Part shown: positions 1 to 64,000 of the stretch, piece by piece | Numbering within the stretch: the first letter of the stretch is position 1 | How the letters are laid out: the number at the start of each line of letters is the position of its first letter | Assembly (NCBI GenBank): GCA_963768055.1 | Contig: CAVYGN010000001.1 | Coordinates: forward strand, 640,001-704,000 | Direction of reading: 5' to 3' | Source: an uncultured Spirochaetota bacterium | Lineage (GTDB): Bacteria > Spirochaetota > Brevinematia > Brevinematales > JAOACQ01 | DNA: 64,000 nucleotides | Made by a program: the position numbers and the translations under genes | The notes under the pieces: generated by a model | Told to the model about the DNA's origin: nothing | Databases searched by the model: none | Seen by the model: the letters and a program-made list of their open reading frames with translations, nothing else

Positions 1-2
1 TT

Positions 3-80
3 ACGGCATCCGGGAATCCAACTCCATATACAATAACAGTTAATGCTAATTTCACAATTGCCGCTGTTTGGCAAAACTAA
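3..80 (+). CDS. 3' end of an upstream gene (partial; beta-strand repeat-like C-terminus)
   Basis: Open frame TASGNPTPYTITVNANFTIAAVWQN* runs in from the window edge and is followed by a terminator. Confidence 0.45.
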   Translation, partial: TASGNPTPYTITVNANFTIAAVWQN

Positions 81-118
81 CAGAAACAGAGATAAGTTCT
101 GTTTAACTCAAAACAAAC

Positions 119-140
119 GGGGCTCACTTGAGCCCCTTTT
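119..140 (+). terminator. Rho-independent terminator
   Basis: GGGGCTC-ACTT-GAGCCCC hairpin followed by TTTT. Confidence 0.75.
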
Positions 141-214
141 AATAGATTGAAATTTATTATGGATGAATTTTTAGGTTTCTTAGTAAAATTAATTGTTTAA
201 ATTGGAGGTTATTT

Positions 215-397
215 ATGCCAGAAAATTCAACTGGTGGGATAGTTGCGACAGATACGGGTATTATTTTAGGTTGTGCAGGGCTTGGGGCGGCGATTGGGTC
301 AGCAGTTCCTATTTTAGGAACAGCGATAGGTACAGGAATAGGGGGAATTGTTGGCAGTATTTTAGTAATTTTTAAAGAAGTCGCAAATAGAAAATAA
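215..397 (+). CDS. Small glycine-zipper membrane peptide
   Basis: GGAGG RBS upstream; repeated GxxxG (GAAIGSAVPILGTAIGTGIGGIVG). Confidence 0.6.
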   Translation: MPENSTGGIVATDTGIILGCAGLGAAIGSAVPILGTAIGTGIGGIVGSILVIFKEVANRK

Positions 398-442
398 ATG
401 CATTCCATTTTTTATTGGTGTTATAGTCGGGGCACCTCTAAA

Positions 443-568
443 ATGTTAATGAATCAATTGCCTGATAATGAAAGAGAGACATTAAGAAAACAGTTATTAG
501 AATATTACAGCCTTGATACACTGGTGATGGTAAAAGTTTTAGAAAAACTCTATTTAATCAAACCATAA
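443..568 (+). pseudogene. C-terminal fragment resembling DUF2779-family proteins
   Basis: LRKQLLEYYSLDTLVMVKVLEKL resembles the family's LLEYCxLDTxAM terminus; the rest of the gene is absent. Confidence 0.45.
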
Positions 569-1000
569 AACCTCATAATTTAATAGTGTTGCACTACAAT
601 CTATGCCAATTCCTTCATTTTCAATATATTCCTGTCCATCATATCCATTTATATTCATTCAATAAAAATCCACTTCCTGCCGTTTCAAAAAATTACTTTT
701 CTATTCAATGATTCAAATTGATACCGGTTGTTCAAAAATTCAATACTAATAATTTCCACAGCTTCTAAAAGATGAACAGATTTAAGCTACTAAATTATAC
801 CTCAATTATTCTCAAAGCATTCTTAGGTCTTCCAGGGTTCCTGAATTATTCCAAATTACTTTGAATATTCAAAATGTCTATTCATCTGACAAGGTAATAA
901 TTTTAATCAAAAAAGTTGATGGGGAAATAGGGCAATAAGTGAAAAGTATGGGGGATGGGTGTATAATAAAGCTGTTATTTTATTTATAGGGGGTTATTGT

Positions 1001-1936
1001 ATGGAAAAAGATAACGCCAGAATACTTGTCATAGGTGCAGGTGTTAATGGCTGTGCATGTGCTTCTGAATTACACAATGGCGGGGTCGATGTTACGATTC
1101 TAGCAAGAGGAAAGCGATATGATGATATCAAAAACGAGGGAATAATTATTGAAAATCCATTCAACAACAAAAGAATCATAACAAAAGTTCCAGTTATCAA
1201 TGAGCTTAAACCCGAAGAAATTTATGACTATATTCTTGTGATAATCCGAAGAAATCAAGTGTCAGCACTATTACCTGTTTTGGCTAAAAATAAAACTCCT
1301 AATATAGTTTTTATGGGTAATACACTTGAGGGCCCCGATGAATATACAAATGCAGTAGGTAAAGACCGTGTGATGATGGGCTCTGTCTTTGCTGGGGGTA
1401 AAAAGGAAGATGATATTATTAAGGCTATTATTATCAAATCAATTGCAGGAACCGTCGGTGAAATCGATGGAAAAATTACTTCGAGAGCAATAAGGTTAAA
1501 AAACATCTTACGCCAGGGCGGGTTTAAATCAACTGTTTCGACCAATATAATTGATGCTTTAATCACACATGCGGCAGGGCTTCCAGTAATGGCCCTTTTG
1601 ATTATGAAGTATAAATTGAATCTAAAAGAATTAGCTAAATCAACCGTAGACCTAAAGCTTATGGTGGACGCAACACGAGAATCATACTCTGTTATCAAGG
1701 CTCTAGGTTATAGAATAATTCCTAAAGCAACGAATATCGTTAATATTATTCCTTGTTTCATTCAAATTGCAATTTTACGAATTTTACTGAAAACAAAATT
1801 ATTAGAGGTAGGCGGGGTTTACCATATTTCACAAGCACCTGATGAGATGAACTTTATTGCTGGTGAGCTTAAAGTTTTGGTTGAAAAGTCTGGTCTTTCT
1901 GTGCCTGCTCTTAGAAAAGTATTAGGAATGAGATAA
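1001..1936 (+). CDS. Ketopantoate reductase (PanE/ApbA) family oxidoreductase
   Basis: N-terminal ILVIGAGVNG Rossmann motif, VTILARG, YDYILV. Confidence 0.8.
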   Translation: MEKDNARILVIGAGVNGCACASELHNGGVDVTILARGKRYDDIKNEGIIIENPFNNKRIITKVPVINELKPEEIYDYILVIIRRNQVSALLPVLAKNKTPNIVFMGNTLEGPDEYTNAVGKDRVMMGSVFAGGKKEDDIIKAIIIKSIAGTVGEIDGKITSRAIRLKNILRQGGFKSTVSTNIIDALITHAAGLPVMALLIMKYKLNLKELAKSTVDLKLMVDATRESYSVIKALGYRIIPKATNIVNIIPCFIQIAILRILLKTKLLEVGGVYHISQAPDEMNFIAGELKVLVEKSGLSVPALRKVLGMR

Positions 1937-1979
1937 TATAAACTGCTGTATAATGGTGTGGAAAATTATCCAGGCTGAT

Positions 1980-1997
1980 GAAATTTATCCTGGCTGA
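1980..1997 (+). repeat. 18-bp direct repeat GAAATTTATCCTGGCTGA (also 3560-3577; degenerate near 1961, 3593, 3614, 21899)
   Basis: Exact copy on both sides of the lipoprotein gene 2196-3533. Confidence 0.8.
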
Positions 1998-2195
1998 TAT
2001 TATCAAAACAACCTCTATAATCCATCTCTTTACCCGTATCTTATCATAAATCACATATTACACCAATTCGGAATGCCAGGACCAGGGCAGAATGACAGAA
2101 TTCAGGGGATATTTTAAAACAATAAATAATGGACTTTTATTTTGTTCGATAATAAAGTAATGGCAATAATTTGTGATTTTATTTAGGGGCCTAAT

Positions 2196-3533
2196 ATGAA
2201 ATCCATATGCTTTCTTTTCGCATCTTTCATTCTCCTGAGCTTCATGCTTGTTTCCTGTGCTCCACAGGTGCAGAACGCATTGACAAAAGAAAGCCAGGAA
2301 CAGGCAACTGACACAAATGTTAATGCTGTTTTTCTTGAAAAACAGGAATCTGAGGCTGACATTACAGTAAAACATAAGATTCTAATTATGCCCTTTGAAT
2401 ACACATCGACAAACGCAAACTATCCGAATCCTTTAATCTATAGGACAATATTTTTCTCCTCATTCTATAATTTGTTTTCAGTTCTACCATCCATTGACCT
2501 TCCCGATAAAAGTGTTCTTTTGACTATGAACCCATCGGAAGAAACCATTTCAAACCTTGCCGATCAATACAAGTGCGATTTCATTGTTTTTGGTGATTAT
2601 GGACTTAAAGGTGATAAATCAAAACCCGATGCGGTAATAAGCCTTAAAATATGGAATAAATTCTCGGACTCTATTTCAACTAATAAAATCATTACACCTA
2701 CCGATGCTGACCTTTTCGATGCAATCGATTCCCTTATGTCAAAGATGGTCAAAACAATACTGAATGAGGAAATGAAAATAGCTTATCTTAATTTCAACAA
2801 TTTTGACACGGGCAGAGAACCGATCGGGGTCTTTGTCAATCACAGGCTTGTGGCTGAGCCGATATCAAACGATTTCCATCTTAATATGAAAGTAATATCG
2901 GGCAAAGATTATAAAGTCGCTATTCGAAGGAAGTTCGACGGTAAACTTCTTGCTGGTTCTGTTGCCAATTTGAAGCCAGGAGAATCGATGAATTTCAGCG
3001 CAACGAATTATAGAGTGAATCTGATCAAGAATGGAGATTTTGACAAAATAAACAAAATTGTATATCTGCGTTGGGATTGGGGCAATAATGATTATTCACT
3101 ATATAATGATGAGCATGCGGGTAAATGGAATTTAGCTTTATCCGATGCCGGTAAAGGGGTAGCAAATATTGAGAATGGTGAATGTCATATTAAAATAATA
3201 AATACAGGGCGGCATTGGTGTTCAGTAGCACTTGTCCTGGCTCCAATTAAAATTGAAAGGGGTAAAAACTATCGTATATCATTTAACGCAAGGGCTTCAG
3301 AGCCCCGTAAAATTGCTTTGAACATAGCTAAATATTATATCTGGATTAATTATTTATTAGGAATCCATTCACTTTTACCTGTATATTTAACTATCGATAA
3401 AAAAATGAATAATTATTCTTATTTATTCAAAATGTCAAATTCAACCGAGGAAAAATCATATTTTCAAATCGGTTTTTCTGATACTGTCGGCGATGTATGG
3501 ATAAATAATATATGGATAGAAGAAATCGATTGA
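2196..3533 (+). CDS. Lipoprotein with C-terminal CBM4/9-like carbohydrate-binding domain (paralog 1)
   Basis: Signal peptide ending LVSC; C-terminal NLIKNGDF...YRISFNARAS...VWINNIWIEE pattern of CBM4/9-type domains. Confidence 0.7.
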   Translation: MKSICFLFASFILLSFMLVSCAPQVQNALTKESQEQATDTNVNAVFLEKQESEADITVKHKILIMPFEYTSTNANYPNPLIYRTIFFSSFYNLFSVLPSIDLPDKSVLLTMNPSEETISNLADQYKCDFIVFGDYGLKGDKSKPDAVISLKIWNKFSDSISTNKIITPTDADLFDAIDSLMSKMVKTILNEEMKIAYLNFNNFDTGREPIGVFVNHRLVAEPISNDFHLNMKVISGKDYKVAIRRKFDGKLLAGSVANLKPGESMNFSATNYRVNLIKNGDFDKINKIVYLRWDWGNNDYSLYNDEHAGKWNLALSDAGKGVANIENGECHIKIINTGRHWCSVALVLAPIKIERGKNYRISFNARASEPRKIALNIAKYYIWINYLLGIHSLLPVYLTIDKKMNNYSYLFKMSNSTEEKSYFQIGFSDTVGDVWINNIWIEEID

Positions 3534-3767
3534 TATAATTCAGTCAAGATAAGATATTAGAAATTTATCCTGGCTGAATATGGCAAAGCAGCAAATTTAT
3601 TAAGGCTGAGGGAAAATTAGCATGGCTAAAATATCAAGTTCGGAATTAATTCAGATCTATCACATCTCTCACCCGCTTTAAATTGATATACTGAAAAACA
3701 TATAAAATAACAATTATTTGATGTTTTACAATCGATGCATCTTGCCCGAGGAATTTGGGCTGAAGCG

Positions 3768-4229
3768 CTACCTTTTACTTGGCCTTTTTACAGTATCAAT
3801 TAAATAAACCCAATATTTTTCTGTATTTATAGGATCATAAAAAACAATAACCGAAGAACCAATTTTCATCTGATTATTCTTTATAGAGATCAATCGATCA
3901 GAATTTGACCAATGAGTCATTATTTGGTATTGCCCTTTAATTTCCTTTTTTTCAAAATCTTTATAAATAAAATAAATCCTTTCTCCGACATCTTCATCAT
4001 GGTCATCAAAGGATTCGTTACTGATGATGGTTCCAATGGTTTTATATGAAATATTTATAAAATAATTAACATAAATCGGAAAATAATGATTCCACTCGTT
4101 TATTCTTTTGAAAGGAGTATTTTGTTCACTATTTGCTTTTTCTTCTTCAATACTTTTCGCAATCTTTATTATTTCACCTCTTTTGAGATCAGAAATACAA
4201 ATTCCATCCCGCATAATAATTTTTCCCAT
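3768..4229 (-). CDS. Hypothetical protein, DUF3592-like C-terminus
   Basis: ORF with IGSSVIVFYDPINTE motif; consensus promoter upstream. Confidence 0.5.
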   Translation of the reverse strand: MGKIIMRDGICISDLKRGEIIKIAKSIEEEKANSEQNTPFKRINEWNHYFPIYVNYFINISYKTIGTIISNESFDDHDEDVGERIYFIYKDFEKKEIKGQYQIMTHWSNSDRLISIKNNQMKIGSSVIVFYDPINTEKYWVYLIDTVKRPSKR

Positions 4230-4280
4230 AGGTTTTTTATAATAGCTTGAAGAAAATTGTTTCCCTTCACTGCAATAGCA

Positions 4281-4309
4281 ATTATAAAATGACCAAAACT
4301 TCGTGTCAA
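4281..4309 (-). promoter_or_regulatory. Consensus sigma70 promoter TTGACA-N17-TATAAT
   Basis: Reverse complement reads TTGACAcgaagttttggtcatttTATAAT; near-identical copy at 27097-27125. Confidence 0.8.
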
Positions 4310-4658
4310 ATCAGTTCCGTCATCGTCCGGCTCTACACTGTCCTGTACAGCGCAGACTGACGGAAGAAATTTCCCATAGCTGGCAGGCAAATGGCATATA
4401 GAAGATCGGGGAATCATGAATTAGAGAAAATACAAAAAATAATATTATCTGAGATTTCCCAGATAACACTATTTTATTCCCATTTTTGAGAACTTCTCCA
4501 TATCAAAAAAATTATATCTAATTGAATTCGCATTGTCAATTGTACATTTTGACATTTTTCTCATAAAATCCTTCCTTCTCATAATTACTTTGCTTATTGT
4601 GCATTATTCCCCCATTTTCTAAAAAAGGCGACAGGTACCCCTGTCTTTATTCCAAATA

Positions 4659-5260
4659 TTACCCGGAAACACCATCTCCAAAAAGGAGCTTAAGCCTATT
4701 TATTCTTTCAAGAATAGCGACGACCAATACTTTCGGTATCGCAACCTCTGCCATCTGGAAGATTATATAACGGGCATGGCTAATAACCTTGGCACCGATT
4801 TTGATAAGTTTTTCCCGGAGAGTCGTCATTGTCCAATGCTGCATTTCTCCGTGTAAAGCAGACTGTCTGAAAAAGTTTCCAAGGTTGTAGGCAAGAACAA
4901 ACAGTTGAAGCCAAACATGGTTGTCTATAAAATCATGGCATGATAATTTCGTCCACTTTACAGCATTCTTGCCTTCTTTAATACATTCGTGTCTTCATAT
5001 CCTGCAAGCCTGCTAAAAATAGATTGCCGTAATTGAGCCACAAGGCTATGTTGTTTATTCTTACCCCTTCGAATATCTCTCAAGATGCTAGAGGCTATTT
5101 CAGTCAATCCTAGCGTGTTATCAAGTTCCTTGTTAGCAAGCAGTCCTGCATTGGATGTGATGGAAGTCCCATGAAATTCAAGCCTTAAATTTCTATTAAA
5201 ATCCACTCATGAAAAATTTTTTTTAGCCTGACGGCCATAAAAGGCTTTCACCCATAGATT
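4659..5260 (-). pseudogene. IS1380-family transposase remnant with internal deletion
   Basis: N-terminal LEFHGTSITSNAGLL...LRQSIFSRLAGYEDTN joined to C-terminal KEGKNA...LAYNLGN...TTLREKLIKIGAKV; central part missing. Confidence 0.85.
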
Positions 5261-5776
5261 TACTTTAATTGATGGATTGACCGTCTCTATAATGCATGTT
5301 AGCAGGTGGGGGGATTATATCCCCTCTTTTTTGCACTGCATAAAAGCTTTTTATTTTAAAACAACCTCTATAACATATTCCTTTTTATCCATCTTATGAA
5401 AATCACATAAAGGATGTTTAGTTCATGCCAGGAGGGGTTAAAATGATAAAATTTAGGGGTATTGGAAACAAAAAATAACCGGATAATAGGTCTAATAAAA
5501 CTATACTGCCATAAAATAAAGATATATCTTTCGACAACTTGAATTAATGACTTGGATTACTTTATTTTCAGACTTTAAGACCTTTGCACGGTGATAGTAT
5601 AAATCATTCATGAAAATATTGAAAATAAAGCGGGTCTCCTTTACTCTAATTGTAGTCTGATATTAGAGTTGGAGTGGAATATGCCTACGAAAAAGATTGA
5701 AATGAGTTTTGCTGATTACTAGCAGCAAAGGAGAAAAAAGACAAGAACTAATAACTTTCTCGAAGAGGTCGATAGT

Positions 5777-5935
5777 ATGATGGACGCTTCGGGAAACCGC
5801 ACGAACTTCACCGATGAACGCGGCTACAGCGTGGGATATGCCTATGACAACCTCGACAGGCTAACATCGGTGCTGTACTCTGAAAACGCGGGAAACGCGA
5901 GCTATTTCTACGACAACGCGGGGAACAGGAACGAT
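5777..5935 (+). pseudogene. Rhs/YD-repeat fragment
   Basis: DASGNRTNFTDERGYSVGYAYDNLDRLTSV...YFYDNAGNR; locally GC-richer. Confidence 0.75.
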
Positions 5936-6045
5936 AAAGAAGCTTTTGAACATACAGGATATGAATATCATCCTAATCCAAGAGCTATTACAATCCTGAT
6001 TCTGGAAATAATAAGAAATAGGAATGAATATAAGGTATTATTTTA

Positions 6046-6825
6046 ATGAATGATAGACTAATTTATTACCCTGGAAGACCGCATCCAATTATTTCGTTAG
6101 TTATTGACATATACTTTTTGGCTCCAATTGTTATTTCTTTTATTAATCAATCTTGCAAGCTGTTTGGGTTTGAAGTCAATGACTATGTTAATATTTTTCT
6201 TTACATATTTATTTTTACCATATTTATCATATATCATAGTAACCCAAATATAATCAACAAAAAGCTTAGTCCCGGAGAACTAATAACAGGGAAAAAGATA
6301 ATTAATAGCCAAAAAATCTGGACAAATCCCTATAGATCTAATAGATGGCTTTTATTTGCTCCAATTTTATTGTCTGTAATATTTATTGGAGGTTATGGAT
6401 TTGGTGATTTTATTTTCAATAATTTAATTAGAGATAATAATATTTTTATTGAGTTAATGATTTTATCACTAATTTTCATTTTTTATAATATTAGTTTTAT
6501 TTTTATTGGGCACGGGGGGAAAATTTTGTTCTTAAGTATTCCAATTGTGATTAATATTTCCTATATTATTTTTTTTTATATAGAAGAAAAAGTTAAAACG
6601 TTTTATGATATATTTTATGATCTAATATGTTTGTTTTTATTTACTATTGCACTAGTATTCTATACTATCAAACGGGGCAAAAAAAAAGACATAGAGGAAG
6701 ATGCCAAGATTGTATTATTAAGTAAACAACAAAAGTATAGTTGGATTAAACTATCTTTAATTGCTTATATACCTATAATAATTGGATTTGTAATATTATT
6801 AATATCACATTTTTTATATCATTAA
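6046..6825 (+). CDS. Hypothetical multi-pass membrane protein
   Basis: 259-aa ORF with several hydrophobic segments. Confidence 0.6.
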   Translation: MNDRLIYYPGRPHPIISLVIDIYFLAPIVISFINQSCKLFGFEVNDYVNIFLYIFIFTIFIIYHSNPNIINKKLSPGELITGKKIINSQKIWTNPYRSNRWLLFAPILLSVIFIGGYGFGDFIFNNLIRDNNIFIELMILSLIFIFYNISFIFIGHGGKILFLSIPIVINISYIIFFYIEEKVKTFYDIFYDLICLFLFTIALVFYTIKRGKKKDIEEDAKIVLLSKQQKYSWIKLSLIAYIPIIIGFVILLISHFLYH

Positions 6826-7179
6826 GATGTTTAATAGGTATTCAACTGACAGTTGGTCATTAAAAAAAGATAATTATCATCAGAAACTCAAAAATCTGCT
6901 GTTATTCACTATAGAGCCTGATCATTTTGTTTGTCCATTTTCAGGCAAAGTGTGTTCAAAAGACTGTTATTTGTCTCTTTTTTGATCTGTAATTCTTAAA
7001 AAAGCGTTGTACGGTAGACGAGGAAAGGGGATACCCTCCGGGTGACGACAGCGAATGATGCATAAATTTGCATGAGTACTGAAACGGGAGTATCATAGAT
7101 ATATCCTCTTTTTGAGGGTAACCCCTAAAAGAGGATATTTTTTCGGTTATAGGCATATTTTATTATCCGGTATAGTGAT

Positions 7180-7821
7180 GTGGGTTCATGGCGTTGGATT
7201 TCCCGAGACCCGAAGGCGGGGGATATTTTCAAGCCGCAGAGTATTAACAGGTATCAGTTCTGTTTCAATAATCCGGTTAAAAATACAGATCCTGACGGTA
7301 AAGAAGTATATGTGGGTACAATGCCGGATTTACCATCAACAAGAGTTGGTAATGTAAGTGGAATAATTAGTACGGTTAATCCGCATACATTTGTATTAGT
7401 GACAGACAGGCCAATAAATCAAAAAGGATGGCAAGGAACTGTCTTTGAAACAGGGCCTGATGAGGCGATGGCTACACTTACCAAGCGAGAATACCCAGTA
7501 GATTCATTTAAAGAAATAAAGAAAAGCCCTGAAAAATATAATTTGGAACTTGTACCTAAAACTGATAATTATGAAACTCAAAAAGAATTTGATACTGCTG
7601 CTAAAGATCTTGCAACAAAAATTATATCTAAAGAGCATCCTAATTATAACCCCATGGGCTGGTTTGGAGGGAGAAATAGCATTTCTACTACAGGGACCAT
7701 AATAAGGGGCCTTGGTTCAAACTTTAAACCGAAAGGGTTTCGCCCTTGGGATTTAGATACACATCAACAAAAAACAAAAGAACCTAAAGAATCGGGTCAA
7801 TCATCAGGTCATAATGACTAA
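7180..7821 (+). CDS. Orphan Rhs core end plus C-terminal (putative toxin) domain
   Basis: WRWISRDP...NRYQFCFNNPVKNTDPDG is the Rhs-core DPxG terminus, followed by about 170 unique residues; 5' part missing. Confidence 0.8.
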   Translation: MGSWRWISRDPKAGDIFKPQSINRYQFCFNNPVKNTDPDGKEVYVGTMPDLPSTRVGNVSGIISTVNPHTFVLVTDRPINQKGWQGTVFETGPDEAMATLTKREYPVDSFKEIKKSPEKYNLELVPKTDNYETQKEFDTAAKDLATKIISKEHPNYNPMGWFGGRNSISTTGTIIRGLGSNFKPKGFRPWDLDTHQQKTKEPKESGQSSGHND

Positions 7822-7838
7822 TATTAAAGGATTGTTGC

Positions 7839-8414
7839 ATGAAAATAATCAAAATAATTAGTGCTATTTTTGTTGTAACTATCATGTTAATAATAATTTT
7901 AGCCTTTTTCCCACTTTTTTTCCTATCATCTCCATCCATAAGCTACTATTTTGAATCTCATACGAAAGAATCGCTAAAAGCACAAGGCACATACGGATTA
8001 TTGCATGTAGTTTTTGATGAAAAAATCGAATTTAAAGAAGTACCATATACAAAAGAGATTGATTTTAATTCAAAATGGTCTGATGATTTTTTTGCTATAA
8101 AGCTTTTTTATACAAATTTTAATTACGTAACATTTTATGTGGATAAACATGATCTGGATAAAATCAATAAATCTTTAATAGGATTATCATGGGAACTATA
8201 TGAAAAAGATAAGTTACTCTATACAAATTACATTAGTGTTGATAATCTACCCGCAGTAGGTACTGCTTATCCAGATATTCAAATGGATGTTATTAAAATT
8301 AAAAAAAACAAAAATTATAAATTAATAATTAAAATCCCAAAAAAATTAAATATAGACAATAAGTATTTGCATCCGACATTGGTTGGCGGAATTGGATTAT
8401 TTCCAATGCCTTGA
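7839..8414 (+). CDS. Membrane-anchored hypothetical protein, putative immunity partner
   Basis: Starts 17 bp after the Rhs C-terminal ORF; N-terminal hydrophobic segment. Confidence 0.55.
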   Translation: MKIIKIISAIFVVTIMLIIILAFFPLFFLSSPSISYYFESHTKESLKAQGTYGLLHVVFDEKIEFKEVPYTKEIDFNSKWSDDFFAIKLFYTNFNYVTFYVDKHDLDKINKSLIGLSWELYEKDKLLYTNYISVDNLPAVGTAYPDIQMDVIKIKKNKNYKLIIKIPKKLNIDNKYLHPTLVGGIGLFPMP

Positions 8415-9315
8415 AACAAAAGCATTATTAGATATCGAAGAAACGGCTCCCGGCTGTCACATAAATTCGAGGACGAAGATCGAATTTATGTTGGGGCACA
8501 AAACGCACAGGGGTGAGAGAGAGAAGATGGTACGAATGGGGCGGATGTACCCTGTGGTGGAGGGTAAGGGATAAGGTGCGGGCAGGGGAAAACTATTATC
8601 TCAAGGACGCGGTGAACATGGAGATATACGGCGACCTTGGGGACGAAACCTGCTCAATGTATCAATACACAAGATGCAAACCCCCGGTTAGCGTGCTGCG
8701 TGCATTTTTGCACGCATTTATAGCCATCAAACCCTTGATATACCCGGCATCTTCATTTTTATGGTGCGTGCAGTTAAGGATATTTTCACCGGTAAACCTC
8801 GAAGTAACCGTTAAAATTGGTTAATTTCGGTTATTTAGGCCCAAAAAGTACATGCAAAAGCAGTGAAATGCACGCAGGTTCAAAAGACGGCATCAGAGTT
8901 AAAAGAATAATTATTTCCCCCCAAAATCCTCGGCGTAACTGCTCAAGGTAGCAATACACCTAACGCGCATTTCATACAAGCGTATCGATAAAAGAACGGC
9001 TCCCATCCGGCACTTAAATTGAAAGACATATTCAATCTTAAAATGATTCTTTCATTATTCGGTAGTTCAGCTAAATCATTAATAACTGATAAAATTATCT
9101 TCATTGAACAGGTATAAATTCAGGGCCGTATCCGAGAAGCTTCCGGAACTCCGTCGGCATCCCGAACAGGGCAGATACACAATCCTGGCGGATTTTTCTG
9201 GATAAGAGGCAGAGAAATAACGGACAATCTGATTGAACTGCTGATCCATATTGTCCATCATATCAGTGTAAGGGCCGAGAGAAAAGTTGAAAAGGAACTT
9301 ATTGATGGTCTTTCA

Positions 9316-9840
9316 GCAGTAAAGGCGGATCCTTCGAGGATAGAACAGGTCATCATTAATTACCTGAATAATGCAATAGATCATTGTGAAGGGGAGAGAA
9401 GGATTCATATACGGATTGAAAAATCCGAAGATTTCGCCGAATTCACCCTGTTTAATTCCGGAAAACCTGTCCCAGAAGAAGCCCTGGAGAAGATCTGGCT
9501 GCGATTTTATAAAACGGATTCATCCCGAAGCCGTTCATTTGGAGTGGAGTTTTTTTCATGCTGAAAATTTCATAGATTTCACTTATCATTCACAAATCGT
9601 TCACGATACTATCACAAATATGCGTTATAATGCCGTTATGAAAAAAATATTATCAATAATTTTCATTATTATCGGGGCCGGTTCTGTCGGCGGGTATATT
9701 CTTTTCAATTCAGGCAAGGCAAAAAGTTCCTTCGAGATTGCGGAAATCGAAAGGGGAGACCTCTCCGAAAATATTTCCTGCACGGGAAACCTTAAACTGA
9801 GGAATTCCGTGGTTGTTAATTTCAAGATATCCGGTACAGT
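9316..9840 (+). repeat. Partial duplicate of 12645-13254 (kinase 3' end, promoter, MFP 5' end) with an internal deletion
   Basis: Near-identical nucleotide match; the segment encoding GGTGLGLAIV is deleted near 9540. Confidence 0.9.
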
Positions 9841-10003
9841 GGTGAAAGTTCAAACACGAAGTGCTCCACCCTCTTAATCCGAAAATGGATTGGAGGGAAA
9901 AAGTGGCATACAAACAGTTAAGTTATGAAGAAAGAATCCAAATTGGGATTTTATTAAAAGGCAAAGATAAAATATTTATTAAATTTATTTCAAGGAGAAA
10001 CAG

Positions 10004-10558
10004 ATGGGTATTTTAGTACGGTTCCGTTCCATATTCGTTCTTATGGCTTTTACATCTCTTTTCAGCGGATGCATGAACATAGCGACTCTAGGTATAGGCA
10101 AAGTTGTCAGGCCCGAGGAAAGCAAACATTATGAACCAAGAGGAGCCCTTGTCGTTTTATCGATTGACAGGGAAAAGTACTCATCGGCGACTACCTTTAT
10201 GCTTATGTTTTCAGATACTTCAAGCTTTTCAATGTATATTCCCAACGATGTAAATTATATACTTCTCGATGTCCCCTTCGGCTGTACGGGGATAGGCAGG
10301 ACAGGAGTCGTTTTCGAGACACAGGTCCCCTCGGAGTGGTTCGATCCTGTATGCAAGTTCAAACTTGAATCGAACAAGATAAATTATCTGGGCAGATTTG
10401 TTCTTGAACAGGACAACACCCAGGCAAGTTGGGATACGATGTATATTACTAATACGCTGGCGCATGACAAACTCGAGATACTCGATTTATTTCCCTCGTT
10501 ATCCAACATGGAATTTATAAACGTATCCGTGACTAACGGCCGTTTCAAGACAGAATAG
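10004..10558 (+). CDS. Hypothetical lipoprotein
   Basis: AAGGAG RBS; lipobox-like LFSGC. Confidence 0.65.
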   Translation: MGILVRFRSIFVLMAFTSLFSGCMNIATLGIGKVVRPEESKHYEPRGALVVLSIDREKYSSATTFMLMFSDTSSFSMYIPNDVNYILLDVPFGCTGIGRTGVVFETQVPSEWFDPVCKFKLESNKINYLGRFVLEQDNTQASWDTMYITNTLAHDKLEILDLFPSLSNMEFINVSVTNGRFKTE

Positions 10559-10709
10559 CTCCAGGGGTGTTAATGAAAGGCCTAGGAAACGTCATAAATT
10601 TAAAACGCCGAAAATGGTTATAGATCAGGGTGGTGCACTTCAGGCTTGAATGTGCCGCCCCTGCCAGCATCCCTTAGCGTTTTGTAGGCTAATTGGTGAA
10701 TGCTTAATT

Positions 10710-10752
10710 TTCACATAATGTTCAAAATTCTATTACAATCGAATGTTATACT
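10710..10752 (+). promoter_or_regulatory. Putative response-regulator direct repeats plus extended -10
   Basis: TTCAC/TTCAA/ATTAC at 11-bp period, then TGtTATACT; same layout as 12992-13045. Confidence 0.5.
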
Positions 10753-10830
10753 TTAATATGTAGCAATGGAAATCACATACACCTGTTTGAATATTGTTGG
10801 GGAGTTTGATAAAATAATATAATTATCGAG

Positions 10831-11523
10831 GTGAAAATGAGCATGTCAAAGAATAAAATTCTAATAGCCGATGATGAACAGAGAATGCTCAGGCTGATTT
10901 GCGATTATCTCAGAAAAGATGGATTTTTCCCTATTCCGGCAGAGAACGGAAAGATTGCCTTGAACCTGTATCTGGAAAATACGGATATAGACCTGGTCAT
11001 ACTGGATGTTATGATGCCGGAAATGGACGGCTGGTCCGTCTGCCGCGAGATCAGGAAATTAACGAAAGTTCCGATTATTATGCTAACGGCCAGGAGTGAG
11101 GAAGCTGACGAATTATTCGGTTTTGAACTTGGGGCTGACGAATATGTAAAAAAACCGTTTAGCCCTGGCGTGCTGGTAGCCCGCGTAAGGGCATTACTGC
11201 GCAGAGCATCAATGGACGAGTCGGAAAAAATTCTGGAATACGGCGGGCTTATACTCGATCCTGAAAGGCATTCGATTTTAGAAGACGGGAAGGTACTTGA
11301 ACTCTCCCCGAAAGAATATGATTTACTGTTCTATCTGGTAAAGAATGCGGGAGCGGCTTTAAGTAGGGCACGAATCTTATATTCCGTTTGGGGTAATGAT
11401 TATTACGGCGACGGAAGGACAGTGGATACCCACATAAAATGCCTCCGGAAAAAACTTAAACAATCCGCCGGTAGAATTGAAACGATCCGAGGATTTGGAT
11501 ACCGTTTTCAGGATAAAGCATGA
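10831..11523 (+). CDS. OmpR/PhoB-family response regulator
   Basis: Receiver domain (ILIADDE, LDVMMP, GADEYVKKPF) and winged helix (RTVDTHIKCLRKKL, IETIRGFGY). Confidence 0.95.
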   Translation: MKMSMSKNKILIADDEQRMLRLICDYLRKDGFFPIPAENGKIALNLYLENTDIDLVILDVMMPEMDGWSVCREIRKLTKVPIIMLTARSEEADELFGFELGADEYVKKPFSPGVLVARVRALLRRASMDESEKILEYGGLILDPERHSILEDGKVLELSPKEYDLLFYLVKNAGAALSRARILYSVWGNDYYGDGRTVDTHIKCLRKKLKQSAGRIETIRGFGYRFQDKA

Positions 11524-12989
11524 AAATCAGGAACAAGCTGTTCATTGGGATTTCGATACTTGTCCTGCTTTTTATATCACTGGCTGTTTTCTTCAATCAA
11601 ACTTTTTTATTATCATTCTATATCCGTGAAACCCAAACGAAACTCATCGTAGACGCGAAAAACATTGATTCCCGATACAATGGAAATATCACGGATGCCT
11701 TACCGGATTTACGTACGATAGAATGGAATTCCGGAATCCATATAGAAATCATTGATAGGTATCTTGAATTGAAATATATGACTCATGGTGAGGATCATGG
11801 TATAGGTCCGGACCCGGAACAGAAGCTAAGGCCCGATATGCCGATCCCTCCCTTCAGAAGGGAATTTTTAAATAAATTAAGGAATAATGAAAGGGGGTAT
11901 TATGCATTTCAGGATAATCCCGGGCCGGATAAGCTGATCTCCTTTATCGATTGCGGATATATATTAAATAACGGAGATATACTCATTTTAAGCCGGCCTC
12001 TTGCGGAGTTAAAAGAAAGCGCCGGGGTGGCGAACCGTTTTTTAATGCTTTCCGGATTTATTATATGCCTGATCGGGATTATGGCTGTATATGTATTATC
12101 CAGAAGGTTTACCAGGCCGATTATTGAGCTGAGGGATATGGCTCATGATATGGCAGGACTGAATTTTAGCCATAAGTTCATTGTACATTCCAACGATGAA
12201 ATAGCCGAGTTAGGTAAAAGCATCAATTCATTGTCAAGACAGCTTAACCTTTCTATTAACGAATTGAATATTGCCAACCTGAAACTTCGTGAGGATATTG
12301 ACAGGGAAAGAAAGCTTGAGGAGATGAGGAGGGACTTTGTTTCAAGCGTATCCCATGAATTAAAAACCCCAATCGCCTTAATAATGGGATACGCGGAGGG
12401 TTTGAAAGACGGAGTTGCAAAGAGAAAAGACCGCGATTATTATTGCAGCGTGATCATGGACGAATCTAAAAAACTGGACCTCCTGCTCAAGGACTTGCTC
12501 GACCTTTCCCAGTTCGAGTCTGGCGTTTTCAGGCTATCGATAAAACAATTCGACCTTAAGGAAAAGCTTGAAGAAATTCTTCAGAAATATACCCTGCTTA
12601 TAAACGATAAAAAAATAAAATTGACGCTTGCTGCTCAAATCACTGCAGTAAAGGCGGATCCTTCGAGGATAGAACAGGTCATCGTTAATTACCTGAATAA
12701 TGCAATAGATCATTGTGAAGGGGAGAGAAGGATTCATATACGGATTGAAAAATCCGGAGATTTCGCCGAATTCGCCCTGTTTAATTCCGGAAAACCTGTC
12801 CCAGAAGAAGCCCTGGAGAAGATCTGGCTGCGATTTTATAAAACGGATTCTTCCCGAAGCCGTTCATTCGGCGGTACCGGACTTGGCCTTGCTATCGTCC
12901 GGGCTATCCTTGAGCTTCACAATGCCCCTTTCGGAGTCCGGAATCTTTCGGACGGAGTGGAGTTTTATTTCAGGCTGAAAATTTCATAG
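11520..12989 (+). CDS. HAMP sensor histidine kinase
   Basis: Two TM segments, HAMP, H-box SHELKTP, N-box NYLNNA, G-box GGTGLGL. Confidence 0.95.
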   Translation: MKIRNKLFIGISILVLLFISLAVFFNQTFLLSFYIRETQTKLIVDAKNIDSRYNGNITDALPDLRTIEWNSGIHIEIIDRYLELKYMTHGEDHGIGPDPEQKLRPDMPIPPFRREFLNKLRNNERGYYAFQDNPGPDKLISFIDCGYILNNGDILILSRPLAELKESAGVANRFLMLSGFIICLIGIMAVYVLSRRFTRPIIELRDMAHDMAGLNFSHKFIVHSNDEIAELGKSINSLSRQLNLSINELNIANLKLREDIDRERKLEEMRRDFVSSVSHELKTPIALIMGYAEGLKDGVAKRKDRDYYCSVIMDESKKLDLLLKDLLDLSQFESGVFRLSIKQFDLKEKLEEILQKYTLLINDKKIKLTLAAQITAVKADPSRIEQVIVNYLNNAIDHCEGERRIHIRIEKSGDFAEFALFNSGKPVPEEALEKIWLRFYKTDSSRSRSFGGTGLGLAIVRAILELHNAPFGVRNLSDGVEFYFRLKIS

Positions 12990-12991
12990 AT

Positions 12992-13045
12992 TTCACTTAT
13001 CATTCACAAATCGTTCACGATACTATCACAAATATGCGTTATAGT
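12992..13045 (+). promoter_or_regulatory. Four TTCAC-type direct repeats (11-bp period) and -10 upstream of the MFP gene
   Basis: TTCAC at 12992, 13003 and 13014, ATCAC at 13025; TATAGT at 13040. Confidence 0.6.
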
Positions 13046-13051
13046 GCCGTT

Positions 13052-14245
13052 ATGAAAAAAATAATATCAATAATTTTTATTATTATCGCGGCCGGTTCTG
13101 TCGGCGGGTATATTCTTTTCAATTCAGGCAGGGCTAAAAATCCATATGAGATTGCGGAAATCGAAAGGGGAGACCTCTCCGAAAATATTTCCTGCACGGG
13201 AAACCTTAAACTGAGGAATTCCGTGGTTGTTAATTTCAAGATATCCGGTACAGTTGCTGAGGTGATGGCCGATTTCAATCAAAAAATCAGGAAAGGACAG
13301 CCACTGGCTTCCCTGGATAAAACCCTCCTGAAACTGGCTGTTCAGACGGCGGAGGCGGGCCTTCATTCAGCACAGAACCAGATTGTCCAGGCTAAAAAAA
13401 ACTATGAGGATACGAAATTCCTTTTCGATAAAAATTTCAAATCACAGTCAGACCTTGATACAGCGAAGATAAACCTTGATACGGCACAGATTAATTTGCA
13501 GACAAGCCAGATCAGCCTGGATAGCGCGAAAGCGAACCTTATGTTTGCAGTGATCTATTCGCCCATTGACGGCATCGTCATCGAACGGAATATCGAGGCA
13601 GGACAGTCAGTAGCAAGCAGCGAGTTTAACACTGTCCTTATGACAAATTTTTTTCTTGCGAGCGACACAAGTAAAATACAGATTTTTGCTACAGTAGACG
13701 AAAACGATATTTCAAAAATCAAAAAAGGGCAGAAGGTCGTTTTTACCGTCCAGAGTTACCAGGATAAAACTTTTAAAGGCATTGTAAGCCAGATCCGCCT
13801 GAAGCCCATTGTTTCGGATAATGTTGTTGTATATACCATTGTTATGGACGCTGATAATCAGGATAATTTGCTTATTCCCGGTATGACTGCAACATTGAAC
13901 ATTGAGACGGATAGCCGCAAGAACATCCTTATGGTTCCTAATACTGCTCTTAAGTTCCAGCCGCCTACAGAAATATTTAGATTGCCACAAATAACCGGCG
14001 GGCAGGGAATGGCAGATCGTGATTTAGTCTGGACTTATAATGAAAAAACAGGAAAAATCAGGTCTGTTTTTGTAAAAACCGGTCTGACCGACGGTCAGAT
14101 GACAGAGATCTACTCTGAAGAATTAAAAGAAGGCATGAAAGTCCTGACGGGGCTTTCAGTAGCTGTTAATAATACTAAAATCGGGTCTAAGAGCATATTG
14201 AATTCAGTCAGCGGTCCGGGCGGCGGACCTCCTCCAGGAATGTAG
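13052..14245 (+). CDS. Efflux membrane fusion protein (MacA-like)
   Basis: N-terminal anchor, lipoyl halves (ISGTVAEV...GQPLASLD; IYSPIDGIV), VDENDISKIKKGQ, LIPGMTA. Confidence 0.9.
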   Translation: MKKIISIIFIIIAAGSVGGYILFNSGRAKNPYEIAEIERGDLSENISCTGNLKLRNSVVVNFKISGTVAEVMADFNQKIRKGQPLASLDKTLLKLAVQTAEAGLHSAQNQIVQAKKNYEDTKFLFDKNFKSQSDLDTAKINLDTAQINLQTSQISLDSAKANLMFAVIYSPIDGIVIERNIEAGQSVASSEFNTVLMTNFFLASDTSKIQIFATVDENDISKIKKGQKVVFTVQSYQDKTFKGIVSQIRLKPIVSDNVVVYTIVMDADNQDNLLIPGMTATLNIETDSRKNILMVPNTALKFQPPTEIFRLPQITGGQGMADRDLVWTYNEKTGKIRSVFVKTGLTDGQMTEIYSEELKEGMKVLTGLSVAVNNTKIGSKSILNSVSGPGGGPPPGM

Positions 14246-14286
14246 GTAAAGGGAAATCTTGTTGACAACGAGATTGAAAGGAAAAT

Positions 14287-15507
14287 ATGGAATTATTAAA
14301 TTTTTTTAGCACAGCAGTCCGGTCGATTTTAAGGAATAAGATGCGCAGCTTTCTCACAATGTTAGGCATAATTATAGGCATCTCATCTGTGATAGTGATG
14401 GTTTCTATAGGTGCCGGTGCACAACAGGAGATAAAGGAGCAAATTTCAAGCATGGGTATAAACCTGATAACAGTATTCCCTGAAGCCTTCAGGAAGGGCG
14501 GAGTCAATCAGGGGGGAGGATCAGGTTCGCGCCTGAAGTACAGCGATGTAAAAAAATTAAAAAAACAGGCCAGGCTTCTTTCGGGAGTATCACCGCTGAT
14601 CCGGGCCGATGTCCAGGTGATTGGCGGCAAGGCTAACTGGAGTACGGTCATTTATGGGGTTTCCCCGGATTATCTGGCTATTCGCAGTATGAGTGTGTCT
14701 ATGGGAAGTGTGTTGGCCGATAACGATTTGAATGTCAATGCAAAGGTTTGTATTCTCGGCCAAACAGTCGCGACAAATTTATTCGGCAATACAAGTCCGG
14801 TTGGAAAAACGGTTCGGATAGGCCAGGTCCCGTTCCGGGTCATTGGAGTTTTTAGGCCAAAGGGATTTTCCGGCAGCGGGCAGGACCAGGATGATCTTGT
14901 TGTCGCACCTTATACAACAGTTCAGTACCGTCTGAGCCGTTTCCCTTTTCTCCAAATGATACTCTGTTCGAGTATATCCGGCGATAAAATGGAAGCTGCG
15001 CAAGCTGAAATAAGGTCTATTCTCCGCGAATCGCTTAAGATCCCCATAAGTTCTGATGACAGCTTCACTATACGTAGCCAAACAGAGGTCATATCAACGG
15101 CCACCCGGACTACAGGGGTTCTTGCAGTTTTTCTTGCCTCCATCGCGGGAATCTCACTACTTGTAGGCGGAATAGGCATCATGAATATTATGCTGGTTTC
15201 GGTAAAAGAACGTACAAAGGAAATTGGGATAAGGCTTGCAGTTGGGGCCAGAAAAAAAGATATTCTCCTGCAATTTCTTGTGGAAGCGGTGGTACTATGC
15301 CTGACAGGCGGTATTATAGGCATAGGGCTGGGTATAATAATTTCATTGATGGTCCGGGTATATATAGGATGGAATGTTGTCCTCCAGGCACATATAGTGA
15401 TTCTGTCTTTCGCATTTTCATTCTTCGTGGGTATCTTTTTCGGTTTTTATCCAGCCAGGCGGGCATCAGCCTTAACTCCTATAGATGCATTGAGATATGA
15501 ACCTTAA
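14287..15507 (+). CDS. ABC transporter permease, MacB/FtsX-like
   Basis: RSFLTMLGIIIGISSV, GGIGIMNIMLVSVKERTKEIGIRLAVGA, YPARRAS..PIDALRYE. Confidence 0.92.
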   Translation: MELLNFFSTAVRSILRNKMRSFLTMLGIIIGISSVIVMVSIGAGAQQEIKEQISSMGINLITVFPEAFRKGGVNQGGGSGSRLKYSDVKKLKKQARLLSGVSPLIRADVQVIGGKANWSTVIYGVSPDYLAIRSMSVSMGSVLADNDLNVNAKVCILGQTVATNLFGNTSPVGKTVRIGQVPFRVIGVFRPKGFSGSGQDQDDLVVAPYTTVQYRLSRFPFLQMILCSSISGDKMEAAQAEIRSILRESLKIPISSDDSFTIRSQTEVISTATRTTGVLAVFLASIAGISLLVGGIGIMNIMLVSVKERTKEIGIRLAVGARKKDILLQFLVEAVVLCLTGGIIGIGLGIIISLMVRVYIGWNVVLQAHIVILSFAFSFFVGIFFGFYPARRASALTPIDALRYEP

Positions 15508-15652
15508 ATTATTATTACTCAAGGATTTTAGTAAGCTTAACTATAGGCAAGCTACCCTTAACATTTTTAGTGTAATACCTGGCAATGAGTGGATTTTGCC
15601 GGATTAATACCATTTTGCTGAAATTTAAGCTTTTTATAATAAGGAGACATCT

Positions 15653-16141
15653 ATGAGGATTTTAATTGTGGATGATGAAAGGGACACACAGGAAGATTTT
15701 TCAATTTCTCTGAAGCCAACAGGTTATGAGATTGTTGAAACCGATAACCCGAAAATAGCCCTGGATTTATATATTAAACAAGGCTTTGATCTGGTTATTT
15801 TAGATGTTAGTGTGCAAGATATGAGGGGAATCAAATTACTGTCAGAACTGCATGAATTAAATCCCAAAGTCCGTGTAATAATTGTAACTGCATACTGGGA
15901 TCTAGAAACAGTTAATTCAGCTATAAACAATTATACTGTTGCTCTTTTTGGAAAACCATTTGATTTCAAAACATTGGTAGATAATATCATTAGTATTGAA
16001 TTGGAAATTAAGAATGTGAACTATATTAAAATGAATTTCAAACAACTGGATAAAGAAATTGAAAAGCTGAGGAAGGCCTATGATGATCGGAAAAGATTGG
16101 ATAATAAAATGAGAGGGACCAACTATTTTGAGCCCAATTAA
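15653..16141 (+). CDS. Response regulator receiver protein
   Basis: RILIVDDE, DLVILD, VIIVTAY, KPFD. Confidence 0.85.
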   Translation: MRILIVDDERDTQEDFSISLKPTGYEIVETDNPKIALDLYIKQGFDLVILDVSVQDMRGIKLLSELHELNPKVRVIIVTAYWDLETVNSAINNYTVALFGKPFDFKTLVDNIISIELEIKNVNYIKMNFKQLDKEIEKLRKAYDDRKRLDNKMRGTNYFEPN

Positions 16142-16194
16142 AAATGATTCGATACTTACCCATCTTTCATTTTCCCCTCTCCATTTCCCGATAA

Positions 16195-16712
16195 TTAAAG
16201 ATTATTCAAATAAATAATTCTCCTTATTATTATCGTGGGCATCAAGTATTAGATATAAAAATTGCTATAATGAGAATTGGATTTTCAGAATTATCAAGAC
16301 TAATATATTTATATAAAATGCAAAAACTTATAAAAGGAGAGAAATCGAGTTTTCACCGTGCAATATTTTTTCATGGAGTAGCACTTGCTTGTATTAGTGA
16401 TTTTATTTGTGAAAAAATAGAAATTGAAAAAAATGATAGGTTGTTGTTATTTGAGATTTGTATATCTATTAATATTGGAATTCTTTTAATTCATGATAAT
16501 TTTAATAATAAATATAATGAATATATTGAAATGTTAGAAAATAAAAAACAGGATTCTGAAATAGAAGTTTTTGGTTCAACATTAAATACTATTACATCTT
16601 TTCAATTATTAAATTGGGAATTTCCTGACTATTACTATAAACCAATTATGCTACTTGATACGGATCTTACAAAATCAATAGATAAAATAAATCATTTAGA
16701 AATTGATTTAAC
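16195..16712 (+). pseudogene. HDOD-domain gene, 5'-truncated and interrupted by IS21 (continues 19254-19476)
   Basis: KIIQINNSPYY...IKIAIMRIG HDOD signature; frame resumes in phase after the IS (LEIDLT|RAKILYLSNLIAK...DNF*). Confidence 0.75.
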
Positions 16713-16838
16713 TGTCCGGGGCCACCCAGATTCCCCAGTAAAAAGGCAAAATAGGGCCATGAGATTCCCCACCCACCTTTTCCTGTTCAGAATCTAAAAA
16801 ATCAAACATACTCTCCGGAAAAAACCGGAGGGGAATGG

Positions 16839-18381
16839 ATGGGGTACAGATTTATGAACGAACAGGATTACTATGACATTTACAGACGATGGAAAGCCGA
16901 TCAAAGCATAAGTGAAATTTCCGAACAGGAAAACAGGGATAGGAAAACAGTCCGACTAGCGATTCAAAAAATTATCGATTACGGCTTTGAAAAGGCGGGA
17001 GAAACAATAAGCCGGGAAGAATTCCATCTGAAACGCCCCTTTGTAGGGCCTCCAAAAAATGAAAATAAGGCAAAGCATACTTGAACGATATAAAGATGAG
17101 CTGTACGGGCTCATAAATGACCCGAAAAACGGAATGAAACCCAAGACAGCCTTTGAAGTTGTCTGTATAAGGCATAATCTGGACATAAGCTATACAAGTT
17201 TCAAGAGATTCTCGATAAAGAGCGGCCTTACAGCTAAAGAATTAAAGGAAACCATCCGGATTGAAACTAACCCTGGTCAGGAGATCCAGCTTGACTACGG
17301 CAGGGCCGGCACAATGGAATACCTGGGGCACAACAAGATCGTGCAGTCTTTTATCGGAATAATGTCGAGTTCAAGGCTGCCATTTGTTCAATATGTCTAT
17401 TCACAAAACCAGGAATCATTCGTTGAAAGCAATGTGGATATGCTGGAGTTTTACGGCGGTGTGCCTGTAAGAATATCCCTGGACAATCTGAAAACCGGCA
17501 TCATATCACCGGACCTTTACGATCCTAAATATAATCAGGCATATGCTGATTATGCGGAGTATTACAATACTTTTCTTGATCCTTGCAGGGTAAGGAAACC
17601 AAAGGATAAAGCCAAGATAGAGAGAATGGTCCCTGTTGCCAGAGAGCTTTTCAGAAAACTTAAAGCCCTTAATCCCGGAGCCTCGTTAAAGGAATTAAAC
17701 ATCAAAGCTCTGGAATGGTGCAGGTATGAATACGGGATGAGGAACCATGGAACAACAGGTTTGAAACCAATAGAGGTATTTGAAACGATAGAGAAGCCCC
17801 TGCTTAAGAAGCTTCCTGAAGAAAGGTTTAAGACTCCCGTATGGAAAAAGGCCAAGGTACACCCGGACCAATTTGTCCAGTTCGAGAAAAAGAGGTATTC
17901 CCTGCCTCCCAGGTATCGTGGAGAGGAAGTCTTTGTCAGGAGAACCGGCAATTTAGTGAAGATCTTCTTCCAGTACAAACTTATCCGGGAATTTGTCGTA
18001 CCAAGAGGACATGCAGCATATGAAAAGACTGATTTTCCGGAGAATACAAGGGAGATGCTATCCGGGGGATACCCCAAGTATTTATTAGACCAGTCGAGGA
18101 AATACGGAGAAGCCGCATACCAGTTGATCTTTCAAATCCTTGCTGTTCATGCTAATCTGAATTGCCGGAGGGCCCTGGGGTTCTTAAGTGTAATGGAAAC
18201 ATTCTCGAAAGAAGAATACTTTAATAAAGTCTGTGAAAGAGCAATATCGGCAAAAATAACCGATCCCAAACTATTCAAAAGCTGGATGGAAAATGAAGGA
18301 AAGGATAAATAGGACACCCTGTTTGAAATTTCAGAAGAAGGGTCTGAAATGACCAGGGACGGCAGCTATTACTTTCAATAG
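16839..18381 (+). pseudogene. istA: IS21 transposase IstA, frameshifted near 17050 with an in-frame TAG at 18310
   Basis: ETNPGQEIQLDYG, FYGGVP...DNLKTG, KDKAKIER; N-terminal HTH in another frame; reading continues ...RDGSYYFQ* beyond the TAG. Confidence 0.8.
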
Positions 18382-18399
18382 AGATAATGAGGAGGAAAT

Positions 18400-19146
18400 A
18401 TGGAACATCAGAATCAGCTTGAGGCAAACTTAAGGAGGTTAAAGCTTCCTGGGATGCTATTCAACCTTCCTATGCGGATCAGGGAGGCTCAAGAATCAAA
18501 CCTGGACTATGGAGAATTTTTCTCTTTGTTAGTTCAGGATGAATTATGCCAGAGGGATAATAACATGCTCAAAAAGAGGCTGAGAGAAGCGAAGTTCGGC
18601 CAGGAAAACACTTTCGAGGGGTTTGATTTTAATTTCAATGAAAGCGCTATCCCTTCAAGGCTTATTCGTGAAATCGCGTCCTGCCGTTTCATGGATATGA
18701 GACAGTTTGTTGTCATCGCCGGGCCTCCCGGCATAGGTAAAACATGCATTGCAAAATCAGTCGGCCATGAGGCCTGCAGAAGAGGAAACACAGTTCTTTT
18801 CAAGAAAGCCGCGGTTCTTCTTGAAGACTTGAAAAGCGAAAAGCTTATGTTTAAGAATACTCTATTCAGAAAGTGTATTAAAACAGACCTCCTGATAATA
18901 GACGATTTCGGATTTAAAAAACTCGACAATGAAGAAACGGAATACCTATACCGGATTGTCGATGAAAGGCTTGGAAACAGGTCCATTATTCTGACAAGCA
19001 ACCGGCCTCCGGAGGACTGGCTGGCAATCTTCCCTGATCCTGTGATTGGAGGGGCTATGCTTGACCGCCTTGTTTCAGGCTCAATTAAAATCCTGGTAAA
19101 ATCCAAAGATGGAAAATCTTTCCGGAAGGAAGGGAAAACTATTTGA
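18400..19146 (+). CDS. istB: IS21 helper ATPase IstB
   Basis: Walker A GPPGIGKT, Walker B LLIIDDFG, TSNRP...AMLDRL. Confidence 0.95.
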   Translation: MEHQNQLEANLRRLKLPGMLFNLPMRIREAQESNLDYGEFFSLLVQDELCQRDNNMLKKRLREAKFGQENTFEGFDFNFNESAIPSRLIREIASCRFMDMRQFVVIAGPPGIGKTCIAKSVGHEACRRGNTVLFKKAAVLLEDLKSEKLMFKNTLFRKCIKTDLLIIDDFGFKKLDNEETEYLYRIVDERLGNRSIILTSNRPPEDWLAIFPDPVIGGAMLDRLVSGSIKILVKSKDGKSFRKEGKTI

Positions 19147-19797
19147 AAGTTTTATGATTTCTCTCTAAAATCAAGAACGGTATTTTTCAGGAAAAGGTGG
19201 GGAATCTCATGGCCCTGCCACTGGGGAATCTACCCGGTCCTCGACAATTTAACTAGAGCGAAAATTTTATATCTTTCTAATTTAATAGCAAAATTTAAAT
19301 ATATTAGCATTATTGATGATATTAACGATTATTCTATTTTAAAAGTCGATGATGATCAAATAGATAAAGCAAATAAAATTTGTAATGATTATTTTAAATG
19401 CGATATTGAAATTTTTTATCAAAAATATAATAATGATATACAAAAAAAAATTAAATATTATAAGGATAATTTTTAGCTAAAACTAATATGGAAAATCCGG
19501 ACGAAACATGCCAGGTATTCCGAGTGAAAAATGCCACCAAATATCAGTGTTTGTAGTATAATTTAAATACCCCGAAAGATCAAAAGAGCATACTCAAAAA
19601 AATCGTGTAAAATACCCATAAAAAGCATTGTGAATTTATGGCTGAATGATAATCACAAGCAGGATTCCTCCCTTCAATCCAAGCAGAAATTCAAATGGCG
19701 GGAAATGATTAAGGGGACTTTGAATAATCAATGGTTAAATTATAATTTGACATAAGCCATTATGTTGATGTAAAATAGATAATAAGGAGATGGCATT

Positions 19798-19998
19798 ATG
19801 CTAATTTCAGAAGTCATTATTGAAAATGAAACAGATAAATCCATTACTATATCTAAAAAAAGCTGGCGGAAAATCGAAAGTGAATTGAACAAAACTCAGA
19901 AAAATCTTAATAAAAATGATTTAAAGAAATTTATCGGTAAAATCAATTTATCAGAAGATCCGCTTAAATTTCAAAAAAGAATAAGAAATGAATGGTAG
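19798..19998 (+). CDS. Putative antitoxin of a VapBC-type pair
   Basis: Small ORF ending DPLKFQKRIRNEW and overlapping the PIN gene. Confidence 0.7.
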   Translation: MLISEVIIENETDKSITISKKSWRKIESELNKTQKNLNKNDLKKFIGKINLSEDPLKFQKRIRNEW

Positions 19999-20347
19999 CT
20001 TGATTCTTCTTGACACAAATATCGTTCTTTATCTTTTGGGTAATAAATTTGAGTTAGAAAAGGTTCCTGAAGGCAAATATTGCATATCATTCATTACAGA
20101 GATGGAGTTATTATCATATCCGATGTTAAAGGATTCGGATGAAAAAGTAATTCGTAATTTCTTAAAATCAATTGATATTGTTGAGATGAATGATGTAATC
20201 AAAGAAAAAGCCATTTCATTAAGGAAGAAATATAATTTGAAATTACCAGATGCTATTATATGCTCGACAGCTTATACAGAAAATGCCCTTCTTTTAACAA
20301 ATGATGTTCAACTCAAAAAGATAAAAGAAATTGATGTTATTAAATAA
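19988..20347 (+). CDS. vapC: PIN-domain toxin (VapC family)
   Basis: LLDTNIV, ITEMELL, LKLPDAII, LLTND. Confidence 0.9.
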   Translation: MNGSLILLDTNIVLYLLGNKFELEKVPEGKYCISFITEMELLSYPMLKDSDEKVIRNFLKSIDIVEMNDVIKEKAISLRKKYNLKLPDAIICSTAYTENALLLTNDVQLKKIKEIDVIK

Positions 20348-20536
20348 GCCCCCCATAGCTTCCATTTTTCCGCATCTTAACACAACAAAATTTCATATAT
20401 CAAAGCAATTCGGAATGCCGGGACCAGGGCAGAATGACAGAATTCAGGGGATATTTTAAAACAATAAATAATGGACTTTTATTTTGTTCGATAATAAAGT
20501 AATGGCAATAATTTGTGATTTTTTTAGGGGCATAAT

Positions 20537-21883
20537 ATGAAATCCATATGCTTTCTTTTTGCATCTTTCATTCTCCTGAGCTTCATGCTTGTTTCCTGTG
20601 CTCCACAGGTGCAGAACGCATTGACAAAAGAAAGCCAGGAACAGGCAACTGACACAAATGTTAATGCTGTTTTTCTTGAAAAACAGGAATCTGAGGCTGA
20701 CATTACAGTAAAACATAAGATTCTAATTATGCCCTTTGAATACACATCGACAAACTCTAAATATGCGAATCCTGAAATTTATAAAAAGATTTTCTTCTCA
20801 TCATTCTATAACCTGTTTTCAGTGCTTCCGGCAATTGACCTTCCGGATAAAGGTGTTCTTTTAACGATGAGTCCCTCGGAAGGTACTATTTCAAATCTGG
20901 CTGATCAATACAAATGTGATTTCATTGTCTTTGGTGATTATGGACTTAAAGGCGATAAATCAAAACCTGATGCAACTATAAATTTGAAAATATGGAATAA
21001 ATTAACGGGTGCTATAATAACGAATAGTAAAACAACACCTACTGATATTGAAATTTTCGATGCAATTGATTCTCTTATGGCGAAGATGGTCAAGACAATG
21101 TTGAACGAGGAAATGAAAATAGCATATCTCAATTTCAATAATTTTGACACTGGTAAAGAGCCTCTTGGGATTTTTATCAATCATAAGCTTGTGGCTGAGC
21201 CGATTTCAAATGATTTTAACCTTAATATGAAAATATTGTCGGGAAAAGAATACAAGGTTGCTGTCAGAAGGATGTTCGATGGTAAACTCCTTGCAGAATC
21301 TGTTGCAAATTTAAAACCGGGTGAATCGATGAATTTCAGCGCAACGAATTACAGGGTGAATCTTATCAAGAATGGTGAATTTGATAAGACAAATGAATTA
21401 ATACATTTGGAATTTAAATCTAATTATGATTATTATAATAAAATGTTGTCTATTGAACATATAGGTAAATGGCATTTTACGGGGGGTAGAGATGGAGCTA
21501 AAGAAACGGCAAATATAGAAAATGATGAATGTAATATTAAAATAAAGGAAACTGGGCCAAATTGGTATTCTGCAACTCTCAATAATGCTCCAATTAAATT
21601 GGAAGATGGGAAAAAATATCGTTTTTCTTTTGATGCAAAATCTACAAAACCTTTTAAACTTTTTACTAAAATTGAAAAATTGTGGACTTGGGAAAATTAT
21701 TTGTTTTTGAATGGGGGACGAAATCGCTTTGATCCATTTTTAGTAGTTTTAAATAAAGAAGAGAAAAATTACTCGTTTATATTTAAAATGCATTCGAATG
21801 ACAAGGAATCTGAATTAATTTTTGGTTTTGGTGATATTGGCGATGTCTGGATAAGCAATGTTTGGTTGGAAGAAATCGATTGA
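20537..21883 (+). CDS. Lipoprotein with C-terminal CBM4/9-like domain (paralog 2)
   Basis: N-terminal ~72 aa identical to 2196-3533; similar core; divergent C-terminal domain. Confidence 0.7.
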   Translation: MKSICFLFASFILLSFMLVSCAPQVQNALTKESQEQATDTNVNAVFLEKQESEADITVKHKILIMPFEYTSTNSKYANPEIYKKIFFSSFYNLFSVLPAIDLPDKGVLLTMSPSEGTISNLADQYKCDFIVFGDYGLKGDKSKPDATINLKIWNKLTGAIITNSKTTPTDIEIFDAIDSLMAKMVKTMLNEEMKIAYLNFNNFDTGKEPLGIFINHKLVAEPISNDFNLNMKILSGKEYKVAVRRMFDGKLLAESVANLKPGESMNFSATNYRVNLIKNGEFDKTNELIHLEFKSNYDYYNKMLSIEHIGKWHFTGGRDGAKETANIENDECNIKIKETGPNWYSATLNNAPIKLEDGKKYRFSFDAKSTKPFKLFTKIEKLWTWENYLFLNGGRNRFDPFLVVLNKEEKNYSFIFKMHSNDKESELIFGFGDIGDVWISNVWLEEID

Positions 21884-21975
21884 TATAAATTGTTTTTAGA
21901 ATTTTATCTTTGCTGATTAAAATAACCTTCATATGCTCACACTTTTTTATCCATCTTATGAAAATCACATAAAAC

Positions 21976-22175
21976 CTGTTTCCTTTCGCATATCGTTTTT
22001 TCAGAATATCAATAGCATTATCCTGATGAAAATGGTAAAATCCTTTGGCTGAAAAGAGTCTGATAATGATAAAAACTACTATGGCTAAAAAAAGCAAATG
22101 AATCAGACCACCAAAGCCCCATCCCCATCCCCACATCCCATGCCAGCCGTTTTGCCAATAATTAATCCACATCAT
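21976..22175 (-). pseudogene. SHOCT-domain membrane protein, truncated
   Basis: GMWGWGWGFGG...TM...NAIDILKKRYAKG breaks off where GEI is expected, at a dispersed repeat. Confidence 0.7.
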
Positions 22176-22317
22176 AATTATGCCTCACAAAGTTTTTCAT
22201 ATATAAGATAATAGTTATAGGATTTTCATTAGACAATTCTTTTATCTTAAAGTCTGCCTTTCGATTTGAAGTATTACCAGGTTGTTTGACAAATATTGTT
22301 AAATTCAGATAAGATTA

Positions 22318-23724
22318 TTGAATTTAAAAATGGGGTTAAAAATGCAACAAACAATTTTTTCATTGAGGAAGCCTATAAAGTATTTCTATTTCCTTTTACT
22401 GGTTGTCATTTTCCCTTATCAAGTATTCTCGGATATTGGTCCTCTCCAGGCTCATATCGGTAATGTTGTTATGGTCTCAAATAAAGATATTATTCTTGAA
22501 AATGAGGTCATAAATTTACACTTGTTCAAAGACCATTTTGATGTTGAAGTTATTTATCATTTTTTTAATACGGGGAAAGAACAGAATATAATTGTTGGTT
22601 TTCCTGCAGCATATGGTTCTGGTTTCTCCAGCTATGAACTGATAACAAATTACCATATCTATGATTACGATAAGGAAGTAAAAGTCTATATATCAGGTGA
22701 TACAAATGCTTACGAAATTATTAAAAACGCAAAAAATCCTGCATATAATGGCGAAATTGACCATACCTATGAATGCTCTAAGTTATTTTTTAAAGAGAAT
22801 GAAAAGAAACTAATCAGGAATACTTATTCGCAAAAATACCAATATGTATATGGTAATCCCTTGCGTATTTCTGCAAATTATATCTTAAATACAGGCAGTT
22901 TTTGGAAAGACAATATTAAATCAATTGATGTGAATGCTTATTTTGATGATAATACCTTAGATGGTTTTCAGGATAGATATGAATATTTTAATCTTAAAGA
23001 AGGGTCTGAAGGAATCCATTTTAAAAATGCCTTAGAAGTATTTCCAACAAATTACCAGATTGAGAATAATATTGTCAAACTTCATCTTGAAAATATAAAA
23101 CCCGATTTTGATATTAAAATAGTTCTTCCCAGGTATCTTTATTCTGATTTGTCCGAAAGCTCAGAATTAAAAGATGACAAATATAATTATTCTGTTTCGA
23201 ATGTAATAAATGATGATCCTAATTCAACTTGGGTGGCTGGGGGGAGAAAAGATGGAATTAACGAAAATATTACATTGTTTGTAGGGAATCAATTAAACAT
23301 AGCATTTAACAAAACATTTCAGAAAACATTTACTCCAATATTGATTGATAAAATAGGAATAATTAATGGTTTGTCTGCAAATTCAAATTTGTTCTATGAA
23401 AATAATAGAGTAAAAAAAATAAAGATAACACACAATTATCCCAAGGTAAATGGATATTTGAACACTATGTATTTTGAATCTAAAGAAGTCTCTGAAGTTT
23501 ATGATCTTAAAGATATTATGGAAATGCAATATATCGAGTTTAAGAAACCTGTTTTAGCCAGTTATTTAAAATTTACAATCCTGGATATCTACATGGGAAC
23601 AAAATATCCTCACGATACCTGTATTTCAAAGATAAGAGTTATAACGGAAAAGACAAATGGATTTTCTATGTCTCACTGGCAACAAGATTCAGATAGGAAA
23701 TGGATTTACATTATCAATAAATAG
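22318..23724 (+). CDS. Exported protein, DUF4424-like N-terminus and discoidin/NADase-type glycan-binding-like C-terminus
   Basis: YILNTGSFWKDNI; YSVSNVINDDPNSTWVAG...NNRVKKIKI...DTCISKI. Confidence 0.6.
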   Translation: MNLKMGLKMQQTIFSLRKPIKYFYFLLLVVIFPYQVFSDIGPLQAHIGNVVMVSNKDIILENEVINLHLFKDHFDVEVIYHFFNTGKEQNIIVGFPAAYGSGFSSYELITNYHIYDYDKEVKVYISGDTNAYEIIKNAKNPAYNGEIDHTYECSKLFFKENEKKLIRNTYSQKYQYVYGNPLRISANYILNTGSFWKDNIKSIDVNAYFDDNTLDGFQDRYEYFNLKEGSEGIHFKNALEVFPTNYQIENNIVKLHLENIKPDFDIKIVLPRYLYSDLSESSELKDDKYNYSVSNVINDDPNSTWVAGGRKDGINENITLFVGNQLNIAFNKTFQKTFTPILIDKIGIINGLSANSNLFYENNRVKKIKITHNYPKVNGYLNTMYFESKEVSEVYDLKDIMEMQYIEFKKPVLASYLKFTILDIYMGTKYPHDTCISKIRVITEKTNGFSMSHWQQDSDRKWIYIINK

Positions 23725-23911
23725 ATAAGATAAAAAAATAAAATAATTTTACTCTATAATGGGTAGCCTTTCCACCACCATAAATTTAAAAATTACAGGG
23801 TGTTTTGAAGTTCCGGGAAGGATGAAATAGCATTGGAGATAATCTTCTTCCCCCGCTTATCCGAGTTAGTGCTTTAAACCGGTTTTTGTCAAGGGAGTTG
23901 TCGCTTTTATT

Positions 23912-24940
23912 TTACGCCGCAACCAACGATTCCTTGTTAGTCTTACTCGGGTTTAAAAATACCGATTCTATCCGTTCCCATTTTTTAGATTCTCCTGACC
24001 ATCTTTCAGGATGTCTGCTTTTTGCAGCCGCATAAGTTTCCGCTCTCTTCAGGAGTATCGCCTTATCTTTACCTTCATGTCTCTGTGCTGGTGTGACATA
24101 TCCGATCCCTGAATGAAGATGTTTATTATTATACCAGTCTACAAAATTTTGCATCCATATTTCTACCGATTCCATTGTCTCGAAATTGCCTGGGTATTTC
24201 ACATTATATTTCAATGTTTTAAACAATGATTCTGAGTAAGGGTTATCGTTACTTACACTCGGCCTTGAAAACGACGGCATAACCTGTAACCTCTGCAAGG
24301 TCGCTAACATCGTAGCCCCTTTCATAGGAGAACCATTATCAGAATGTAAATACAAGCCTTTCAAATCAATGGTTTCTCCGATCTCTGCCACCATTCTTGC
24401 GGCATGATCAGAGCTTTCCTCCTCGTGCATTTTCCAGCCGACTATCTTACGGCTCCAGACATCTTCGATCATATAGAGGTAGAAATACTTACCTTTTATA
24501 TGACTGGATATATATGTAATATCCCAACTCCATACCTGATTAGGACCCGTCGCTTCCAGTTCTCTTGGCGTTTTCCTTGCCGTTTTCGGCTTCGTTTCGT
24601 ATCTATGGTGCAGCAAATCATTGTCCTTTAAAACGCGGTAAAAAGATGATTCTGATGCTATATACCGACCTTCCTCTGCCAGCATGGGCACTATTTCATT
24701 CGGCGTCATATCTCTAAATCTCTCGCTGCAACAGCAGGAGATGATCTCCTCCCTTTCTTCGGCCGACAGGGCATTTGAAGGCATTACATTTCTCAATTTT
24801 CTTCTGTCTCCCTCAAGATTTTTATTCCAGCGCTGTATGGTCCTTATATCATAGCCAGATTCTTCACAAGCCTTATCCCTGCTGGCCCCTGTCGTAACAG
24901 CCTCATTAATCAAGGCACAGATATCTATGCGTATATCCAA
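23912..24940 (-). CDS. IS3-family transposase OrfB (DDE)
   Basis: WSWDITY, HSDNGS, NDNPYSESLFKTLK. Confidence 0.95.
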   Translation of the reverse strand: MDIRIDICALINEAVTTGASRDKACEESGYDIRTIQRWNKNLEGDRRKLRNVMPSNALSAEEREEIISCCCSERFRDMTPNEIVPMLAEEGRYIASESSFYRVLKDNDLLHHRYETKPKTARKTPRELEATGPNQVWSWDITYISSHIKGKYFYLYMIEDVWSRKIVGWKMHEEESSDHAARMVAEIGETIDLKGLYLHSDNGSPMKGATMLATLQRLQVMPSFSRPSVSNDNPYSESLFKTLKYNVKYPGNFETMESVEIWMQNFVDWYNNKHLHSGIGYVTPAQRHEGKDKAILLKRAETYAAAKSRHPERWSGESKKWERIESVFLNPSKTNKESLVAA

Positions 24941-24945
24941 TGGAG

Positions 24946-25428
24946 TTAATCTTCCTCGATCCCGAACAGCTTGTTCAGTTTTTTTTTAAGCACCAGCAGA
25001 GAAGTAACCTCGGCTATAGTTTTATCCTTACGGTTAATTTCTTTTTCTAACTCTATGATTTTTGCTTTCAAACCCTTGTTTTCTTCTCTGTATGAGTTAT
25101 TAGATATCACTGATAAACACTCCTGTTTCCAGAGTTCGATATGAGTCGACTGGAGACCATTTTTTCTCAACCACTGTCCTAACTCTTCTCCCGATTGGCT
25201 TGCTGCGTCTACTACCGCCTGATATTTATCAGATAATTTCCAGCCTCTCGGGCTTCTATCCTGGAATCCTCTGGATACATTATTCTGGATCATTTTCCTC
25301 CAGTTGTAAAGGGTTTGTTCACATACTCCTATTTCCTGGCTCAGTTCAGATACTGTTTTTCCTCCTGGCATACACATCTTTTGAACGATAGATTTCCTGA
25401 ATTCCTCTGAACGAATTTGACTATTCAT
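24946..25428 (-). CDS. IS3-family OrfA (HTH)
   Basis: HTH-like N-terminus; ends LVLKKKL over the slippery A-run. Confidence 0.9.
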   Translation of the reverse strand: MNSQIRSEEFRKSIVQKMCMPGGKTVSELSQEIGVCEQTLYNWRKMIQNNVSRGFQDRSPRGWKLSDKYQAVVDAASQSGEELGQWLRKNGLQSTHIELWKQECLSVISNNSYREENKGLKAKIIELEKEINRKDKTIAEVTSLLVLKKKLNKLFGIEED

Positions 25429-25566
25429 TTTTTGTCTCCTAATATTTTAGGCGACAACTATCCTAACACACGGGGAAACCTTATAATCCATATCAATCCT
25501 CCATTGTGGAATGACAAATATTATAGGGTAATATAAAATTTTACCGTCAAATTATTGCGTTCGAAG

Positions 25567-26957
25567 TTATCTGTAAACCTCGATCGGGCCGAAATACATA
25601 TTGTATGTGCCCAGGCGCCCGCCCCTGAGAGTGTCGACATTGAAGAACTCGAGCGTCTTTATCGGGAAGTTGAGTATGCCGTTAAGTACGGCGTTAGTGG
25701 GCTGGTTGTCCCTCCTCCTGCGGAGCTTGCAGAAGGGTATGGTTATCCTCTTCCATCCCTTCCAGTCGTCGTCAACGACATATATCCACCTCTGATTATA
25801 CGCGTCCGTGATAATGATGTTAAACCACTTCTTCGACAGGTTCCCGGCCGCCAAGATGCTGAGTGCATCGTACCCCTTCCAGTTTCCCTCGTCAACCGTA
25901 AGAAGTTTAAAACCTGCGTAACCGCCCCCTTGTAACGATACGGAAAGGACAAAACAATTATAAAATGATTTATCGGGAAATCCCGGGATTTCTTTTTGAT
26001 TAACGTAAAAGAAATTGGTAGTAATAGCGCCGTTATTTTGCTGGATTAATTCTGATATAATTTGACCGTAAAAGAAATTGGTAGTTATGCTTCCAGAACC
26101 TATGCTGACATCATAATAAATTGGTCCAACATATCCCCTAACATTCTTGAAATCGGTGACGAGTTTCCTGTTGGTCGCGAAGCTGATATTAGTCGATTCC
26201 CCGGCGTCAAGCTGGACACCCGTATCGATAACCTCGGCCCCGTCGCTTACTCGTTTCATGGAACATGGTATTTAGTTTTCGACAGTATTTTCAGTTCCAG
26301 CGAGAAATCCCTGTTGGAAGGGTTCGCCACAAGCCTGTCGTTGACATAAAGCTCGTATTCCTCGGGGGGGATGCTGAAATTGCCGAATTTTAAAAAGGCG
26401 AGTTTTTTGTCCTCTTTAAGGATCGACTTGACGATATAGCCTGTCATGCCGTCGATACCCTCAAAAATGTCCTCGTCAGTCGGCACCTTGAAAACGTTCG
26501 TTATTTCGCTTTTTGTTATCCTGCTCCATATGATAAGATTAATATTCGCCTCCGGGTCGGACCTTTTCCCGGAAAAAAAATAGTTTCCGTAAACGATAAA
26601 ATCGGCCTTATTTGCGGCGGCTGTTTCTCCAGGGTTCTGCATTATTATTGTATCGAGTTCCTGCTTTTCAGGCAGATCTATCGAAGGCACGAGTGAAAAC
26701 AGCGAATAAAAAGAATTGAACATCATGGTACTGACTACTTTAGTGTTTACATACTTGATTTTTCCGTTCGTGTCGCTCACATAGTCGAAGGGCAGTATAA
26801 GCATCTTGTGTTCCTTAACTATTATAAAGTTAGTGTCCCTCGCGACTTCCAGATAGACGTTTTCTTCGCTATTCTTCGCGGAATTCGAACATGAGAAATA
26901 AAACAGCGAGGTCACGATAAATGCCGAGGCAAGGCAAAAGATATTCCTGACAGGCAT
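25567..26957 (-). pseudogene. Lipoprotein paralog 3 with CBM11-like C-terminal domain, frameshifted near 26260
   Basis: HKMLILPFDY...SFYSLFSLVPSIDLP and VPTDEDIFEGID match paralogs 1 and 2; homology continues in ORF 25567-26259; WKGYDALS...DDWKGWKRITIPF resembles CBM11. Confidence 0.7.
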
Positions 26958-27096
26958 AATTCGATCCCCCTTTCTAGATAATATATATTAATGTGTCTGA
27001 TACGATCGATTATAATTTTTGAATAAGTCTAAGTCGATATTTCCCAAATGGCTCATCATTTTTGCCATCCTCGAAAGCTCCTTCATTACCATAACA

Positions 27097-27125
27097 ATTA
27101 TACCATGACCAAAACATCGTGTCAA
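27097..27125 (-). promoter_or_regulatory. Consensus sigma70 promoter TTGACA-N17-TATAAT
   Basis: TTGACAcgatgttttggtcatggTATAAT; spacer shared with 4281-4309. Confidence 0.8.
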
Positions 27126-27267
27126 ACCAATTTTTGACTGTTTTTGATTGCAGGCTAATAAAAATACCTCCTTCATTCTCTATTTCTTCGCAGTCAGTGC
27201 ATTATTCCTCCCTTTTTTTTATAAAAACCGACAGTAAACACACCTCTATTTCAACCTTCCTTCTTTG

Positions 27268-27322
27268 TCCAGCCTGCCGTTCTTCATTGAATTTTGATAA
27301 AAGAGCCGGAAGGGGATAGAAT
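27268..27322 (+). repeat. Intergenic cassette repeat with promoter
   Basis: CCAGCCTGCC...TTGAATTTTGATAAAAGAGCCGGAAGGGGATAGAAT; -35 at 27294, -10 at 27317. Confidence 0.8.
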
Positions 27323-27420
27323 GAGGAATATTTATCAGCTTTTCATAAGTTTTGGACAATTATTGTGATAATTATTAATAAAATTATGATATAATATTTT
27401 CATAAAAAAGGAGGATTATT

Positions 27421-27924
27421 ATGCCGGATTCAATTCTTGTTGCCTATACTACAGTTGCGGGTTCAACAAAGGAAGTTGCTGAAAATTTAGGAATGGTGTT
27501 GAAAGAGGATGGTTTTAAAGTTGATATCTTACCTTTAAAAGAAATATCTTCAGTTGAAGGTTATAAAGCAATTATAATAGGGGCGCCTCTCTATATGTTT
27601 CATTGGCACAAAGATGCTCATCGTTTTCTTGAGAAGTACCGTAAAAACTTAATAAATATCCCTATAGCAGTTTTTGCTCTTGGACCCTTTAATGATGTAG
27701 AGAAAGAATGGAATGACGTAAAAGCCAACTTTGTTTTAGAATTAACAAAACATTCCTGGTTAATACCTGTTGATTCAACAATATTTGGCGGAAAATTTGA
27801 TCCTTCTAAACTGAAATTCCCATTTAATTTAATTCCAGCACTTAAGAAGCTACCTACCAGTGATATTAGAGATTGGGACAAAATAAGGTTTTGGGCTGAT
27901 AACTTGGCTAGTAAAATTAAATAA
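27421..27924 (+). CDS. Flavodoxin-domain protein (HemG-like)
   Basis: ILVAYTTVAGSTKEVA, IIIGAPLY, DIRDWDKIRFWA. Confidence 0.85.
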   Translation: MPDSILVAYTTVAGSTKEVAENLGMVLKEDGFKVDILPLKEISSVEGYKAIIIGAPLYMFHWHKDAHRFLEKYRKNLINIPIAVFALGPFNDVEKEWNDVKANFVLELTKHSWLIPVDSTIFGGKFDPSKLKFPFNLIPALKKLPTSDIRDWDKIRFWADNLASKIK

Positions 27925-27954
27925 CTTTTACTTATTGGTAACCAAGTGATACAC

Positions 27955-28007
27955 CTTGCCAGACAAATAGTGAATTTTGATAAAAGTGCCAAGGGAAGAT
28001 AGAATAA
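27955..28007 (+). repeat. Intergenic cassette repeat with promoter
   Basis: TTGCCAGACAAA...TTGATA(27977)-N17-TAGAAT(28000). Confidence 0.8.
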
Positions 28008-28030
28008 AGGAAAAATTTTGGAGGAGTATA

Positions 28031-28684
28031 ATGTTTGAAAGGTTAACAATAGAGCACGATAAAAAATTTGAAGATATTATTGAATCACGCCGCTCAGTAA
28101 GAGCGTTCAAATCAAATCCTCCCGAGGATGATATTATAAAGAAGATAATCTCTGCGGGTCTTATTGCTCCATTTGCTGCAATCCCGGCTGCTGGAACCAA
28201 AGATTTTCGAAAGTTTTTTATTATACCTGCAGCATCAAAAACAATTGAACAAATTTCAATGATTGTAGATGAACGACTCCAAATGTTAAAAGAGTCTCTT
28301 GAAAAAGAGTATGGAGATCATCCATATACAAATTTTATAAAACTGGCAGCTTCTGCAAAGTTTCAGAAAATAATTGGGAATGCACCTTTTTTAATAATTG
28401 CTGCTGAAAGGAAAGGAATACCTTCTAATACATCTGAATCTTTAAGTTATTGTATGTATAATATGTGGCTTAGAGCAATATCTTTGAAAATTGGTTTCTG
28501 CCTATTTTCATTATTGACAACATTAAACTTAGAAAATGATTCCAAGTTTTGCAATACAATAAAATTACCTATCGGAACCTTTGCTATAAATGCTTGTTTA
28601 ATAGGCTATCCCGATGATTCTTTTAAAGTTCAGCCAGTAAATTATCCTGATTATGATCAAAATATAATGTGGTTTAAAAATTAA
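28031..28684 (+). CDS. Nitroreductase family protein
   Basis: IESRRSVRAFK, AGLIAP, NMWLRAISLKIG, IGYP. Confidence 0.85.
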   Translation: MFERLTIEHDKKFEDIIESRRSVRAFKSNPPEDDIIKKIISAGLIAPFAAIPAAGTKDFRKFFIIPAASKTIEQISMIVDERLQMLKESLEKEYGDHPYTNFIKLAASAKFQKIIGNAPFLIIAAERKGIPSNTSESLSYCMYNMWLRAISLKIGFCLFSLLTTLNLENDSKFCNTIKLPIGTFAINACLIGYPDDSFKVQPVNYPDYDQNIMWFKN

Positions 28685-28721
28685 TTTCAGTGAATATTAA
28701 TTGCTCTTCCCCCTCTGCTTT

Positions 28722-29084
28722 ATGCAAAAGAAGGAAACCTGTCCAACTAATTTAGTCCCAGCAGATTCATATTTTATGGTAAATGAATCTGGGAAAATAA
28801 TAGGAACAGTTCAAATAAGGCATACATTAAATGAATATTTACTGAACTATGGCGGTCATATCGGTTATGGAATCCGACCATTAGAACGCCAAAAAGGACA
28901 CGCAAAAGTTATATTAAAGCTTGCTTTGAAAAGATGTCTCGAATTGAATATCAGGAAGATTCTAATAACCTGTAATAAAGGCAATATTGCTTCTGCAAAA
29001 ACCATTATTGCTAATGGTGGTGTACTTGAGAATGAAATTCCAGAAGGAGATAAAATAAAGCAAAGATACTGGATTACTATTTAA
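28722..29084 (+). pseudogene. GNAT acetyltransferase, 5'-truncated at a repeat copy (28703-28721)
   Basis: IRHTLNEYLLNYGGHIGYGIRP..R.KG...NIASAKTIIANGG; the N-terminal part is replaced by GCTCTTCCCCCTCTGCTTT. Confidence 0.7.
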
Positions 29085-29100
29085 GTGAAAATTTCTAATT

Positions 29101-29188
29101 CTCTCCCGCTGCTTTGCATTCTTCCCCCGTTTTCAGCATTGCCAGACAAATGAAATTTTGATAAATCTGAGGGACGGGATTAGAATAA
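29101..29188 (+). repeat. Full-length intergenic cassette repeat with promoter
   Basis: CTCTCCCGCTGCTTTGC-CTTCCCCCG-TTGCCAGACAAA-TTGATA(29158)-N17-TAGAAT(29181). Confidence 0.85.
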
Positions 29189-29239
29189 TAACGGGGGTGG
29201 ATTGATACATTAAACATATAGAGATTCAGAGGGTTGTAA

Positions 29240-29743
29240 ATGTTAGGCCTTGAAAGAAAAAAAGTTATTCTTGTGGAACATGACGATGAATGGATTTCAA
29301 ACTATGAATCAGAATCTACGGCTATAAGGGATGCTTTAGGTGATTTGGTAATCGATATACAGCATTTCGGCAGTACATCTGTACCGGGATTAAAAGCAAA
29401 GCCTATTATTGATATTTTGGTTGGAATACAGTCATTCGATAAAATTGATTTGATTATTAAACAAATGGAATCTTTGGATTACACATATGCTCATTGGGCA
29501 GGAATACCTGATGATTATACTTTCAGAAAAGGTGATAAAACGACATACTTAGTTCATATAGTAATTTATAAAACAAACAATTGGAACCATAATATTACAT
29601 TTCGTGATAAGCTCAGAAACGACTCTGCTTTATTTAAGCAATACGAGAATTTAAAAGAAGGCTTAGCCAAAAAATATCCAGATTCCCGTGAAAAATATAC
29701 AATGGGGAAAAGTAAATTTATTGAAGATACATTGAACGGATAA
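29240..29743 (+). CDS. GrpB family protein
   Basis: IQHFGSTSVPGLKAKPIIDILVG, FRDKLR, YTMGKSKFI. Confidence 0.9.
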   Translation: MLGLERKKVILVEHDDEWISNYESESTAIRDALGDLVIDIQHFGSTSVPGLKAKPIIDILVGIQSFDKIDLIIKQMESLDYTYAHWAGIPDDYTFRKGDKTTYLVHIVIYKTNNWNHNITFRDKLRNDSALFKQYENLKEGLAKKYPDSREKYTMGKSKFIEDTLNG

Positions 29744-29766
29744 GAAAAGCATCCAGTATTTTATCA

Positions 29767-29797
29767 GCTCCCTCTGCTTTGCCCGCTGTGAGGGATG
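29767..29797 (+). repeat. Short-form cassette repeat
   Basis: GCTCCCTCTGCTTTGCCCGCTGTGAGGGATG. Confidence 0.8.
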
Positions 29798-29834
29798 TAA
29801 GGTGGGGATATTTTTATTGAAAGGAGATTATTAT

Positions 29835-30608
29835 ATGAATCAGAAAATAGTAAACATGCTTATTAAACCTGGAACAAATGAAAATTTGGAATATTTTGAA
29901 AAAGACGGAATAGAATGGTTACAGGATAAAAGTGATAACAAATATAAGATAGATGATGGAATTATTCGCTTTCTTGCTGGAATTGAATTATCAGGAAATA
30001 ATAAGAGTTTTCAGAAAATGTATGATGGATTTTCAGGATTATATGATTTTGTCACACACTTTTTCGCTCTATTTAGAAGAGGTGGGGAGAAAAGAAGTCT
30101 TATGCAATATCTTTCAGAATTGGATATAATAGATGGTGAGAAAGTTATCGAAATATCTATTGGGACAGGGAGAAATATAAAATATCTGAATCCCCAAGCC
30201 GAATATTTTGGTGTAGACATTTCTTTTGGAATGCTTAGAAAGTGTATGAGAAATATGTTAAAGCGAAGATATACTATTAATCTGATTCAGGCTGAAGCAG
30301 AAAACCTTCCTCTTCGTGATAATTCTTTCGATCATGTTTTTTCTGCCGGAGGTTTTAATTATTTTAATGATAGGCAAAAAGCGATTGATGAAATGTTACG
30401 GATTGCAAAGCCTGGAACTAAATTAATGATTTCTGATGAGCCAGAAAAAATGATGAAATCATTTGAAAATATTCCTATTTTTGGAAAACTTTTTAAGCAG
30501 GATATGTCAAAAAAGCCGATTGATTTTGTTCCAAAAAATTGTCTTGAAATACAGTATAGAGAAATTTGTAATGGCGATCTGTATGTTTTAACTTTTATAA
30601 AACCATAA
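29835..30608 (+). CDS. Class I SAM-dependent methyltransferase
   Basis: VIEISIGTG, GVDIS, AENLPLRDNSFD, EMLRIAKPG. Confidence 0.9.
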   Translation: MNQKIVNMLIKPGTNENLEYFEKDGIEWLQDKSDNKYKIDDGIIRFLAGIELSGNNKSFQKMYDGFSGLYDFVTHFFALFRRGGEKRSLMQYLSELDIIDGEKVIEISIGTGRNIKYLNPQAEYFGVDISFGMLRKCMRNMLKRRYTINLIQAEAENLPLRDNSFDHVFSAGGFNYFNDRQKAIDEMLRIAKPGTKLMISDEPEKMMKSFENIPIFGKLFKQDMSKKPIDFVPKNCLEIQYREICNGDLYVLTFIKP

Positions 30609-30746
30609 TAGGAACTATCTATTGCCAGGTAAGAATTATTCAATCTTCATACTATTCCCCATCTTTCATTTCCCCTTGCCTTTTCTTTACCCCCTTCCCC
30701 CTTTATTATATAATACTCTCAAGAATTTCAAATAGAGAGGGGAATT

Positions 30747-31040
30747 ATGGCAACCGATTACTTTGAAGCGAGAAAAGCTGCAAGAAAGCCGGTTTGTATA
30801 GAAGCTGCTTATGAGTTGAATGGCATAAAAGCTGACTGTGCCATTTTAGACATATCCTCTTCAGGATTAAGAATGCGGGTAAAGGGGCTTCTTTATAAGA
30901 ACGACAAAGTTAATATAAAATTGGATGATCAGAAATTTCCTTCAATGGTAGTTTATGTTGAAGGAAATATTATTGATGTTCATTTTATGGAACTAACGGA
31001 TAGTCAGTTAAATTATATTTTCAAACTTAAAGGATTTTGA
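30747..31040 (+). CDS. PilZ-domain protein
   Basis: RxxxR (RKAAR) and DxSxxG (DISSSG) motifs. Confidence 0.85.
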   Translation: MATDYFEARKAARKPVCIEAAYELNGIKADCAILDISSSGLRMRVKGLLYKNDKVNIKLDDQKFPSMVVYVEGNIIDVHFMELTDSQLNYIFKLKGF

Positions 31041-31115
31041 TAAAGTTAATTAGCAGAGAGGTATCTTATGGCTGAATGTGAAAGCTTGAACTCGCAGGGA
31101 GTGATCGTAGTAATA

Positions 31116-31706
31116 TTAATGATAAGAATTTTTAAACGCAAATTTTTCAATCGACTCGAATAATGTTTTCTGCTGGCCATGTAAGGTCTCGCTGGAATAT
31201 AAAAGAGGCACAAAAAATCCTGAAATAGATTCCTCAAAGTAGACTTTTGTATTTCCGTCAGGCATTGACTGTAGAACATGCCTGTCGATCCCCTTTGTCC
31301 ACAAAGATCTTCCAACCCACGTTAATTCGTTCTCAGGATTTACAACCGCAAATTTAGCGTTTATCTGGAACCCTTTTGATTTAAAAGACATTCGGGCGCC
31401 GGCAGATACCGTTGATTCAAGTTTGACTTCGCTGAAAGAAGGATCAATCCGGGGCCATTCCTGAAAATTGAAAAGAATATCCCAAACTTTAGCGATAGGT
31501 GCTTTAATAATACCTTCGAAGGAGGATTTAATCGCAGCCTTTTCATCAATTAGCCCTTTTTGTGCATATTCTTTGAATAATTTGTCGTAAGAAGGTCCAT
31601 TATAAAAAATCTTTCCCATAAAACCCTCCTCATTTATTGATCCTAAAAACAAAATCACAAATAATAGTAATAAAGCCCCTAAAAAAAAGTACCATTTGAA
31701 TTTCAT
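31116..31706 (-). CDS. SRPBCC family protein
   Basis: IKAPIAKVWDIL.NFQEWP...ELTWVG...FEESISG. Confidence 0.8.
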   Translation of the reverse strand: MKFKWYFFLGALLLLFVILFLGSINEEGFMGKIFYNGPSYDKLFKEYAQKGLIDEKAAIKSSFEGIIKAPIAKVWDILFNFQEWPRIDPSFSEVKLESTVSAGARMSFKSKGFQINAKFAVVNPENELTWVGRSLWTKGIDRHVLQSMPDGNTKVYFEESISGFFVPLLYSSETLHGQQKTLFESIEKFAFKNSYH

Positions 31707-32092
31707 AGCTTTACTTCTTTATCCGATATTTCCCAAATAACACACAACACTCTCCCGTTTGAGAGATTATTTTATTATGATAACAGAAAACATTCTTGTC
31801 AATGTCAAAATCAGGTTTTCTTTCCATAAAATCACTTCAATATTAACATAAAATCAGATTTCAGGCGATTTCCTGATAACCTTTATACAAAAAGGGGATA
31901 GTAACACCTTGTAAAATCTGATATCGAATGATAGTGTTAACCAACGCCAAACAGTAACCTTAATCTATGTAATCTATCAAAGATAGCAGCAAACAACCCT
32001 TTCGGTACGGCCGAGCCTTAAAAAGTGGGAGGTATCATCTGGCACTCGTAAAAAATATTTATTAGTGCCAGAGTGCCAGGATAAACGTGATA

Positions 32093-32431
32093 TTAGAATT
32101 CTTTTTTTATAATTCTATCAAAAAGGACATCTTCAATATTTCTTCTGCCATCAATTACCGCAAGAATAAATATATCGGTTTTATCAATTTTGTAGAAAAT
32201 CCTCCAGGGATTGTCGATTATTTCCCGGTATATATTAATATTAAGAGATTCTAATTCTGGTATGATTCTTCCTTTATTCTGCATGAATTGTAAATCATCA
32301 ACTTTTGAAATAATTCTTTTATAAATTTGATTGGCTCGTTCAAACCCGTCTTTCATGATAAAATCAACAATATTATTTAAGTCTCGCTGTGCTGGTTTAG
32401 TCCACTTAACATTATAACTTGAATTATCCAT
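32093..32431 (-). CDS. RelE/ParE family toxin
   Basis: VKWTKPAQRDL, GRIIPEL, YREII..PWRIFY, VIDGRRN. Confidence 0.9.
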   Translation of the reverse strand: MDNSSYNVKWTKPAQRDLNNIVDFIMKDGFERANQIYKRIISKVDDLQFMQNKGRIIPELESLNINIYREIIDNPWRIFYKIDKTDIFILAVIDGRRNIEDVLFDRIIKKEF

Positions 32432-32714
32432 TGCTTTTAGTCAGGCTTTTCATCTTTTGGTCCATCTGCCTTTTAAATTCTTCATGAGATATAAAATTAT
32501 TATTCTTTATATCCTGCTCGCTTTCATTGATGATTTTTAATATAGACACAGCATTTATCAGGTTTTCATAACTGTCAGTATCAATAATAACAGCTTTTGC
32601 CAGACCGTTTTGAGTTATAAAAATTGGTCTATGATTGGAATTTATTTGTTTTAAAATATCAGCGGTATGTGATTTGATAAAAGAAATTGGTTTTACATCT
32701 TCTTTTAATTTCAT
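32424..32714 (-). CDS. Phd/YefM family antitoxin
   Basis: VKPISFIKSH...PIFITQNGLAKAV; overlaps the toxin gene. Confidence 0.9.
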   Translation of the reverse strand: MKLKEDVKPISFIKSHTADILKQINSNHRPIFITQNGLAKAVIIDTDSYENLINAVSILKIINESEQDIKNNNFISHEEFKRQMDQKMKSLTKSNG

Positions 32715-32819
32715 AAATTACTCCTTATCAGTGCATATATGGTACTAAAATAAGACCGTTTTGTCAAATAACAAGAACTGTCAGTTCTATTTTTGAGAGC
32801 GAATGATAACACTGCATTA

Positions 32820-33227
32820 TCAAGGGTTTTCGGTTTGTTCATTTTTCTTTATATCAATAAATTCAACACTCACTTTGTTTTGTTTGCCGATAAAATATTT
32901 AATTACTTTTGCTTTTTCCTGGATTTCTTTAATATTTTCTTCAAAGACTTTTTCAATTTTATCTTCGGTTTTATCATTTAATGTAGTCATTAATATATTT
33001 TTTACTTCATCATCATCCATATTAATATAATTTCTTAAGACAACTTCCTCTGAGTCGCCTGTCAGTTTTGAAACCAATTTAATATCATGCGTTTGTTGCC
33101 ATAAAAAAGTAGCGCTTGAATGTCTAATAACATAAATTGTAAGATCTTTGTCAAGGTTAAATACCTTTTTAATAGTATTCCATTTGTTTTTATAAATCCC
33201 TCTCGTTTTTGAATTAGGGTATTTCTC
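32820..33227 (-). pseudogene. Tyrosine recombinase C-terminal catalytic remnant
   Basis: Extending ORF 32820-33077 upstream in frame gives LTIYVIRHSSATFLWQQTHDIKLVSKLTGDSEEVVLRNY (box II RH to catalytic Y). Confidence 0.7.
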
Positions 33228-33230
33228 CCT

Positions 33231-33329
33231 CCGACAATCCGCTTCATTGCGGGATCAACGTATCTTTCTGCATCGTTCGTATCTTCGTATCCAGCAATCC
33301 TTGAGAAAACAGACTGTCGTAGTTGAGCT
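33231..33329 (-). pseudogene. IS1380-family transposase fragment
   Basis: AQLRQSVFSRIAGYEDTNDAERYVDPAMKRIVG, homologous to 4958-5206. Confidence 0.75.
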
Positions 33330-33362
33330 TATAGGTATAAATAATAGATCAGACATCGAAGG

Positions 33363-33399
33363 TGAATTTTGATAAATCTGAAGGATGCGATTAAAATAA
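33363..33399 (+). repeat. Cassette repeat, promoter half
   Basis: TGAATTTTGATAAATCTGAAGGATGCGATTAAAATAA; TTGATA-N17-TAAAAT. Confidence 0.75.
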
Positions 33400-33465
33400 T
33401 GGTTAGGATGGAATTAAATGAATAATAATTACCACGGAAAGGATAATTTCAAAAGGTGATTTCAA

Positions 33466-33945
33466 ATGAATTCTTACAAAAGATTATTCGGTTCAGGACC
33501 AATTTGTTTGCTGACAGGTTTCATATTATTTTTTATTGCATATTATTTGAAAATTGTATTTCATGCCCCTCAAATATTTATTGACCAGAAAATATTACGT
33601 TTAGCAATTTTTACTATACTGACCTCAATCACTATTATAATCAGCATTTGGATCTTTACATCATTAAGCCTGGAATCAAGAGGGAGAACATTGATAACAA
33701 CTGGCGCTTTCAAATACTTCCGTCATCCTTTATATGCCGCTTTTATAACATTTTTCTCTTTCGGATCGGCTATTCTATTAAATAACTGGATATTTATCTT
33801 ATGGGCTTTCCTTCTGCATTTTATTGGACATTTGCTTGTCGCAAGGGAAGAGAAGATGTTGAAAGAAATATTCCCAAATGATTATGAGGATTATTGTAAA
33901 AATACCGGAAGATTTATCCCGAGATTGATAATAAAAAGGCAGTAA
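33466..33945 (+). CDS. Isoprenylcysteine carboxyl methyltransferase family membrane protein
   Basis: LITTGAFKYFRHPLY...EEKML...YEDYCKNTGRFIP. Confidence 0.9.
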   Translation: MNSYKRLFGSGPICLLTGFILFFIAYYLKIVFHAPQIFIDQKILRLAIFTILTSITIIISIWIFTSLSLESRGRTLITTGAFKYFRHPLYAAFITFFSFGSAILLNNWIFILWAFLLHFIGHLLVAREEKMLKEIFPNDYEDYCKNTGRFIPRLIIKRQ

Positions 33946-34027
33946 GAATTATGACACAAAAGGCTTGCAGGTCCTGCATGCATTAAACCTGAATTGGGGC
34001 ATTAAATTATTTTGGACTGAAAAAATT

Positions 34028-34069
34028 AGCAAAATATATGTTGAATAATTCATTCCGGAATGGCATAAT
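34028..34069 (+). promoter_or_regulatory. Promoter module TTGAAT-N17-CATAAT with palindrome CATTCCGGAATG; second copy at 63020-63061
   Basis: About 42-bp near-identical match upstream of unrelated genes. Confidence 0.65.
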
Positions 34070-34100
34070 ATAAAAAGAGTCTATTAAAATTTGGGGAAAT

Positions 34101-34952
34101 TTGATGACTGAAAAATTCAATAGTTCTGTAAGCACAATGCTGCCTGTTAAAATGAAGCTTAATTTTGTGTATATTAACACAATTATTCTTATGGCATTAA
34201 TGATTTTTGTTTCGGTTTTTGGAATACTTAATCAAAATAAAATATATCCGGGTAAAGAATTATCAATAAATTTTATCTCGAATGATATATGCAATCTAAC
34301 TCTTGGCTTACTGATTATTGTAATTTCAATGCTTCTTACATTAAAGGGGAATCTTGCGGGGTTATTATTTTATCCGGGAGCGCTATTTTACATCACTTAT
34401 GATTATGTAAACTATCTTTTGGGATTGCCATTTAATATTTTATTTATTCCATATCTTATTCTTGTGATAGTTAGTATTTATACCATAATCGGATTGATTC
34501 TCGGAATAGATAGCGAGCAAGTATATAAAAAACTCAATGGTTATGTCCCTATAAGAACGGCAGGATCAACATTGTTTGTATTAGCCTGTTTGGTGATAAT
34601 ATTTCAGCTATATGCAATTGTAATTGCCTTAATAAAACAATCAAATATAGATCATATTATGATTGCGCAATGGATTGATGACCTTGTTATCGCATCTCCG
34701 CCATTTATTATTATTGGTTTTTTAATGATGCGCCGTAAAGCCTTAGGATTTACAGCGGGAGTTGGTTTGCTTCTTTTTTGGGGTTTATTGTGTGTCGGAG
34801 TTATTCTCATAATTATATTTAAAAGTGTTCTTACAAATACTTCGATTGACATTACAGGTTTATTAGTGGTTTTAGCATCGACTCTTATAATTCTCATACC
34901 TTTAATTTTATTTATAAGAGGTATTAATAAGGCTGTTAAAATAAAACCATAA
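34101..34952 (+). CDS. Hypothetical multi-pass membrane protein
   Basis: About 8 hydrophobic segments. Confidence 0.7.
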   Translation: MMTEKFNSSVSTMLPVKMKLNFVYINTIILMALMIFVSVFGILNQNKIYPGKELSINFISNDICNLTLGLLIIVISMLLTLKGNLAGLLFYPGALFYITYDYVNYLLGLPFNILFIPYLILVIVSIYTIIGLILGIDSEQVYKKLNGYVPIRTAGSTLFVLACLVIIFQLYAIVIALIKQSNIDHIMIAQWIDDLVIASPPFIIIGFLMMRRKALGFTAGVGLLLFWGLLCVGVILIIIFKSVLTNTSIDITGLLVVLASTLIILIPLILFIRGINKAVKIKP

Positions 34953-35058
34953 GAAATTTAACGGCTTGATTTATTGTTTCACCTTCCAATTGTATTGTCA
35001 TTCTCCACGGGATTAGAATAATACTGAGTCGGTTTATTACTTTAAGTAGGAAGAAATT

Positions 35059-35772
35059 ATGCAGGAAATAATTGAAGGCATTTTAACGGAAGAATTACCT
35101 TCTAATATTTATACTTATGGGTTTGCCGACTTGAACAATCTTTTATCAACCATTTATAAAGATTATCAATATGGAATTTCATTAATGAGAAAATTGGATG
35201 ATGAAATTATTGATGAAATTTCCGAGGGACCAACTTTAAAGTATTGGAACCATTACAAAGAAATAAATAATGAGTTGAGGGAAAAAGTTATTATAATAGC
35301 CAATCTATTAAAATCAAAAGGTATAGAAGCTATTGGGATTTCTTCGGTTGAAGATGATGAACGTGATGATAATTATGAGAAATATTTAAGGTATAGATTA
35401 TCACATAAAATGGTGGCAACTCGTGCTGGTTTTGGATGGATTGGGAAAACAGATTTATTTATTTCAAAGAAATATGGTCCAAGGATTAGATTAGCATCTA
35501 TTCTTATAAATTCAAAAGTTCAATCAAAGGATATGCCTTTAAATGAAAGTCTTTGCGGAATTTGTTCCGTTTGTGTTGATTTTTGTCCTGCAAAAGCGGC
35601 TAATGGCAAATTATGGAATATCAGTACAGATAGGGATGAGTATTTTGACGCTTTCAAATGCAGGGATAATTGCGTAAAATTAACCACAGATAAAATCGGT
35701 AAAGATGAAAGATTATGTGGAATTTGTGTGTCTTTATGTCCAAGAGGGAAATTGAATAAAGTAGTACAGTAA
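35059..35772 (+). CDS. Epoxyqueuosine reductase-like 4Fe-4S protein
   Basis: SHKMVATRAGFGWIGK, YGPRIRL, CGICSVCVDFCP, CGICVSLCP. Confidence 0.85.
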   Translation: MQEIIEGILTEELPSNIYTYGFADLNNLLSTIYKDYQYGISLMRKLDDEIIDEISEGPTLKYWNHYKEINNELREKVIIIANLLKSKGIEAIGISSVEDDERDDNYEKYLRYRLSHKMVATRAGFGWIGKTDLFISKKYGPRIRLASILINSKVQSKDMPLNESLCGICSVCVDFCPAKAANGKLWNISTDRDEYFDAFKCRDNCVKLTTDKIGKDERLCGICVSLCPRGKLNKVVQ

Positions 35773-35787
35773 AACAGATTTTATTTA

Positions 35788-35832
35788 GCTCTTCCTCTCC
35801 CTCTGCTTTGCCTGTTATAGTATGGGGATTAG
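35788..35832 (+). repeat. Short-form cassette repeat
   Basis: GCTCTTCCTCTCCCTCTGCTTTGCCTGTTATAGTATGGGGATTAG. Confidence 0.8.
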
Positions 35833-35856
35833 CCTATTAATTTGAAGGAGAGATTA

Positions 35857-37028
35857 ATGTTTTCCTTAGATTTAAAGTATGGATGTAATCCACATCAGGG
35901 AAATGCGAAACTTCTATTTAATAAAAAAGACCCACCATTAAAAGTATTAAATGGGAGCCCATCTTATATAAATATATTAGATGCCTTTTCAGCCTGGCAA
36001 ATGGTTAAAGAATTAAAGAAAACATTAAATATTGAAAGTGCGGCATCTTTTAAACACCTCAGTCCCGCAGGGGCGGCGATCGCAAAACCATTGAGTGATG
36101 AATTTAAAAAATCTCAATTTATAAATAATTTAGACTTATCGCCGATAGCCATGGCTTATTTAAGGGCTAGAGGAGGAGATAGGATGTGTTCTTTTGGTGA
36201 CGCGATATCTGTAAGTGAAGAAGTTGATATTACACTTGCAAATATTATTAAATATGAAGTATCTGATTTGATTATTGCGCCAAAATTCAATCCTAAAGCC
36301 CTGGAAATATTAAAATCCAAAAAAAATGGAGGATATTTAATTCTTGAAATTGAAAATGATTTTGAAGGTCCAGAGATTGAAACAAGAAGTATTTTTGGGT
36401 TTACGCTTGAACAAAATAGAAATTCAATATTAATTGACGATAAAATTTTTAAAAAAATCGTCACTATTAATAAAACAATAAATCAATCCGTTCTCCAAAG
36501 TCTTATATTAGCTACGATTTCATTGAAATATACGCAATCGAATTCTATTTGTGTGGCATACGACGGGCAATTAGTTGGAGTTGGAGCAGGTCAACAATCC
36601 AGAGTTCATTGTTTGAGATTAGCTTGCAATAAAGCTGACAAATGGTTTTTACAGCAGCATCCGAAAGTATTAAATTTGGATTTTAATGACAATCTCAAAA
36701 AAGTTGATAAAACGAATTGTGTCGATCAATACATTCTCTGGGATGAACTTTCAGAAAATGAGAAAATGTTGTTATTTTCAAATTTAAAAAAATGCCCGGC
36801 ACCTTTAGGTAGGGAGAGAAGGAAATATTCATTAAAAATTACAATGGAATTTGCTTATCATCGGATGCTTACTTCCCATTTAGAGATAATATTGACAGAG
36901 CAAGTAGAAGCAATATTGAGTTTATAGCGCAACCTGGCGGTTCTTTACGTGATGATGATTGTATCAAAGCTGCTGATGAATATAATATGGTTATGTTTCA
37001 TACTGGAATTCGATTATTTACGCATTAA
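35857..37028 (+). pseudogene. purH: AICAR transformylase (PurH-like, no IMP cyclohydrolase domain), frameshifted near 36815
   Basis: LKYGCNPHQ, SFKHLSPAGAA, GAGQQSRVHC; conserved SSDAYFPFRDN...QPGGS...RLFTH* lies in another frame. Confidence 0.8.
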
Positions 37029-37040
37029 ATTTAAAATTGT

Positions 37041-37080
37041 TCCTCTGCTTTGCCAGCTATGAGGAGCGGGATTAGAATAA
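37041..37080 (+). repeat. Short-form cassette repeat with intact promoter
   Basis: TCCTCTGCT-TTGCCA(37050)-N17-TAGAAT(37073). Confidence 0.8.
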
Positions 37081-37119
37081 AGGACTTTCAGGTTAAGGGT
37101 GAGATGGAGATATTTTTCC

Positions 37120-37947
37120 ATGATATTTAATTTTAGAGATGTAGAATTATATTATGAAATCTATGGTGAAGGTGTCCCAATAATAATGATCCATGGATGC
37201 AGACCGGATCATCGATTGATGAAAGGGTGCATGGAGCCAATTTTCCAATCAATAAACGGCTCTTGGAAACGTATTTATTTTGATTTGCCAGGCATGGGCA
37301 TGACAAAATCACAGCCCTGGATTATCAATTCTGATCATATGCTGGAAATAATATTAAATTTTATTGATACAATTATTCCAGGTCAACAATTTATTATAGC
37401 TGGCGAATCTTATGGTGGATATTTGGCGAGAGGTATTATTAAAAAACGGTTCTCAAATGTTGATGGTCTTCTTTTGATTTGTCCGGTAGCTGAACCTGAA
37501 CATCGAAAAAATACTCTACCATTATCTAAAGTGTTTGAAAAAGATGAATCTTTGCTAAAGAGTCTTTCAGAAGATGATAGGCGCCAATTTGAATTTATAA
37601 GTGTAATACAGAATGCTAATGTTTGGGATCGTTTTAAAAATGAAATTCTACCGGCTTTAAAAATTGCGGATACATCATTTATTGATGAAAGATTTAGTAA
37701 TAGCTTTTCTTTTAGTTTTAATGCGGATAATCTTGAAAGCCAGTACATGAAACCAGTATTAATAATAACAGGAAGGCAGGATTTTATTGTCGGTTATCAA
37801 GATATATTTAAAATTATTGAGAATTATCCAAGAGGTACTTTTGCAGTGTTGGATAAAGCCGGTCATAATTTACAAATTGAGCAAGTTTATTTGTTTAATG
37901 AGCTTGTAAAAGATTGGCTAAAAAGACTATCTGAAGAATCTGTATAA
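37120..37947 (+). CDS. Alpha/beta hydrolase
   Basis: IHG, DLPGMG, nucleophile elbow GESYGG, GRQD, AGHN. Confidence 0.9.
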   Translation: MIFNFRDVELYYEIYGEGVPIIMIHGCRPDHRLMKGCMEPIFQSINGSWKRIYFDLPGMGMTKSQPWIINSDHMLEIILNFIDTIIPGQQFIIAGESYGGYLARGIIKKRFSNVDGLLLICPVAEPEHRKNTLPLSKVFEKDESLLKSLSEDDRRQFEFISVIQNANVWDRFKNEILPALKIADTSFIDERFSNSFSFSFNADNLESQYMKPVLIITGRQDFIVGYQDIFKIIENYPRGTFAVLDKAGHNLQIEQVYLFNELVKDWLKRLSEESV

Positions 37948-37951
37948 TGAG

Positions 37952-37999
37952 GCTCTTCCGCTCCCTCTGCTTTGCCTGCTATGAGGGATGGGGATTGAG
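37952..37999 (+). repeat. Short-form cassette repeat
   Basis: GCTCTTCCGCTCCCTCTGCTTTGCCTGCTATGAGGGATGGGGATTGAG, 4 bp after a stop codon. Confidence 0.85.
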
Positions 38000-38197
38000 G
38001 ATATTTTTAGATAAATTATAGAATTTCTTAAAGCTTTTATTGTCAATCATTCTATCAATTGGCACGAAAAACCACAAAATATCGTCTGATTTCACTTGGG
38101 AAAAATTGTACTGACTTGACTTGTTTCACACATACTACATTTCCCCCTCACATCTTACGATAATTAATTCATAATAATAATAATAGGAGTTTCCAAA

Positions 38198-38554
38198 ATG
38201 GATGAAGGTAAAATATTAGAATCGGATCTGCTTGATTTAAAAACAGCTGCTAAAAGCATTGGTGTCAGTATCTTCACATTTAAGACTATGCTGCGTGATA
38301 ACAATACCCCTGTTGTAAAAAAAGGCAGAAGCATTTTTATCAAGAAATCCCGAATAGAAGAGATGTTCACTCTTTCTGAGAAACCTTACAATGAGGTTGT
38401 TAAGTCCAGAGGCAAGAAAGGGGCTAAAAAAGCTATAAAGGCTGCAGGCAAGAAAACTGTGGCAAAGAAGCCTGTCGCCAAGAAGCCTGGCGCTAAGAGA
38501 GGACCCAAGCCGAAGGTGAAGAAAGCGGAGGGGGAAGCTGAACAGACACAGTAG
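38198..38554 (+). CDS. Small DNA-binding protein: excisionase-like HTH plus Lys/Ala-rich tail
   Basis: LDLKTAAKSIGVS...KKGRSIFIKKSRIEE then AKKPVAKKPGAKRGPKPK; AAGGAG RBS. Confidence 0.65.
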   Translation: MDEGKILESDLLDLKTAAKSIGVSIFTFKTMLRDNNTPVVKKGRSIFIKKSRIEEMFTLSEKPYNEVVKSRGKKGAKKAIKAAGKKTVAKKPVAKKPGAKRGPKPKVKKAEGEAEQTQ

Positions 38555-38712
38555 GTGGAATAAGGAAATTGAATAAGCAGAAGCGCACACCTGTATTATA
38601 AGCAACTGCAAACAGGATTCCACCGGCATCTCTTCATGAAGGATATTATTGTAATTTATAAACCCGGGAAATTCAATAATTCAGCGTCGGTTACGATGCG
38701 CGTTAGATATAA

Positions 38713-39525
38713 CTAGCTGCTTGCGCTTGAATAATTTTTAACAGCCGCTTTCCACAGTATTCGTGTAATAGCAATTGCTATGACAGGCGCCGATACACCC
38801 CAGATGAAATAAATAAGATTCATCCTGCCAAGGATGAAAATAGTGGGGAAATTTGTTATTATAAAAATAGGGATGATATAAATTCCGATATTTTGAATAA
38901 TTTTATTATAAACGGACATGGGCACATTGTTAATATCCCAAAAAGAATTGAATGTTTCGCCTATGGCGCTTGTGTTGATAAACCAGAATGTCAGGATCTG
39001 CGGCAGCAAAAAGAGCGCGTAACCGATTACAACGCCGCTTGCTAAAAAAGAGGCGTAGCCGATTATGTCGATTAAGGTTAATGACAGATGCAGCCTGGAG
39101 AGGCCTATGACAACCAGAACTATACCTATGGAAACATCGATCAAAAACAATCCGAAATCCGAACGCCTCAATGTCGCCATGAATTGAAGAGATACAGGCT
39201 TGATAATATAAAAGTCCAATATGCCTTCCCGGACCAGGGTCCTCAGATTTATAAAGTTTATCATGAACAGGCCGGCGTGAAAACCGGTTAATATTATAAA
39301 TGTCCCGATAAAGACTAAAAGTTCGTTGGGAGAAAAACCGTTTATTTTCGAACCTGAACGGAAAATTACAAAGACATAGAGGAGTTTGACGCAAAGATAT
39401 CCAAGTTCCATGGCGATCCCGGTAAAAAAGTTAACACGATATTCCATTTGCGCCAATATATTATTTTTCAGGAAAAACCAGTAAACAATAATATGCTTTT
39501 TTATAATCTTAAGATAGTTCCTCAT
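38713..39525 (-). CDS. ABC-2 family transporter permease
   Basis: MEYRVNFF, VREGILDFYIIKPVS, YSSASS end. Confidence 0.85.
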   Translation of the reverse strand: MRNYLKIIKKHIIVYWFFLKNNILAQMEYRVNFFTGIAMELGYLCVKLLYVFVIFRSGSKINGFSPNELLVFIGTFIILTGFHAGLFMINFINLRTLVREGILDFYIIKPVSLQFMATLRRSDFGLFLIDVSIGIVLVVIGLSRLHLSLTLIDIIGYASFLASGVVIGYALFLLPQILTFWFINTSAIGETFNSFWDINNVPMSVYNKIIQNIGIYIIPIFIITNFPTIFILGRMNLIYFIWGVSAPVIAIAITRILWKAAVKNYSSASS

Positions 39526-39527
39526 TC

Positions 39528-40337
39528 TTAAGCACCTACAGCCACATACTTTTTGGAACCTATGCGCCAGCACAATTTGGCAAGCAATAAAAGGGTTATA
39601 ATCCAGGCAATCTGGGTAAAATATCCTTTTATCAGGGCCCACCCCGGGTCTTGAGAATTCAAAATATCCACGGGAAAGTTAATAGTGTATTTGAACGGCA
39701 TCCAATCTAATATTGATGCTACCGCGGGCCCGAAAATTTTCAATGGAAAAATACCGCCGCTTAATGCAATTATCACTATTCTTAGCGCTTCGAAAAGGAA
39801 TCCGATCTCGGTAAACCAGAAACCGAGGGTGCTTATGCAGAAAAAGATTAAAAAATTCAGGCAAAGGGACAAAATCAGCGCGATTATAAAGCCTAAAATG
39901 TTTTCAATTGTAATAATAGAACCCAGGAAGTACCTGAATAAAAAAAACGCAAAAATAAAAAGGACGATTATCATAATAAGATTCATGATCTTTTGGCCAA
40001 GAAAACAGCACAATCTGTAAGTAAAATATCCGATCGGCCGGATTATAAACTTATTGAGGCCGCCGTTTTTTATATCGTCATTTATTTCATATTCAAAATC
40101 AGTCCTGATAAAACGGGATACAAGCTGGGCAAAAACGGTATATTGGATAATCTGGGCAAAGGAATAACCGAAAATAACCGGACTGCTTGAGTTTTTGTAT
40201 ACGGATATCCAGAGAAATGTCTGGATAAAAATCGGGAATAGTGCGGAAAGAATACTTAAGAAGAAATTGGCCCTATATTCCATAGAACTTTTCATTCCAA
40301 TTAAAAATGAGTAATAGTATTTATCGAACCCTTTCAT
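39528..40337 (-). CDS. ABC-2 family transporter permease
   Basis: MEYRANFF, DIKNGGLNKFIIRP, SGGIFPL. Confidence 0.85.
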   Translation of the reverse strand: MKGFDKYYYSFLIGMKSSMEYRANFFLSILSALFPIFIQTFLWISVYKNSSSPVIFGYSFAQIIQYTVFAQLVSRFIRTDFEYEINDDIKNGGLNKFIIRPIGYFTYRLCCFLGQKIMNLIMIIVLFIFAFFLFRYFLGSIITIENILGFIIALILSLCLNFLIFFCISTLGFWFTEIGFLFEALRIVIIALSGGIFPLKIFGPAVASILDWMPFKYTINFPVDILNSQDPGWALIKGYFTQIAWIITLLLLAKLCWRIGSKKYVAVGA

Positions 40338-41317
40338 TTACTCAAACCCTTTTCAAATAATAAGGTGATCCCTTCTTCTACAGGTATATCGACAATATTA
40401 AAATCGACGACCGGCAGTTTTTTCTGCAGATGTTTTAATAAATCCAATGCTTTTTGACGGTCAATTTCGAAAGTAGCCGTTGAACCGTCATAATCTTTTA
40501 CTTTGCCCAAACCCTTTAAAACAGGCAATTCGATATATTGTGAAAATTTTAACCGGATCAATTTTTTATCGATGAACAGATCGTTTACATGCGACAGTTC
40601 GCCGTCGAATATTATTTTTCCGTTATTGATAATAATAGAGCGTTTGCACAGGTCCTCAATATCCTTCATATAATGACTCGTCAGCAGTATCGTTACTTTA
40701 TTCTGTTCATTATAGTATTTTAAAAAATCCCGTATTTTTTTCTGCGACATCAGATCCAATCCGATTGTCGGTTCGTCGAGAAATAAGATCTTTGGTTTAT
40801 GTATCAATGATGCGATAAGTTCCATCTTCATTCTTTCTCCAAGAGAAAGGCGGCGAACCTGGATATTAAGTAAATGCTTTACATCTAATAATTCCGATAG
40901 TTCGTCAAGAAACAGGGAATAAGATCTTGAATCGATCTCATAAATGCATTTATTCAGATATAAAGATTCGCTTGCGGGAAGGTCCCACCAGAGCTGATTT
41001 TTTTGGCCCATTACTATTGAGATTATTTTTTTAAATTCGTCTTTTCTTTGCCATGGAACATAATCATATATGGAAACATTTCCGTTTGTTGGATAAAGAA
41101 TACCTGATAGCATTTTCAGCGTAGTGGTTTTACCCGCCCCGTTCGGACCTATAAAACCGACAAATTCCCCTTCTTCAACATTAAAGGAGATATTATTTAC
41201 GGCATCCTTATAAAGCTTTTCGCGATGGAATAAGTTTTTAACTGAGTTTGCGAATCCGATTTTCTTCTCATAATAAGTAAATTGTTTTGATAGGGATTGA
41301 ACCTGAATTACATTCAT
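40334..41317 (-). CDS. ABC transporter ATP-binding protein
   Basis: GPNGAGKTT, LSLGERMK, LFLDEPT, TSH. Confidence 0.95.
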   Translation of the reverse strand: MNVIQVQSLSKQFTYYEKKIGFANSVKNLFHREKLYKDAVNNISFNVEEGEFVGFIGPNGAGKTTTLKMLSGILYPTNGNVSIYDYVPWQRKDEFKKIISIVMGQKNQLWWDLPASESLYLNKCIYEIDSRSYSLFLDELSELLDVKHLLNIQVRRLSLGERMKMELIASLIHKPKILFLDEPTIGLDLMSQKKIRDFLKYYNEQNKVTILLTSHYMKDIEDLCKRSIIINNGKIIFDGELSHVNDLFIDKKLIRLKFSQYIELPVLKGLGKVKDYDGSTATFEIDRQKALDLLKHLQKKLPVVDFNIVDIPVEEGITLLFEKGLSK

Positions 41318-41462
41318 TATTAAATTTCTCCGGGAAATTAATCGGAAAAGTGTCTTTAAAATTTATCGGTTGTTCTCAATATCAATGTTTATCATTATTT
41401 TATCATTTTATTACGGGCAATGGCTATCCCGATAGGGCGGCCTTGGATCAAGTGACATCATC

Positions 41463-41499
41463 GAAATTTTGATTAATCTATGGGTCGGGATTAGAATAA
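41463..41499 (+). repeat. Cassette repeat, promoter half
   Basis: GAAATTTTGATTAATCTATGGGTCGGGATTAGAATAA; TTGATT-N17-TAGAAT. Confidence 0.7.
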
Positions 41500-41548
41500 T
41501 TGTTAATTTGTTTTAAAGGTTACCCGGCCGTACTCAATAAGGGGCGAT

Positions 41549-42232
41549 ATGAAAAAAGAAGAATATTTCCGGATGGATAAAATTGACCCTGAAGAATTAT
41601 GCAGGCAGCTTAGAAAGCCTTTCGGGGAACAGGGAAAATTAGTAGGCGAAAAAATGAATGTTTCCAACAATTCAATATACGCTTTAATGTTTTCAAAAAT
41701 AGAATTCAATGATAATGATAATATTTTAGAAATCGGGTTCGGCAACGGGAAATTTTTTAAACGGTATTTTGAAAAAGCAAGAAATATAAAAGTTTCCGGG
41801 ATTGATATTTCCGATGTTATGCTGGAAGAAGCTTCCATAATAAACAAGGGATTAATTGAAAGCAACAAACTTTTTATTTATTGTGAAAGCTGTCAAAAAA
41901 TGTCTTTTCCCGATGGAAGTTTTGATAAAATCATCTCTCTTAATACCATATATTTTTGGGAACAGAGAGATGCGCAGCTGGAAGAAATAAAAAGGGTTTT
42001 AAAGAGGAATGGAAAACTTGTAATAGGGTTCAGACCTAAAAGTATAATGGAAAAACTGGCTTTTATAAACAATTCTTTTAATTTATTTGAATCTAATGAA
42101 ATAGCAAAATTATTAGAAAAACACAACTTTAAAAATATTCGGGAATTCATGCAGAATATCTCAAGGAAAACGGTAGACGGCAGCGACATCGATTCTATCG
42201 ATATCTGCATATCGGGAGAAAAACAGGAATAA
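41549..42232 (+). CDS. Class I SAM-dependent methyltransferase
   Basis: ILEIGFGNG, GIDIS, NTIYFW. Confidence 0.9.
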   Translation: MKKEEYFRMDKIDPEELCRQLRKPFGEQGKLVGEKMNVSNNSIYALMFSKIEFNDNDNILEIGFGNGKFFKRYFEKARNIKVSGIDISDVMLEEASIINKGLIESNKLFIYCESCQKMSFPDGSFDKIISLNTIYFWEQRDAQLEEIKRVLKRNGKLVIGFRPKSIMEKLAFINNSFNLFESNEIAKLLEKHNFKNIREFMQNISRKTVDGSDIDSIDICISGEKQE

Positions 42233-42411
42233 AACGGTTCTTCCAACCCTTTCTTCTTTTTATGCTTATAATCCCCGCATTTATTTTCTCGGGGCATGGA
42301 GATATCGGCTGAATAGAATTAATAACGCATACAGCGGATTTAGTGGAATCGGAATTGGCAAAAGGATCTGCAAATTAGTTGAAAAACAACCAATGAAATC
42401 AGGGGTAATTA

Positions 42412-43098
42412 ATGGATAAAATGAACATTATTAAGAGTCATTTTGAAAAAGAGGCTAAAGTTTACGATAATATGATCATTAAAATTATTCCGTATTATAA
42501 AGAAATGGTTGAAGCGCTTGTATCTTCAATTCCTTTTAATGAAAACGATAAAATCAATATTTTAGATTTAGGATGCGGTACCGGTACGATTTCCAGGGAA
42601 ATTAAACTTAAATTTCCGTGTTCTATTTTTACGATTGTCGATATTTCGGATAATATGCTAAGCATCGCTGATAATAAAATAGGTGGCGGTAATATCATTC
42701 GCATTAGTGAGGATTTTTATAGGTTTAAATTTACTGAAAAGTACGATGTTATAATATCGTCTCTTGCTCTGCATCATTTGATCACCGATGATGATAAAAT
42801 GACATTTTATAAAAATATATATGATAATCTTAATCTAAAGGGCTTGTTTTTTAATGCTGATGTTGTATTAGGGTCTAATGACTATCTTCAAAAAAGATAT
42901 ATGAAAAAGTGGATTGAATATATGGGCAGAAGATGTGATATGGATGAGATAACCGGTAAATGGTTAGTTAATTATGAAAAAGAAGACCGGCCTTCGAAAT
43001 TATCAGATCAAATAAAGTGGCTTGAAAATATCGGATTTAAAGATGTCGATATTATATGGAAATATTATAACTTCGCCGTTTATGGCGGATACAAATGA
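42412..43098 (+). CDS. Class I SAM-dependent methyltransferase
   Basis: ILDLGCGTG, SSLALHH. Confidence 0.9.
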   Translation: MDKMNIIKSHFEKEAKVYDNMIIKIIPYYKEMVEALVSSIPFNENDKINILDLGCGTGTISREIKLKFPCSIFTIVDISDNMLSIADNKIGGGNIIRISEDFYRFKFTEKYDVIISSLALHHLITDDDKMTFYKNIYDNLNLKGLFFNADVVLGSNDYLQKRYMKKWIEYMGRRCDMDEITGKWLVNYEKEDRPSKLSDQIKWLENIGFKDVDIIWKYYNFAVYGGYK

Positions 43099-43316
43099 TC
43101 GGGAGACCAAATTGGATTATAATATAAGAGAGATCACAATGAGCGATTATGATAATTTAATTTCCTTCTGGAAAAGTGTAACCAGGGGTACGATGCGCCG
43201 GATCATCTTGACATAATAACTTATTTATTTTATAGTAAATGATAATGAATATCATTTACAGATATTCAAAAAAAAGGGTATTTGTAAAATCCCGGATTGG
43301 GTAAGGCGGTTATAAT

Positions 43317-43949
43317 ATGGTTTATGACCTTAAAGCGCGAGCGATCAGATTGGTTTTTAATGAGAGTTTTAGGCGACAGCTGACAGTTTCCCTTGGCAAA
43401 AAAACTGCATTGAAAATTTTATATGAAGGTAAACGAAACTATAGAGAAATTGTAAAGCGTTCACCTTCAATCGGTGGATGGAAAAATCCGCTCAATGTAA
43501 ATGTTCTCGGGGTCGCTTATGTTGTTGCTATATACAAGGCTGCTAATGGAAAGCTTTCAGCGGAATTAATTGGAAAAGTTTTTTTAAATTCATTTAAACA
43601 GACGGATGTTTTGAAGTTATTTTATAAGTTTATGTCTAAAAAAATATTTACCCGGCAATGGCAGGATAAGAGAAATATTCTGGCAGTAGAATCTCAAAAG
43701 AAACTGTATACTGCAGATTTTGTCTATAAATTTGTATATGGAAAAACTATAAATGAATATGGCATAAACTATCGGGAATGCGGCATCTGCAAGTTATTAA
43801 AACAAGAAAATTGTTCCGAGCTTGCTCCTCAGATGTGCAAGCCCGATTATGTGACGGCAAATTTAATGGGCAGTGAGTTAACAAGGACAAAGACGATTGG
43901 AAATGGTGATGAACTGTGTGATTTCTGGTTTAGAAAGCTACGCCTATAG
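43317..43949 (+). CDS. L-2-amino-thiazoline-4-carboxylic acid hydrolase family protein
   Basis: ECGICK...MCKPDY...LTRTKTIGNGDELCDF. Confidence 0.8.
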   Translation: MVYDLKARAIRLVFNESFRRQLTVSLGKKTALKILYEGKRNYREIVKRSPSIGGWKNPLNVNVLGVAYVVAIYKAANGKLSAELIGKVFLNSFKQTDVLKLFYKFMSKKIFTRQWQDKRNILAVESQKKLYTADFVYKFVYGKTINEYGINYRECGICKLLKQENCSELAPQMCKPDYVTANLMGSELTRTKTIGNGDELCDFWFRKLRL

Positions 43950-44113
43950 TTGATTAAGCATTTAGAAGCCACTTGATAAATTAAAATAACAATCCTTTGC
44001 CTGTTTACAGGAATGGAAAGGTATTGAAAAGTGTTAACATACCGATTATTAAAAATCGTATTGCATATTTATAAAATAGTATTATAATTAACCCGAAATA
44101 AAAAGGGGGGGAT

Positions 44114-44347
44114 ATGGTTTTATTTGAAGAAAATAATAAAATATTTGATAACGAATCTTATGATTTCAAGTTTTATCCGGACAAAAACAATAAAATTATC
44201 GGGATAATGTTAAAGGATGAAAAAGTATTATCAAAGGGATCATTTGCCTTAAATATTTCCGAACCTGTTTTAAAGGAATCGGACCAGAAGGCTCAATTTG
44301 AAGCTCTTGAAAGAGAATTAGTGAATAAATATCAGCAGACAGTATAG
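44114..44347 (+). CDS. Hypothetical protein
   Basis: G-rich RBS and promoter-like TTGCAT..TATAAT upstream. Confidence 0.5.
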   Translation: MVLFEENNKIFDNESYDFKFYPDKNNKIIGIMLKDEKVLSKGSFALNISEPVLKESDQKAQFEALERELVNKYQQTV

Positions 44348-44376
44348 TATCTGCCTGAAGGGTATGGGAGTCCGGA

Positions 44377-45099
44377 ATGAAAGTAATCGATCATTATGAA
44401 AATCATCTTGCCTCTTATTATGATTGGATCTATGGCGGTTTTGAGAATAAAATAGATGAAAACATGGCTTTCTTTAATAAAAATAATATCATTCCCCATT
44501 TATCCAAAGTGGCTATCGATCTGGGCGCCGGTTCGGGTTTTCAGACCATCCCGTTGGCAAAGAAAGGATTTAAAGTATTTTCTGTTGATTTCAGTGAAAA
44601 GTTGTTGAATGAGTTAATTATCCGCAAAAATAACCTGGATATAACAATAATTAATTCGAATATTTTAGATTTTTCCGGTTATCAGAATAATAATCCGGAA
44701 TTGATTGTTTGCATGGGCGATACTCTGACGCATCTTGAAAGCGTTGACGATGTAAAATTATTGCTGAACAACTGCCGTCTGCAATTAATGGACGGCGGCA
44801 TTCTGATTTTGACTTTTCGGGATTTGACGCATGAATTGACCGGTATTAATAGATTTATTCCCCTGAGGAATGATGAAAACAAGATATTTACATGCTTTCT
44901 GGAGTATTATCCCGAATATGTCAATGTCTATGATATAGTTAATGAAAGGGTTAATGACAGATGGTCGCAAAAAATCAGTTATTATAAAAAGATTAAAATA
45001 TCGCCGGAAGATATCAAGACCAGCCTGGAAGAATTGAATTTCAAAATAAAACTATATGAAATCGATAAAGGGCTTGTTACCGTAATAGCCGGGAAATAA
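44377..45099 (+). CDS. Class I SAM-dependent methyltransferase
   Basis: AIDLGAGSG, CMGDTLTH. Confidence 0.9.
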   Translation: MKVIDHYENHLASYYDWIYGGFENKIDENMAFFNKNNIIPHLSKVAIDLGAGSGFQTIPLAKKGFKVFSVDFSEKLLNELIIRKNNLDITIINSNILDFSGYQNNNPELIVCMGDTLTHLESVDDVKLLLNNCRLQLMDGGILILTFRDLTHELTGINRFIPLRNDENKIFTCFLEYYPEYVNVYDIVNERVNDRWSQKISYYKKIKISPEDIKTSLEELNFKIKLYEIDKGLVTVIAGK

Positions 45100-45154
45100 G
45101 CGGAATTGCCTGGGGCGGCGGAGCAGCCGCAGGGCCGGGGGATTTAAATAAAGC

Positions 45155-45862
45155 CTATTTCTCCATCGCCTTTCGCTTCAATTCTTCCGGCAGTTTTTCA
45201 ATCGCGTATCTCAAGGCCGTTCTCGGCATCATTTCTTTCCTGCTCATCACATAGTCGAAAACTTCCTGCTTATGTGCATGGCTGGCTGATTTCAGCATCC
45301 ATCCGTAGCCCTTTTGCACCAAATCGTCATTATCTAAAAGCAGAATGTCCGCGAGCTCAATTATATCCTTAAGAAAATAGCCGTTTTTCGCCGGTATAAT
45401 GAGAGAAACAGACGAGGCGCGGCGCAGCCAGCGGTTTTCAGATTTTGCCCATTTTTTTAATTCCTTAATGGATTCCGGATACATTTCCAGAAAAGAGCCG
45501 ACCGTATGATTGCAGAGGGTGTCGCATGAAGCCCAATTATTCACATAATTGCCGATCCAATGTTCGAAAACCAGTATATCCTTTTTTTCAAATTCATTTC
45601 GGATATTGTATGCCCAGCGGCTGGCTATAAATGAGTCTTCAAGGTATCCCGACTTCCACAGTTCTTTGCATAAGCTTAAAACAGCAGTTTTGGTTTCATC
45701 CTTAATATTTTTGAAGATTTTATTTGCTATTTTATCGACAAGAGCCGTTTTTACTCCGTAAAGGGTGATCCCTTCCCTGAAAAAATTTGCGCTGCTTTTT
45801 ATAAAAGCTTCATCGCGGTTTTGTTTTAATTCACTGCGGACCATATCGATAATATTATTCAT
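45155..45862 (-). CDS. DNA alkylation repair protein (AlkD-like)
   Basis: NNWASCDT, WAKSENRWLRR, LVQKGYGWMLK, RTALRYAIEK. Confidence 0.9.
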   Translation of the reverse strand: MNNIIDMVRSELKQNRDEAFIKSSANFFREGITLYGVKTALVDKIANKIFKNIKDETKTAVLSLCKELWKSGYLEDSFIASRWAYNIRNEFEKKDILVFEHWIGNYVNNWASCDTLCNHTVGSFLEMYPESIKELKKWAKSENRWLRRASSVSLIIPAKNGYFLKDIIELADILLLDNDDLVQKGYGWMLKSASHAHKQEVFDYVMSRKEMMPRTALRYAIEKLPEELKRKAMEK

Positions 45863-46833
45863 TAACGGACCTGCATCACGACTCCGGAAGCGTTCGCAAG
45901 GCCGCGGGTGGTAACGGAGGCCTGCCTGTTATAAGGTATCGATGCTATGCCTTTCTTTAAAAAAACCTGGATATAATAAAAACCGGGCTTTTTAAAATTA
46001 ATCTTGACTTTGAACCTCTGCGTTTCCTTGTCGAAGTTAATATCCCAGGGCCATATCTGCTTGTATTCGCTATCGGTAAAGTCCGGGTAAGACGTCCTGC
46101 TGCTTATTTCCGACGGCGTCATTTTACCTGGAAAATTTTCATAATAGACAATGATTGCGTAAACTCCGGCGTCCCTTGCCAAGACCCTGCCCGATATCAC
46201 GGCAGTTTCTCCTGCGGCGGCTGTCAGGGGGAAGTCATCCCACTCTATATACCGGTCTATAAACTCCTCATAATAGCGGATTTGAGTCGTTCCGTTTATA
46301 TTTGTTGAATAATATCCGATGCCGACATAATTATGGTAGCCGTTGATGACGTTTTCATAATGGCCGCCCCCCGGGCCTTCCGACATAAACTCTTCAAGGC
46401 CTTTCTTCATATAATTCAGCGCCTGGCCCGCATCGTCCATTCCGGGGGTTTCAATCCCGTATCCGTTCTCCCCGAAAGCGTTTTCCATAACATGGTCCTT
46501 CCCCCCGGCAAGCGAATACCTGATATAGGGCTTATAACCGTTCAGGTCCCAGTGTCCGATATAGCCGTTGACCGCCGCATTATAACACTGCATATTGGCG
46601 ACCCTGCTTGCAAGGATATCGAGGGATACTAATTTCTTATTGTGTTCGGACCGGTAACGGTTGATGTTTTCGACTTCCTTAAGCTTTGCGGAAATCATTT
46701 CCGGCGTATCTTTGAACTCTTCGAGGGTTTTAAGTCCGTCATTCGGCTTTATATAACTATCGATATTACTTTCCTGCGGCCAGCTTGGCAGGCAAAGAAT
46801 TATCAAAACAAAAACATAGAATATCATCTTCAT
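45862..46833 (-). CDS. Exported CAP/SCP-domain protein
   Basis: INRYR, GHWD...PYIRY, GHYENVIN..HNYVGIG. Confidence 0.75.
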   Translation of the reverse strand: MKMIFYVFVLIILCLPSWPQESNIDSYIKPNDGLKTLEEFKDTPEMISAKLKEVENINRYRSEHNKKLVSLDILASRVANMQCYNAAVNGYIGHWDLNGYKPYIRYSLAGGKDHVMENAFGENGYGIETPGMDDAGQALNYMKKGLEEFMSEGPGGGHYENVINGYHNYVGIGYYSTNINGTTQIRYYEEFIDRYIEWDDFPLTAAAGETAVISGRVLARDAGVYAIIVYYENFPGKMTPSEISSRTSYPDFTDSEYKQIWPWDINFDKETQRFKVKINFKKPGFYYIQVFLKKGIASIPYNRQASVTTRGLANASGVVMQVR

Positions 46834-46977
46834 CGGCGTTCACCTCTCTTAATTGATTATATACCGGTGCCCGGATTTACTCAAATTTTAAAAAGTGAGC
46901 GAATGTATTAATGAAAAGATGTTTTTTTTTGATATGTTAGGTATTTTATGTTAGATTATTAACTTAAAGGGGTATTT

Positions 46978-48858
46978 ATGGTTTTCGATGTTTTGCTGGT
47001 CATTGGAATTATAGGGACCCTCTCGATTTCAATTTATTACATTACCCTTTTGGTTAAGTCAGACGACGCTGCAAACAAGCTCACACTCAAGTATATACAT
47101 CTTGGCATCATCACCTGTTTTATTTATGGATTCATGCATAATGTTTTTGTCAATCCTGTTTATTTCAAAGGCTTTCTGAATCTTGATTTCAGCGACAGCA
47201 TGTTCCAGGACTTTCTAGTGATATGGTTCTGGAGGGGCACGGTATTCTTCCTTGTATTTACAATTACCTTCAATTATCTGCTGAGGAGGGCAAAAAGGCT
47301 CGGCCGCAAAACCGGATTCCTTAGAACGATTGTCATACAGATATCCCTTATCATCCTCTGCTGGATCACCAATTTTGAGTATATGGCTTTTAACGTTAAT
47401 ATCTTTAGCAGTTACGAGCTACTGCACTGGGTCGGCGGGTTTGTCGCAGTCGGTATGATGATTCTCATGTTCTTTGTATATCTAGAAAAAGATATTGAAA
47501 GATATCTGAATATCACTGAAATCCATACTTCCATCAGAAGAAGGCTGCTGCTGAATTTTATAGGAATAATCACTCTCCTGGTCGTTTCGCAATTCACCAT
47601 ACTGATCGGATGCCTCGGCAAAGACCCTAATCCCGTATTGTTATTCAAGCTCGTGTTCTTCACAATTCTCTATCTGATACCCCTCGCTATTATTATTTTC
47701 AAGACAACATTCGCTTTTTCTGGCAGCCTCCAGATAGCGGTAAATTTTCTGAACAGCGCAGCTGACAGGGATTTCAGCCAATCGATCAGTATAGACAGCC
47801 TCGATGAATTCGGACAGCTCGGGATTTCTATCAAACTACTTAAAGAGAGTTTCGGGAATATAGTTAAGACTGCTAACAGTTCCTCTGAAAAAATTAAAAT
47901 ATTCACAGGAAATATCAACAGCTCTATTGATGTCCTGAACACCAAGATCATGGAATTTTTATCGACACTCGGGGAAAAGACCTGCGGTCAGTCGGCATCA
48001 ACATCAGAAGCCGCTGAAAAAGTCGAACTGATGGTGAAGAGCGTTCTGGATATTTTTGACAATATCAGAAAACAGAATAATTTTGTTAATGAGATATCTT
48101 CTTCGCTTGAAGAGATGACGAATAATATTTCGAATATCGCCCTAAGGACAAGAACTGCCAGCGAGGAGTCGGCCCACCTTTACGAAATTGCACAGGAAGG
48201 CAAAACCCTGATTGAAAAGACATCCGTCAGTATCCAGGAAATCGAAGAGGCAAGCAATAAGATTTATGAAATAAACAAGATCATCAACAAAATCGCCGAG
48301 GATACGGATATGCTGTCCATAAATGCCTCCATCGAAGCTGCGCATGCCGGAGAATTCGGCGAAGGTTTCGCAATTGTCGCCGCCGAATTAAGGAAGCTGT
48401 CGAACAACGCCCGGAATAACGTCGATTTAATCGACGGGCTTATCGGCGATATTTTCAAAAAAATCAAAATCACCCTAGAATTTTCCAAGGATTCGAACAA
48501 CAGCTTCCTTAAAATCAATGACAGCGCAAATTTGACAAGGACAATCAATACTGAAATCGCCGGGGCTATGGACCGCCAGTCCGGATCGATAAAAGGAGTT
48601 ATGGAGACTTCGGCATTTCTTGTCGATATTACCCGCAGGATCGATCAATTGTCGGAGATGATCGAGAAAAATTCCGGGGAGATTAAAAGCACTATCCAGG
48701 ATCTGCATAAGTGCGCCGAAGCCGACGGAAAAACCATATCGGAAAGCTCTCAGCTATTGATCGAGACCCTTAAAGCGGTGAGCGCGGACCTGGAAAACAA
48801 TAGGGCCATAGCGGAGAATCTTCTTAATTTCGTATCTGTTTTCAATATAGAAAATTGA
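46978..48858 (+). CDS. Methyl-accepting chemotaxis protein
   Basis: Multiple TMs, HAMP, LSINASIEAAHAGEFGEGFAIVAAELRKLS. Confidence 0.95.
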   Translation: MVFDVLLVIGIIGTLSISIYYITLLVKSDDAANKLTLKYIHLGIITCFIYGFMHNVFVNPVYFKGFLNLDFSDSMFQDFLVIWFWRGTVFFLVFTITFNYLLRRAKRLGRKTGFLRTIVIQISLIILCWITNFEYMAFNVNIFSSYELLHWVGGFVAVGMMILMFFVYLEKDIERYLNITEIHTSIRRRLLLNFIGIITLLVVSQFTILIGCLGKDPNPVLLFKLVFFTILYLIPLAIIIFKTTFAFSGSLQIAVNFLNSAADRDFSQSISIDSLDEFGQLGISIKLLKESFGNIVKTANSSSEKIKIFTGNINSSIDVLNTKIMEFLSTLGEKTCGQSASTSEAAEKVELMVKSVLDIFDNIRKQNNFVNEISSSLEEMTNNISNIALRTRTASEESAHLYEIAQEGKTLIEKTSVSIQEIEEASNKIYEINKIINKIAEDTDMLSINASIEAAHAGEFGEGFAIVAAELRKLSNNARNNVDLIDGLIGDIFKKIKITLEFSKDSNNSFLKINDSANLTRTINTEIAGAMDRQSGSIKGVMETSAFLVDITRRIDQLSEMIEKNSGEIKSTIQDLHKCAEADGKTISESSQLLIETLKAVSADLENNRAIAENLLNFVSVFNIEN

Positions 48859-48899
48859 AATTCAATTTATTCTGCCCGGGTAACCGCGTAAAATCAATT

Positions 48900-48973
48900 T
48901 GCGCCCAGGAGGAGTCGAACCTCCGGCCCCCAGATCCGCAATCTGATGCTCTATCCAACTGAGCTATGAGCGC
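48900..48973 (-). tRNA. tRNA-Arg (anticodon GCG)
   Basis: GCGCTCATAGCTCAGTTGGATAGAGCA-TCAGA TTGCGGA TCTGG-GGGCCGGAGGTTCGACTCCTCCTGGGCGCA; upstream TTGACT-N17-TAAAAT. Confidence 0.95.
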
Positions 48974-49028
48974 AGGCATATATTTTACAATATCGGCAGT
49001 CGATAGTCAACAGCCGACAGTCAAGTCA

Positions 49029-49706
49029 TCAGTCGAAAAATTTCTCCGCGTTTTTGACAACACCTCCATGTCCGGGACAGACGATCCCCGGTTTAAGTAA
49101 AGTTTGTTTCATGATAGACTCGCCGGACTTTTCTTTATTCCAGGTAAACATCTGCCTTAATGAAGTCGATGCAGTATAAAGTTTATCATTTTTTACAAGA
49201 AAGGAATCTCCTGAAAACAGGACTTTCGTGGATTTTAAATAAAAGGACAGATGCCCCGGTGTATGGCCTGCAGTCTCCAAAACAAGAAGTCCGCCGAGAA
49301 CGGGAATCTCGTCGTTTTCTTTCAAGAATTTATCGACATCAGCGGGTTTTACTTTCATACGCTTGCTCATAAGCCAGCCGGCGATTTTCATAAAACCCTT
49401 GAATTCTATCTTCCTGGTCGATTTGCCGAGTTTGATCCCCTCCGCTTCAATAGCCGAGGAATAGACCTTGGCTCCGCTTAATTCTTTTAAATCTGCAAGC
49501 GAACCTATGTGGTCCCCGTCAGAATGGGTTATCAGTATGTTTTTTAACTCTTTAATCGGTCTTCCAATGCTGTTGATGTAAGAAGCTATTTTTTTACCGC
49601 TGGGAGGTATCCCGCAGTCAATGAGTGTGAGCGAATCCGGTTCTTCTATGAGATAGCAATTGACAAAACCCAAATTTATTGCGTGAATGCCTGGAATAAT
49701 TACCAT
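49029..49706 (-). CDS. MBL-fold metallo-hydrolase
   Basis: THSDGDHIG, GHTPGH, FSGD, PGHG. Confidence 0.9.
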   Translation of the reverse strand: MVIIPGIHAINLGFVNCYLIEEPDSLTLIDCGIPPSGKKIASYINSIGRPIKELKNILITHSDGDHIGSLADLKELSGAKVYSSAIEAEGIKLGKSTRKIEFKGFMKIAGWLMSKRMKVKPADVDKFLKENDEIPVLGGLLVLETAGHTPGHLSFYLKSTKVLFSGDSFLVKNDKLYTASTSLRQMFTWNKEKSGESIMKQTLLKPGIVCPGHGGVVKNAEKFFD

Positions 49707-49794
49707 TATTAGATCTCCTTTATTAAAACTGAAATAGTATATCACAATTTTGACAAATCATCGATTTCTGCTTAGAATATTTCTTCAATATACC

Positions 49795-49877
49795 GGTCGG
49801 GTACCCGAGTGGCCAAAGGGGGCAGACTGTAAATCTGCTGGCGTTCGCCTTCGGTGGTTCGAATCCACCCCCGACCA
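49795..49877 (+). tRNA. tRNA-Tyr (anticodon GTA)
   Basis: GGTCGGGTACCCGAGTGGCCAAAGGGGGCAGACTGTAAATCTGC...GGTTCGAATCCACCCCCGACCA; promoter TTGACA(49750)-N17-TAGAAT(49773). Confidence 0.97.
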
Positions 49878-49948
49878 CATGGCCTTATCTGCATAATTCC
49901 TTTCAGGTCAATACATTGGGCAAAGCAAATACCAGGCTTTTTTAATAG

Positions 49949-49980
49949 TTGTACCATTTTTGTACCATTTTAGTACCACT
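49949..49980 (+). repeat. Tandem GTACCA(TTTT) direct repeats, candidate integrase arm-binding sites
   Basis: TTGTACCATTT-TTGTACCATTT-TAGTACCACT between the tRNA and the integrase. Confidence 0.6.
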
Positions 49981-50011
49981 TCGATTTCTGAAAGTCGACT
50001 GGAGGTATGAT

Positions 50012-50629
50012 ATGGGATTAGTGAAAGCAAAGTCTGGGTTCTATTATGTCCGTTTCAAGCAGGGTAATGAGACTGTTAAATTCTCACTTAGAACTAAGAG
50101 CCAGCGGATGGCGGAAGACCTTTATTATGCATATCTGCAGGAACATTTGAAAAATAACATCTGGAAAAAGTCAACAGGAATAATTCAAGATAATCAGTAC
50201 TATAAAGAACCTATACTGTCAAAGTCAGTTGAGAAAAAGATTCCGAAAACTGATATTGCTACCATATATCCTGAATATATCAGATCTTGCGAGGTTAAAG
50301 ATTTCAGTAAATATACCTTGAGAATTAAACACTATTTCCAGAAAAACATTGAACTCTTTAAAATTAAATTTCCAGAAGATTTTAACCAAGCTATGATAAA
50401 CCGGTTCTTTGATTATTGGACAAAAAATTACAAGGTGAATAGCATTGCAAAATTCTCGGGTGAACTTCGGGCTTTTCTACACTGGCTGATAAAGAAAAGA
50501 CTTTATAAGCAGGATGATTATAGTTGTCTGGACATTCCCAAGTATAAAGTAAAAGCCAAAGAAATGGTTATTAAAGCAGAAGACCTCGAAAAAATCAGCA
50601 CATATACAAAAGAAAATGATTATGACTAA
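50012..50629 (+). pseudogene. Phage-type tyrosine integrase, N-terminal half only
   Basis: GFYYVRF...FSLRTKS arm-binding-like region and SAM-like core (ELRAFLHWL); ends before the catalytic domain; next to the tRNA 3' end. Confidence 0.75.
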
Positions 50630-50942
50630 TCCAGAACCTCCAAGTTTTGATTATGATAAAATCACCAAAAATGTTCAATTTAACTTTAAAAAATTTGGTT
50701 ATTATAATATTCCATTAGAGATTACTGAGAATATAGGAGAAACAGGATTAAGTGTTGGAGATGCAGTTGATGACTTATCTGACATTATAAGAGATTTTCT
50801 TGGAATCAATTGGTATTATGAAAATACTTCATTAGAAAATGCAATCTGGTACTTTAAATTTTTATTTAAAACTCATTTTGGACTTCATCTTATGAATTTA
50901 ATGATGTATCTACATAATTATTTGTTTTATAAAAACCAATGA
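50622..50942 (+). pseudogene. DUF5063-like protein, probably 5'-truncated
   Basis: GDAVDDLSDIIRD...W.FKFLFKTHFGLH; overlaps the integrase breakpoint. Confidence 0.5.
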
Positions 50943-50947
50943 AATAT

Positions 50948-51021
50948 CTCTTTTCCTTCCCCCTTCTATCCGTCATACTCTATTAAAATTTTGATAAATC
51001 TGAGGGACGGGATTAGAATAA
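50948..51021 (+). repeat. Cassette repeat with promoter
   Basis: Pyrimidine arm, then TTGATA(50991)-AATCTGAGGGACGGGAT-TAGAAT(51014), identical to 29158-29186. Confidence 0.85.
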
Positions 51022-51075
51022 AGGAACGGGTGAATATATTATTTTAAATATTTTAGTTTTATATGAGGATTCATA

Positions 51076-51663
51076 ATGGATAGCAAAGATGTAAATAAAT
51101 TGGTAAGAAAAATTATTAAACCCGCATTAGAAATCGAAGGATTTTCAGTCAATATGTCCAGAACTTTTTGGCGTTATAAAGGACGAAATATTAATGTAAT
51201 TAATTTACAGTCATTTAACTCTTATAATGCTAGTGTTATGAATGCTACAACATTTTCTTATGTAGTAAATCTGGGAGTATATAATCAAGATATTAATATT
51301 GGATTCATAATAAAATACAAAAAAGAGTATCCAATACCAGAAGAACACGTATGTCATTTCAGAGGAAGGGTCAAAAAGAGCATAAAACAAGAATATAAGG
51401 ATCCATATTTATTTTATATCAATGAAGATGGTAGTAATTTATTGGTTTGTATAAATGATACTTTAAAACAAATTAAATTATATGGGTTAAAATGGTTTGA
51501 AGAATTAAATAATTCTGATAATCAATTTGAATTAATATTGAATGGAACTCAAGAAATGTCTGTCCTTTGGGGATGGGGGCATAATCCTTCACCACTGAGG
51601 TCTCTAATGATTGCCTCTTTGTTTATAAAAAAAATAAAATTGATGAAGCTAAAGATTATTTAA
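51076..51663 (+). CDS. DUF4304-like protein
   Basis: IIKPALEIEGF...RTFWR...VINLQSF...SYVVNLGVY. Confidence 0.55.
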   Translation: MDSKDVNKLVRKIIKPALEIEGFSVNMSRTFWRYKGRNINVINLQSFNSYNASVMNATTFSYVVNLGVYNQDINIGFIIKYKKEYPIPEEHVCHFRGRVKKSIKQEYKDPYLFYINEDGSNLLVCINDTLKQIKLYGLKWFEELNNSDNQFELILNGTQEMSVLWGWGHNPSPLRSLMIASLFIKKIKLMKLKII

Positions 51664-51879
51664 AACATGCTATAGAATCAAAATGCTTTAAACATTTATT
51701 TAATTCGACTGAGGAAGAAATTATTTTTATACAAAAAGGACAGAAAGTATAATTAAAAGTTAAATTGAGGGAAGATTTGATTTTTTATAATAATAAAAAT
51801 ATTGAGAATTTAAATATGATTCATAATAGTATTATTAAAGTTCAATTTTGACGTTAAATCTAAAATTCGGAGGTTCAAA

Positions 51880-53932
51880 ATGATTAGAAGAAAATTATCA
51901 GAAGAAATAGTCCAAAAAGACAAAAACCAAATTTGGAATGCCTTTATTGATTTAATAGCTTCAGAAAAAGAAATTGATTTGACGGACATACAAAAAAATG
52001 CCCAAAGAGCTTTCTGGTATCGGTTTTTGTCAAGGGAGTTGTCGCTTTTATTTTACGCCGCAACCAACGATTCCTTGTTAGTCTTACTCGGGTTTAAAAA
52101 TACCGATTCTATCCGTTCCCATTTTTTAGATTCTCCTGACCATCTTTCAGGATGTCTGCTTTTTGCAGCCGCATAAGTTTCCGCTCTCTTCAGGAGTATC
52201 GCCTTATCTTTACCTTCATGTCTCTGTGCTGGTGTGACATATCCGATCCCTGAATGAAGATGTTTATTATTATACCAGTCTACAAAATTTTGCATCCATA
52301 TTTCTACCGATTCCATTGTCTCGAAATTGCCTGGGTATTTCACATTATATTTCAATGTTTTAAACAATGATTCTGAGTAAGGGTTATCGTTACTTACACT
52401 CGGCCTTGAAAACGACGGCATAACCTGTAACCTCTGCAAGGTCGCTAACATCGTAGCCCCTTTCATAGGAGAACCATTATCAGAATGTAAATACAAGCCT
52501 TTCAAATCAATGGTTTCTCCGATCTCTGCCACCATTCTTGCGGCATGATCAGAGCTTTCCTCCTCGTGCATTTTCCAGCCGACTATCTTACGGCTCCAGA
52601 CATCTTCGATCATATAGAGGTAGAAATACTTACCTTTTATATGACTGGATATATATGTAATATCCCAACTCCATACCTGATTAGGACCCGTCGCTTCCAG
52701 TTCTCTTGGCGTTTTCCTTGCCGTTTTCGGCTTCGTTTCGTATCTATGGTGCAGCAAATCATTGTCCTTTAAAACGCGGTAAAAAGATGATTCTGATGCT
52801 ATATACCGACCTTCCTCTGCCAGCATGGGCACTATTTCATTCGGCGTCATATCTCTAAATCTCTCGCTGCAACAGCAGGAGATGATCTCCTCCCTTTCTT
52901 CGGCCGACAGGGCATTTGAAGGCATTACATTTCTCAATTTTCTTCTGTCTCCCTCAAGATTTTTATTCCAGCGCTGTATGGTCCTTATATCATAGCCAGA
53001 TTCTTCACAAGCCTTATCCCTGCTGGCCCCTGTCGTAACAGCCTCATTAATCAAGGCACAGATATCTATGCGTATATCCAATGGAGTTAATCTTCCTCGA
53101 TCCCGAACAGCTTGTTCAGTTTTTTTTTAAGCACCAGCAGAGAAGTAACCTCGGCTATAGTTTTATCCTTACGGTTAATTTCTTTTTCTAACTCTATGAT
53201 TTTTGCTTTCAAACCCTTGTTTTCTTCTCTGTATGAGTTATTAGATATCACTGATAAACACTCCTGTTTCCAGAGTTCGATATGAGTCGACTGGAGACCA
53301 TTTTTTCTCAACCACTGTCCTAACTCTTCTCCCGATTGGCTTGCTGCGTCTACTACCGCCTGATATTTATCAGATAATTTCCAGCCTCTCGGGCTTCTAT
53401 CCTGGAATCCTCTGGATACATTATTCTGGATCATTTTCCTCCAGTTGTAAAGGGTTTGTTCACATACTCCTATTTCCTGGCTCAGTTCAGATACTGTTTT
53501 TCCTCCTGGCATACACATCTTTTGAACGATAGATTTCCTGAATTCCTCTGAACGAATTTGACTATTCATTTTTTGTCTCCTAATATTTTAGGCGACAACT
53601 ATCCTAACACACGGGGGTATGATTCTGAATTACAAAATGGAGGACATCTTCAATATTTTGAAAATCATAGAAAGAATGATTACTTCGAAGTAATTAATTC
53701 ATTAAAAGCTATAGGGGCTGAAAAGCAATCTTCATTATTACTGAAGACATCAGTAATATTTTTAGGAAAAAAAAGAAAACCTATAAAAAGTGTTCAAAGT
53801 TATATTAAAAAAACTGAAAATGATGAATATAGCAAATTTGATTCTGAATATTATCATATCAAACCAGATGTAAATTTTTATCTTGAAGAATATTTGAAAA
53901 ATAATTTAAATGAATTTATTGAATTAAAATAA
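51880..53932 (+). pseudogene. DMP19/DUF4375-family gene interrupted by IS3 copy 2
   Basis: Removing the IS and one TSD restores AFWY|DSELQNGGHLQYFEN. Confidence 0.8.
52021..53616 (-). mobile_element. IS3-family insertion sequence, copy 2 (1596 bp)
   Basis: Same ORFs as copy 1 (orfB 52053-53081, orfA 53087-53569); 4-bp TSD GTAT. Confidence 0.95.
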
Positions 53933-53945
53933 AAATTAGTTGAAA

Positions 53946-54034
53946 CTCTTCCCCCCTCTGCTTCCCTTCCCCCTTTTCCAGCCTTTCTTTCTCCATTGAA
54001 TTTTTGATAAAAGCGCCGGGAGGGGATAGAATAA
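53946..54034 (+). repeat. Full-length cassette repeat with promoter
   Basis: CTCTTCCCCCCTCTGCTT...TTTTCCAGCCT...TTGATA(54004)-N17-TAGAAT(54027). Confidence 0.85.
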
Positions 54035-54076
54035 GGTAATGGGATTAAAAGGTTTAATCATTATTTTGGAGGTTTT

Positions 54077-54988
54077 ATGTTTAAGAGAGCTGTACTAATA
54101 ATTTTTTCTTTATTATGTTTTTCAAATTTAATGATATCAGATGAAATGAAAGACATATACACAAATTTATTGCAAAAAAGGGATTTTGATGCTTTGTACA
54201 TTCATTTAACAAATTGGGAAAAACAATCTCCAGATAATCCCGAAATGTATATTGGATTTTTCAATTATTATGTTTTTAGAAACAAAAAAGAAGGAGTTGT
54301 TTTAGGCAAAACTCCAAAATCAAATGCAGTGTTCAAATTTAATATTACAGATCCAAAAACAGGCAAAGTTGTTGGTTATATGAATGGCACCGAAATTTAT
54401 AACAGTGAAGATGTTCAAAAGGGGATAACATATATTGAAAAAGCTTTATCTTTGTATCCCAACCGACTTGACATGCATTTTGGCAAAGTTTATATACTTG
54501 GTGAAATTGAAGATTATAATAATTTCACTGAACAGCTTATTAAAATAATGGATATTTCTAAAATAAACAATAATAAATGGCTATGGGCAGATGGCAAAGA
54601 ATTGCCTGATGCAAAGAACTTTGTTGAAAATAATATTCAAGCAAAAATAAGGCAATTATTTGCACTCAGTTCTGATGAAGGAGATGAGTTATTATACACT
54701 CTTTCAAAGAAGTTGATTGAAGTTTATCCCGATTGCATTTACGGATATGATAATACAGGTTTATACTGCATGCTAAAAAAAGATTATAAAGGGAGTTTGT
54801 CTTACTTTAAACAAGCTGAGGCAATCAATTCAAAAGATGGTTATGTATTATGGCATATGGCAATAGCATATGAAAATATAAATGATTTAGATAATGCAAA
54901 AGCCTATTACATTAAAGTAATTTCTTATGGGGATGAGCAATTAAAAAGGAATGCAAAAAAGAAATTGGACATTTTAGAGAATAAATGA
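54077..54988 (+). CDS. Exported TPR-repeat protein
   Basis: Signal-like N-terminus; YPNRLDMHFG; C-terminal TPR-like helices. Confidence 0.7.
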   Translation: MFKRAVLIIFSLLCFSNLMISDEMKDIYTNLLQKRDFDALYIHLTNWEKQSPDNPEMYIGFFNYYVFRNKKEGVVLGKTPKSNAVFKFNITDPKTGKVVGYMNGTEIYNSEDVQKGITYIEKALSLYPNRLDMHFGKVYILGEIEDYNNFTEQLIKIMDISKINNNKWLWADGKELPDAKNFVENNIQAKIRQLFALSSDEGDELLYTLSKKLIEVYPDCIYGYDNTGLYCMLKKDYKGSLSYFKQAEAINSKDGYVLWHMAIAYENINDLDNAKAYYIKVISYGDEQLKRNAKKKLDILENK

Positions 54989-54997
54989 AAATTTAAC

Positions 54998-55053
54998 GCT
55001 TCCCCCATTTGCTTTGATAAAACAGATAAAAGCGCCTGGAGGGGATAGAATAA
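54998..55053 (+). repeat. Cassette repeat, internally rearranged
   Basis: GCTTCCCCCATTTGCTTTGATAAAACAGATAAAAGCGCCTGGAGGGGATAGAATAA. Confidence 0.8.
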
Positions 55054-55084
55054 TGAAACGGATTGTTTAAGGGATAATAAACTT

Positions 55085-55384
55085 ATGTCAGTTTATATGA
55101 TTATTGAATACAAAAAAATCGAAAATGAAGCTGTATATAATGATTATATAATTCGGGCAGAACCAATTATTAAGAAATATAATGGTGAATATATAGTAAG
55201 AACCAATAAGATTAAATATCTCAATAATGATGATTGTAATCCAAAAAGAATAGTAATAATTAAGTTTCCATCGAATGAAAATTTGGATAAATGTTTTAAT
55301 AGTGAAGAATATAAGAAGATAAAATTATTAAGAGAAGATTCAACAATTAGCAGGGCAGTAATTGTTGAGGGATATGTATCATAA
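55085..55384 (+). CDS. DUF1330 family protein
   Basis: IKKYNGEYIVR...RIVIIKFPS...FNSEEYKKIKLLR...VEG. Confidence 0.85.
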   Translation: MSVYMIIEYKKIENEAVYNDYIIRAEPIIKKYNGEYIVRTNKIKYLNNDDCNPKRIVIIKFPSNENLDKCFNSEEYKKIKLLREDSTISRAVIVEGYVS

Positions 55385-55405
55385 AACAAAATATAATGAG
55401 GTAAT

Positions 55406-56161
55406 ATGAAGACTTTTTATATTCTTTTTTTATTTTCTTTTATTCTACTATCATGTGAAAGGCATCCAACTATAAATCATGTAATAATTAACGAAGATTA
55501 TTATTATAAAATTTTAAAAACGACTCAATTATATGACATTAATAAACTTCTTTATTTTATTGATTTTAACGATCATCATGGCGGAGTTTACTTCGGAAAA
55601 GAATTGAAATATCATGATTTCCATAGTTTTCAAATTGCTCAAGATCAGGATTTTAAGAAGATTAATAGCTATATTATATTTATTGTTAGTAATAGCATAA
55701 ATCAATTATACAGGGGAAAATATTATTATGTTATTTATTGGACCATAGATAATAAAGTAATAAAAAGAGGTCATTTTTATGACTCAATAACAGGAGAAGG
55801 GGGAAGTGGATTTCTTGAAATAAGAAATTTATACATATTAACCCCATCAGAAGCTGTAGAATATTTTACAAATAAATATTCGATAAATACAGAAGTGGTT
55901 GAACCTATTGAAGCAGTATATTTAAAAACTTCATTTTGGGTACAATTGGAATCTTTTTGGTTTTACAAAATAAAATTTATAAAAAATGTTTCTATTAATA
56001 ATCATATAAATAAAGAGTATTACATAAGTCCATTTGTCTTAAAAACAAATAAAAATGAAAAGCCGAGTGATTATAATTATAGTCTAATAATATTTCCAAA
56101 TTATACGTCAAGATGTTATTTTATTGATAATAAAGGAGAAATGACTCCACTAAATAGATAG
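55406..56161 (+). CDS. Hypothetical lipoprotein
   Basis: GAGG RBS; LLSC lipobox. Confidence 0.6.
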   Translation: MKTFYILFLFSFILLSCERHPTINHVIINEDYYYKILKTTQLYDINKLLYFIDFNDHHGGVYFGKELKYHDFHSFQIAQDQDFKKINSYIIFIVSNSINQLYRGKYYYVIYWTIDNKVIKRGHFYDSITGEGGSGFLEIRNLYILTPSEAVEYFTNKYSINTEVVEPIEAVYLKTSFWVQLESFWFYKIKFIKNVSINNHINKEYYISPFVLKTNKNEKPSDYNYSLIIFPNYTSRCYFIDNKGEMTPLNR

Positions 56162-56169
56162 ATACTTTG

Positions 56170-56241
56170 TCTGCTTTCCCATTTTCCGGCATTCCCAAAC
56201 AATTGAATTTTTGATAAAAACGCCAGGAGGGGATAGAATAA
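56170..56241 (+). repeat. Cassette repeat with promoter
   Basis: TTGATA(56211)-N17-TAGAAT(56234). Confidence 0.8.
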
Positions 56242-56260
56242 AGAAAAAATGAGGGTTATT

Positions 56261-57544
56261 ATGAAACAAAGATTTGTTTTTATTATCATTTTAATTTTTA
56301 TCAATTCATATTCTTTTTCTGATTTTAACCACAGGTCGATAACAAGCTGTATATTATCAATGCCAACAAATTTTTCTGGTTTTGAATTCAAGGTTATTAG
56401 TAATGAATTATATTATTATGGCAATGATTATTATGGCTATAATAGCTCATTTAAAAAAGTATTTTTAGATGAAAAAAATGGTTATATTAAAATATTCCCA
56501 AACCCACGTAATATAAGTTCTGGGAATCTTAAATTCTACCCTGGAGATTTCTATGATACATATGCACTATTTTTAGACAGTAATAACAATCCTTATATTT
56601 CAAGGTTTGAATATTTCATTAATGAAAATAAGGATTTAGAAACATCTATAATGATATATTCATATTCCATTGAATGGTTTTTGTGTAGCAATATTATTTC
56701 CAATTTTTCAATTAATGATTTTTACACAAACACCAATATTGATATTCCTAATGATAATATATTGATATTTTATGAATTACCACAATATGGAACAATAATC
56801 AGAGTCGAGCCTTATTTAATTAATAATACTGATTTTGAATATATTCCGAATTTTGATTATATAGAGTTGAATTGGGACAAAACAAATGGTGTGTTTTTTA
56901 TTAACAATAAGCATTTAAATAAAAATAAATTATTTTTTGTAAACAAGTTAGCTTATGAATCTACTTCATATAAAGATTATTTAATTCTTAATGATACTAA
57001 TAAAAACGAATTACTATTAAATATGGTAAATTCAATCAAAACTATTGACGATTGTGAGAAATTATACTGGATTCTTATTGCTAATAAGTTTGAAGATATA
57101 AAATTAACTTTTAATATTATACAACCCTTCACACATAAAGTTATGGAATTTTATAATAAGTACCCTGTTCAAGTAATTTCAATGTGTACAGGTTTAAATC
57201 ATGGTGGAGCAGCATCAGATGAACAAGCAGTATTTTTATTTGAATACTTATACTGGAGGAATCCATATCTATACTTATCCTCAATAAGTCAAACAAATAT
57301 AATAGATAATTATTTTCTTCCTAATGATTCTGGGGAATTAATCAAAGATTATATGTATTGGCTACCTAAAAGTAATTATGATATCGAAGCCTTTGGTGGA
57401 ATAACACCTGAGAATAAAAATAAAGTCAGAAATCAAACAAGAAAAGATGTCATTAATTTAATAAATAAATTACCAGAAAATGAAAGATGGATTTCAAATA
57501 AAATTATTAAGCATACTTACTTTATGACACATCCCGATGAATGA
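56261..57544 (+). CDS. Hypothetical exported protein
   Basis: Long ORF with signal-like N-terminus. Confidence 0.6.
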   Translation: MKQRFVFIIILIFINSYSFSDFNHRSITSCILSMPTNFSGFEFKVISNELYYYGNDYYGYNSSFKKVFLDEKNGYIKIFPNPRNISSGNLKFYPGDFYDTYALFLDSNNNPYISRFEYFINENKDLETSIMIYSYSIEWFLCSNIISNFSINDFYTNTNIDIPNDNILIFYELPQYGTIIRVEPYLINNTDFEYIPNFDYIELNWDKTNGVFFINNKHLNKNKLFFVNKLAYESTSYKDYLILNDTNKNELLLNMVNSIKTIDDCEKLYWILIANKFEDIKLTFNIIQPFTHKVMEFYNKYPVQVISMCTGLNHGGAASDEQAVFLFEYLYWRNPYLYLSSISQTNIIDNYFLPNDSGELIKDYMYWLPKSNYDIEAFGGITPENKNKVRNQTRKDVINLINKLPENERWISNKIIKHTYFMTHPDE

Positions 57545-57554
57545 AATAATTTGA

Positions 57555-57593
57555 GCTCTTCCCCCTCTGCTTTGCCTGCTGTGAGGGATGGGG
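57555..57593 (+). repeat. Short-form cassette repeat
   Basis: GCTCTTCCCCCTCTGCTTTGCCTGCTGTGAGGGATGGGG. Confidence 0.85.
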
Positions 57594-57612
57594 AGGATAG
57601 GGAGAATTAGTT

Positions 57613-58212
57613 ATGCGAGATATAATTACTATATTATTCAATAACTTTGAAACCATTGATGTCTTTGGACCAATAGAAGTATTTGGAAGATTAAACGACA
57701 ATTTTAATTCGCAATTTTATTCACAAAATGGCGGGATTATTGTAAGCAGTCAGAATGTCCCAATAATGACCAGGGCAATATCAGAAATAAATTCGAATAA
57801 TTACATACTCTTCATACCTGGTGGAATTGGAACAAGGGAATTGTTCAAAGATAAGGTATTTATTGATAGTCTTAAGTCATTGTCAAAAGATGCTGAGTTT
57901 ATATTTACGGTCTGCACTGGTTCAATTTTATTCTCTAAAACAGGATTGTTAAACGGGAAAAAAGCGACTTCAAACAAACGGTTTTTTGAGACGACAAAAG
58001 AATCTCCTGATGTAAACTGGATAAAAAAAGCTCGGTGGGTGAAAGATGGAAATATTTATACGAGTTCGGGCATAAGCGCTGGAATCGATATGGCATTAGG
58101 GTTTATATCTGACTTATTAGGTTATTCTATTGCGAAACAACAGAGCAATGAAATTGAATATGACTGGAAAGAAGATCCTGACTGGGACCCATTGTCAGAG
58201 TTATATAAATAA
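57613..58212 (+). CDS. DJ-1/PfpI family protein
   Basis: FETIDVFGP, IPGG, VCTGS, TSSGISAGIDMAL. Confidence 0.9.
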   Translation: MRDIITILFNNFETIDVFGPIEVFGRLNDNFNSQFYSQNGGIIVSSQNVPIMTRAISEINSNNYILFIPGGIGTRELFKDKVFIDSLKSLSKDAEFIFTVCTGSILFSKTGLLNGKKATSNKRFFETTKESPDVNWIKKARWVKDGNIYTSSGISAGIDMALGFISDLLGYSIAKQQSNEIEYDWKEDPDWDPLSELYK

Positions 58213-58237
58213 TACTCCTTTTAGTTAACTTGTTTAC

Positions 58238-58294
58238 CTGCCAGCCTTCCTCTTTCCAGCCTGCCAGACAATTGAATTTTTGATAAAAGTGCCA
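58238..58294 (+). repeat. Cassette repeat truncated within the promoter spacer
   Basis: TTTCCAGCCTGCCAGACAATTGAATTTTTGATAAAAGTGCCA then diverges. Confidence 0.8.
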
Positions 58295-58473
58295 ATCATA
58301 ATGTCTCTGCATTTTACCTGCATTGCGGGTACATTAATTTTACCAATTGAATATTTTAAGATATAATATATTGCTATCACCAATAAAACTGCAAGACATA
58401 TGGGCTTGCGACTTCCTTTCTTTCTGACGGATAAATAGACCGTTAAAAAAATATTTTAAGAGAAGGAGTATTT

Positions 58474-59013
58474 ATGGTGAACCTATCTGTATTAAAGGAA
58501 CCAACGGAACTATCATTGCTCATATCCTTTTGCGACCTAAGCAATTTTGCAAAATTATCACAAAAGATGAATGAATTTGAACTCTTCAAATTTGTTTCAA
58601 ATTTCTATGGGCAAATAGGAGAAATTATCGAATCATCAGGCGGAACAATAATTAAGTTTATTGGTGATGAAGCCTTAATAATCTATCCGGAGGATAAAAT
58701 TGATATAGGTGTTATAAGTGTGTTAAAATTGAAGCATTTAATTGACGGACAGAACAAAGGTAATGGAATTGATTCACGACTAAATGTTAAAATTCATTTT
58801 GGAAAAGTAGTTGCTGGGTTATTGGGGACACAATCTACAAAGCGCCTGGATATTATTGGTAAAGAAGTGAATACAGCGGCTTTACTAAAATCTAATGGAT
58901 TCGCGATGACACCCGAAGTATTCAGAAAATTAAACAAAGAAACAAGAACTTTGTTTAAAAAGCATACACCTCCAATAACTTATATCCCTTTAGAAGAAAG
59001 GCATAAAGATTAA
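58474..59013 (+). CDS. Class III adenylate/guanylate cyclase domain protein
   Basis: FCDLSNF, IKFIGDE, IHFGKV, DIIGKEVNTAA. Confidence 0.85.
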   Translation: MVNLSVLKEPTELSLLISFCDLSNFAKLSQKMNEFELFKFVSNFYGQIGEIIESSGGTIIKFIGDEALIIYPEDKIDIGVISVLKLKHLIDGQNKGNGIDSRLNVKIHFGKVVAGLLGTQSTKRLDIIGKEVNTAALLKSNGFAMTPEVFRKLNKETRTLFKKHTPPITYIPLEERHKD

Positions 59014-59061
59014 TTTAAATTGTATTGGTGATAGCATAATTTAATTCTGTCCTTGAGCCTG

Positions 59062-59137
59062 CATTTTAGCCTGCCTCCTTGTTCATACTCCCATACTTCA
59101 TTAATTTTGATAAAAGTGCCAGGAGGGGATAGAATAA
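59062..59137 (+). repeat. Cassette repeat with promoter
   Basis: TTGATA(59107)-AAAGTGCCAGGAGGGGA-TAGAAT(59130). Confidence 0.8.
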
Positions 59138-59162
59138 AGGAAAATTATGATTGGATGGATTT

Positions 59163-59582
59163 ATGAATATAAGGTTTTACAATAATGATTCAGACCAGGA
59201 ATCTGTTATTGAATTATGGAAGTCGGCGTTTAATTATGATTCACCCCACAATGATCCATTAACCTCAATAAAAAGGAAAATAGAATATAATGACAATCTG
59301 TTTTTTGTGGCAGAAACTGATGATAGAAAAATTATAGGTACAATTATGGCTGGATATGATGGACATAGGGGATGGATTTATTCACTTGCTGTTAAACAAA
59401 AACACAGGAATGAAGGGATTGGTACATTATTACTTCATTATGCTGAAAATGAATTATTGAAATTAAACTGCCCTAAAATCAACTTGCAAATATTGGCTTC
59501 CAATCAGGAAGTAATCGATTTTTATAAAAAGAATGGCTACAATATTGAGGAAAGGATAAGTATGGGTAAAAAGCTTTGTTAA
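59163..59582 (+). CDS. GNAT acetyltransferase (YpeA-like)
   Basis: MAGYDGHRGWIYSLAV, CPKINLQI, FYKKNGY..EERISMGK. Confidence 0.9.
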   Translation: MNIRFYNNDSDQESVIELWKSAFNYDSPHNDPLTSIKRKIEYNDNLFFVAETDDRKIIGTIMAGYDGHRGWIYSLAVKQKHRNEGIGTLLLHYAENELLKLNCPKINLQILASNQEVIDFYKKNGYNIEERISMGKKLC

Positions 59583-59603
59583 TCTGATAACAAAGATTTT
59601 GCA

Positions 59604-59663
59604 CTTCCCCCCTGCTTACCCTTCCTTCCTTTTTCAGCTTGCCCTCAAGGTAATTTTGATAAA
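59604..59663 (+). repeat. Cassette repeat truncated after the -35 element
   Basis: CTTCCCCCCTGCTT...TTTTCAGCTTGCC...AATTTTGATAAA. Confidence 0.75.
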
Positions 59664-59664
59664 T

Positions 59665-59763
59665 GATATAACAATAGTACTCAATGAGCCCCCTTTGGAA
59701 AATTGGGGATTGGCAGGAAAATCTGGAGAAGAAGCAAATATCGGATTCAATTTAAACGTTTAG
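59665..59763 (+). pseudogene. 3' remnant of a tautomerase-family gene
   Basis: DITIVLNEPPLENWGLAGKSGEEANIGFNLNV* lies between two repeat copies. Confidence 0.6.
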
Positions 59764-59767
59764 AATA

Positions 59768-59812
59768 GCTCTTCCCCCTCTGCTTTGCCTGTTATGAGGG
59801 ATGGGGTGAGGG
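59768..59812 (+). repeat. Short-form cassette repeat
   Basis: GCTCTTCCCCCTCTGCTTTGCCTGTTATGAGGGATGGGGTGAGGG. Confidence 0.85.
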
Positions 59813-59839
59813 TGAAGGATATATATAGGATAGGTAGTT

Positions 59840-60202
59840 ATGGGGCAATCTACTTCACAGACCACAGCTTTTTTTGAGGAAATTACTTTTAATAAAATTG
59901 TTTGGACAATTAAAGATGAAAAAGGATTTCCTGCTCCTTTAAACGCCGATGGTAAACGAGCTCAGCCATTTTGGTCTTCAAAATTGAGAGTTGAAAGAAT
60001 AATTAAAAAAGTAAAAGCATATTCTATATTTTCAATTCATGAAATATCTTTAAATAATTTTATAGAAAAATGGATTCCAGGGTTGAAAAAAGAAATATTG
60101 GTAGGTATTAATTGGTCTGGTGAAGAACAACGGGTTATGATTTTGAGCCAAAAGAGGTATTGGAAACAATCGAATATTATCTTTCTAAAGAAAAATGAAT
60201 AA
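59840..60202 (+). CDS. DUF2750 family protein (likely frameshift near the 3' end)
   Basis: VWTIKDEKGFPAP...AQPFWSS...VGINWSG; GYDFEPKEV appears in another frame. Confidence 0.7.
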   Translation: MGQSTSQTTAFFEEITFNKIVWTIKDEKGFPAPLNADGKRAQPFWSSKLRVERIIKKVKAYSIFSIHEISLNNFIEKWIPGLKKEILVGINWSGEEQRVMILSQKRYWKQSNIIFLKKNE

Positions 60203-60253
60203 GGAAATTTTGATGCGGATGAAAAAATAAAAAATATGATATTAAGCCTTAAT

Positions 60254-60280
60254 CTCTGCTTTGCCTGCTATAAGGGATGG
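60254..60280 (+). repeat. Short-form cassette repeat
   Basis: CTCTGCTTTGCCTGCTATAAGGGATGG. Confidence 0.8.
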
Positions 60281-60306
60281 TGTTTAAGGATCAAAGGAGA
60301 AAATTA

Positions 60307-61068
60307 ATGGAACTGGCTCAAGAACAATACAATAATATATCATATTACTACGAGATATTTTATTCGGGAATAGATTCAATCCAGTTCGAAAATGATTTTA
60401 TAAACCAGTTTAAGGAATATCTGGATAGGGTGCCAAATAATGCAAAAATTTGTGATTGCGCCTGTGGTAATGGAATTCAGGCTATAGCTCTGAAAAGACA
60501 AGGCTTTGATGTTATGGCAACAGATATTAGTGATGAAATGATAAGGTTGACTATAAAAAAAGCAAAGGAGAACAATTTAGATTTTCCAATAAAAAGAATG
60601 TCCTGGAAAGAACTATCGATAAGTAATCCAGACAAATTTGATGCTGTATTCTGCTGGGGAAATTCAATTAGTAATAGCCTGTCAAAACAGGAAATGATAG
60701 ATAACCTTAAATCGATTTATCAGACAATCAGGGCAAATGGAAAATTATTCATAGATACAAGAAATTGGGATAAATTAGTTAAAACCAAGCAGAGGTATTA
60801 TACCTATGATATCAAAGAATATATTGGTAAGAAATATTTACCCTTTTACATTATGAACATTGGCAATTTTGATGAGCAAAGTAATCTTGAAATGTTATTC
60901 CTTGAAATCAAAGATAATTTAAAAACAGAATGCATCGGGTTTAAATTAGATTTTATGCCCTTTACACATAATGATTTTAAACTGCGATTGAAAGAAGTTG
61001 GATTCAAAATATTGAAAGATAATTATAAGGATGATGAGGATTTTTATTATCTTGTGCTTGAGAAATAG
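60307..61068 (+). CDS. Class I SAM-dependent methyltransferase
   Basis: ICDCACGNG, ATDIS, FDAVFCWGNS. Confidence 0.9.
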   Translation: MELAQEQYNNISYYYEIFYSGIDSIQFENDFINQFKEYLDRVPNNAKICDCACGNGIQAIALKRQGFDVMATDISDEMIRLTIKKAKENNLDFPIKRMSWKELSISNPDKFDAVFCWGNSISNSLSKQEMIDNLKSIYQTIRANGKLFIDTRNWDKLVKTKQRYYTYDIKEYIGKKYLPFYIMNIGNFDEQSNLEMLFLEIKDNLKTECIGFKLDFMPFTHNDFKLRLKEVGFKILKDNYKDDEDFYYLVLEK

Positions 61069-61075
61069 ATGATTA

Positions 61076-61148
61076 CTCTGCCTGCCTCAGTATACCACTG
61101 TCATTCTCCGTTGAAATTTTGATAAAAGCGCCAAGATGGAATAAAATA
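61076..61148 (+). repeat. Cassette repeat with promoter
   Basis: TGTCATTCTCCGTTGAAAT-TTGATA(61119)-N17-TAAAAT(61142). Confidence 0.75.
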
Positions 61149-61176
61149 AAGACGAATTGTGAAGGAATAGAATAGT

Positions 61177-61758
61177 ATGGGAAAATATGACGCAATGACT
61201 GGTAATGAACGTCTTTGGGTAAGTGGTTTGATGGATGAGTTTGATGTTGCCAAAATTAATAATAAGCGAAGAGCATATGAAATATTAAAAAGTTTGGATT
61301 TTGATGAGGCATCAATTTTAAAAATATTAGAATTGGCATTTCCAATTAATATTCTTCTCAAAGCTGCATGTAATTATTATCCATATAATGTAATAAAAGA
61401 ATTAGAGAAATTTAAACATAATGACTTACTTTCAGTAGGTTGGGGATATTTCAATAAGGAAATAATTAACGATATTGAAAATAGAAAAAATATGAATAAT
61501 TTATTTGTTTTTACAAATGATGAATTGGTTCAATATTTAAGGACAAACAAAGATTTATGTGAAAAAATATTCAATGAATCTTATGACAAAAGAATAACTC
61601 GATCAACATTTATTCAAGAAAATAAAGGCAAATTCGAAGTTGGAATATATGATAATGAATACAAAGAATTAAAAATATGGGACTATTTATTTGTTGGTGT
61701 TGCAGATTACATTTTATTAACCTGGGGTCTTGGTCGATTAGGTTATCCTTATGAATAA
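61177..61758 (+). CDS. Hypothetical protein
   Basis: 193-aa ORF between two repeat copies. Confidence 0.6.
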   Translation: MGKYDAMTGNERLWVSGLMDEFDVAKINNKRRAYEILKSLDFDEASILKILELAFPINILLKAACNYYPYNVIKELEKFKHNDLLSVGWGYFNKEIINDIENRKNMNNLFVFTNDELVQYLRTNKDLCEKIFNESYDKRITRSTFIQENKGKFEVGIYDNEYKELKIWDYLFVGVADYILLTWGLGRLGYPYE

Positions 61759-61765
61759 ATTTAAA

Positions 61766-61798
61766 GCTCTTCCCCCTTTGCTTTGCCTACTGAGGGAT
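61766..61798 (+). repeat. Short-form cassette repeat
   Basis: GCTCTTCCCCCTTTGCTTTGCCTACTGAGGGAT. Confidence 0.8.
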
Positions 61799-61871
61799 AT
61801 AAAGGAATTATGATGAAAGATTGGAGCTAAGAGAGCTGAAAGGGAAGGCGAAAAAGGAAAGGAATAGTTCA

Positions 61872-62303
61872 ATGAGTTTTGGGATATTTACTGATAAGAA
61901 TTTTAAACCAACTATTGATGATATCCATAATGCTTTATCAATTTCAAAGCCTCTATTTGAATATTTGGTGAATTACATCGAATGTAATTTTAAAACGCAT
62001 TCTGAATTGAAATTTTATGGTAAGAATTATGGTTGGGCATTAAGATTTAATAGATCAGGCAAGTCATTAATTGCTTTATATCCTGGAAAGGATGAATTTA
62101 CTGCTCAGATAATTCTTAATGATAAACAGGTTTTAGAAGCCTTGAATTCAGATATCAGTGAAAAAGCCAAAAATATTATTGAGAAAACACCTGAAATATA
62201 TGAGGGAAAATGGATTTTTATCAAAGTTAATTCCGAAGTCATAGTTAAAGATGTTGAAAAACTGATTTTAATAAGAACTAATAAAGATCAAAATATGGAA
62301 TAA
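61872..62303 (+). CDS. DUF3788 family protein
   Basis: FYGKNYGWALRF...KSLIALYP...EGKWIFIKV. Confidence 0.75.
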   Translation: MSFGIFTDKNFKPTIDDIHNALSISKPLFEYLVNYIECNFKTHSELKFYGKNYGWALRFNRSGKSLIALYPGKDEFTAQIILNDKQVLEALNSDISEKAKNIIEKTPEIYEGKWIFIKVNSEVIVKDVEKLILIRTNKDQNME

Positions 62304-62306
62304 TGA

Positions 62307-62960
62307 ATGACACAAAAGAGATATGAGAAAATCAAAGCAGGTATAAAATATTCATACAATATTGCCGCTAAAAATTATCACAAGCTGTTTTCTGATGAGT
62401 TAAAAGAACATAAATATGACCAGCAATTATTAAGTCAATTTGCAGATGAGCTTCCAAAAGATTCTATTATCTGTGATATCGGCTGTGGTCCATCTGTTCA
62501 AATGGGTGGTTATTTATTTGAAAAAGGACATAATGTTGAAGGGCTGGATTTTTCAGATGCTTGCATTGAAAACGCCAAGACAATATATCCGAAAATGAAA
62601 ATTCATAATGTTGATATGACAAAAACAAATTTACCAGATAATTCTTATGATGGAATTATTTCATTTTATTCATTATTTCATATCCCAAAAGAATATCAAC
62701 ATGAGGTGTTTAAAGAATTTCATAGAATATTAAAACCAGGTGGGAAATTACTTCTGATGAATCATAAAGGTTCTGAACGAAAAATAATTAAGGAGATATG
62801 GGCGCATAATAACTTGAAATTATTCATCAATTTTTCAACTGAAAAAGAGATAAGAGAATTGGTATCAAATAATAATTTTATAATAAACTTATTGGAATCG
62901 AAAAAAGCCTATTATGATTATCCGAAAGAAAGAATTATATGTCTGGCGACACGAATATAA
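62307..62960 (+). CDS. Class I SAM-dependent methyltransferase
   Basis: ICDIGCGP, GLDFS, FYSLFH, RILKPGG. Confidence 0.9.
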   Translation: MTQKRYEKIKAGIKYSYNIAAKNYHKLFSDELKEHKYDQQLLSQFADELPKDSIICDIGCGPSVQMGGYLFEKGHNVEGLDFSDACIENAKTIYPKMKIHNVDMTKTNLPDNSYDGIISFYSLFHIPKEYQHEVFKEFHRILKPGGKLLLMNHKGSERKIIKEIWAHNNLKLFINFSTEKEIRELVSNNNFIINLLESKKAYYDYPKERIICLATRI

Positions 62961-62962
62961 AT

Positions 62963-62989
62963 GCTCTTCTCCCTCTGCTTTGCCTGCTA
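62963..62989 (+). repeat. Short-form cassette repeat, left arm only
   Basis: GCTCTTCTCCCTCTGCTTTGCCTGCTA, 2 bp after a stop codon. Confidence 0.8.
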
Positions 62990-63088
62990 GACGGCATATA
63001 TGACTTATAGTTCCGAGTAAGCAAAATAAATGTTGAATAATTCATTCCAGAATAGCATAATAATACATTAATTTATATGGACGTTATT

Positions 63089-64000
63089 ATGTCTACTCTT
63101 AAACTCTTAATAAAAAAATTGTAGCTATTCTTTCTTATCTGGGTTTCTCCCCGTTATTTTATTTTGTACGAAGTTTTTGGGATGATACTTTTCTCAAAGG
63201 TGTAATATCATATTCACTTTTATTATCGTTTATTTTTAATAGTTTGCTTTGGTGCTATATGATAATCAGTATTGCTTTTGCTTTTTTAATTGTGTATTGG
63301 GGAGACGGGTATTATCATTTCAACCTTGAAACTATTCAAAATTATTTCTTTGGCATTTGCCTTATCATTTTTTGTATTTTATGGATATATTGTTTTATAA
63401 GTGATATTCTAAGCAAGAAAAAACTTTCTGATTTTTTAAATAGATTTGTAAATTCCATAATAATTCATAAACTTTCAGTTCTATTTCAAGTACTTTTTAT
63501 ATTCATCATTATAGCAGTTGTTGTTATTAGCCTTAAAGCAAATCGAATTTACGAATATAAGCCAGGTAAAGAAAAGATATATCTTCTTTATGATGATAGT
63601 TATCATTTACCTAAAATTATATTGGCAAGTATTTTTTATCCAATGATTATTGGGACTGTAGAAAAATTTGGTGAAGGAAGTTTCAAAATGGCTGTTATTA
63701 CTCCTGAAAGTTTTAATGAAGCCTTTCATAAAGCAAAATTATTGTTTATTGCCAGTCATGGGGATGAAGAAGGAATAAAAATATTGAATGATACAAATCT
63801 TGTTTTTAGGCCTAATGACATTCCTTCTATATCAGATAGGCCCAATCTTCAATTTGTTTATCTTACCGGATGTAATCTTTCTACAAAAACCAATGATTGG
63901 ATAAAAGCCCTTTCGGGTACTAAGATGGTTGTATTCAATCGTTATTCGGCAATGCTGGAACATCTTCTCTGGATATGGAAAGATGCTGATAAAGAAATAA
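63089..64000 (+). CDS. Membrane protein with possible caspase/CHAT-like C-terminal domain (partial; start codon apparently out of frame)
   Basis: Open frame from 63103 to the window end with TM segments, then LFIASHG...FVYLTGC; nearest ATG (63089) is in another frame. Confidence 0.45.

Follow-up and report, generated by a model that had tools for sequence, protein, structure and literature searches.

The window analysed here is a 64,000-nt stretch of contig CAVYGN010000001.1 from an uncultured Spirochaetota bacterium (assembly GCA_963768055.1). It contains two co-directional rows of small accessory genes with copies of one modular repeat at the gene boundaries (Table 1). The cassettes of array 1 encode a flavodoxin, a nitroreductase, a truncated GNAT (Pfam match beginning at profile position 28), GrpB, a methyltransferase, PilZ, PEMT-like, Fer4 and AICARFT-like proteins and an alpha/beta hydrolase. 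The array is broken at 31116-33247 by four minus-strand ORFs for a 196-aa Polyketide_cyc2-like protein, a ParE/Phd toxin-antitoxin pair and an integrase C-terminal fragment; the promoter-only repeat copy adjoining this fragment heads the following plus-strand run. A further promoter-only copy, downstream of array 1, comes after a minus-strand ABC transporter operon and precedes plus-strand methyltransferase genes. Array 2 comprises DUF4304, DMP19, TPR, DUF1330 with a 251-aa ORF, a 431-aa ORF, DJ-1, a cyclase, a GNAT, DUF2750, a methyltransferase, a 193-aa ORF, and DUF3788 with a methyltransferase; its IS3-family element has a second copy at 23880-25475. A first-pass annotation had described cassette arrays of mostly single-gene units with integron-type cargo; the layout supports the former, and Pfam upholds the latter (flavodoxin, nitroreductase, GNATs, GrpB, methyltransferases, DJ-1, DUFs).

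Table 1. Repeat copies, arrays and associated features in the window
Feature	Position	Strand	Evidence
Array 1	27249..38000	+	Pfam, repeat searches, tblastn
Long-form repeat, pyrimidine linker and TTGATA-17-TAGAAT	27249..27329	+	nhmmer E 1.7e-15
Long-form repeat, promoter part without 5' module	27941..28012	+	nhmmer E 2.8e-10
5' module alone, abuts 5'-truncated GNAT ORF	28702..28722	+	exact match; family D4
Full long-form repeat, type-2 spacer (AATCTGAGGGACGGGATTAGAAT)	29101..29192	+	nhmmer E 8.7e-15; alignment A1
Short-form repeat	29759..29803	+	nhmmer E 5.4e-09
Integrase C-terminal fragment, ~70 aa, same family as 49949..50629	32988..33209	-	tblastn
Promoter-only repeat copy	33364..33402	+	nhmmer E 0.29; R1 E 1.3e-4
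Deleted repeat copy, linker type B fused to GGGATTAGAATAA, no -35 hexamer	34996..35024	+	by eye only
Short-form repeat	35788..35830	+	nhmmer E 7.5e-07
Hybrid repeat (5' module, short loop, GGGATTAGAATAA), connects short and long forms	37033..37084	+	nhmmer
Short-form repeat closing array 1	37954..37998	+	nhmmer E 2.8e-10
Promoter-only repeat copy	41456..41499	+	nhmmer E 0.2; R1 E 0.0016
tRNA-Tyr	49795..49878	+	ARAGORN
Tyrosine integrase N-terminal part, 226 codons, truncated	49949..50629	+	Pfam SAM-like domain, tblastn
Array 2, extends past window end	50949..63002	+	Pfam, repeat searches
Long-form repeat, type-2 spacer	50949..51028	+	nhmmer E 6.9e-15
IS3-family insertion within array 2	52021..53616	-	Pfam, repeat comparison
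Full long-form repeat, top-scoring copy	53946..54040	+	nhmmer E 2e-20; R1 76 bits
Long form with internal deletion (GCTTTG fused to ATAAAA)	54998..55059	+	nhmmer E 2.5e-09
Long-form repeat	56165..56247	+	nhmmer E 1.6e-18
Short-form repeat	57554..57597	+	nhmmer E 2.6e-10
Truncated long form, stops after -35, no -10	58233..58295	+	nhmmer E 3.1e-09
Long-form repeat	59063..59143	+	nhmmer E 9.8e-18
Truncated long form	59613..59665	+	R1 E 0.0011
Short-form repeat	59765..59810	+	nhmmer E 3.2e-11
Short-form repeat 5' of methyltransferase cassette held repeat-free in G004	60242..60287	+	nhmmer
Long-form repeat	61072..61155	+	nhmmer E 1.1e-15
Short-form repeat	61763..61807	+	nhmmer E 1.9e-07
5' module fused to different repeated promoter-like sequence	62959..63002	+	nhmmer

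Distribution and anatomy of the repeat

The approximately 24 copies claimed earlier, all on the plus strand, were borne out: the printed sequence carries at least part of the repeat at all 24 positions. Searches with nhmmer profiles seeded from window copies (E ≤ 1) matched 21 of these, every one on the plus strand; the others are an exact 5' module match (28703), a truncated copy picked up by model R1 (59604) and a deleted form recognised by eye (34996). A 17-nt 5' motif was found seven times in the window at ≤3 mismatches versus 0.12 expected (100 shuffles). One of these seven matches, at 38523 on the minus strand, is probably due to chance. The whole genome yielded 76 merged matches, of which 60 lie, without exception on the plus strand, in a single low-GC stretch of 259 kb (C1:505-764 kb). 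Smaller arrays are located at C2:1854.7-1859.4 kb (7 matches, plus) and C2:1153.8-1155.1 kb (3 matches, minus), and the six matches scattered outside arrays mostly represent the promoter part only. The copies are thus clustered and one-directional, and genome-wide scatter was not seen. In the three array regions, the next ORF is on the strand of the repeat in 59 of 63 cases and the preceding ORF in 56 of 62.

The repeat opens with a C-rich, G-poor tail (37.6% C and 10.0% G over 1087 nt). Behind this tail comes a near-consensus promoter in some copies and a short end without promoter in others. Relative to a stop codon, 30 of 38 copies of the 22-nt 5' module begin between -9 and +22 nt (median 12.5 nt), and the median distance from the end of TAGAATAA to the next ORF start is 35 nt, which agrees with the earlier placement of the repeat between a stop codon and the next plus-strand gene. 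In 24 aligned long copies, TTGATAA and TA.AAT are the only invariant columns, and 40 of 41 copies have a 17-nt spacer between the -35 and -10 hexamers (the copy at 58233..58295 was counted as 'no promoter' in the spacer and mosaic tallies). The combination TTGATA-17-TAGAAT occurs 37 times genome-wide, 27 of them within the array-bearing 4.7% of the genome, whereas TTGACA-17-TATAAT is the prevailing combination off arrays (49 of its 52 copies). Hexamer conservation and spacer length support the proposal that the repeat carries a promoter, the activity of which is predicted on these grounds. Long and short forms have the modular build described before; in short forms, the 5' module is joined to a degenerate version of the long form's G-rich end, and the -35 hexamer is missing.

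The conserved blocks of the repeat (13-45 nt) form a mosaic, in which each of linkers A and B occurs with each of spacers 1 and 2 (6, 2, 10 and 2 for the four pairings), and two spacer hybrids were detected. Intrinsic terminators were not enriched in 50000-64000 (6 versus 6.4 expected), and a rho gene was found in the genome (653 bits, cut-off 509). In agreement with the earlier non-attC assignment, RYYYAAC/GTTRRRY core pairs were depleted (2 versus ~37 expected), no IntI was found (best profile score 87.8 bits, cut-off 265), and folding of the repeat did not exceed that of shuffled sequence, with no hairpin and no terminal inverted repeats or arms. Identity of the repeat with attC was rejected on the basis of these three results.

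Cassette breakpoints and island context

Five related genomes were compared: G000 (this genome), G001, G002, G003 and G004. The repeat family is also present in same-genus relatives at lower copy number; an R1 search counted 49, 16, 5, 1 and 0 copies in G000, G003, G001, G002 and G004, respectively. Between species, cassettes were gained, lost or swapped at repeats, and some cassettes are 88-97% identical across species versus ~72% for core DNA. G003 and G000 share, with their order conserved, cassettes for a cupin (83% across the matched part) and for Fer4 (93%), which enclose one different cassette in G003 versus two in G000; this replacement has its left breakpoint within the linker and its right breakpoint within the promoter spacer, which are non-equivalent positions. 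Homology of an MBL cassette shared with G001 (89.9% identity) begins at the -35 hexamer and stops where the 5' module ends, while the syntenic core beside it in G001 is 71.6% identical to a different locus of G000. Upstream of three paralogous cupin-methyltransferase cassettes (92-95%) the linker differs each time, and downstream the three diverge directly after GCTTTGCC. Linkers move with neither neighbouring gene, and breakpoints are spread over >60 nt of the repeat.

Other shared cassettes have repeat-free surroundings in the relative. G004 has a 91-96% identical counterpart of the methyltransferase at window 60286-61068, and G003 has one of DinB at C1:708623-709119, with 88.5% identity; in both cases homology is confined to the stretch from RBS to stop, so crossing-over in repeats cannot explain them. 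The edges of the 5' module coincide exactly with several independent junctions, among them those to the nitroreductase gene interior and the truncated GNAT, and these could mark a defined breakage site. Illegitimate junctions are common in the array region.

The arrays are situated in tRNA-integrated islands with ordinary tyrosine integrases: tRNA-Tyr, tRNA-Ala and two tRNA-Ser genes are each adjoined by an integrase of one family. The final 15 nt of tRNA-Tyr are repeated exactly at C1:724178-724192, beyond the window, and putatively bound a 34.3-kb island containing array 2. The adjacent truncated integrase (33% identical to intact C2 Int1) is joined to an internal part of a cassette ORF, with homology to C2:1856116-1856511 beginning at 50629. 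The integrases of these islands are degraded or ~11 kb from the array, and no recombinase adjoined the arrays examined in G003 or G001; overall, a recombinase was not consistently found beside arrays.

Relation to known systems and origin of the arrays

Mosaic intergenic repeats that can supply promoters or terminators, and homology for exchange by transformation, are known from Neisseria as Correia elements, NIMEs and minimal mobile elements. Unlike the repeat described here, Correia elements carry terminal inverted repeats and are found genome-wide in both orientations. Integron arrays and CALINs (attC clusters without integrase; PMC4889954) share with the present arrays long co-directional rows of small, unrelated accessory genes in mostly one-gene units, cargo such as GNATs, methyltransferases, glyoxalase-type proteins, DJ-1 and a toxin-antitoxin pair, a species-specific repeat just past the stop codon at each boundary, and content that varies among relatives. 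The present arrays differ in the absence of IntI, of RYYYAAC/GTTRRRY cores and of hairpins, in breakpoints at more than one position, and in the promoter that each long repeat has of its own, whereas integron cassettes rely on Pc. The rAID-1 clusters of Bacteroidales (Ross et al., bioRxiv 10.1101/471110) are likewise low-GC, co-directional arrays with repetitive intergenic sequences, and the truncated tyrosine integrase at the 5' end of array 2 is a further likeness; their cargo consists of immunity genes rather than mostly detoxification and modification enzymes, and their recombinase is conserved directly upstream, unlike the tRNA-adjacent integrases found here, a comparison resting on cargo and layout. 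Putative mobile promoters (PMC3575422) are closely similar promoters before non-homologous genes of one genome; here the promoter is instead fused to the conserved 3' tail of the preceding gene, in one-strand clustered arrays that coincide with cassette breakpoints. Tandem accretion of integrative elements at tRNA genes, as in tycheposons (bioRxiv 10.1101/2020.12.28.424599), resembles the present case, in which islands with tyrosine integrases lie at tRNA genes and the 15-nt tRNA-Tyr repeat putatively bounds one of them, but the inter-cassette repeat is no tRNA fragment: the best word shared by 5' module and tRNA has 9 nt, which 21% of shuffled modules reach.

We give about even credence to a reading of the repeat as an expression module, made up of a terminator-like tail and a promoter, which doubles as a homology seam for cassette exchange. 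A genus-specific module of this kind would be placed between accessory genes of tRNA-integrated islands. Its pyrimidine-rich, G-poor, unstructured tail, ~12 nt past the stop, may end or insulate upstream transcription, most plausibly via Rho, and the second part of the long form would act as a strong sigma-70-type promoter driving the next gene. With its own promoter ahead of it, each gene would constitute its own transcription unit, and behind short forms the next gene is probably co-transcribed. Tails and promoters at gene boundaries place the same short blocks in the same direction at every boundary, and these shared blocks may serve as seams at which cassettes are deleted, duplicated or swapped within the genome or replaced from related species, presumably by homology-driven recombination or template switching that would involve no site-specific enzyme. 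The conserved blocks are short for RecA-type exchange, and the two cassettes shared without repeats, the exact junctions at 5' module edges and the parallel between repeat and integrase counts also speak against this reading.

The last of these points would be expected of a true non-integron capture system, in which a dedicated enzyme, perhaps of the island tyrosine integrase family, recombines DNA at a fixed place within the C-rich 22-nt module, so that promoter-gene-tail units are excised and inserted as with attC, albeit at a simple, unfolded double-stranded site. Integrase-family matches (10, 5, 1, 0 and 0, in the genome order given above) track repeat counts, although five related genomes are not an independent test. 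The integron-like anatomy and cargo, the joining of unrelated DNA at discrete module edges, the ORF-precise homology, the integrase remnants abutting two array starts in the window, and the occurrence of TCCCCCTCT in both the module and the 3' ends of the two integrase-adjacent tRNA-Ser genes point the same way. We nevertheless regard such a system as rather unlikely, given the dispersed and non-equivalent breakpoints, linkers tied to neither neighbour, a tRNA match at the level of shuffled modules, integrases positioned like those of ordinary islands and the lack of hairpin or inverted arms; exchange driven by homology accounts for the data no less well than a dedicated capture system. From the 'distinct cassette capture and shuffling system' proposed earlier, the cassette arrays with a repeat at their boundaries stand, whereas a dedicated recombination substrate is unsupported by the non-equivalent breakpoints, the mosaic, the lack of a consistent recombinase and the two cassettes shared without repeats.

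If the repeat were purely regulatory, and selection and gene conversion kept its copies uniform, cassettes would turn over through separate processes, for instance island integration, illegitimate recombination and IS activity, and the coincidence of turnover with repeats would only reflect that these fill every intergenic space. Conservation centred on the promoter hexamers, the illegitimate junctions, six of the 16 IS3 copies lying in C1:610-737 kb and ORF-precise homology where repeats are absent accord with this view, which is unlikely since homology ends inside the repeat, and not in coding or unique flanks, in each cross-species and paralogue case with repeats on both copies, and since all four block combinations imply exchange within the repeats themselves. 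The strong copy-number differences among species and the solitary promoter-only copies off arrays could also reflect a promoter-bearing MITE, a small non-autonomous element inserted between genes and multiplied in G000, with the cassette appearance as a by-product; in G003, four homologues (73-76%) of cassettes dispersed in G000 are direct neighbours that no repeat separates. However, the repeat lacks terminal inverted repeats and folding beyond the shuffled level, the printed flanks show no target duplication, orientation is uniform in the main region and follows the next gene, and among the genomes compared no orthologous gene pair differing solely by repeat presence was found. With no associated transposase, and IS3 targets that are AT-rich and unrelated (one of 16 copies within a repeat), we consider this origin decidedly improbable.

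In sum, dozens of unrelated small accessory genes stand in co-directional rows in this spirochaete-related bacterium, an integron-like layout without integron machinery.

Copies, genomic distribution and anatomy of the repeat

The first-pass annotation had listed 24 copies of a modular repeat in the window, and inspection of the sequence revealed the module, whole or partial, at all 24 positions. A 17-nt motif of its 5′ part occurred seven times (≤3 mismatches) versus 0.12 times expected, and repeat finding recovered families of 6–10 copies for each part of the repeat. Genome-wide nhmmer searches with two profiles, both seeded from window copies, gave 50 'long' and 30 'short' matches, which merged to 76 sites in the 3.69-Mb genome. 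Within the window 21 sites were detected, all on the + strand; no nhmmer match was obtained for the copies at 28703 (5′ module alone), 34996 (a deleted form recognised by eye only) and 59604 (truncated), the last of which was recovered with R1, a covariance model of the repeat (E = 0.0011). The main cluster comprised 60 of the 76 sites and was located at 505–764 kb of C1, the contig containing the window, with 60/60 sites on the + strand. On a further contig, C2, seven sites (+) were found at 1854.7–1859.4 kb and three (−) at 1153.8–1155.1 kb; six sites were scattered, most of them consisting of the promoter part alone. In total, 71 of the 76 copies were on the + strand, and copies were co-oriented with the genes. 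Thus, the copies are clustered and not scattered in both orientations, and the repeat is not a genome-wide REP- or MITE-like element; overall, the initial observation was borne out. The GC content was 27–38% in most 10-kb bins of the main repeat region and 27–35% in the arrays, versus 41.5% for the genome.

The 5′ module (GCTCTTCC..CTCTGCTTTGCC) had a length of 22–25 nt and, in 30 of the 38 cases that could be measured, started −9 to +22 nt relative to the stop codon of the preceding gene (median 12.5 nt). In the long form it was followed by one of several types of pyrimidine linker, then an A/T-rich stretch and the hexamers TTGATA and TAGAAT, separated by 17 nt; in the short form it was followed by TGCTAT and GAGGGAYGGGG, the latter a degenerate version of the G-rich end that the spacer has in the long form. 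The copy at 37033–37084 is a hybrid linking the two forms. TTGATAA and TA.AAT were the sole invariant columns in an alignment of 24 long copies, and the hexamer spacer was 17 nt in 40 of 41 copies having both hexamers. The TTGATA-17-TAGAAT pattern occurred 37 times in the genome, with 27 occurrences inside the arrays, ahead of unrelated genes, although the arrays account for 4.7% of the genome; of 52 TTGACA-17-TATAAT sites, 49 were located elsewhere. TTGACA-17-TAGAAT stands upstream of tRNA-Tyr in the window, which makes TAGAAT usable as a −10 hexamer in this organism. The median distance from the end of TAGAATAA to the next ORF was 35 nt, and a same-strand ORF followed the repeat in 59 of 63 cases. 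Tail and linker together contained 37.6% C and 10.0% G. Intrinsic-terminator-like sites were not enriched at window positions 50000–64000 (6 versus 6.4 expected), and Rho is encoded in the genome.

Two other promoter-like repeats were observed. The second, an intergenic pyrimidine-rich sequence (..CATCTTTCATTTCCCC..N..CGATAATTAATTCA), was found upstream of several non-cassette island genes, and the third (TATGACTTATAGTTCCGAGTAAGCAAAATAAATGTTGAATAATTCATTCCAGAATAGCATAAT) forms a direct junction with a 5′ module in two places.

Comparison with integrons and other repeat classes

Integrons are the textbook route by which bacteria stockpile and reshuffle single-gene cassettes. As in integron arrays, the genes studied here form co-oriented arrays in which most cassettes contain a single gene and the repeat directly follows each ORF on its 3′ side. 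Unlike integrons, which have IntI and attC, neither was found here, and a predicted promoter is present at most boundaries. The absence of both had been noted from the sequence alone and was confirmed: in a six-frame search of the whole genome (94.75% complete), the best of 16 matches to the IntI model TIGR02249 scored 87.8 bits versus a cut-off of 265, and only two attC core pairs (inverse core RYYYAAC and core GTTRRRY, 35–130 nt apart) were found on both strands of the 140-kb region C1:600001–740000, versus 36.9 ± 9.8 in 20 shuffles. The RYYYAAC and GTTRRRY motifs themselves were depleted in this region, and neither of the two pairs coincided with a repeat. Folding of 16 copies as DNA on both strands gave z values of −1.60 to +1.64 versus 100 shuffles, with no attC-like hairpin, and folding of eight copies as RNA (z = −1.56 to +0.07) revealed no structure beyond that of the shuffles. 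The seeming pairing of the C-rich start of the repeat with its G-rich end is a composition effect. An attC or hairpin reading of the repeat was rejected on the basis of the depletion of core pairs together with the shuffle-level DNA and RNA folds. CALIN arrays are defined by two or more attC sites with no integrase close by, and the core-pair and fold tests identified no attC site. Thus, integron and CALIN arrays are the closest described systems with regard to architecture, but their defining features are lacking here.

Other classes were also considered. Rfam matches in the window were limited to two tRNAs, which gave no known RNA family for the repeat. Features of Correia-type MITEs were not found: folds at shuffle level revealed no terminal inverted repeats, and the flanks inspected had no target-site duplication. 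An origin as a tRNA 3′-end scar by tandem accretion was rejected, as the longest word common to the repeat and any of the 48 tRNAs was 9 nt; 21% of 500 shuffled 5′ modules also reached a 9-nt tRNA match, and a tRNA origin is not significant. The near-identical predicted promoter ahead of non-homologous genes resembles reused or mobile promoters, and this aspect is covered by 'promoter reuse' as set out in parts of PMC3575422. Passages of PMC3607928 name Treponema as the sole clade of spirochaetes with known integrons. A search of the literature on integrons in spirochaetes and Brevinematales found nothing on arrays of this kind.

Cargo and tRNA-integrated islands

The cargo comprised flavodoxin, nitroreductase, GNATs, GrpB, many methyltransferases, DJ-1, cupins, glyoxalase-type proteins, DinB, SMR, metallo-β-lactamase (MBL)-fold proteins, PilZ, DUFs and a ParE/Phd pair, which recalls the toxin–antitoxin cassettes that large chromosomal integrons contain. 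Tyrosine integrases of a single family, generic phage-type enzymes, adjoin tRNA-Tyr in the window, tRNA-Ala (C2:1841350) and two tRNA-Ser genes. The integrase beside tRNA-Tyr is located co-directionally at the head of array 2, the second array of the window. It is truncated at codon 226 and continues directly into internal sequence of a cassette ORF, the full form of which is present in the C2 array, indicating a deletion. The last 15 nt of tRNA-Tyr (window 49864–49878) recur at C1:724178–724192, and this direct repeat putatively bounds a 34.3-kb island containing array 2. Together with the tRNA-adjacent integrases, it identifies the arrays as cargo of tRNA-integrated islands. On C2, intact integrases are located ~11 kb upstream of the array, and the arrays examined in the same-genus relatives G003 and G001 had no adjacent integrase. 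As far as described in parts of 10.1101/471110, rAID-1 arrays share with those studied here co-directional genes of lower GC content than the genome and repetitive intergenic sequences. rAID-1 arrays have a XerD-like tyrosine recombinase directly 5′ and co-directional; here the picture is mixed, with a co-directional but truncated integrase at array 2, distant ones on C2 and none adjacent in G003 and G001. The cargo of rAID-1 arrays is immunity genes, whereas the cargo here is mostly enzymes, one DMP19-like gene apart.

An IS3-family element with 4-bp target duplications was present in 16 genome copies, 14 of them at 99.9–100% identity, indicating a recent burst. Six of the 16 were located in C1:610–737 kb, and the copy at C1:713189 separates the −35 hexamer of a repeat promoter from its −10 hexamer. 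The repeat as the target of the element was rejected: this is the only one of the 16 copies inserted in a repeat, and the remaining targets are unrelated AT-rich 4-bp sites.

A small lysine-rich ORF (~80–120 aa; MPGKR..KIDPKIGAFVREAF..) has exactly four genome copies, each 0.9–4.6 kb downstream of the last repeat of one of four arrays, on the array strand and with its own conserved promoter-like sequence upstream. One copy has the C-terminal AT-hook-like motif KRGRKPG. No Pfam or PHROG family was assigned, and the product may be a nucleoid-type or silencing protein carried by the islands. As a component of the array system it was rejected, since this query had no match in the four same-genus relatives, G001–G004, including the repeat-bearing G003. 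Other features of the window were recent segmental duplications with HlyD-MacB-type efflux genes (98.5% identity), a CBM_4_9 protein and sensor-kinase fragments; their junctions are illegitimate, one being located inside a response-regulator gene. The small ORFs that follow an RHS-repeat fragment have no family and may be orphan toxin-tip and immunity modules.

Coordinates of features in and around the arrays (window, positions 1–64000; C1, full-contig coordinates; L, loci of the source genome)
Feature	Position	Strand	Remark
ParE/Phd toxin–antitoxin pair	window 32093–32714	−	inside array 1, strand opposite to array
IS3-family copies in window	window 23880–25475 and 52021–53616		
Second promoter-like repeat	window 16142–16269; C1:613772–613818, 614578–614652, 716549–716715		
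Third promoter-like repeat	window 62990–63060; also C1:725.8 kb, C1:708.5 kb		
Small lysine-rich ORF	L022:14653–14925, L024:13364–13666, L028:267–638, L029:11740–11985	− (L029)	outside window
Segmental duplication	window 12925–15861 and C1:599793–602715		
Segmental duplication	window 2051–3538 and 20393–21888		
Segmental duplication	window 9316–9840 and 12645–13254		
RHS-repeat fragment and small ORFs	window 5777–8414		

Cassette turnover and its possible routes

Within the genus, R1 gave 49 matches in the source genome G000, 16 in G003, five in G001, one in G002 and none in G004; in other genera of the family, only weak partial matches were obtained. Among 41 related genomes, the short-form pattern was found in G000 (11 matches) and G003 (1) only. 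Across the collection, with one genome per species, it gave four single matches in unrelated taxa and no arrays, approximately the chance number by a hand estimate made without a shuffle control. Neither viral contigs nor plasmids contained a repeat match. A metagenome scan with the promoter pattern yielded two contigs, one of them array-bearing, with BLAST identities and repeat matches the same as those of a G001 locus (L031 and L034, respectively). Three freshwater-sediment DNA runs from one study contained 7–29% of the sampled words, with no RNA run among the matches listed, and the DNA runs yielded only contigs that were short and of low depth. The one 'joint' in them, like their loose ends, matches paralogous repeat copies elsewhere in the genome and, therefore, no inference on excision or strain variants was drawn from these shallow data.

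Comparison of cassettes located several exchanges at the repeats. An MBL cassette (C1:709554–710419) in a C1 array of G000 was 89.9% identical to its counterpart at the tRNA-Ala locus of G001, versus 71.6% for neighbouring syntenic core DNA, and the homologous stretch begins at the −35 region and stops where the 5′ module ends. Matched stretches of cupin (83%) and Fer4 (93%) cassettes had the same order in G003 and G000, with one different cassette between them in G003 versus two in G000; this replacement has its left breakpoint inside the pyrimidine linker and its right breakpoint within the promoter spacer, immediately ahead of GAGGGGATAGAAT. A two-gene cupin-methyltransferase cassette was present in three G000 copies (92–95% identity) with three different upstream linkers and downstream divergence immediately after GCTTTGCC. 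The cassette at window 50629–51024 has a second copy in C2 (97.7%), with homology stopping in the promoter spacer. Linker types A and B and spacer types 1 and 2 occurred in all four combinations (6, 2, 10 and 2 copies), and two repeat copies are hybrids within the spacer. Most G000 cassettes had no close counterpart in DNA searches of G001–G004, which gave a handful of high-identity matches, IS elements aside. In G003, four homologues (73–76%) of dispersed G000 cassettes stand side by side with no repeat between them. Thus, the first-pass interpretation was partly supported: arrays with a non-attC repeat, no IntI and turnover at the repeats were retained, and the repeat as the substrate of a distinct recombination system is considered unlikely. 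Breakpoints fall at differing positions of the repeat.

We propose, with about even chances of being right, that each long repeat would end the upstream transcript and start the next one, and that its repeated blocks would act as seams for homology-driven cassette change. The predicted tail would stop the upstream transcript, probably by Rho-type termination, and the predicted promoter would initiate the following one, so that foreign AT-rich genes would be expressed individually; at the seams, cassettes could be deleted, duplicated or replaced by related DNA. From sequence patterns we infer the promoter activity, the Rho-type termination and the route of recombination. Several observations stand against simple homology exchange. 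The methyltransferase at window 60286–61068 was 91–96% identical in G004, which has no R1 match, with homology confined to the ORF, up to its stop codon, and the 20 nt ahead of the ATG. The G004 copy (locus L037:5719–8310; homologous to window 60277–61068) is placed after a hairpin terminator, and an IS21-type element, with 89% identity to a G000 element, is inserted in it. Likewise, DinB (C1:708623–709119) was 88.5% identical in G003, ORF-precise and in a repeat-free setting of higher GC content. A partial nitroreductase gene copy (98% identity) abuts exactly the start of a 5′ module, and a truncated GNAT abuts the end of one.

An integron analogue would account for these two genes in repeat-free contexts of sister species. 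Here, the 22-nt C-rich module would serve the tRNA-island tyrosine integrase family, or another enzyme, as a simple double-stranded attachment site, with ORF-precise capture and reshuffling behind a resident strong promoter. The TCCCCCTCT core of the module is also present at the ends of the two tRNA-Ser genes beside which these integrases are located, but the same match was attained by 21% of shuffled modules. Matches to the island integrase family (10, 5, 1, 0 and 0) run parallel to the repeat counts in the five related genomes. Because of the ORF-precise copies, the junctions exactly at module edges and this parallel, a dedicated recombination system stays a rival, albeit one that we regard as unlikely.

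The homology-driven proposal and its rival concern an integron-like architecture at super-integron scale in a spirochaete relative from freshwater sediment, with >60 boundaries over ~160 kb of low-GC sequence, here without IntI, without attC and with a predicted promoter at most boundaries. If homology-driven exchange holds true, a portable 'tail plus promoter' module would suffice for integron-like gene turnover and would allow foreign AT-rich genes to be expressed at once; were a dedicated enzyme responsible, the arrays would represent a new cassette capture system. The ORF-precise copies in sister species give unusual access to the conversion of a free gene to a cassette, and either outcome would inform the origin of cassette arrays.

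Follow-up and report, generated by a model that had tools for sequence, protein, structure and literature searches.

The "cassette repeat" lying between co-oriented accessory genes in the window (the whole 64-kb stretch of DNA analysed here) is not one unit, but a composite of a 3' module and a 5' module, which are separable and abut each other. The 5' module is best read as an ordinary housekeeping (sigma70-type) promoter, a reading which we consider probable because of its position ahead of ORFs, its likeness to tRNA promoters, the conservation of its hexamers and the existence of copies free of the left arm; these features, along with its geometry and orientation, are evident from the sequence.

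Copies of the 5' module and their surroundings

The 5' module is ∼55 bp long, extends roughly from -20 to +34 relative to the start of the -35 hexamer and has the layout ..GAATTTT-TTGATA-N17-TAGAAT-AAAGG. Sigma70 geometry, i.e. TTGATA (5/6) and TAGAAT (5/6) separated by 17 nt, is found in seven copies, and variants of it in four more. The search for TTGATA-N17-TAGAAT returned seven matches, all on the + strand, versus 0.02 expected (100 shuffles), and the relaxed pattern TTG-N20-TARAAT added those at 33369, 61119, 41469 and 37050. Every coordinate of the eleven -35/N17/-10 sites listed in the preliminary description was confirmed by this pattern search, and the two spacer families claimed there are both present as described. 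A twelfth window copy, 55023, is damaged, and two more complete copies are located at 5003 and 5882 of L001, a Brevinematales MAG contig, bringing the number of copies used in the tallies to 14 (12 in the window and two in L001).

All window copies lie on the + strand. Family A is represented by the copies at 27294..27322 (where array 1 begins, past a divergent gene; flavodoxin-like ORF 98 nt downstream), 27977..28005 (lacking the C-rich left arm and placed 25 nt ahead of a nitroreductase-like ORF), 54004..54032 (the full long form), 56211..56239, 59107..59135 (followed by a GNAT ORF) and 61119..61147 (TAAAAT). Family B includes 29158..29186 (preceded by the C-rich tracts M1 and M2 and followed by a GrpB ORF at 53 nt), 50991..51019 (first junction of array 3) and two solo copies, 33369..33397 (TAAAAT), which adjoins a decayed integrase C-terminal remnant on the - strand, and 41469..41497 (TTGATT), situated past a divergent ABC operon and 51 nt ahead of a methyltransferase ORF. 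The hybrid copy at 37050..37078 has a short-form left part with TTGCCA as its -35 and a family-B right end with TAGAAT intact. In the damaged copy (55014..55051), a 9-nt tandem duplication has shifted TTGATA 9 nt upstream, to 55014, so that it now lies 26 nt from TAGAAT, while CAGATA occupies the 17-nt position.

In the region 50000-64000, 104 promoter-like sites match the consensus at 10 of 12 positions versus 84 expected, and, since such matches are common in AT-rich DNA, any single site proves little. In 14 of 14 copies a co-oriented ORF of at least 99 aa, equipped with an SD-like sequence, is found 20-98 nt downstream, and roughly one gene in three is preceded by the module in two chromosomal arrays of unrelated accessory genes, which code for unrelated enzymes and for proteins with domains of unknown function. 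When the 53900-61200 region was compared by blastn with a plasmid collection, the sole match was a DJ-1/PfpI gene; the same search of a phage collection gave no match. Rfam models at gathering thresholds detected two tRNAs only in the whole window, and none matched 27000-38300 and 50900-64000 in the E-value mode.

Since near-identical modules of 40-53 nt stand ahead of unrelated genes in two genomes otherwise sharing nothing, a small mobile element (MITE- or Correia-like), bearing an outward promoter and inserted repeatedly ahead of genes, comes to mind. The 54004 copy shares ∼94% identity over 53 nt with positions 4988-5040 of L001, where unrelated genes follow, and the module is the only DNA common to the window and this locus. 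Promoters do arise at the ends of Correia elements (PMC2649163). Nevertheless, we regard this explanation as very unlikely: no family-wide terminal inverted repeats were found, as there is no consensus pairing and the top inverted repeats of the searched regions (27000-38300 and 50900-62800) include just one junction, that of the 29158 copy at 29093-29185; the orientation relative to the next gene is the same in all 14 copies; and the window copies occur only inside arrays or at the array edge. A palindrome of REP/BIME type was rejected as well, since no fold is stable beyond composition and the profile matches of the module are not scattered over the window, those with E < 0.001 being confined to 27.2-38.0, 41.4 and 50.9-63.0 kb.

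Conservation of the hexamers and likeness to tRNA promoters

When members were selected by the spacer only (at most 3 mismatches to one or the other spacer consensus, whatever the hexamers), all 12 were found to keep TA[G/A]AAT and 10 of 12 TTGATA. Departures from the own-family majority base amount to 5/156 in the hexamers versus 23/221 in the spacer (Fisher p = 0.009, a test which overstates independence because the copies are paralogues in two lineages) and to 36-47% in the outer flanks. Family A departs from family B at 9 of the 17 spacer positions, but at none of the 12 hexamer positions. Information content is highest at -4..+8 and at TAGAAT plus AA and falls to 0.3-0.5 bits beyond the block, making -35/N17/-10 the most conserved section of the repeat within what is a tiny comparison set, one window and one 7-kb locus (L001). 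A gapped alignment of the two families hints at compensating indels (-2/+1/+1) that would preserve N17, but this carries little weight, as it depends on the scoring and on composed consensus strings.

The combination of conserved hexamers and variable spacers had been put forward as a sign of selection. Its first half stands, as the hexamers are indeed the steadier part; the spacers, however, form two lineages with minor variation, and the statistical weight is therefore less than "eleven copies" implies. Other points speak against the promoter reading, namely a spacer G-richer than is usual for a promoter, the 55023 copy, which has lost the geometry, and two truncated copies.

Both tRNA genes of the window (n = 2) share the architecture of the module, TTGAC[A/T]-N17-TA[G/A]AAT. 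The tRNA-Tyr promoter, which served as an internal positive control, is TTGACA-N17-TAGAAT at 49750..49778 on the + strand, its -10 ending 16 nt ahead of the tRNA; that of tRNA-Arg is TTGACT-N17-TAAAAT at 48982..49010 on the - strand, with the -10 ending 7 nt ahead. The flanks ATTTTGAcAAATC and TTAGAATA are common to the tRNA-Tyr promoter and family B.

Recent common descent could explain why conservation extends over the whole block, including AATT on its upstream and AA on its downstream side. The module might be an inactive relic, a junction sequence that duplication or recombination has copied together with the genes and that is conserved only through the youth of its copies. The fact that the whole -4..+32 block is conserved beyond the hexamers, the existence of only two lineages and the decayed copies at 55023, 58269 and 59646 would all agree with this. 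We nonetheless consider it unlikely, given that within families the spacer varies about three times as much as the hexamers, that of five hexamer changes four leave the key positions intact (TAAAAT twice, TTGATT once) and the other is that of the damaged 55023, that the module is kept in a second genome with different flanks, and that the tRNA promoters match it.

The C-rich left arm and the integron question

The 3' module follows the stop codons of small, co-oriented, functionally unrelated ORFs, and M1, its core (GCTCTTCCCCCTCTGCTTTGCC), starts 2-21 nt past them, often accompanied by a second C-rich tract (M2). The 54004 copy displays the full succession M1, M2 and promoter, and an M1-only copy is present at 28703-28721. 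Conversely, four copies (27977, 33369, 41469 and L001 5003) keep the hexamers with no adjoining C-rich left arm. Any role of the C-rich tracts as a Rho-type terminator is conjectural.

Short forms consist of GCTCTTCCCCCTCTGCTTTGCC and TGCTGTGAGGGATGGGG and have no -10; a representative one lies at 57555..57598 on the + strand and others at 29763-29804, 35792-35831, 37956-38000, 59768-59810, 60245-60288, 61766-61809 and 62963-63005. Their core aligns gap-free with the type-B promoter, which bears out two earlier proposals, that the short forms lack the -10 (they are nonetheless homologous to the family-B module) and that the 37050 copy links the short and long forms. Truncated modules break at differing points: the one at 58269..58294 (+) retains the 5' half only and breaks after GTGCCA, the one at 59646..59665 (+) breaks after TTGATAAAT and is followed by ∼110 nt free of ORFs and then by a short form, and a further truncated copy occupies 35008-35022. 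Past the truncated 58269 copy, another promoter-like site, TTTACC-N17-TATAAT, is present at 58339-58367.

Alternatively, the repeat may be an integron-type attC or another site-specific recombination site, its conserved blocks being recombinase boxes and the promoter likeness incidental or secondary. The setting is indeed reminiscent of chromosomal integrons, with small, unrelated, co-oriented genes, a ParE/Phd pair on the opposite strand, repeats at gene junctions and M1 placed shortly after stop codons. In addition, the C-rich left and G-rich right parts are able to pair, as is TAGAAT with ATTCT in the 29158 copy, tyrosine-recombinase remnants adjoin two array starts, and the sequence following M1 switches in every case within CTGCTT(TGCC), which is what a fixed crossover region would predict. 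No IntI, however, was found in the 64 kb searched; the array runs past the window end at 64000, so a distant intI may exist. Recombinase sequence is limited to a truncated N-terminus by tRNA-Tyr (ORF 49949-50629) and a decayed C-terminus (32823-33254), and none of the 71 window ORFs scanned with Pfam and NCBIfam proved to be a complete tyrosine recombinase. For ORF 49949-50629 neither longer relatives, which is weak evidence, nor a PDB match were found, and the PDB search with the remnant ORF 32820-33077 gave nothing meaningful.

The signals of an attC were likewise not found. In a home-made scan, AAC..GTT architecture occurred at 4 of 24 junctions versus 1.8 ± 1.2 in shuffles; none of these occurrences lay on the repeat itself. 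Top-strand DNA folds gave z values between -2.4 and +1.3 in all 22 copies and RNA folds z values above -1.6 in all 17; RNAalifold predicted five pairs (-0.12 kcal/mol, no compensatory changes) for the short forms and no pairs for the long ones; and by arm-swap duplex energies the own left arm ranks 1 to 12 of 14, i.e. it is not the best partner. The attC/hairpin reading thus drew no support from folds, arm-swap, RNAalifold, the AAC..GTT scan or the inverted-repeat search, and the solo modules and variable truncation points do not fit it either. We judge a recombination site of this kind improbable. The comparison with integrons implied by the term "cassette repeat" is not upheld, as integrase, attC-type hairpin and AAC/GTT core enrichment were not found in the window, and the arrays are not demonstrably an integron. 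A dif-like 11-6-11 layout of the short form, checked by eye only, was dropped.

A literature search returned no paper pairing "Brevinema" with "integron" in its title or abstract. It is conceivable, albeit at long odds, that the arrays represent a non-integron gene-cassette platform of Brevinematales-type spirochaetes, with a sequence-defined junction, an invariant TGCTTTGCC core, exchange within CTGCTTTGCC and promoter-bearing or promoter-less states. If so, recombination at the junctions would both shuffle genes and set transcription starts along the array.

Proposed expression along the arrays, and related systems

Under the preferred promoter reading, the hexamers TTGATA and TAGAAT, with 17 bp between them, would be contacted by RNA polymerase, perhaps aided by the A/T-rich stretch upstream. 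Transcripts would start ∼7 nt past TAGAAT, and their leaders, 13-90 nt long, would include the Shine-Dalgarno site of the following gene. A single module may serve the next one to three genes. In the short forms the -10 would have been lost or never been there, and the genes behind them would presumably be read through from upstream. The suggestion that each cassette is expressed independently is overstated, since the module is present at no more than 12 of the roughly 33 array genes on the + strand. Sigma54 and sigma28 motifs were checked by eye only and dropped.

Were the module active, transcription of the arrays would not hinge on a single upstream promoter but would begin at many identical internal ones. 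Even distal genes would then remain expressed, and one shared sequence could control them all, in contrast to the position-dependent expression of classical integrons. Apart from this, the repeat marks a type of accessory-gene array in an uncultured lineage that would be missed by standard integron criteria.

If active, the module would join the known array-internal or repeat-borne promoters, as a spirochaete case among the few repeats that distribute promoters. Correia elements of Neisseria have terminal inverted repeats and target duplications and occur genome-wide in both orientations. In our case, inverted termini were not found, and the copies are array-bound and of a single orientation. 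What both have in common is a short intergenic repeat giving the adjacent gene a sigma70-type promoter (PMC2649163). Promoters inside integron arrays include the 5'UTR promoters of cmlA1, qacE and qnrVC1 and those borne by gene-less cassettes of Vibrio superintegrons and Treponema integrons. They too lie within an array of unrelated co-oriented small genes and free its expression from reliance on a single upstream Pc (PMC8876359, PMC11014356, PMC6557892). Such a promoter is private to one cassette or resides in a gene-less cassette between attC sites; here, on the contrary, the promoter sequence is the repeated unit common to 12 genes, and neither attC nor IntI was found in the window. Sedentary chromosomal integrons, as outlined in PMC8876359, likewise have near-identical repeats (attC, e.g. 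VCRs) at each accessory-array junction. The attC, however, is defined in the relevant part of PMC3607928 by a conserved hairpin, AAC/GTT cores and its IntI partner, of which the window yielded neither the hairpin nor core enrichment nor IntI. In another spirochaete, Borrelia, the upstream homology box (UHB) of the erp/ospE/ospF loci is also one conserved promoter region shared by diverse genes (PMC7002432), but these are paralogous lipoprotein genes on cp32 prophage plasmids, whereas the genes described here are unrelated and belong to chromosomal arrays.

A second, different promoter-like module is common to 34038 and 63030, where the genes that follow it are dissimilar, so the sharing of promoter modules may be habitual in these arrays.

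Modular organisation of the junction repeat

The repeat found at the junctions of the co-oriented accessory genes consists of several modules and is not a single unit. Its 3' module, M1 (GCTCTTCCCCCTCTGCTTTGCC), begins 2-21 nt past stop codons, and the M1 core TGCTTTGCC is identical in 9/9 short forms, in which M1 is followed by TGCTRTGAGGGATGGGG. A second C-rich tract, M2 (CCCTTCCCCCTTTTCCAGCCTGCC), is optional. The 5' module, a promoter-like block of ~55 bp with two spacer families (A and B), reads ..CCAGACAAWTGAATTTT-TTGATA-spacer-TAGAAT-AAAGG. M1 stands alone, immediately 5' of a start codon, at 28703, and together with the short right part in 9 copies. The promoter module is joined to M1, with or without M2, at 29158, 54004, 55023 and at position 5882 of L001 (a contig of a metagenome-assembled genome labelled uncultured Brevinematales bacterium), to other C-rich sequence (M2 or a looser stretch, with no clear M1) at 27294, 50991, 56211, 59107 and 61119, and lacks any C-rich part at 27977, 33369, 41469 and L001 5003.

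The exact pattern TTGATA-N17-TAGAAT occurs seven times in the window, always on the plus strand, where shuffled sequences predict 0.02 occurrences. Four further sites, at 33369 and 61119 (TAAAAT), 41469 (TTGATT) and 37050 (TTGCCA), are added by a relaxed pattern, and the eleven sigma70-like copies of the preliminary description are thus all present where it had placed them. A profile made from the copies recovered 11 complete modules, the 37050 hybrid and three truncated pieces, all on the plus strand: 58269-58294 (break after GTGCCA), 59646-59665 (break after TTGATAAAT) and 35008-35022. The copy at 55023, absent from the preliminary description, carries CAGATA at the 17-nt position; here a 9-nt tandem duplication (GATAAAACA/GATAAAAGC, 55014-55051) shifts TTGATA 9 nt upstream, to 26 nt from TAGAAT, making this copy a natural spacing mutant. 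When a genome collection was scanned with a 21-position pattern spanning both spacer families, one contig matched, namely L001, with two complete copies (5003 and 5882).

The 37050 copy had been proposed to link the short and long forms, and this proves sound, since the short-form core TTTGCCTGCTATGAGGGATGGGGATTGAGG and the family-B promoter TTTGATAAATCTGAGGGACGGGATTAGAAT give a gap-free alignment. The short forms keep a -35-like TTGCCT and have TTGAGG, GGATAG or GAGGGT in place of the -10, in agreement with their description as forms lacking this hexamer. The ~105 nt that separate a truncated long form from a short form (59666-59770) are devoid of ORFs; they include a small inverted repeat (CCCCC..GGGG) and could represent a gene-less unit.

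Promoter-like properties of the 5' module

Judged from its sequence, the 5' module is best read as a putative promoter, an assignment we consider plausible and somewhat probable. Every complete copy (14/14) is followed, after 20-98 nt, by an ORF on the same strand that is 99 aa or longer and has an SD-like sequence. The window contains just two tRNA genes, which served as internal controls; they are preceded by TTGACA-N17-TAGAAT (tRNA-Tyr, 16 nt from the end of the -10 to the tRNA) and TTGACT-N17-TAAAAT (tRNA-Arg, 7 nt), and the flanks ATTTTGAcAAATC and TTAGAATA are common to the tRNA-Tyr promoter and family B. Information content peaks at -4..+8 (AATTTTGATAAA) and at TAGAAT+AA, averages ~1.1 bits in the spacer and amounts to 0.3-0.5 bits outside -5..+33.

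Counted as departures from the majority base of a copy's own spacer family, variation reaches 5/156 in the hexamers vs 23/221 in the spacer (Fisher p = 0.009, a test that overstates independence because the copies fall in two lineages) and 36-47% in the outer flanks. The adjoining bases depart about as rarely as the hexamers (5/52 for the 4 nt 5' of the -35, 1/26 for the 2 nt 3' of the -10). The conservation of the hexamers is not circular, since members picked by spacer similarity alone still have TA[G/A]AAT in 12/12 and TTGATA in 10/12 cases. The hexamers are also kept in the 4 copies without a C-rich part, and hence independently of the left arm. According to blastn and tblastx comparisons, the module is the only DNA that L001 has in common with the window, and its copies there stand 5' of genes for an MBL-fold protein and an MTHFR-like protein. 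For a promoter, the spacer of the module is unusually rich in G, and 10-of-12 matches to the consensus are common in the AT-rich DNA of the window (104 sites between 50000 and 64000 vs 84 +/- 8 in shuffles).

Another promoter-like module, ATGTTGAATAATTCATTCC[G/A]GAAT[G/A]GCATAATA (TTGAAT-N17-CATAAT), is shared between 34038-34070 and 63030-63062, 5' of the genes of two proteins without blastp similarity; the spacer of the 34-kb copy contains a 12-bp palindrome, CATTCCGGAATG, of operator-like appearance. The C-rich tracts follow genes outside the arrays as well (16150 and 20349), and they may have a general role at 3' ends, e.g. Rho loading. The sequence CCCATCTTTCATTT(T)CCCC follows genes outside (16150-16189) as well as inside (30655-30701) the arrays, and at 30679-30707 the C-rich motif overlaps a promoter-like TTTACC-N17-TATAAT 5' of a PilZ gene.

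Array organisation and the integron reading

The arrays extend over 27.2-38.1 kb, 41.4-45.1 kb (a smaller set) and from 50.9 kb to beyond 64 kb, with a G+C content of 27-34% vs ~42% in core-like stretches. By an ORF-based count, the module precedes 12 of the ~33 plus-strand array genes, the others lying behind short forms, behind nothing or with different promoter-like sites; the proposal that each cassette is expressed independently was consequently not borne out. For the chemotaxis receptor encoded in the window, the closest Atlas clusters come mostly from Spirochaetota, which is consistent with L001 being labelled Brevinematales.

The gene content of the arrays is integron-like, comprising GNATs, methyltransferases, flavodoxin, GrpB, DJ-1 and several domains of unknown function. 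Opposite-strand ParE/Phd-type pairs are common in large chromosomal cassette arrays, and one such toxin/antitoxin pair lies within the array at 32093-32714 (minus strand). Nevertheless, the defining features of an integron fail, and the cassette framing of the preliminary description is not supported. Pfam and NCBIfam scans revealed no integron integrase among the 71 ORFs of the window, past the end of which (position 64000) the array continues. The copies did not fold more stably than shuffled sequence, either as DNA (22 copies; top-strand z -2.4 to +1.3, the bottom strand mostly alike) or as RNA (17/17 copies with z > -1.6). RNAalifold returned 5 pairs (-0.12 kcal/mol, 0 compensatory changes) for the short forms and 0 pairs for the long forms. 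The two arms of a copy do not consistently pair best with each other (the own left arm ranked 1-12 of 14 as partner of the right arm), and a lenient scan for AAC..GTT core triplets and an L-box matched 4/24 junctions vs 1.8 +/- 1.2 in shuffles, never on the repeat itself. The break points of truncated copies differ too (after GTGCCA; after TTGATAAAT). The sequence 3' of M1 always switches within CTGCTT(TGCC), an observation compatible with some other site-specific exchange.

Recombinase traces in the window are limited to two fragments: a 226-aa N-terminal tyrosine recombinase fragment with a SAM-like domain only (49949-50629, plus strand), adjoining tRNA-Tyr, and a decayed C-terminal remnant (32823-33254, minus strand; Phage_integrase (Pfam) E = 9.7e-4, below cut-off; PHROG integrase E = 6.5e-8). 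Their orientation, 17 kb apart, fits a single inversion of ~33.34-50.63 kb, which could have split one island integrase, with ~50 residues missing; alternatively, they could be two separate relics.

In integrons, promoters are known both within cassettes and as gene-less cassettes that bear a promoter (PMC8876359; PMC11014356; PMC6557892), small repeats create promoters in Neisseria (PMC2649163), and the erp loci of Borrelia have a common promoter box (PMC7002432). Among spirochaetes, integrons are reported from the Treponema clade only (PMC3607928). In the part of the literature that was searched, no spirochaete array was described whose junction repeat itself serves as a shared promoter.

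Other repeats in the window

Two identical 1,596-bp copies of an IS3-like element with HTH_Tnp_1 and rve ORFs lie at 23880-25475 and 52021-53616, each with a flanking 4-bp direct repeat (AAAC and GTAT, respectively); within the array, a peptidase-S49-like ORF is disrupted by the second copy. Long direct repeats with 94-98% identity form two further pairs, one (2051-2477/20393-20818) covering the upstream region and the start of two CBM_4_9 paralogues, the other (9316-9840/12645-13254) the 3' end of a histidine-kinase gene and the start of an HlyD-like gene.
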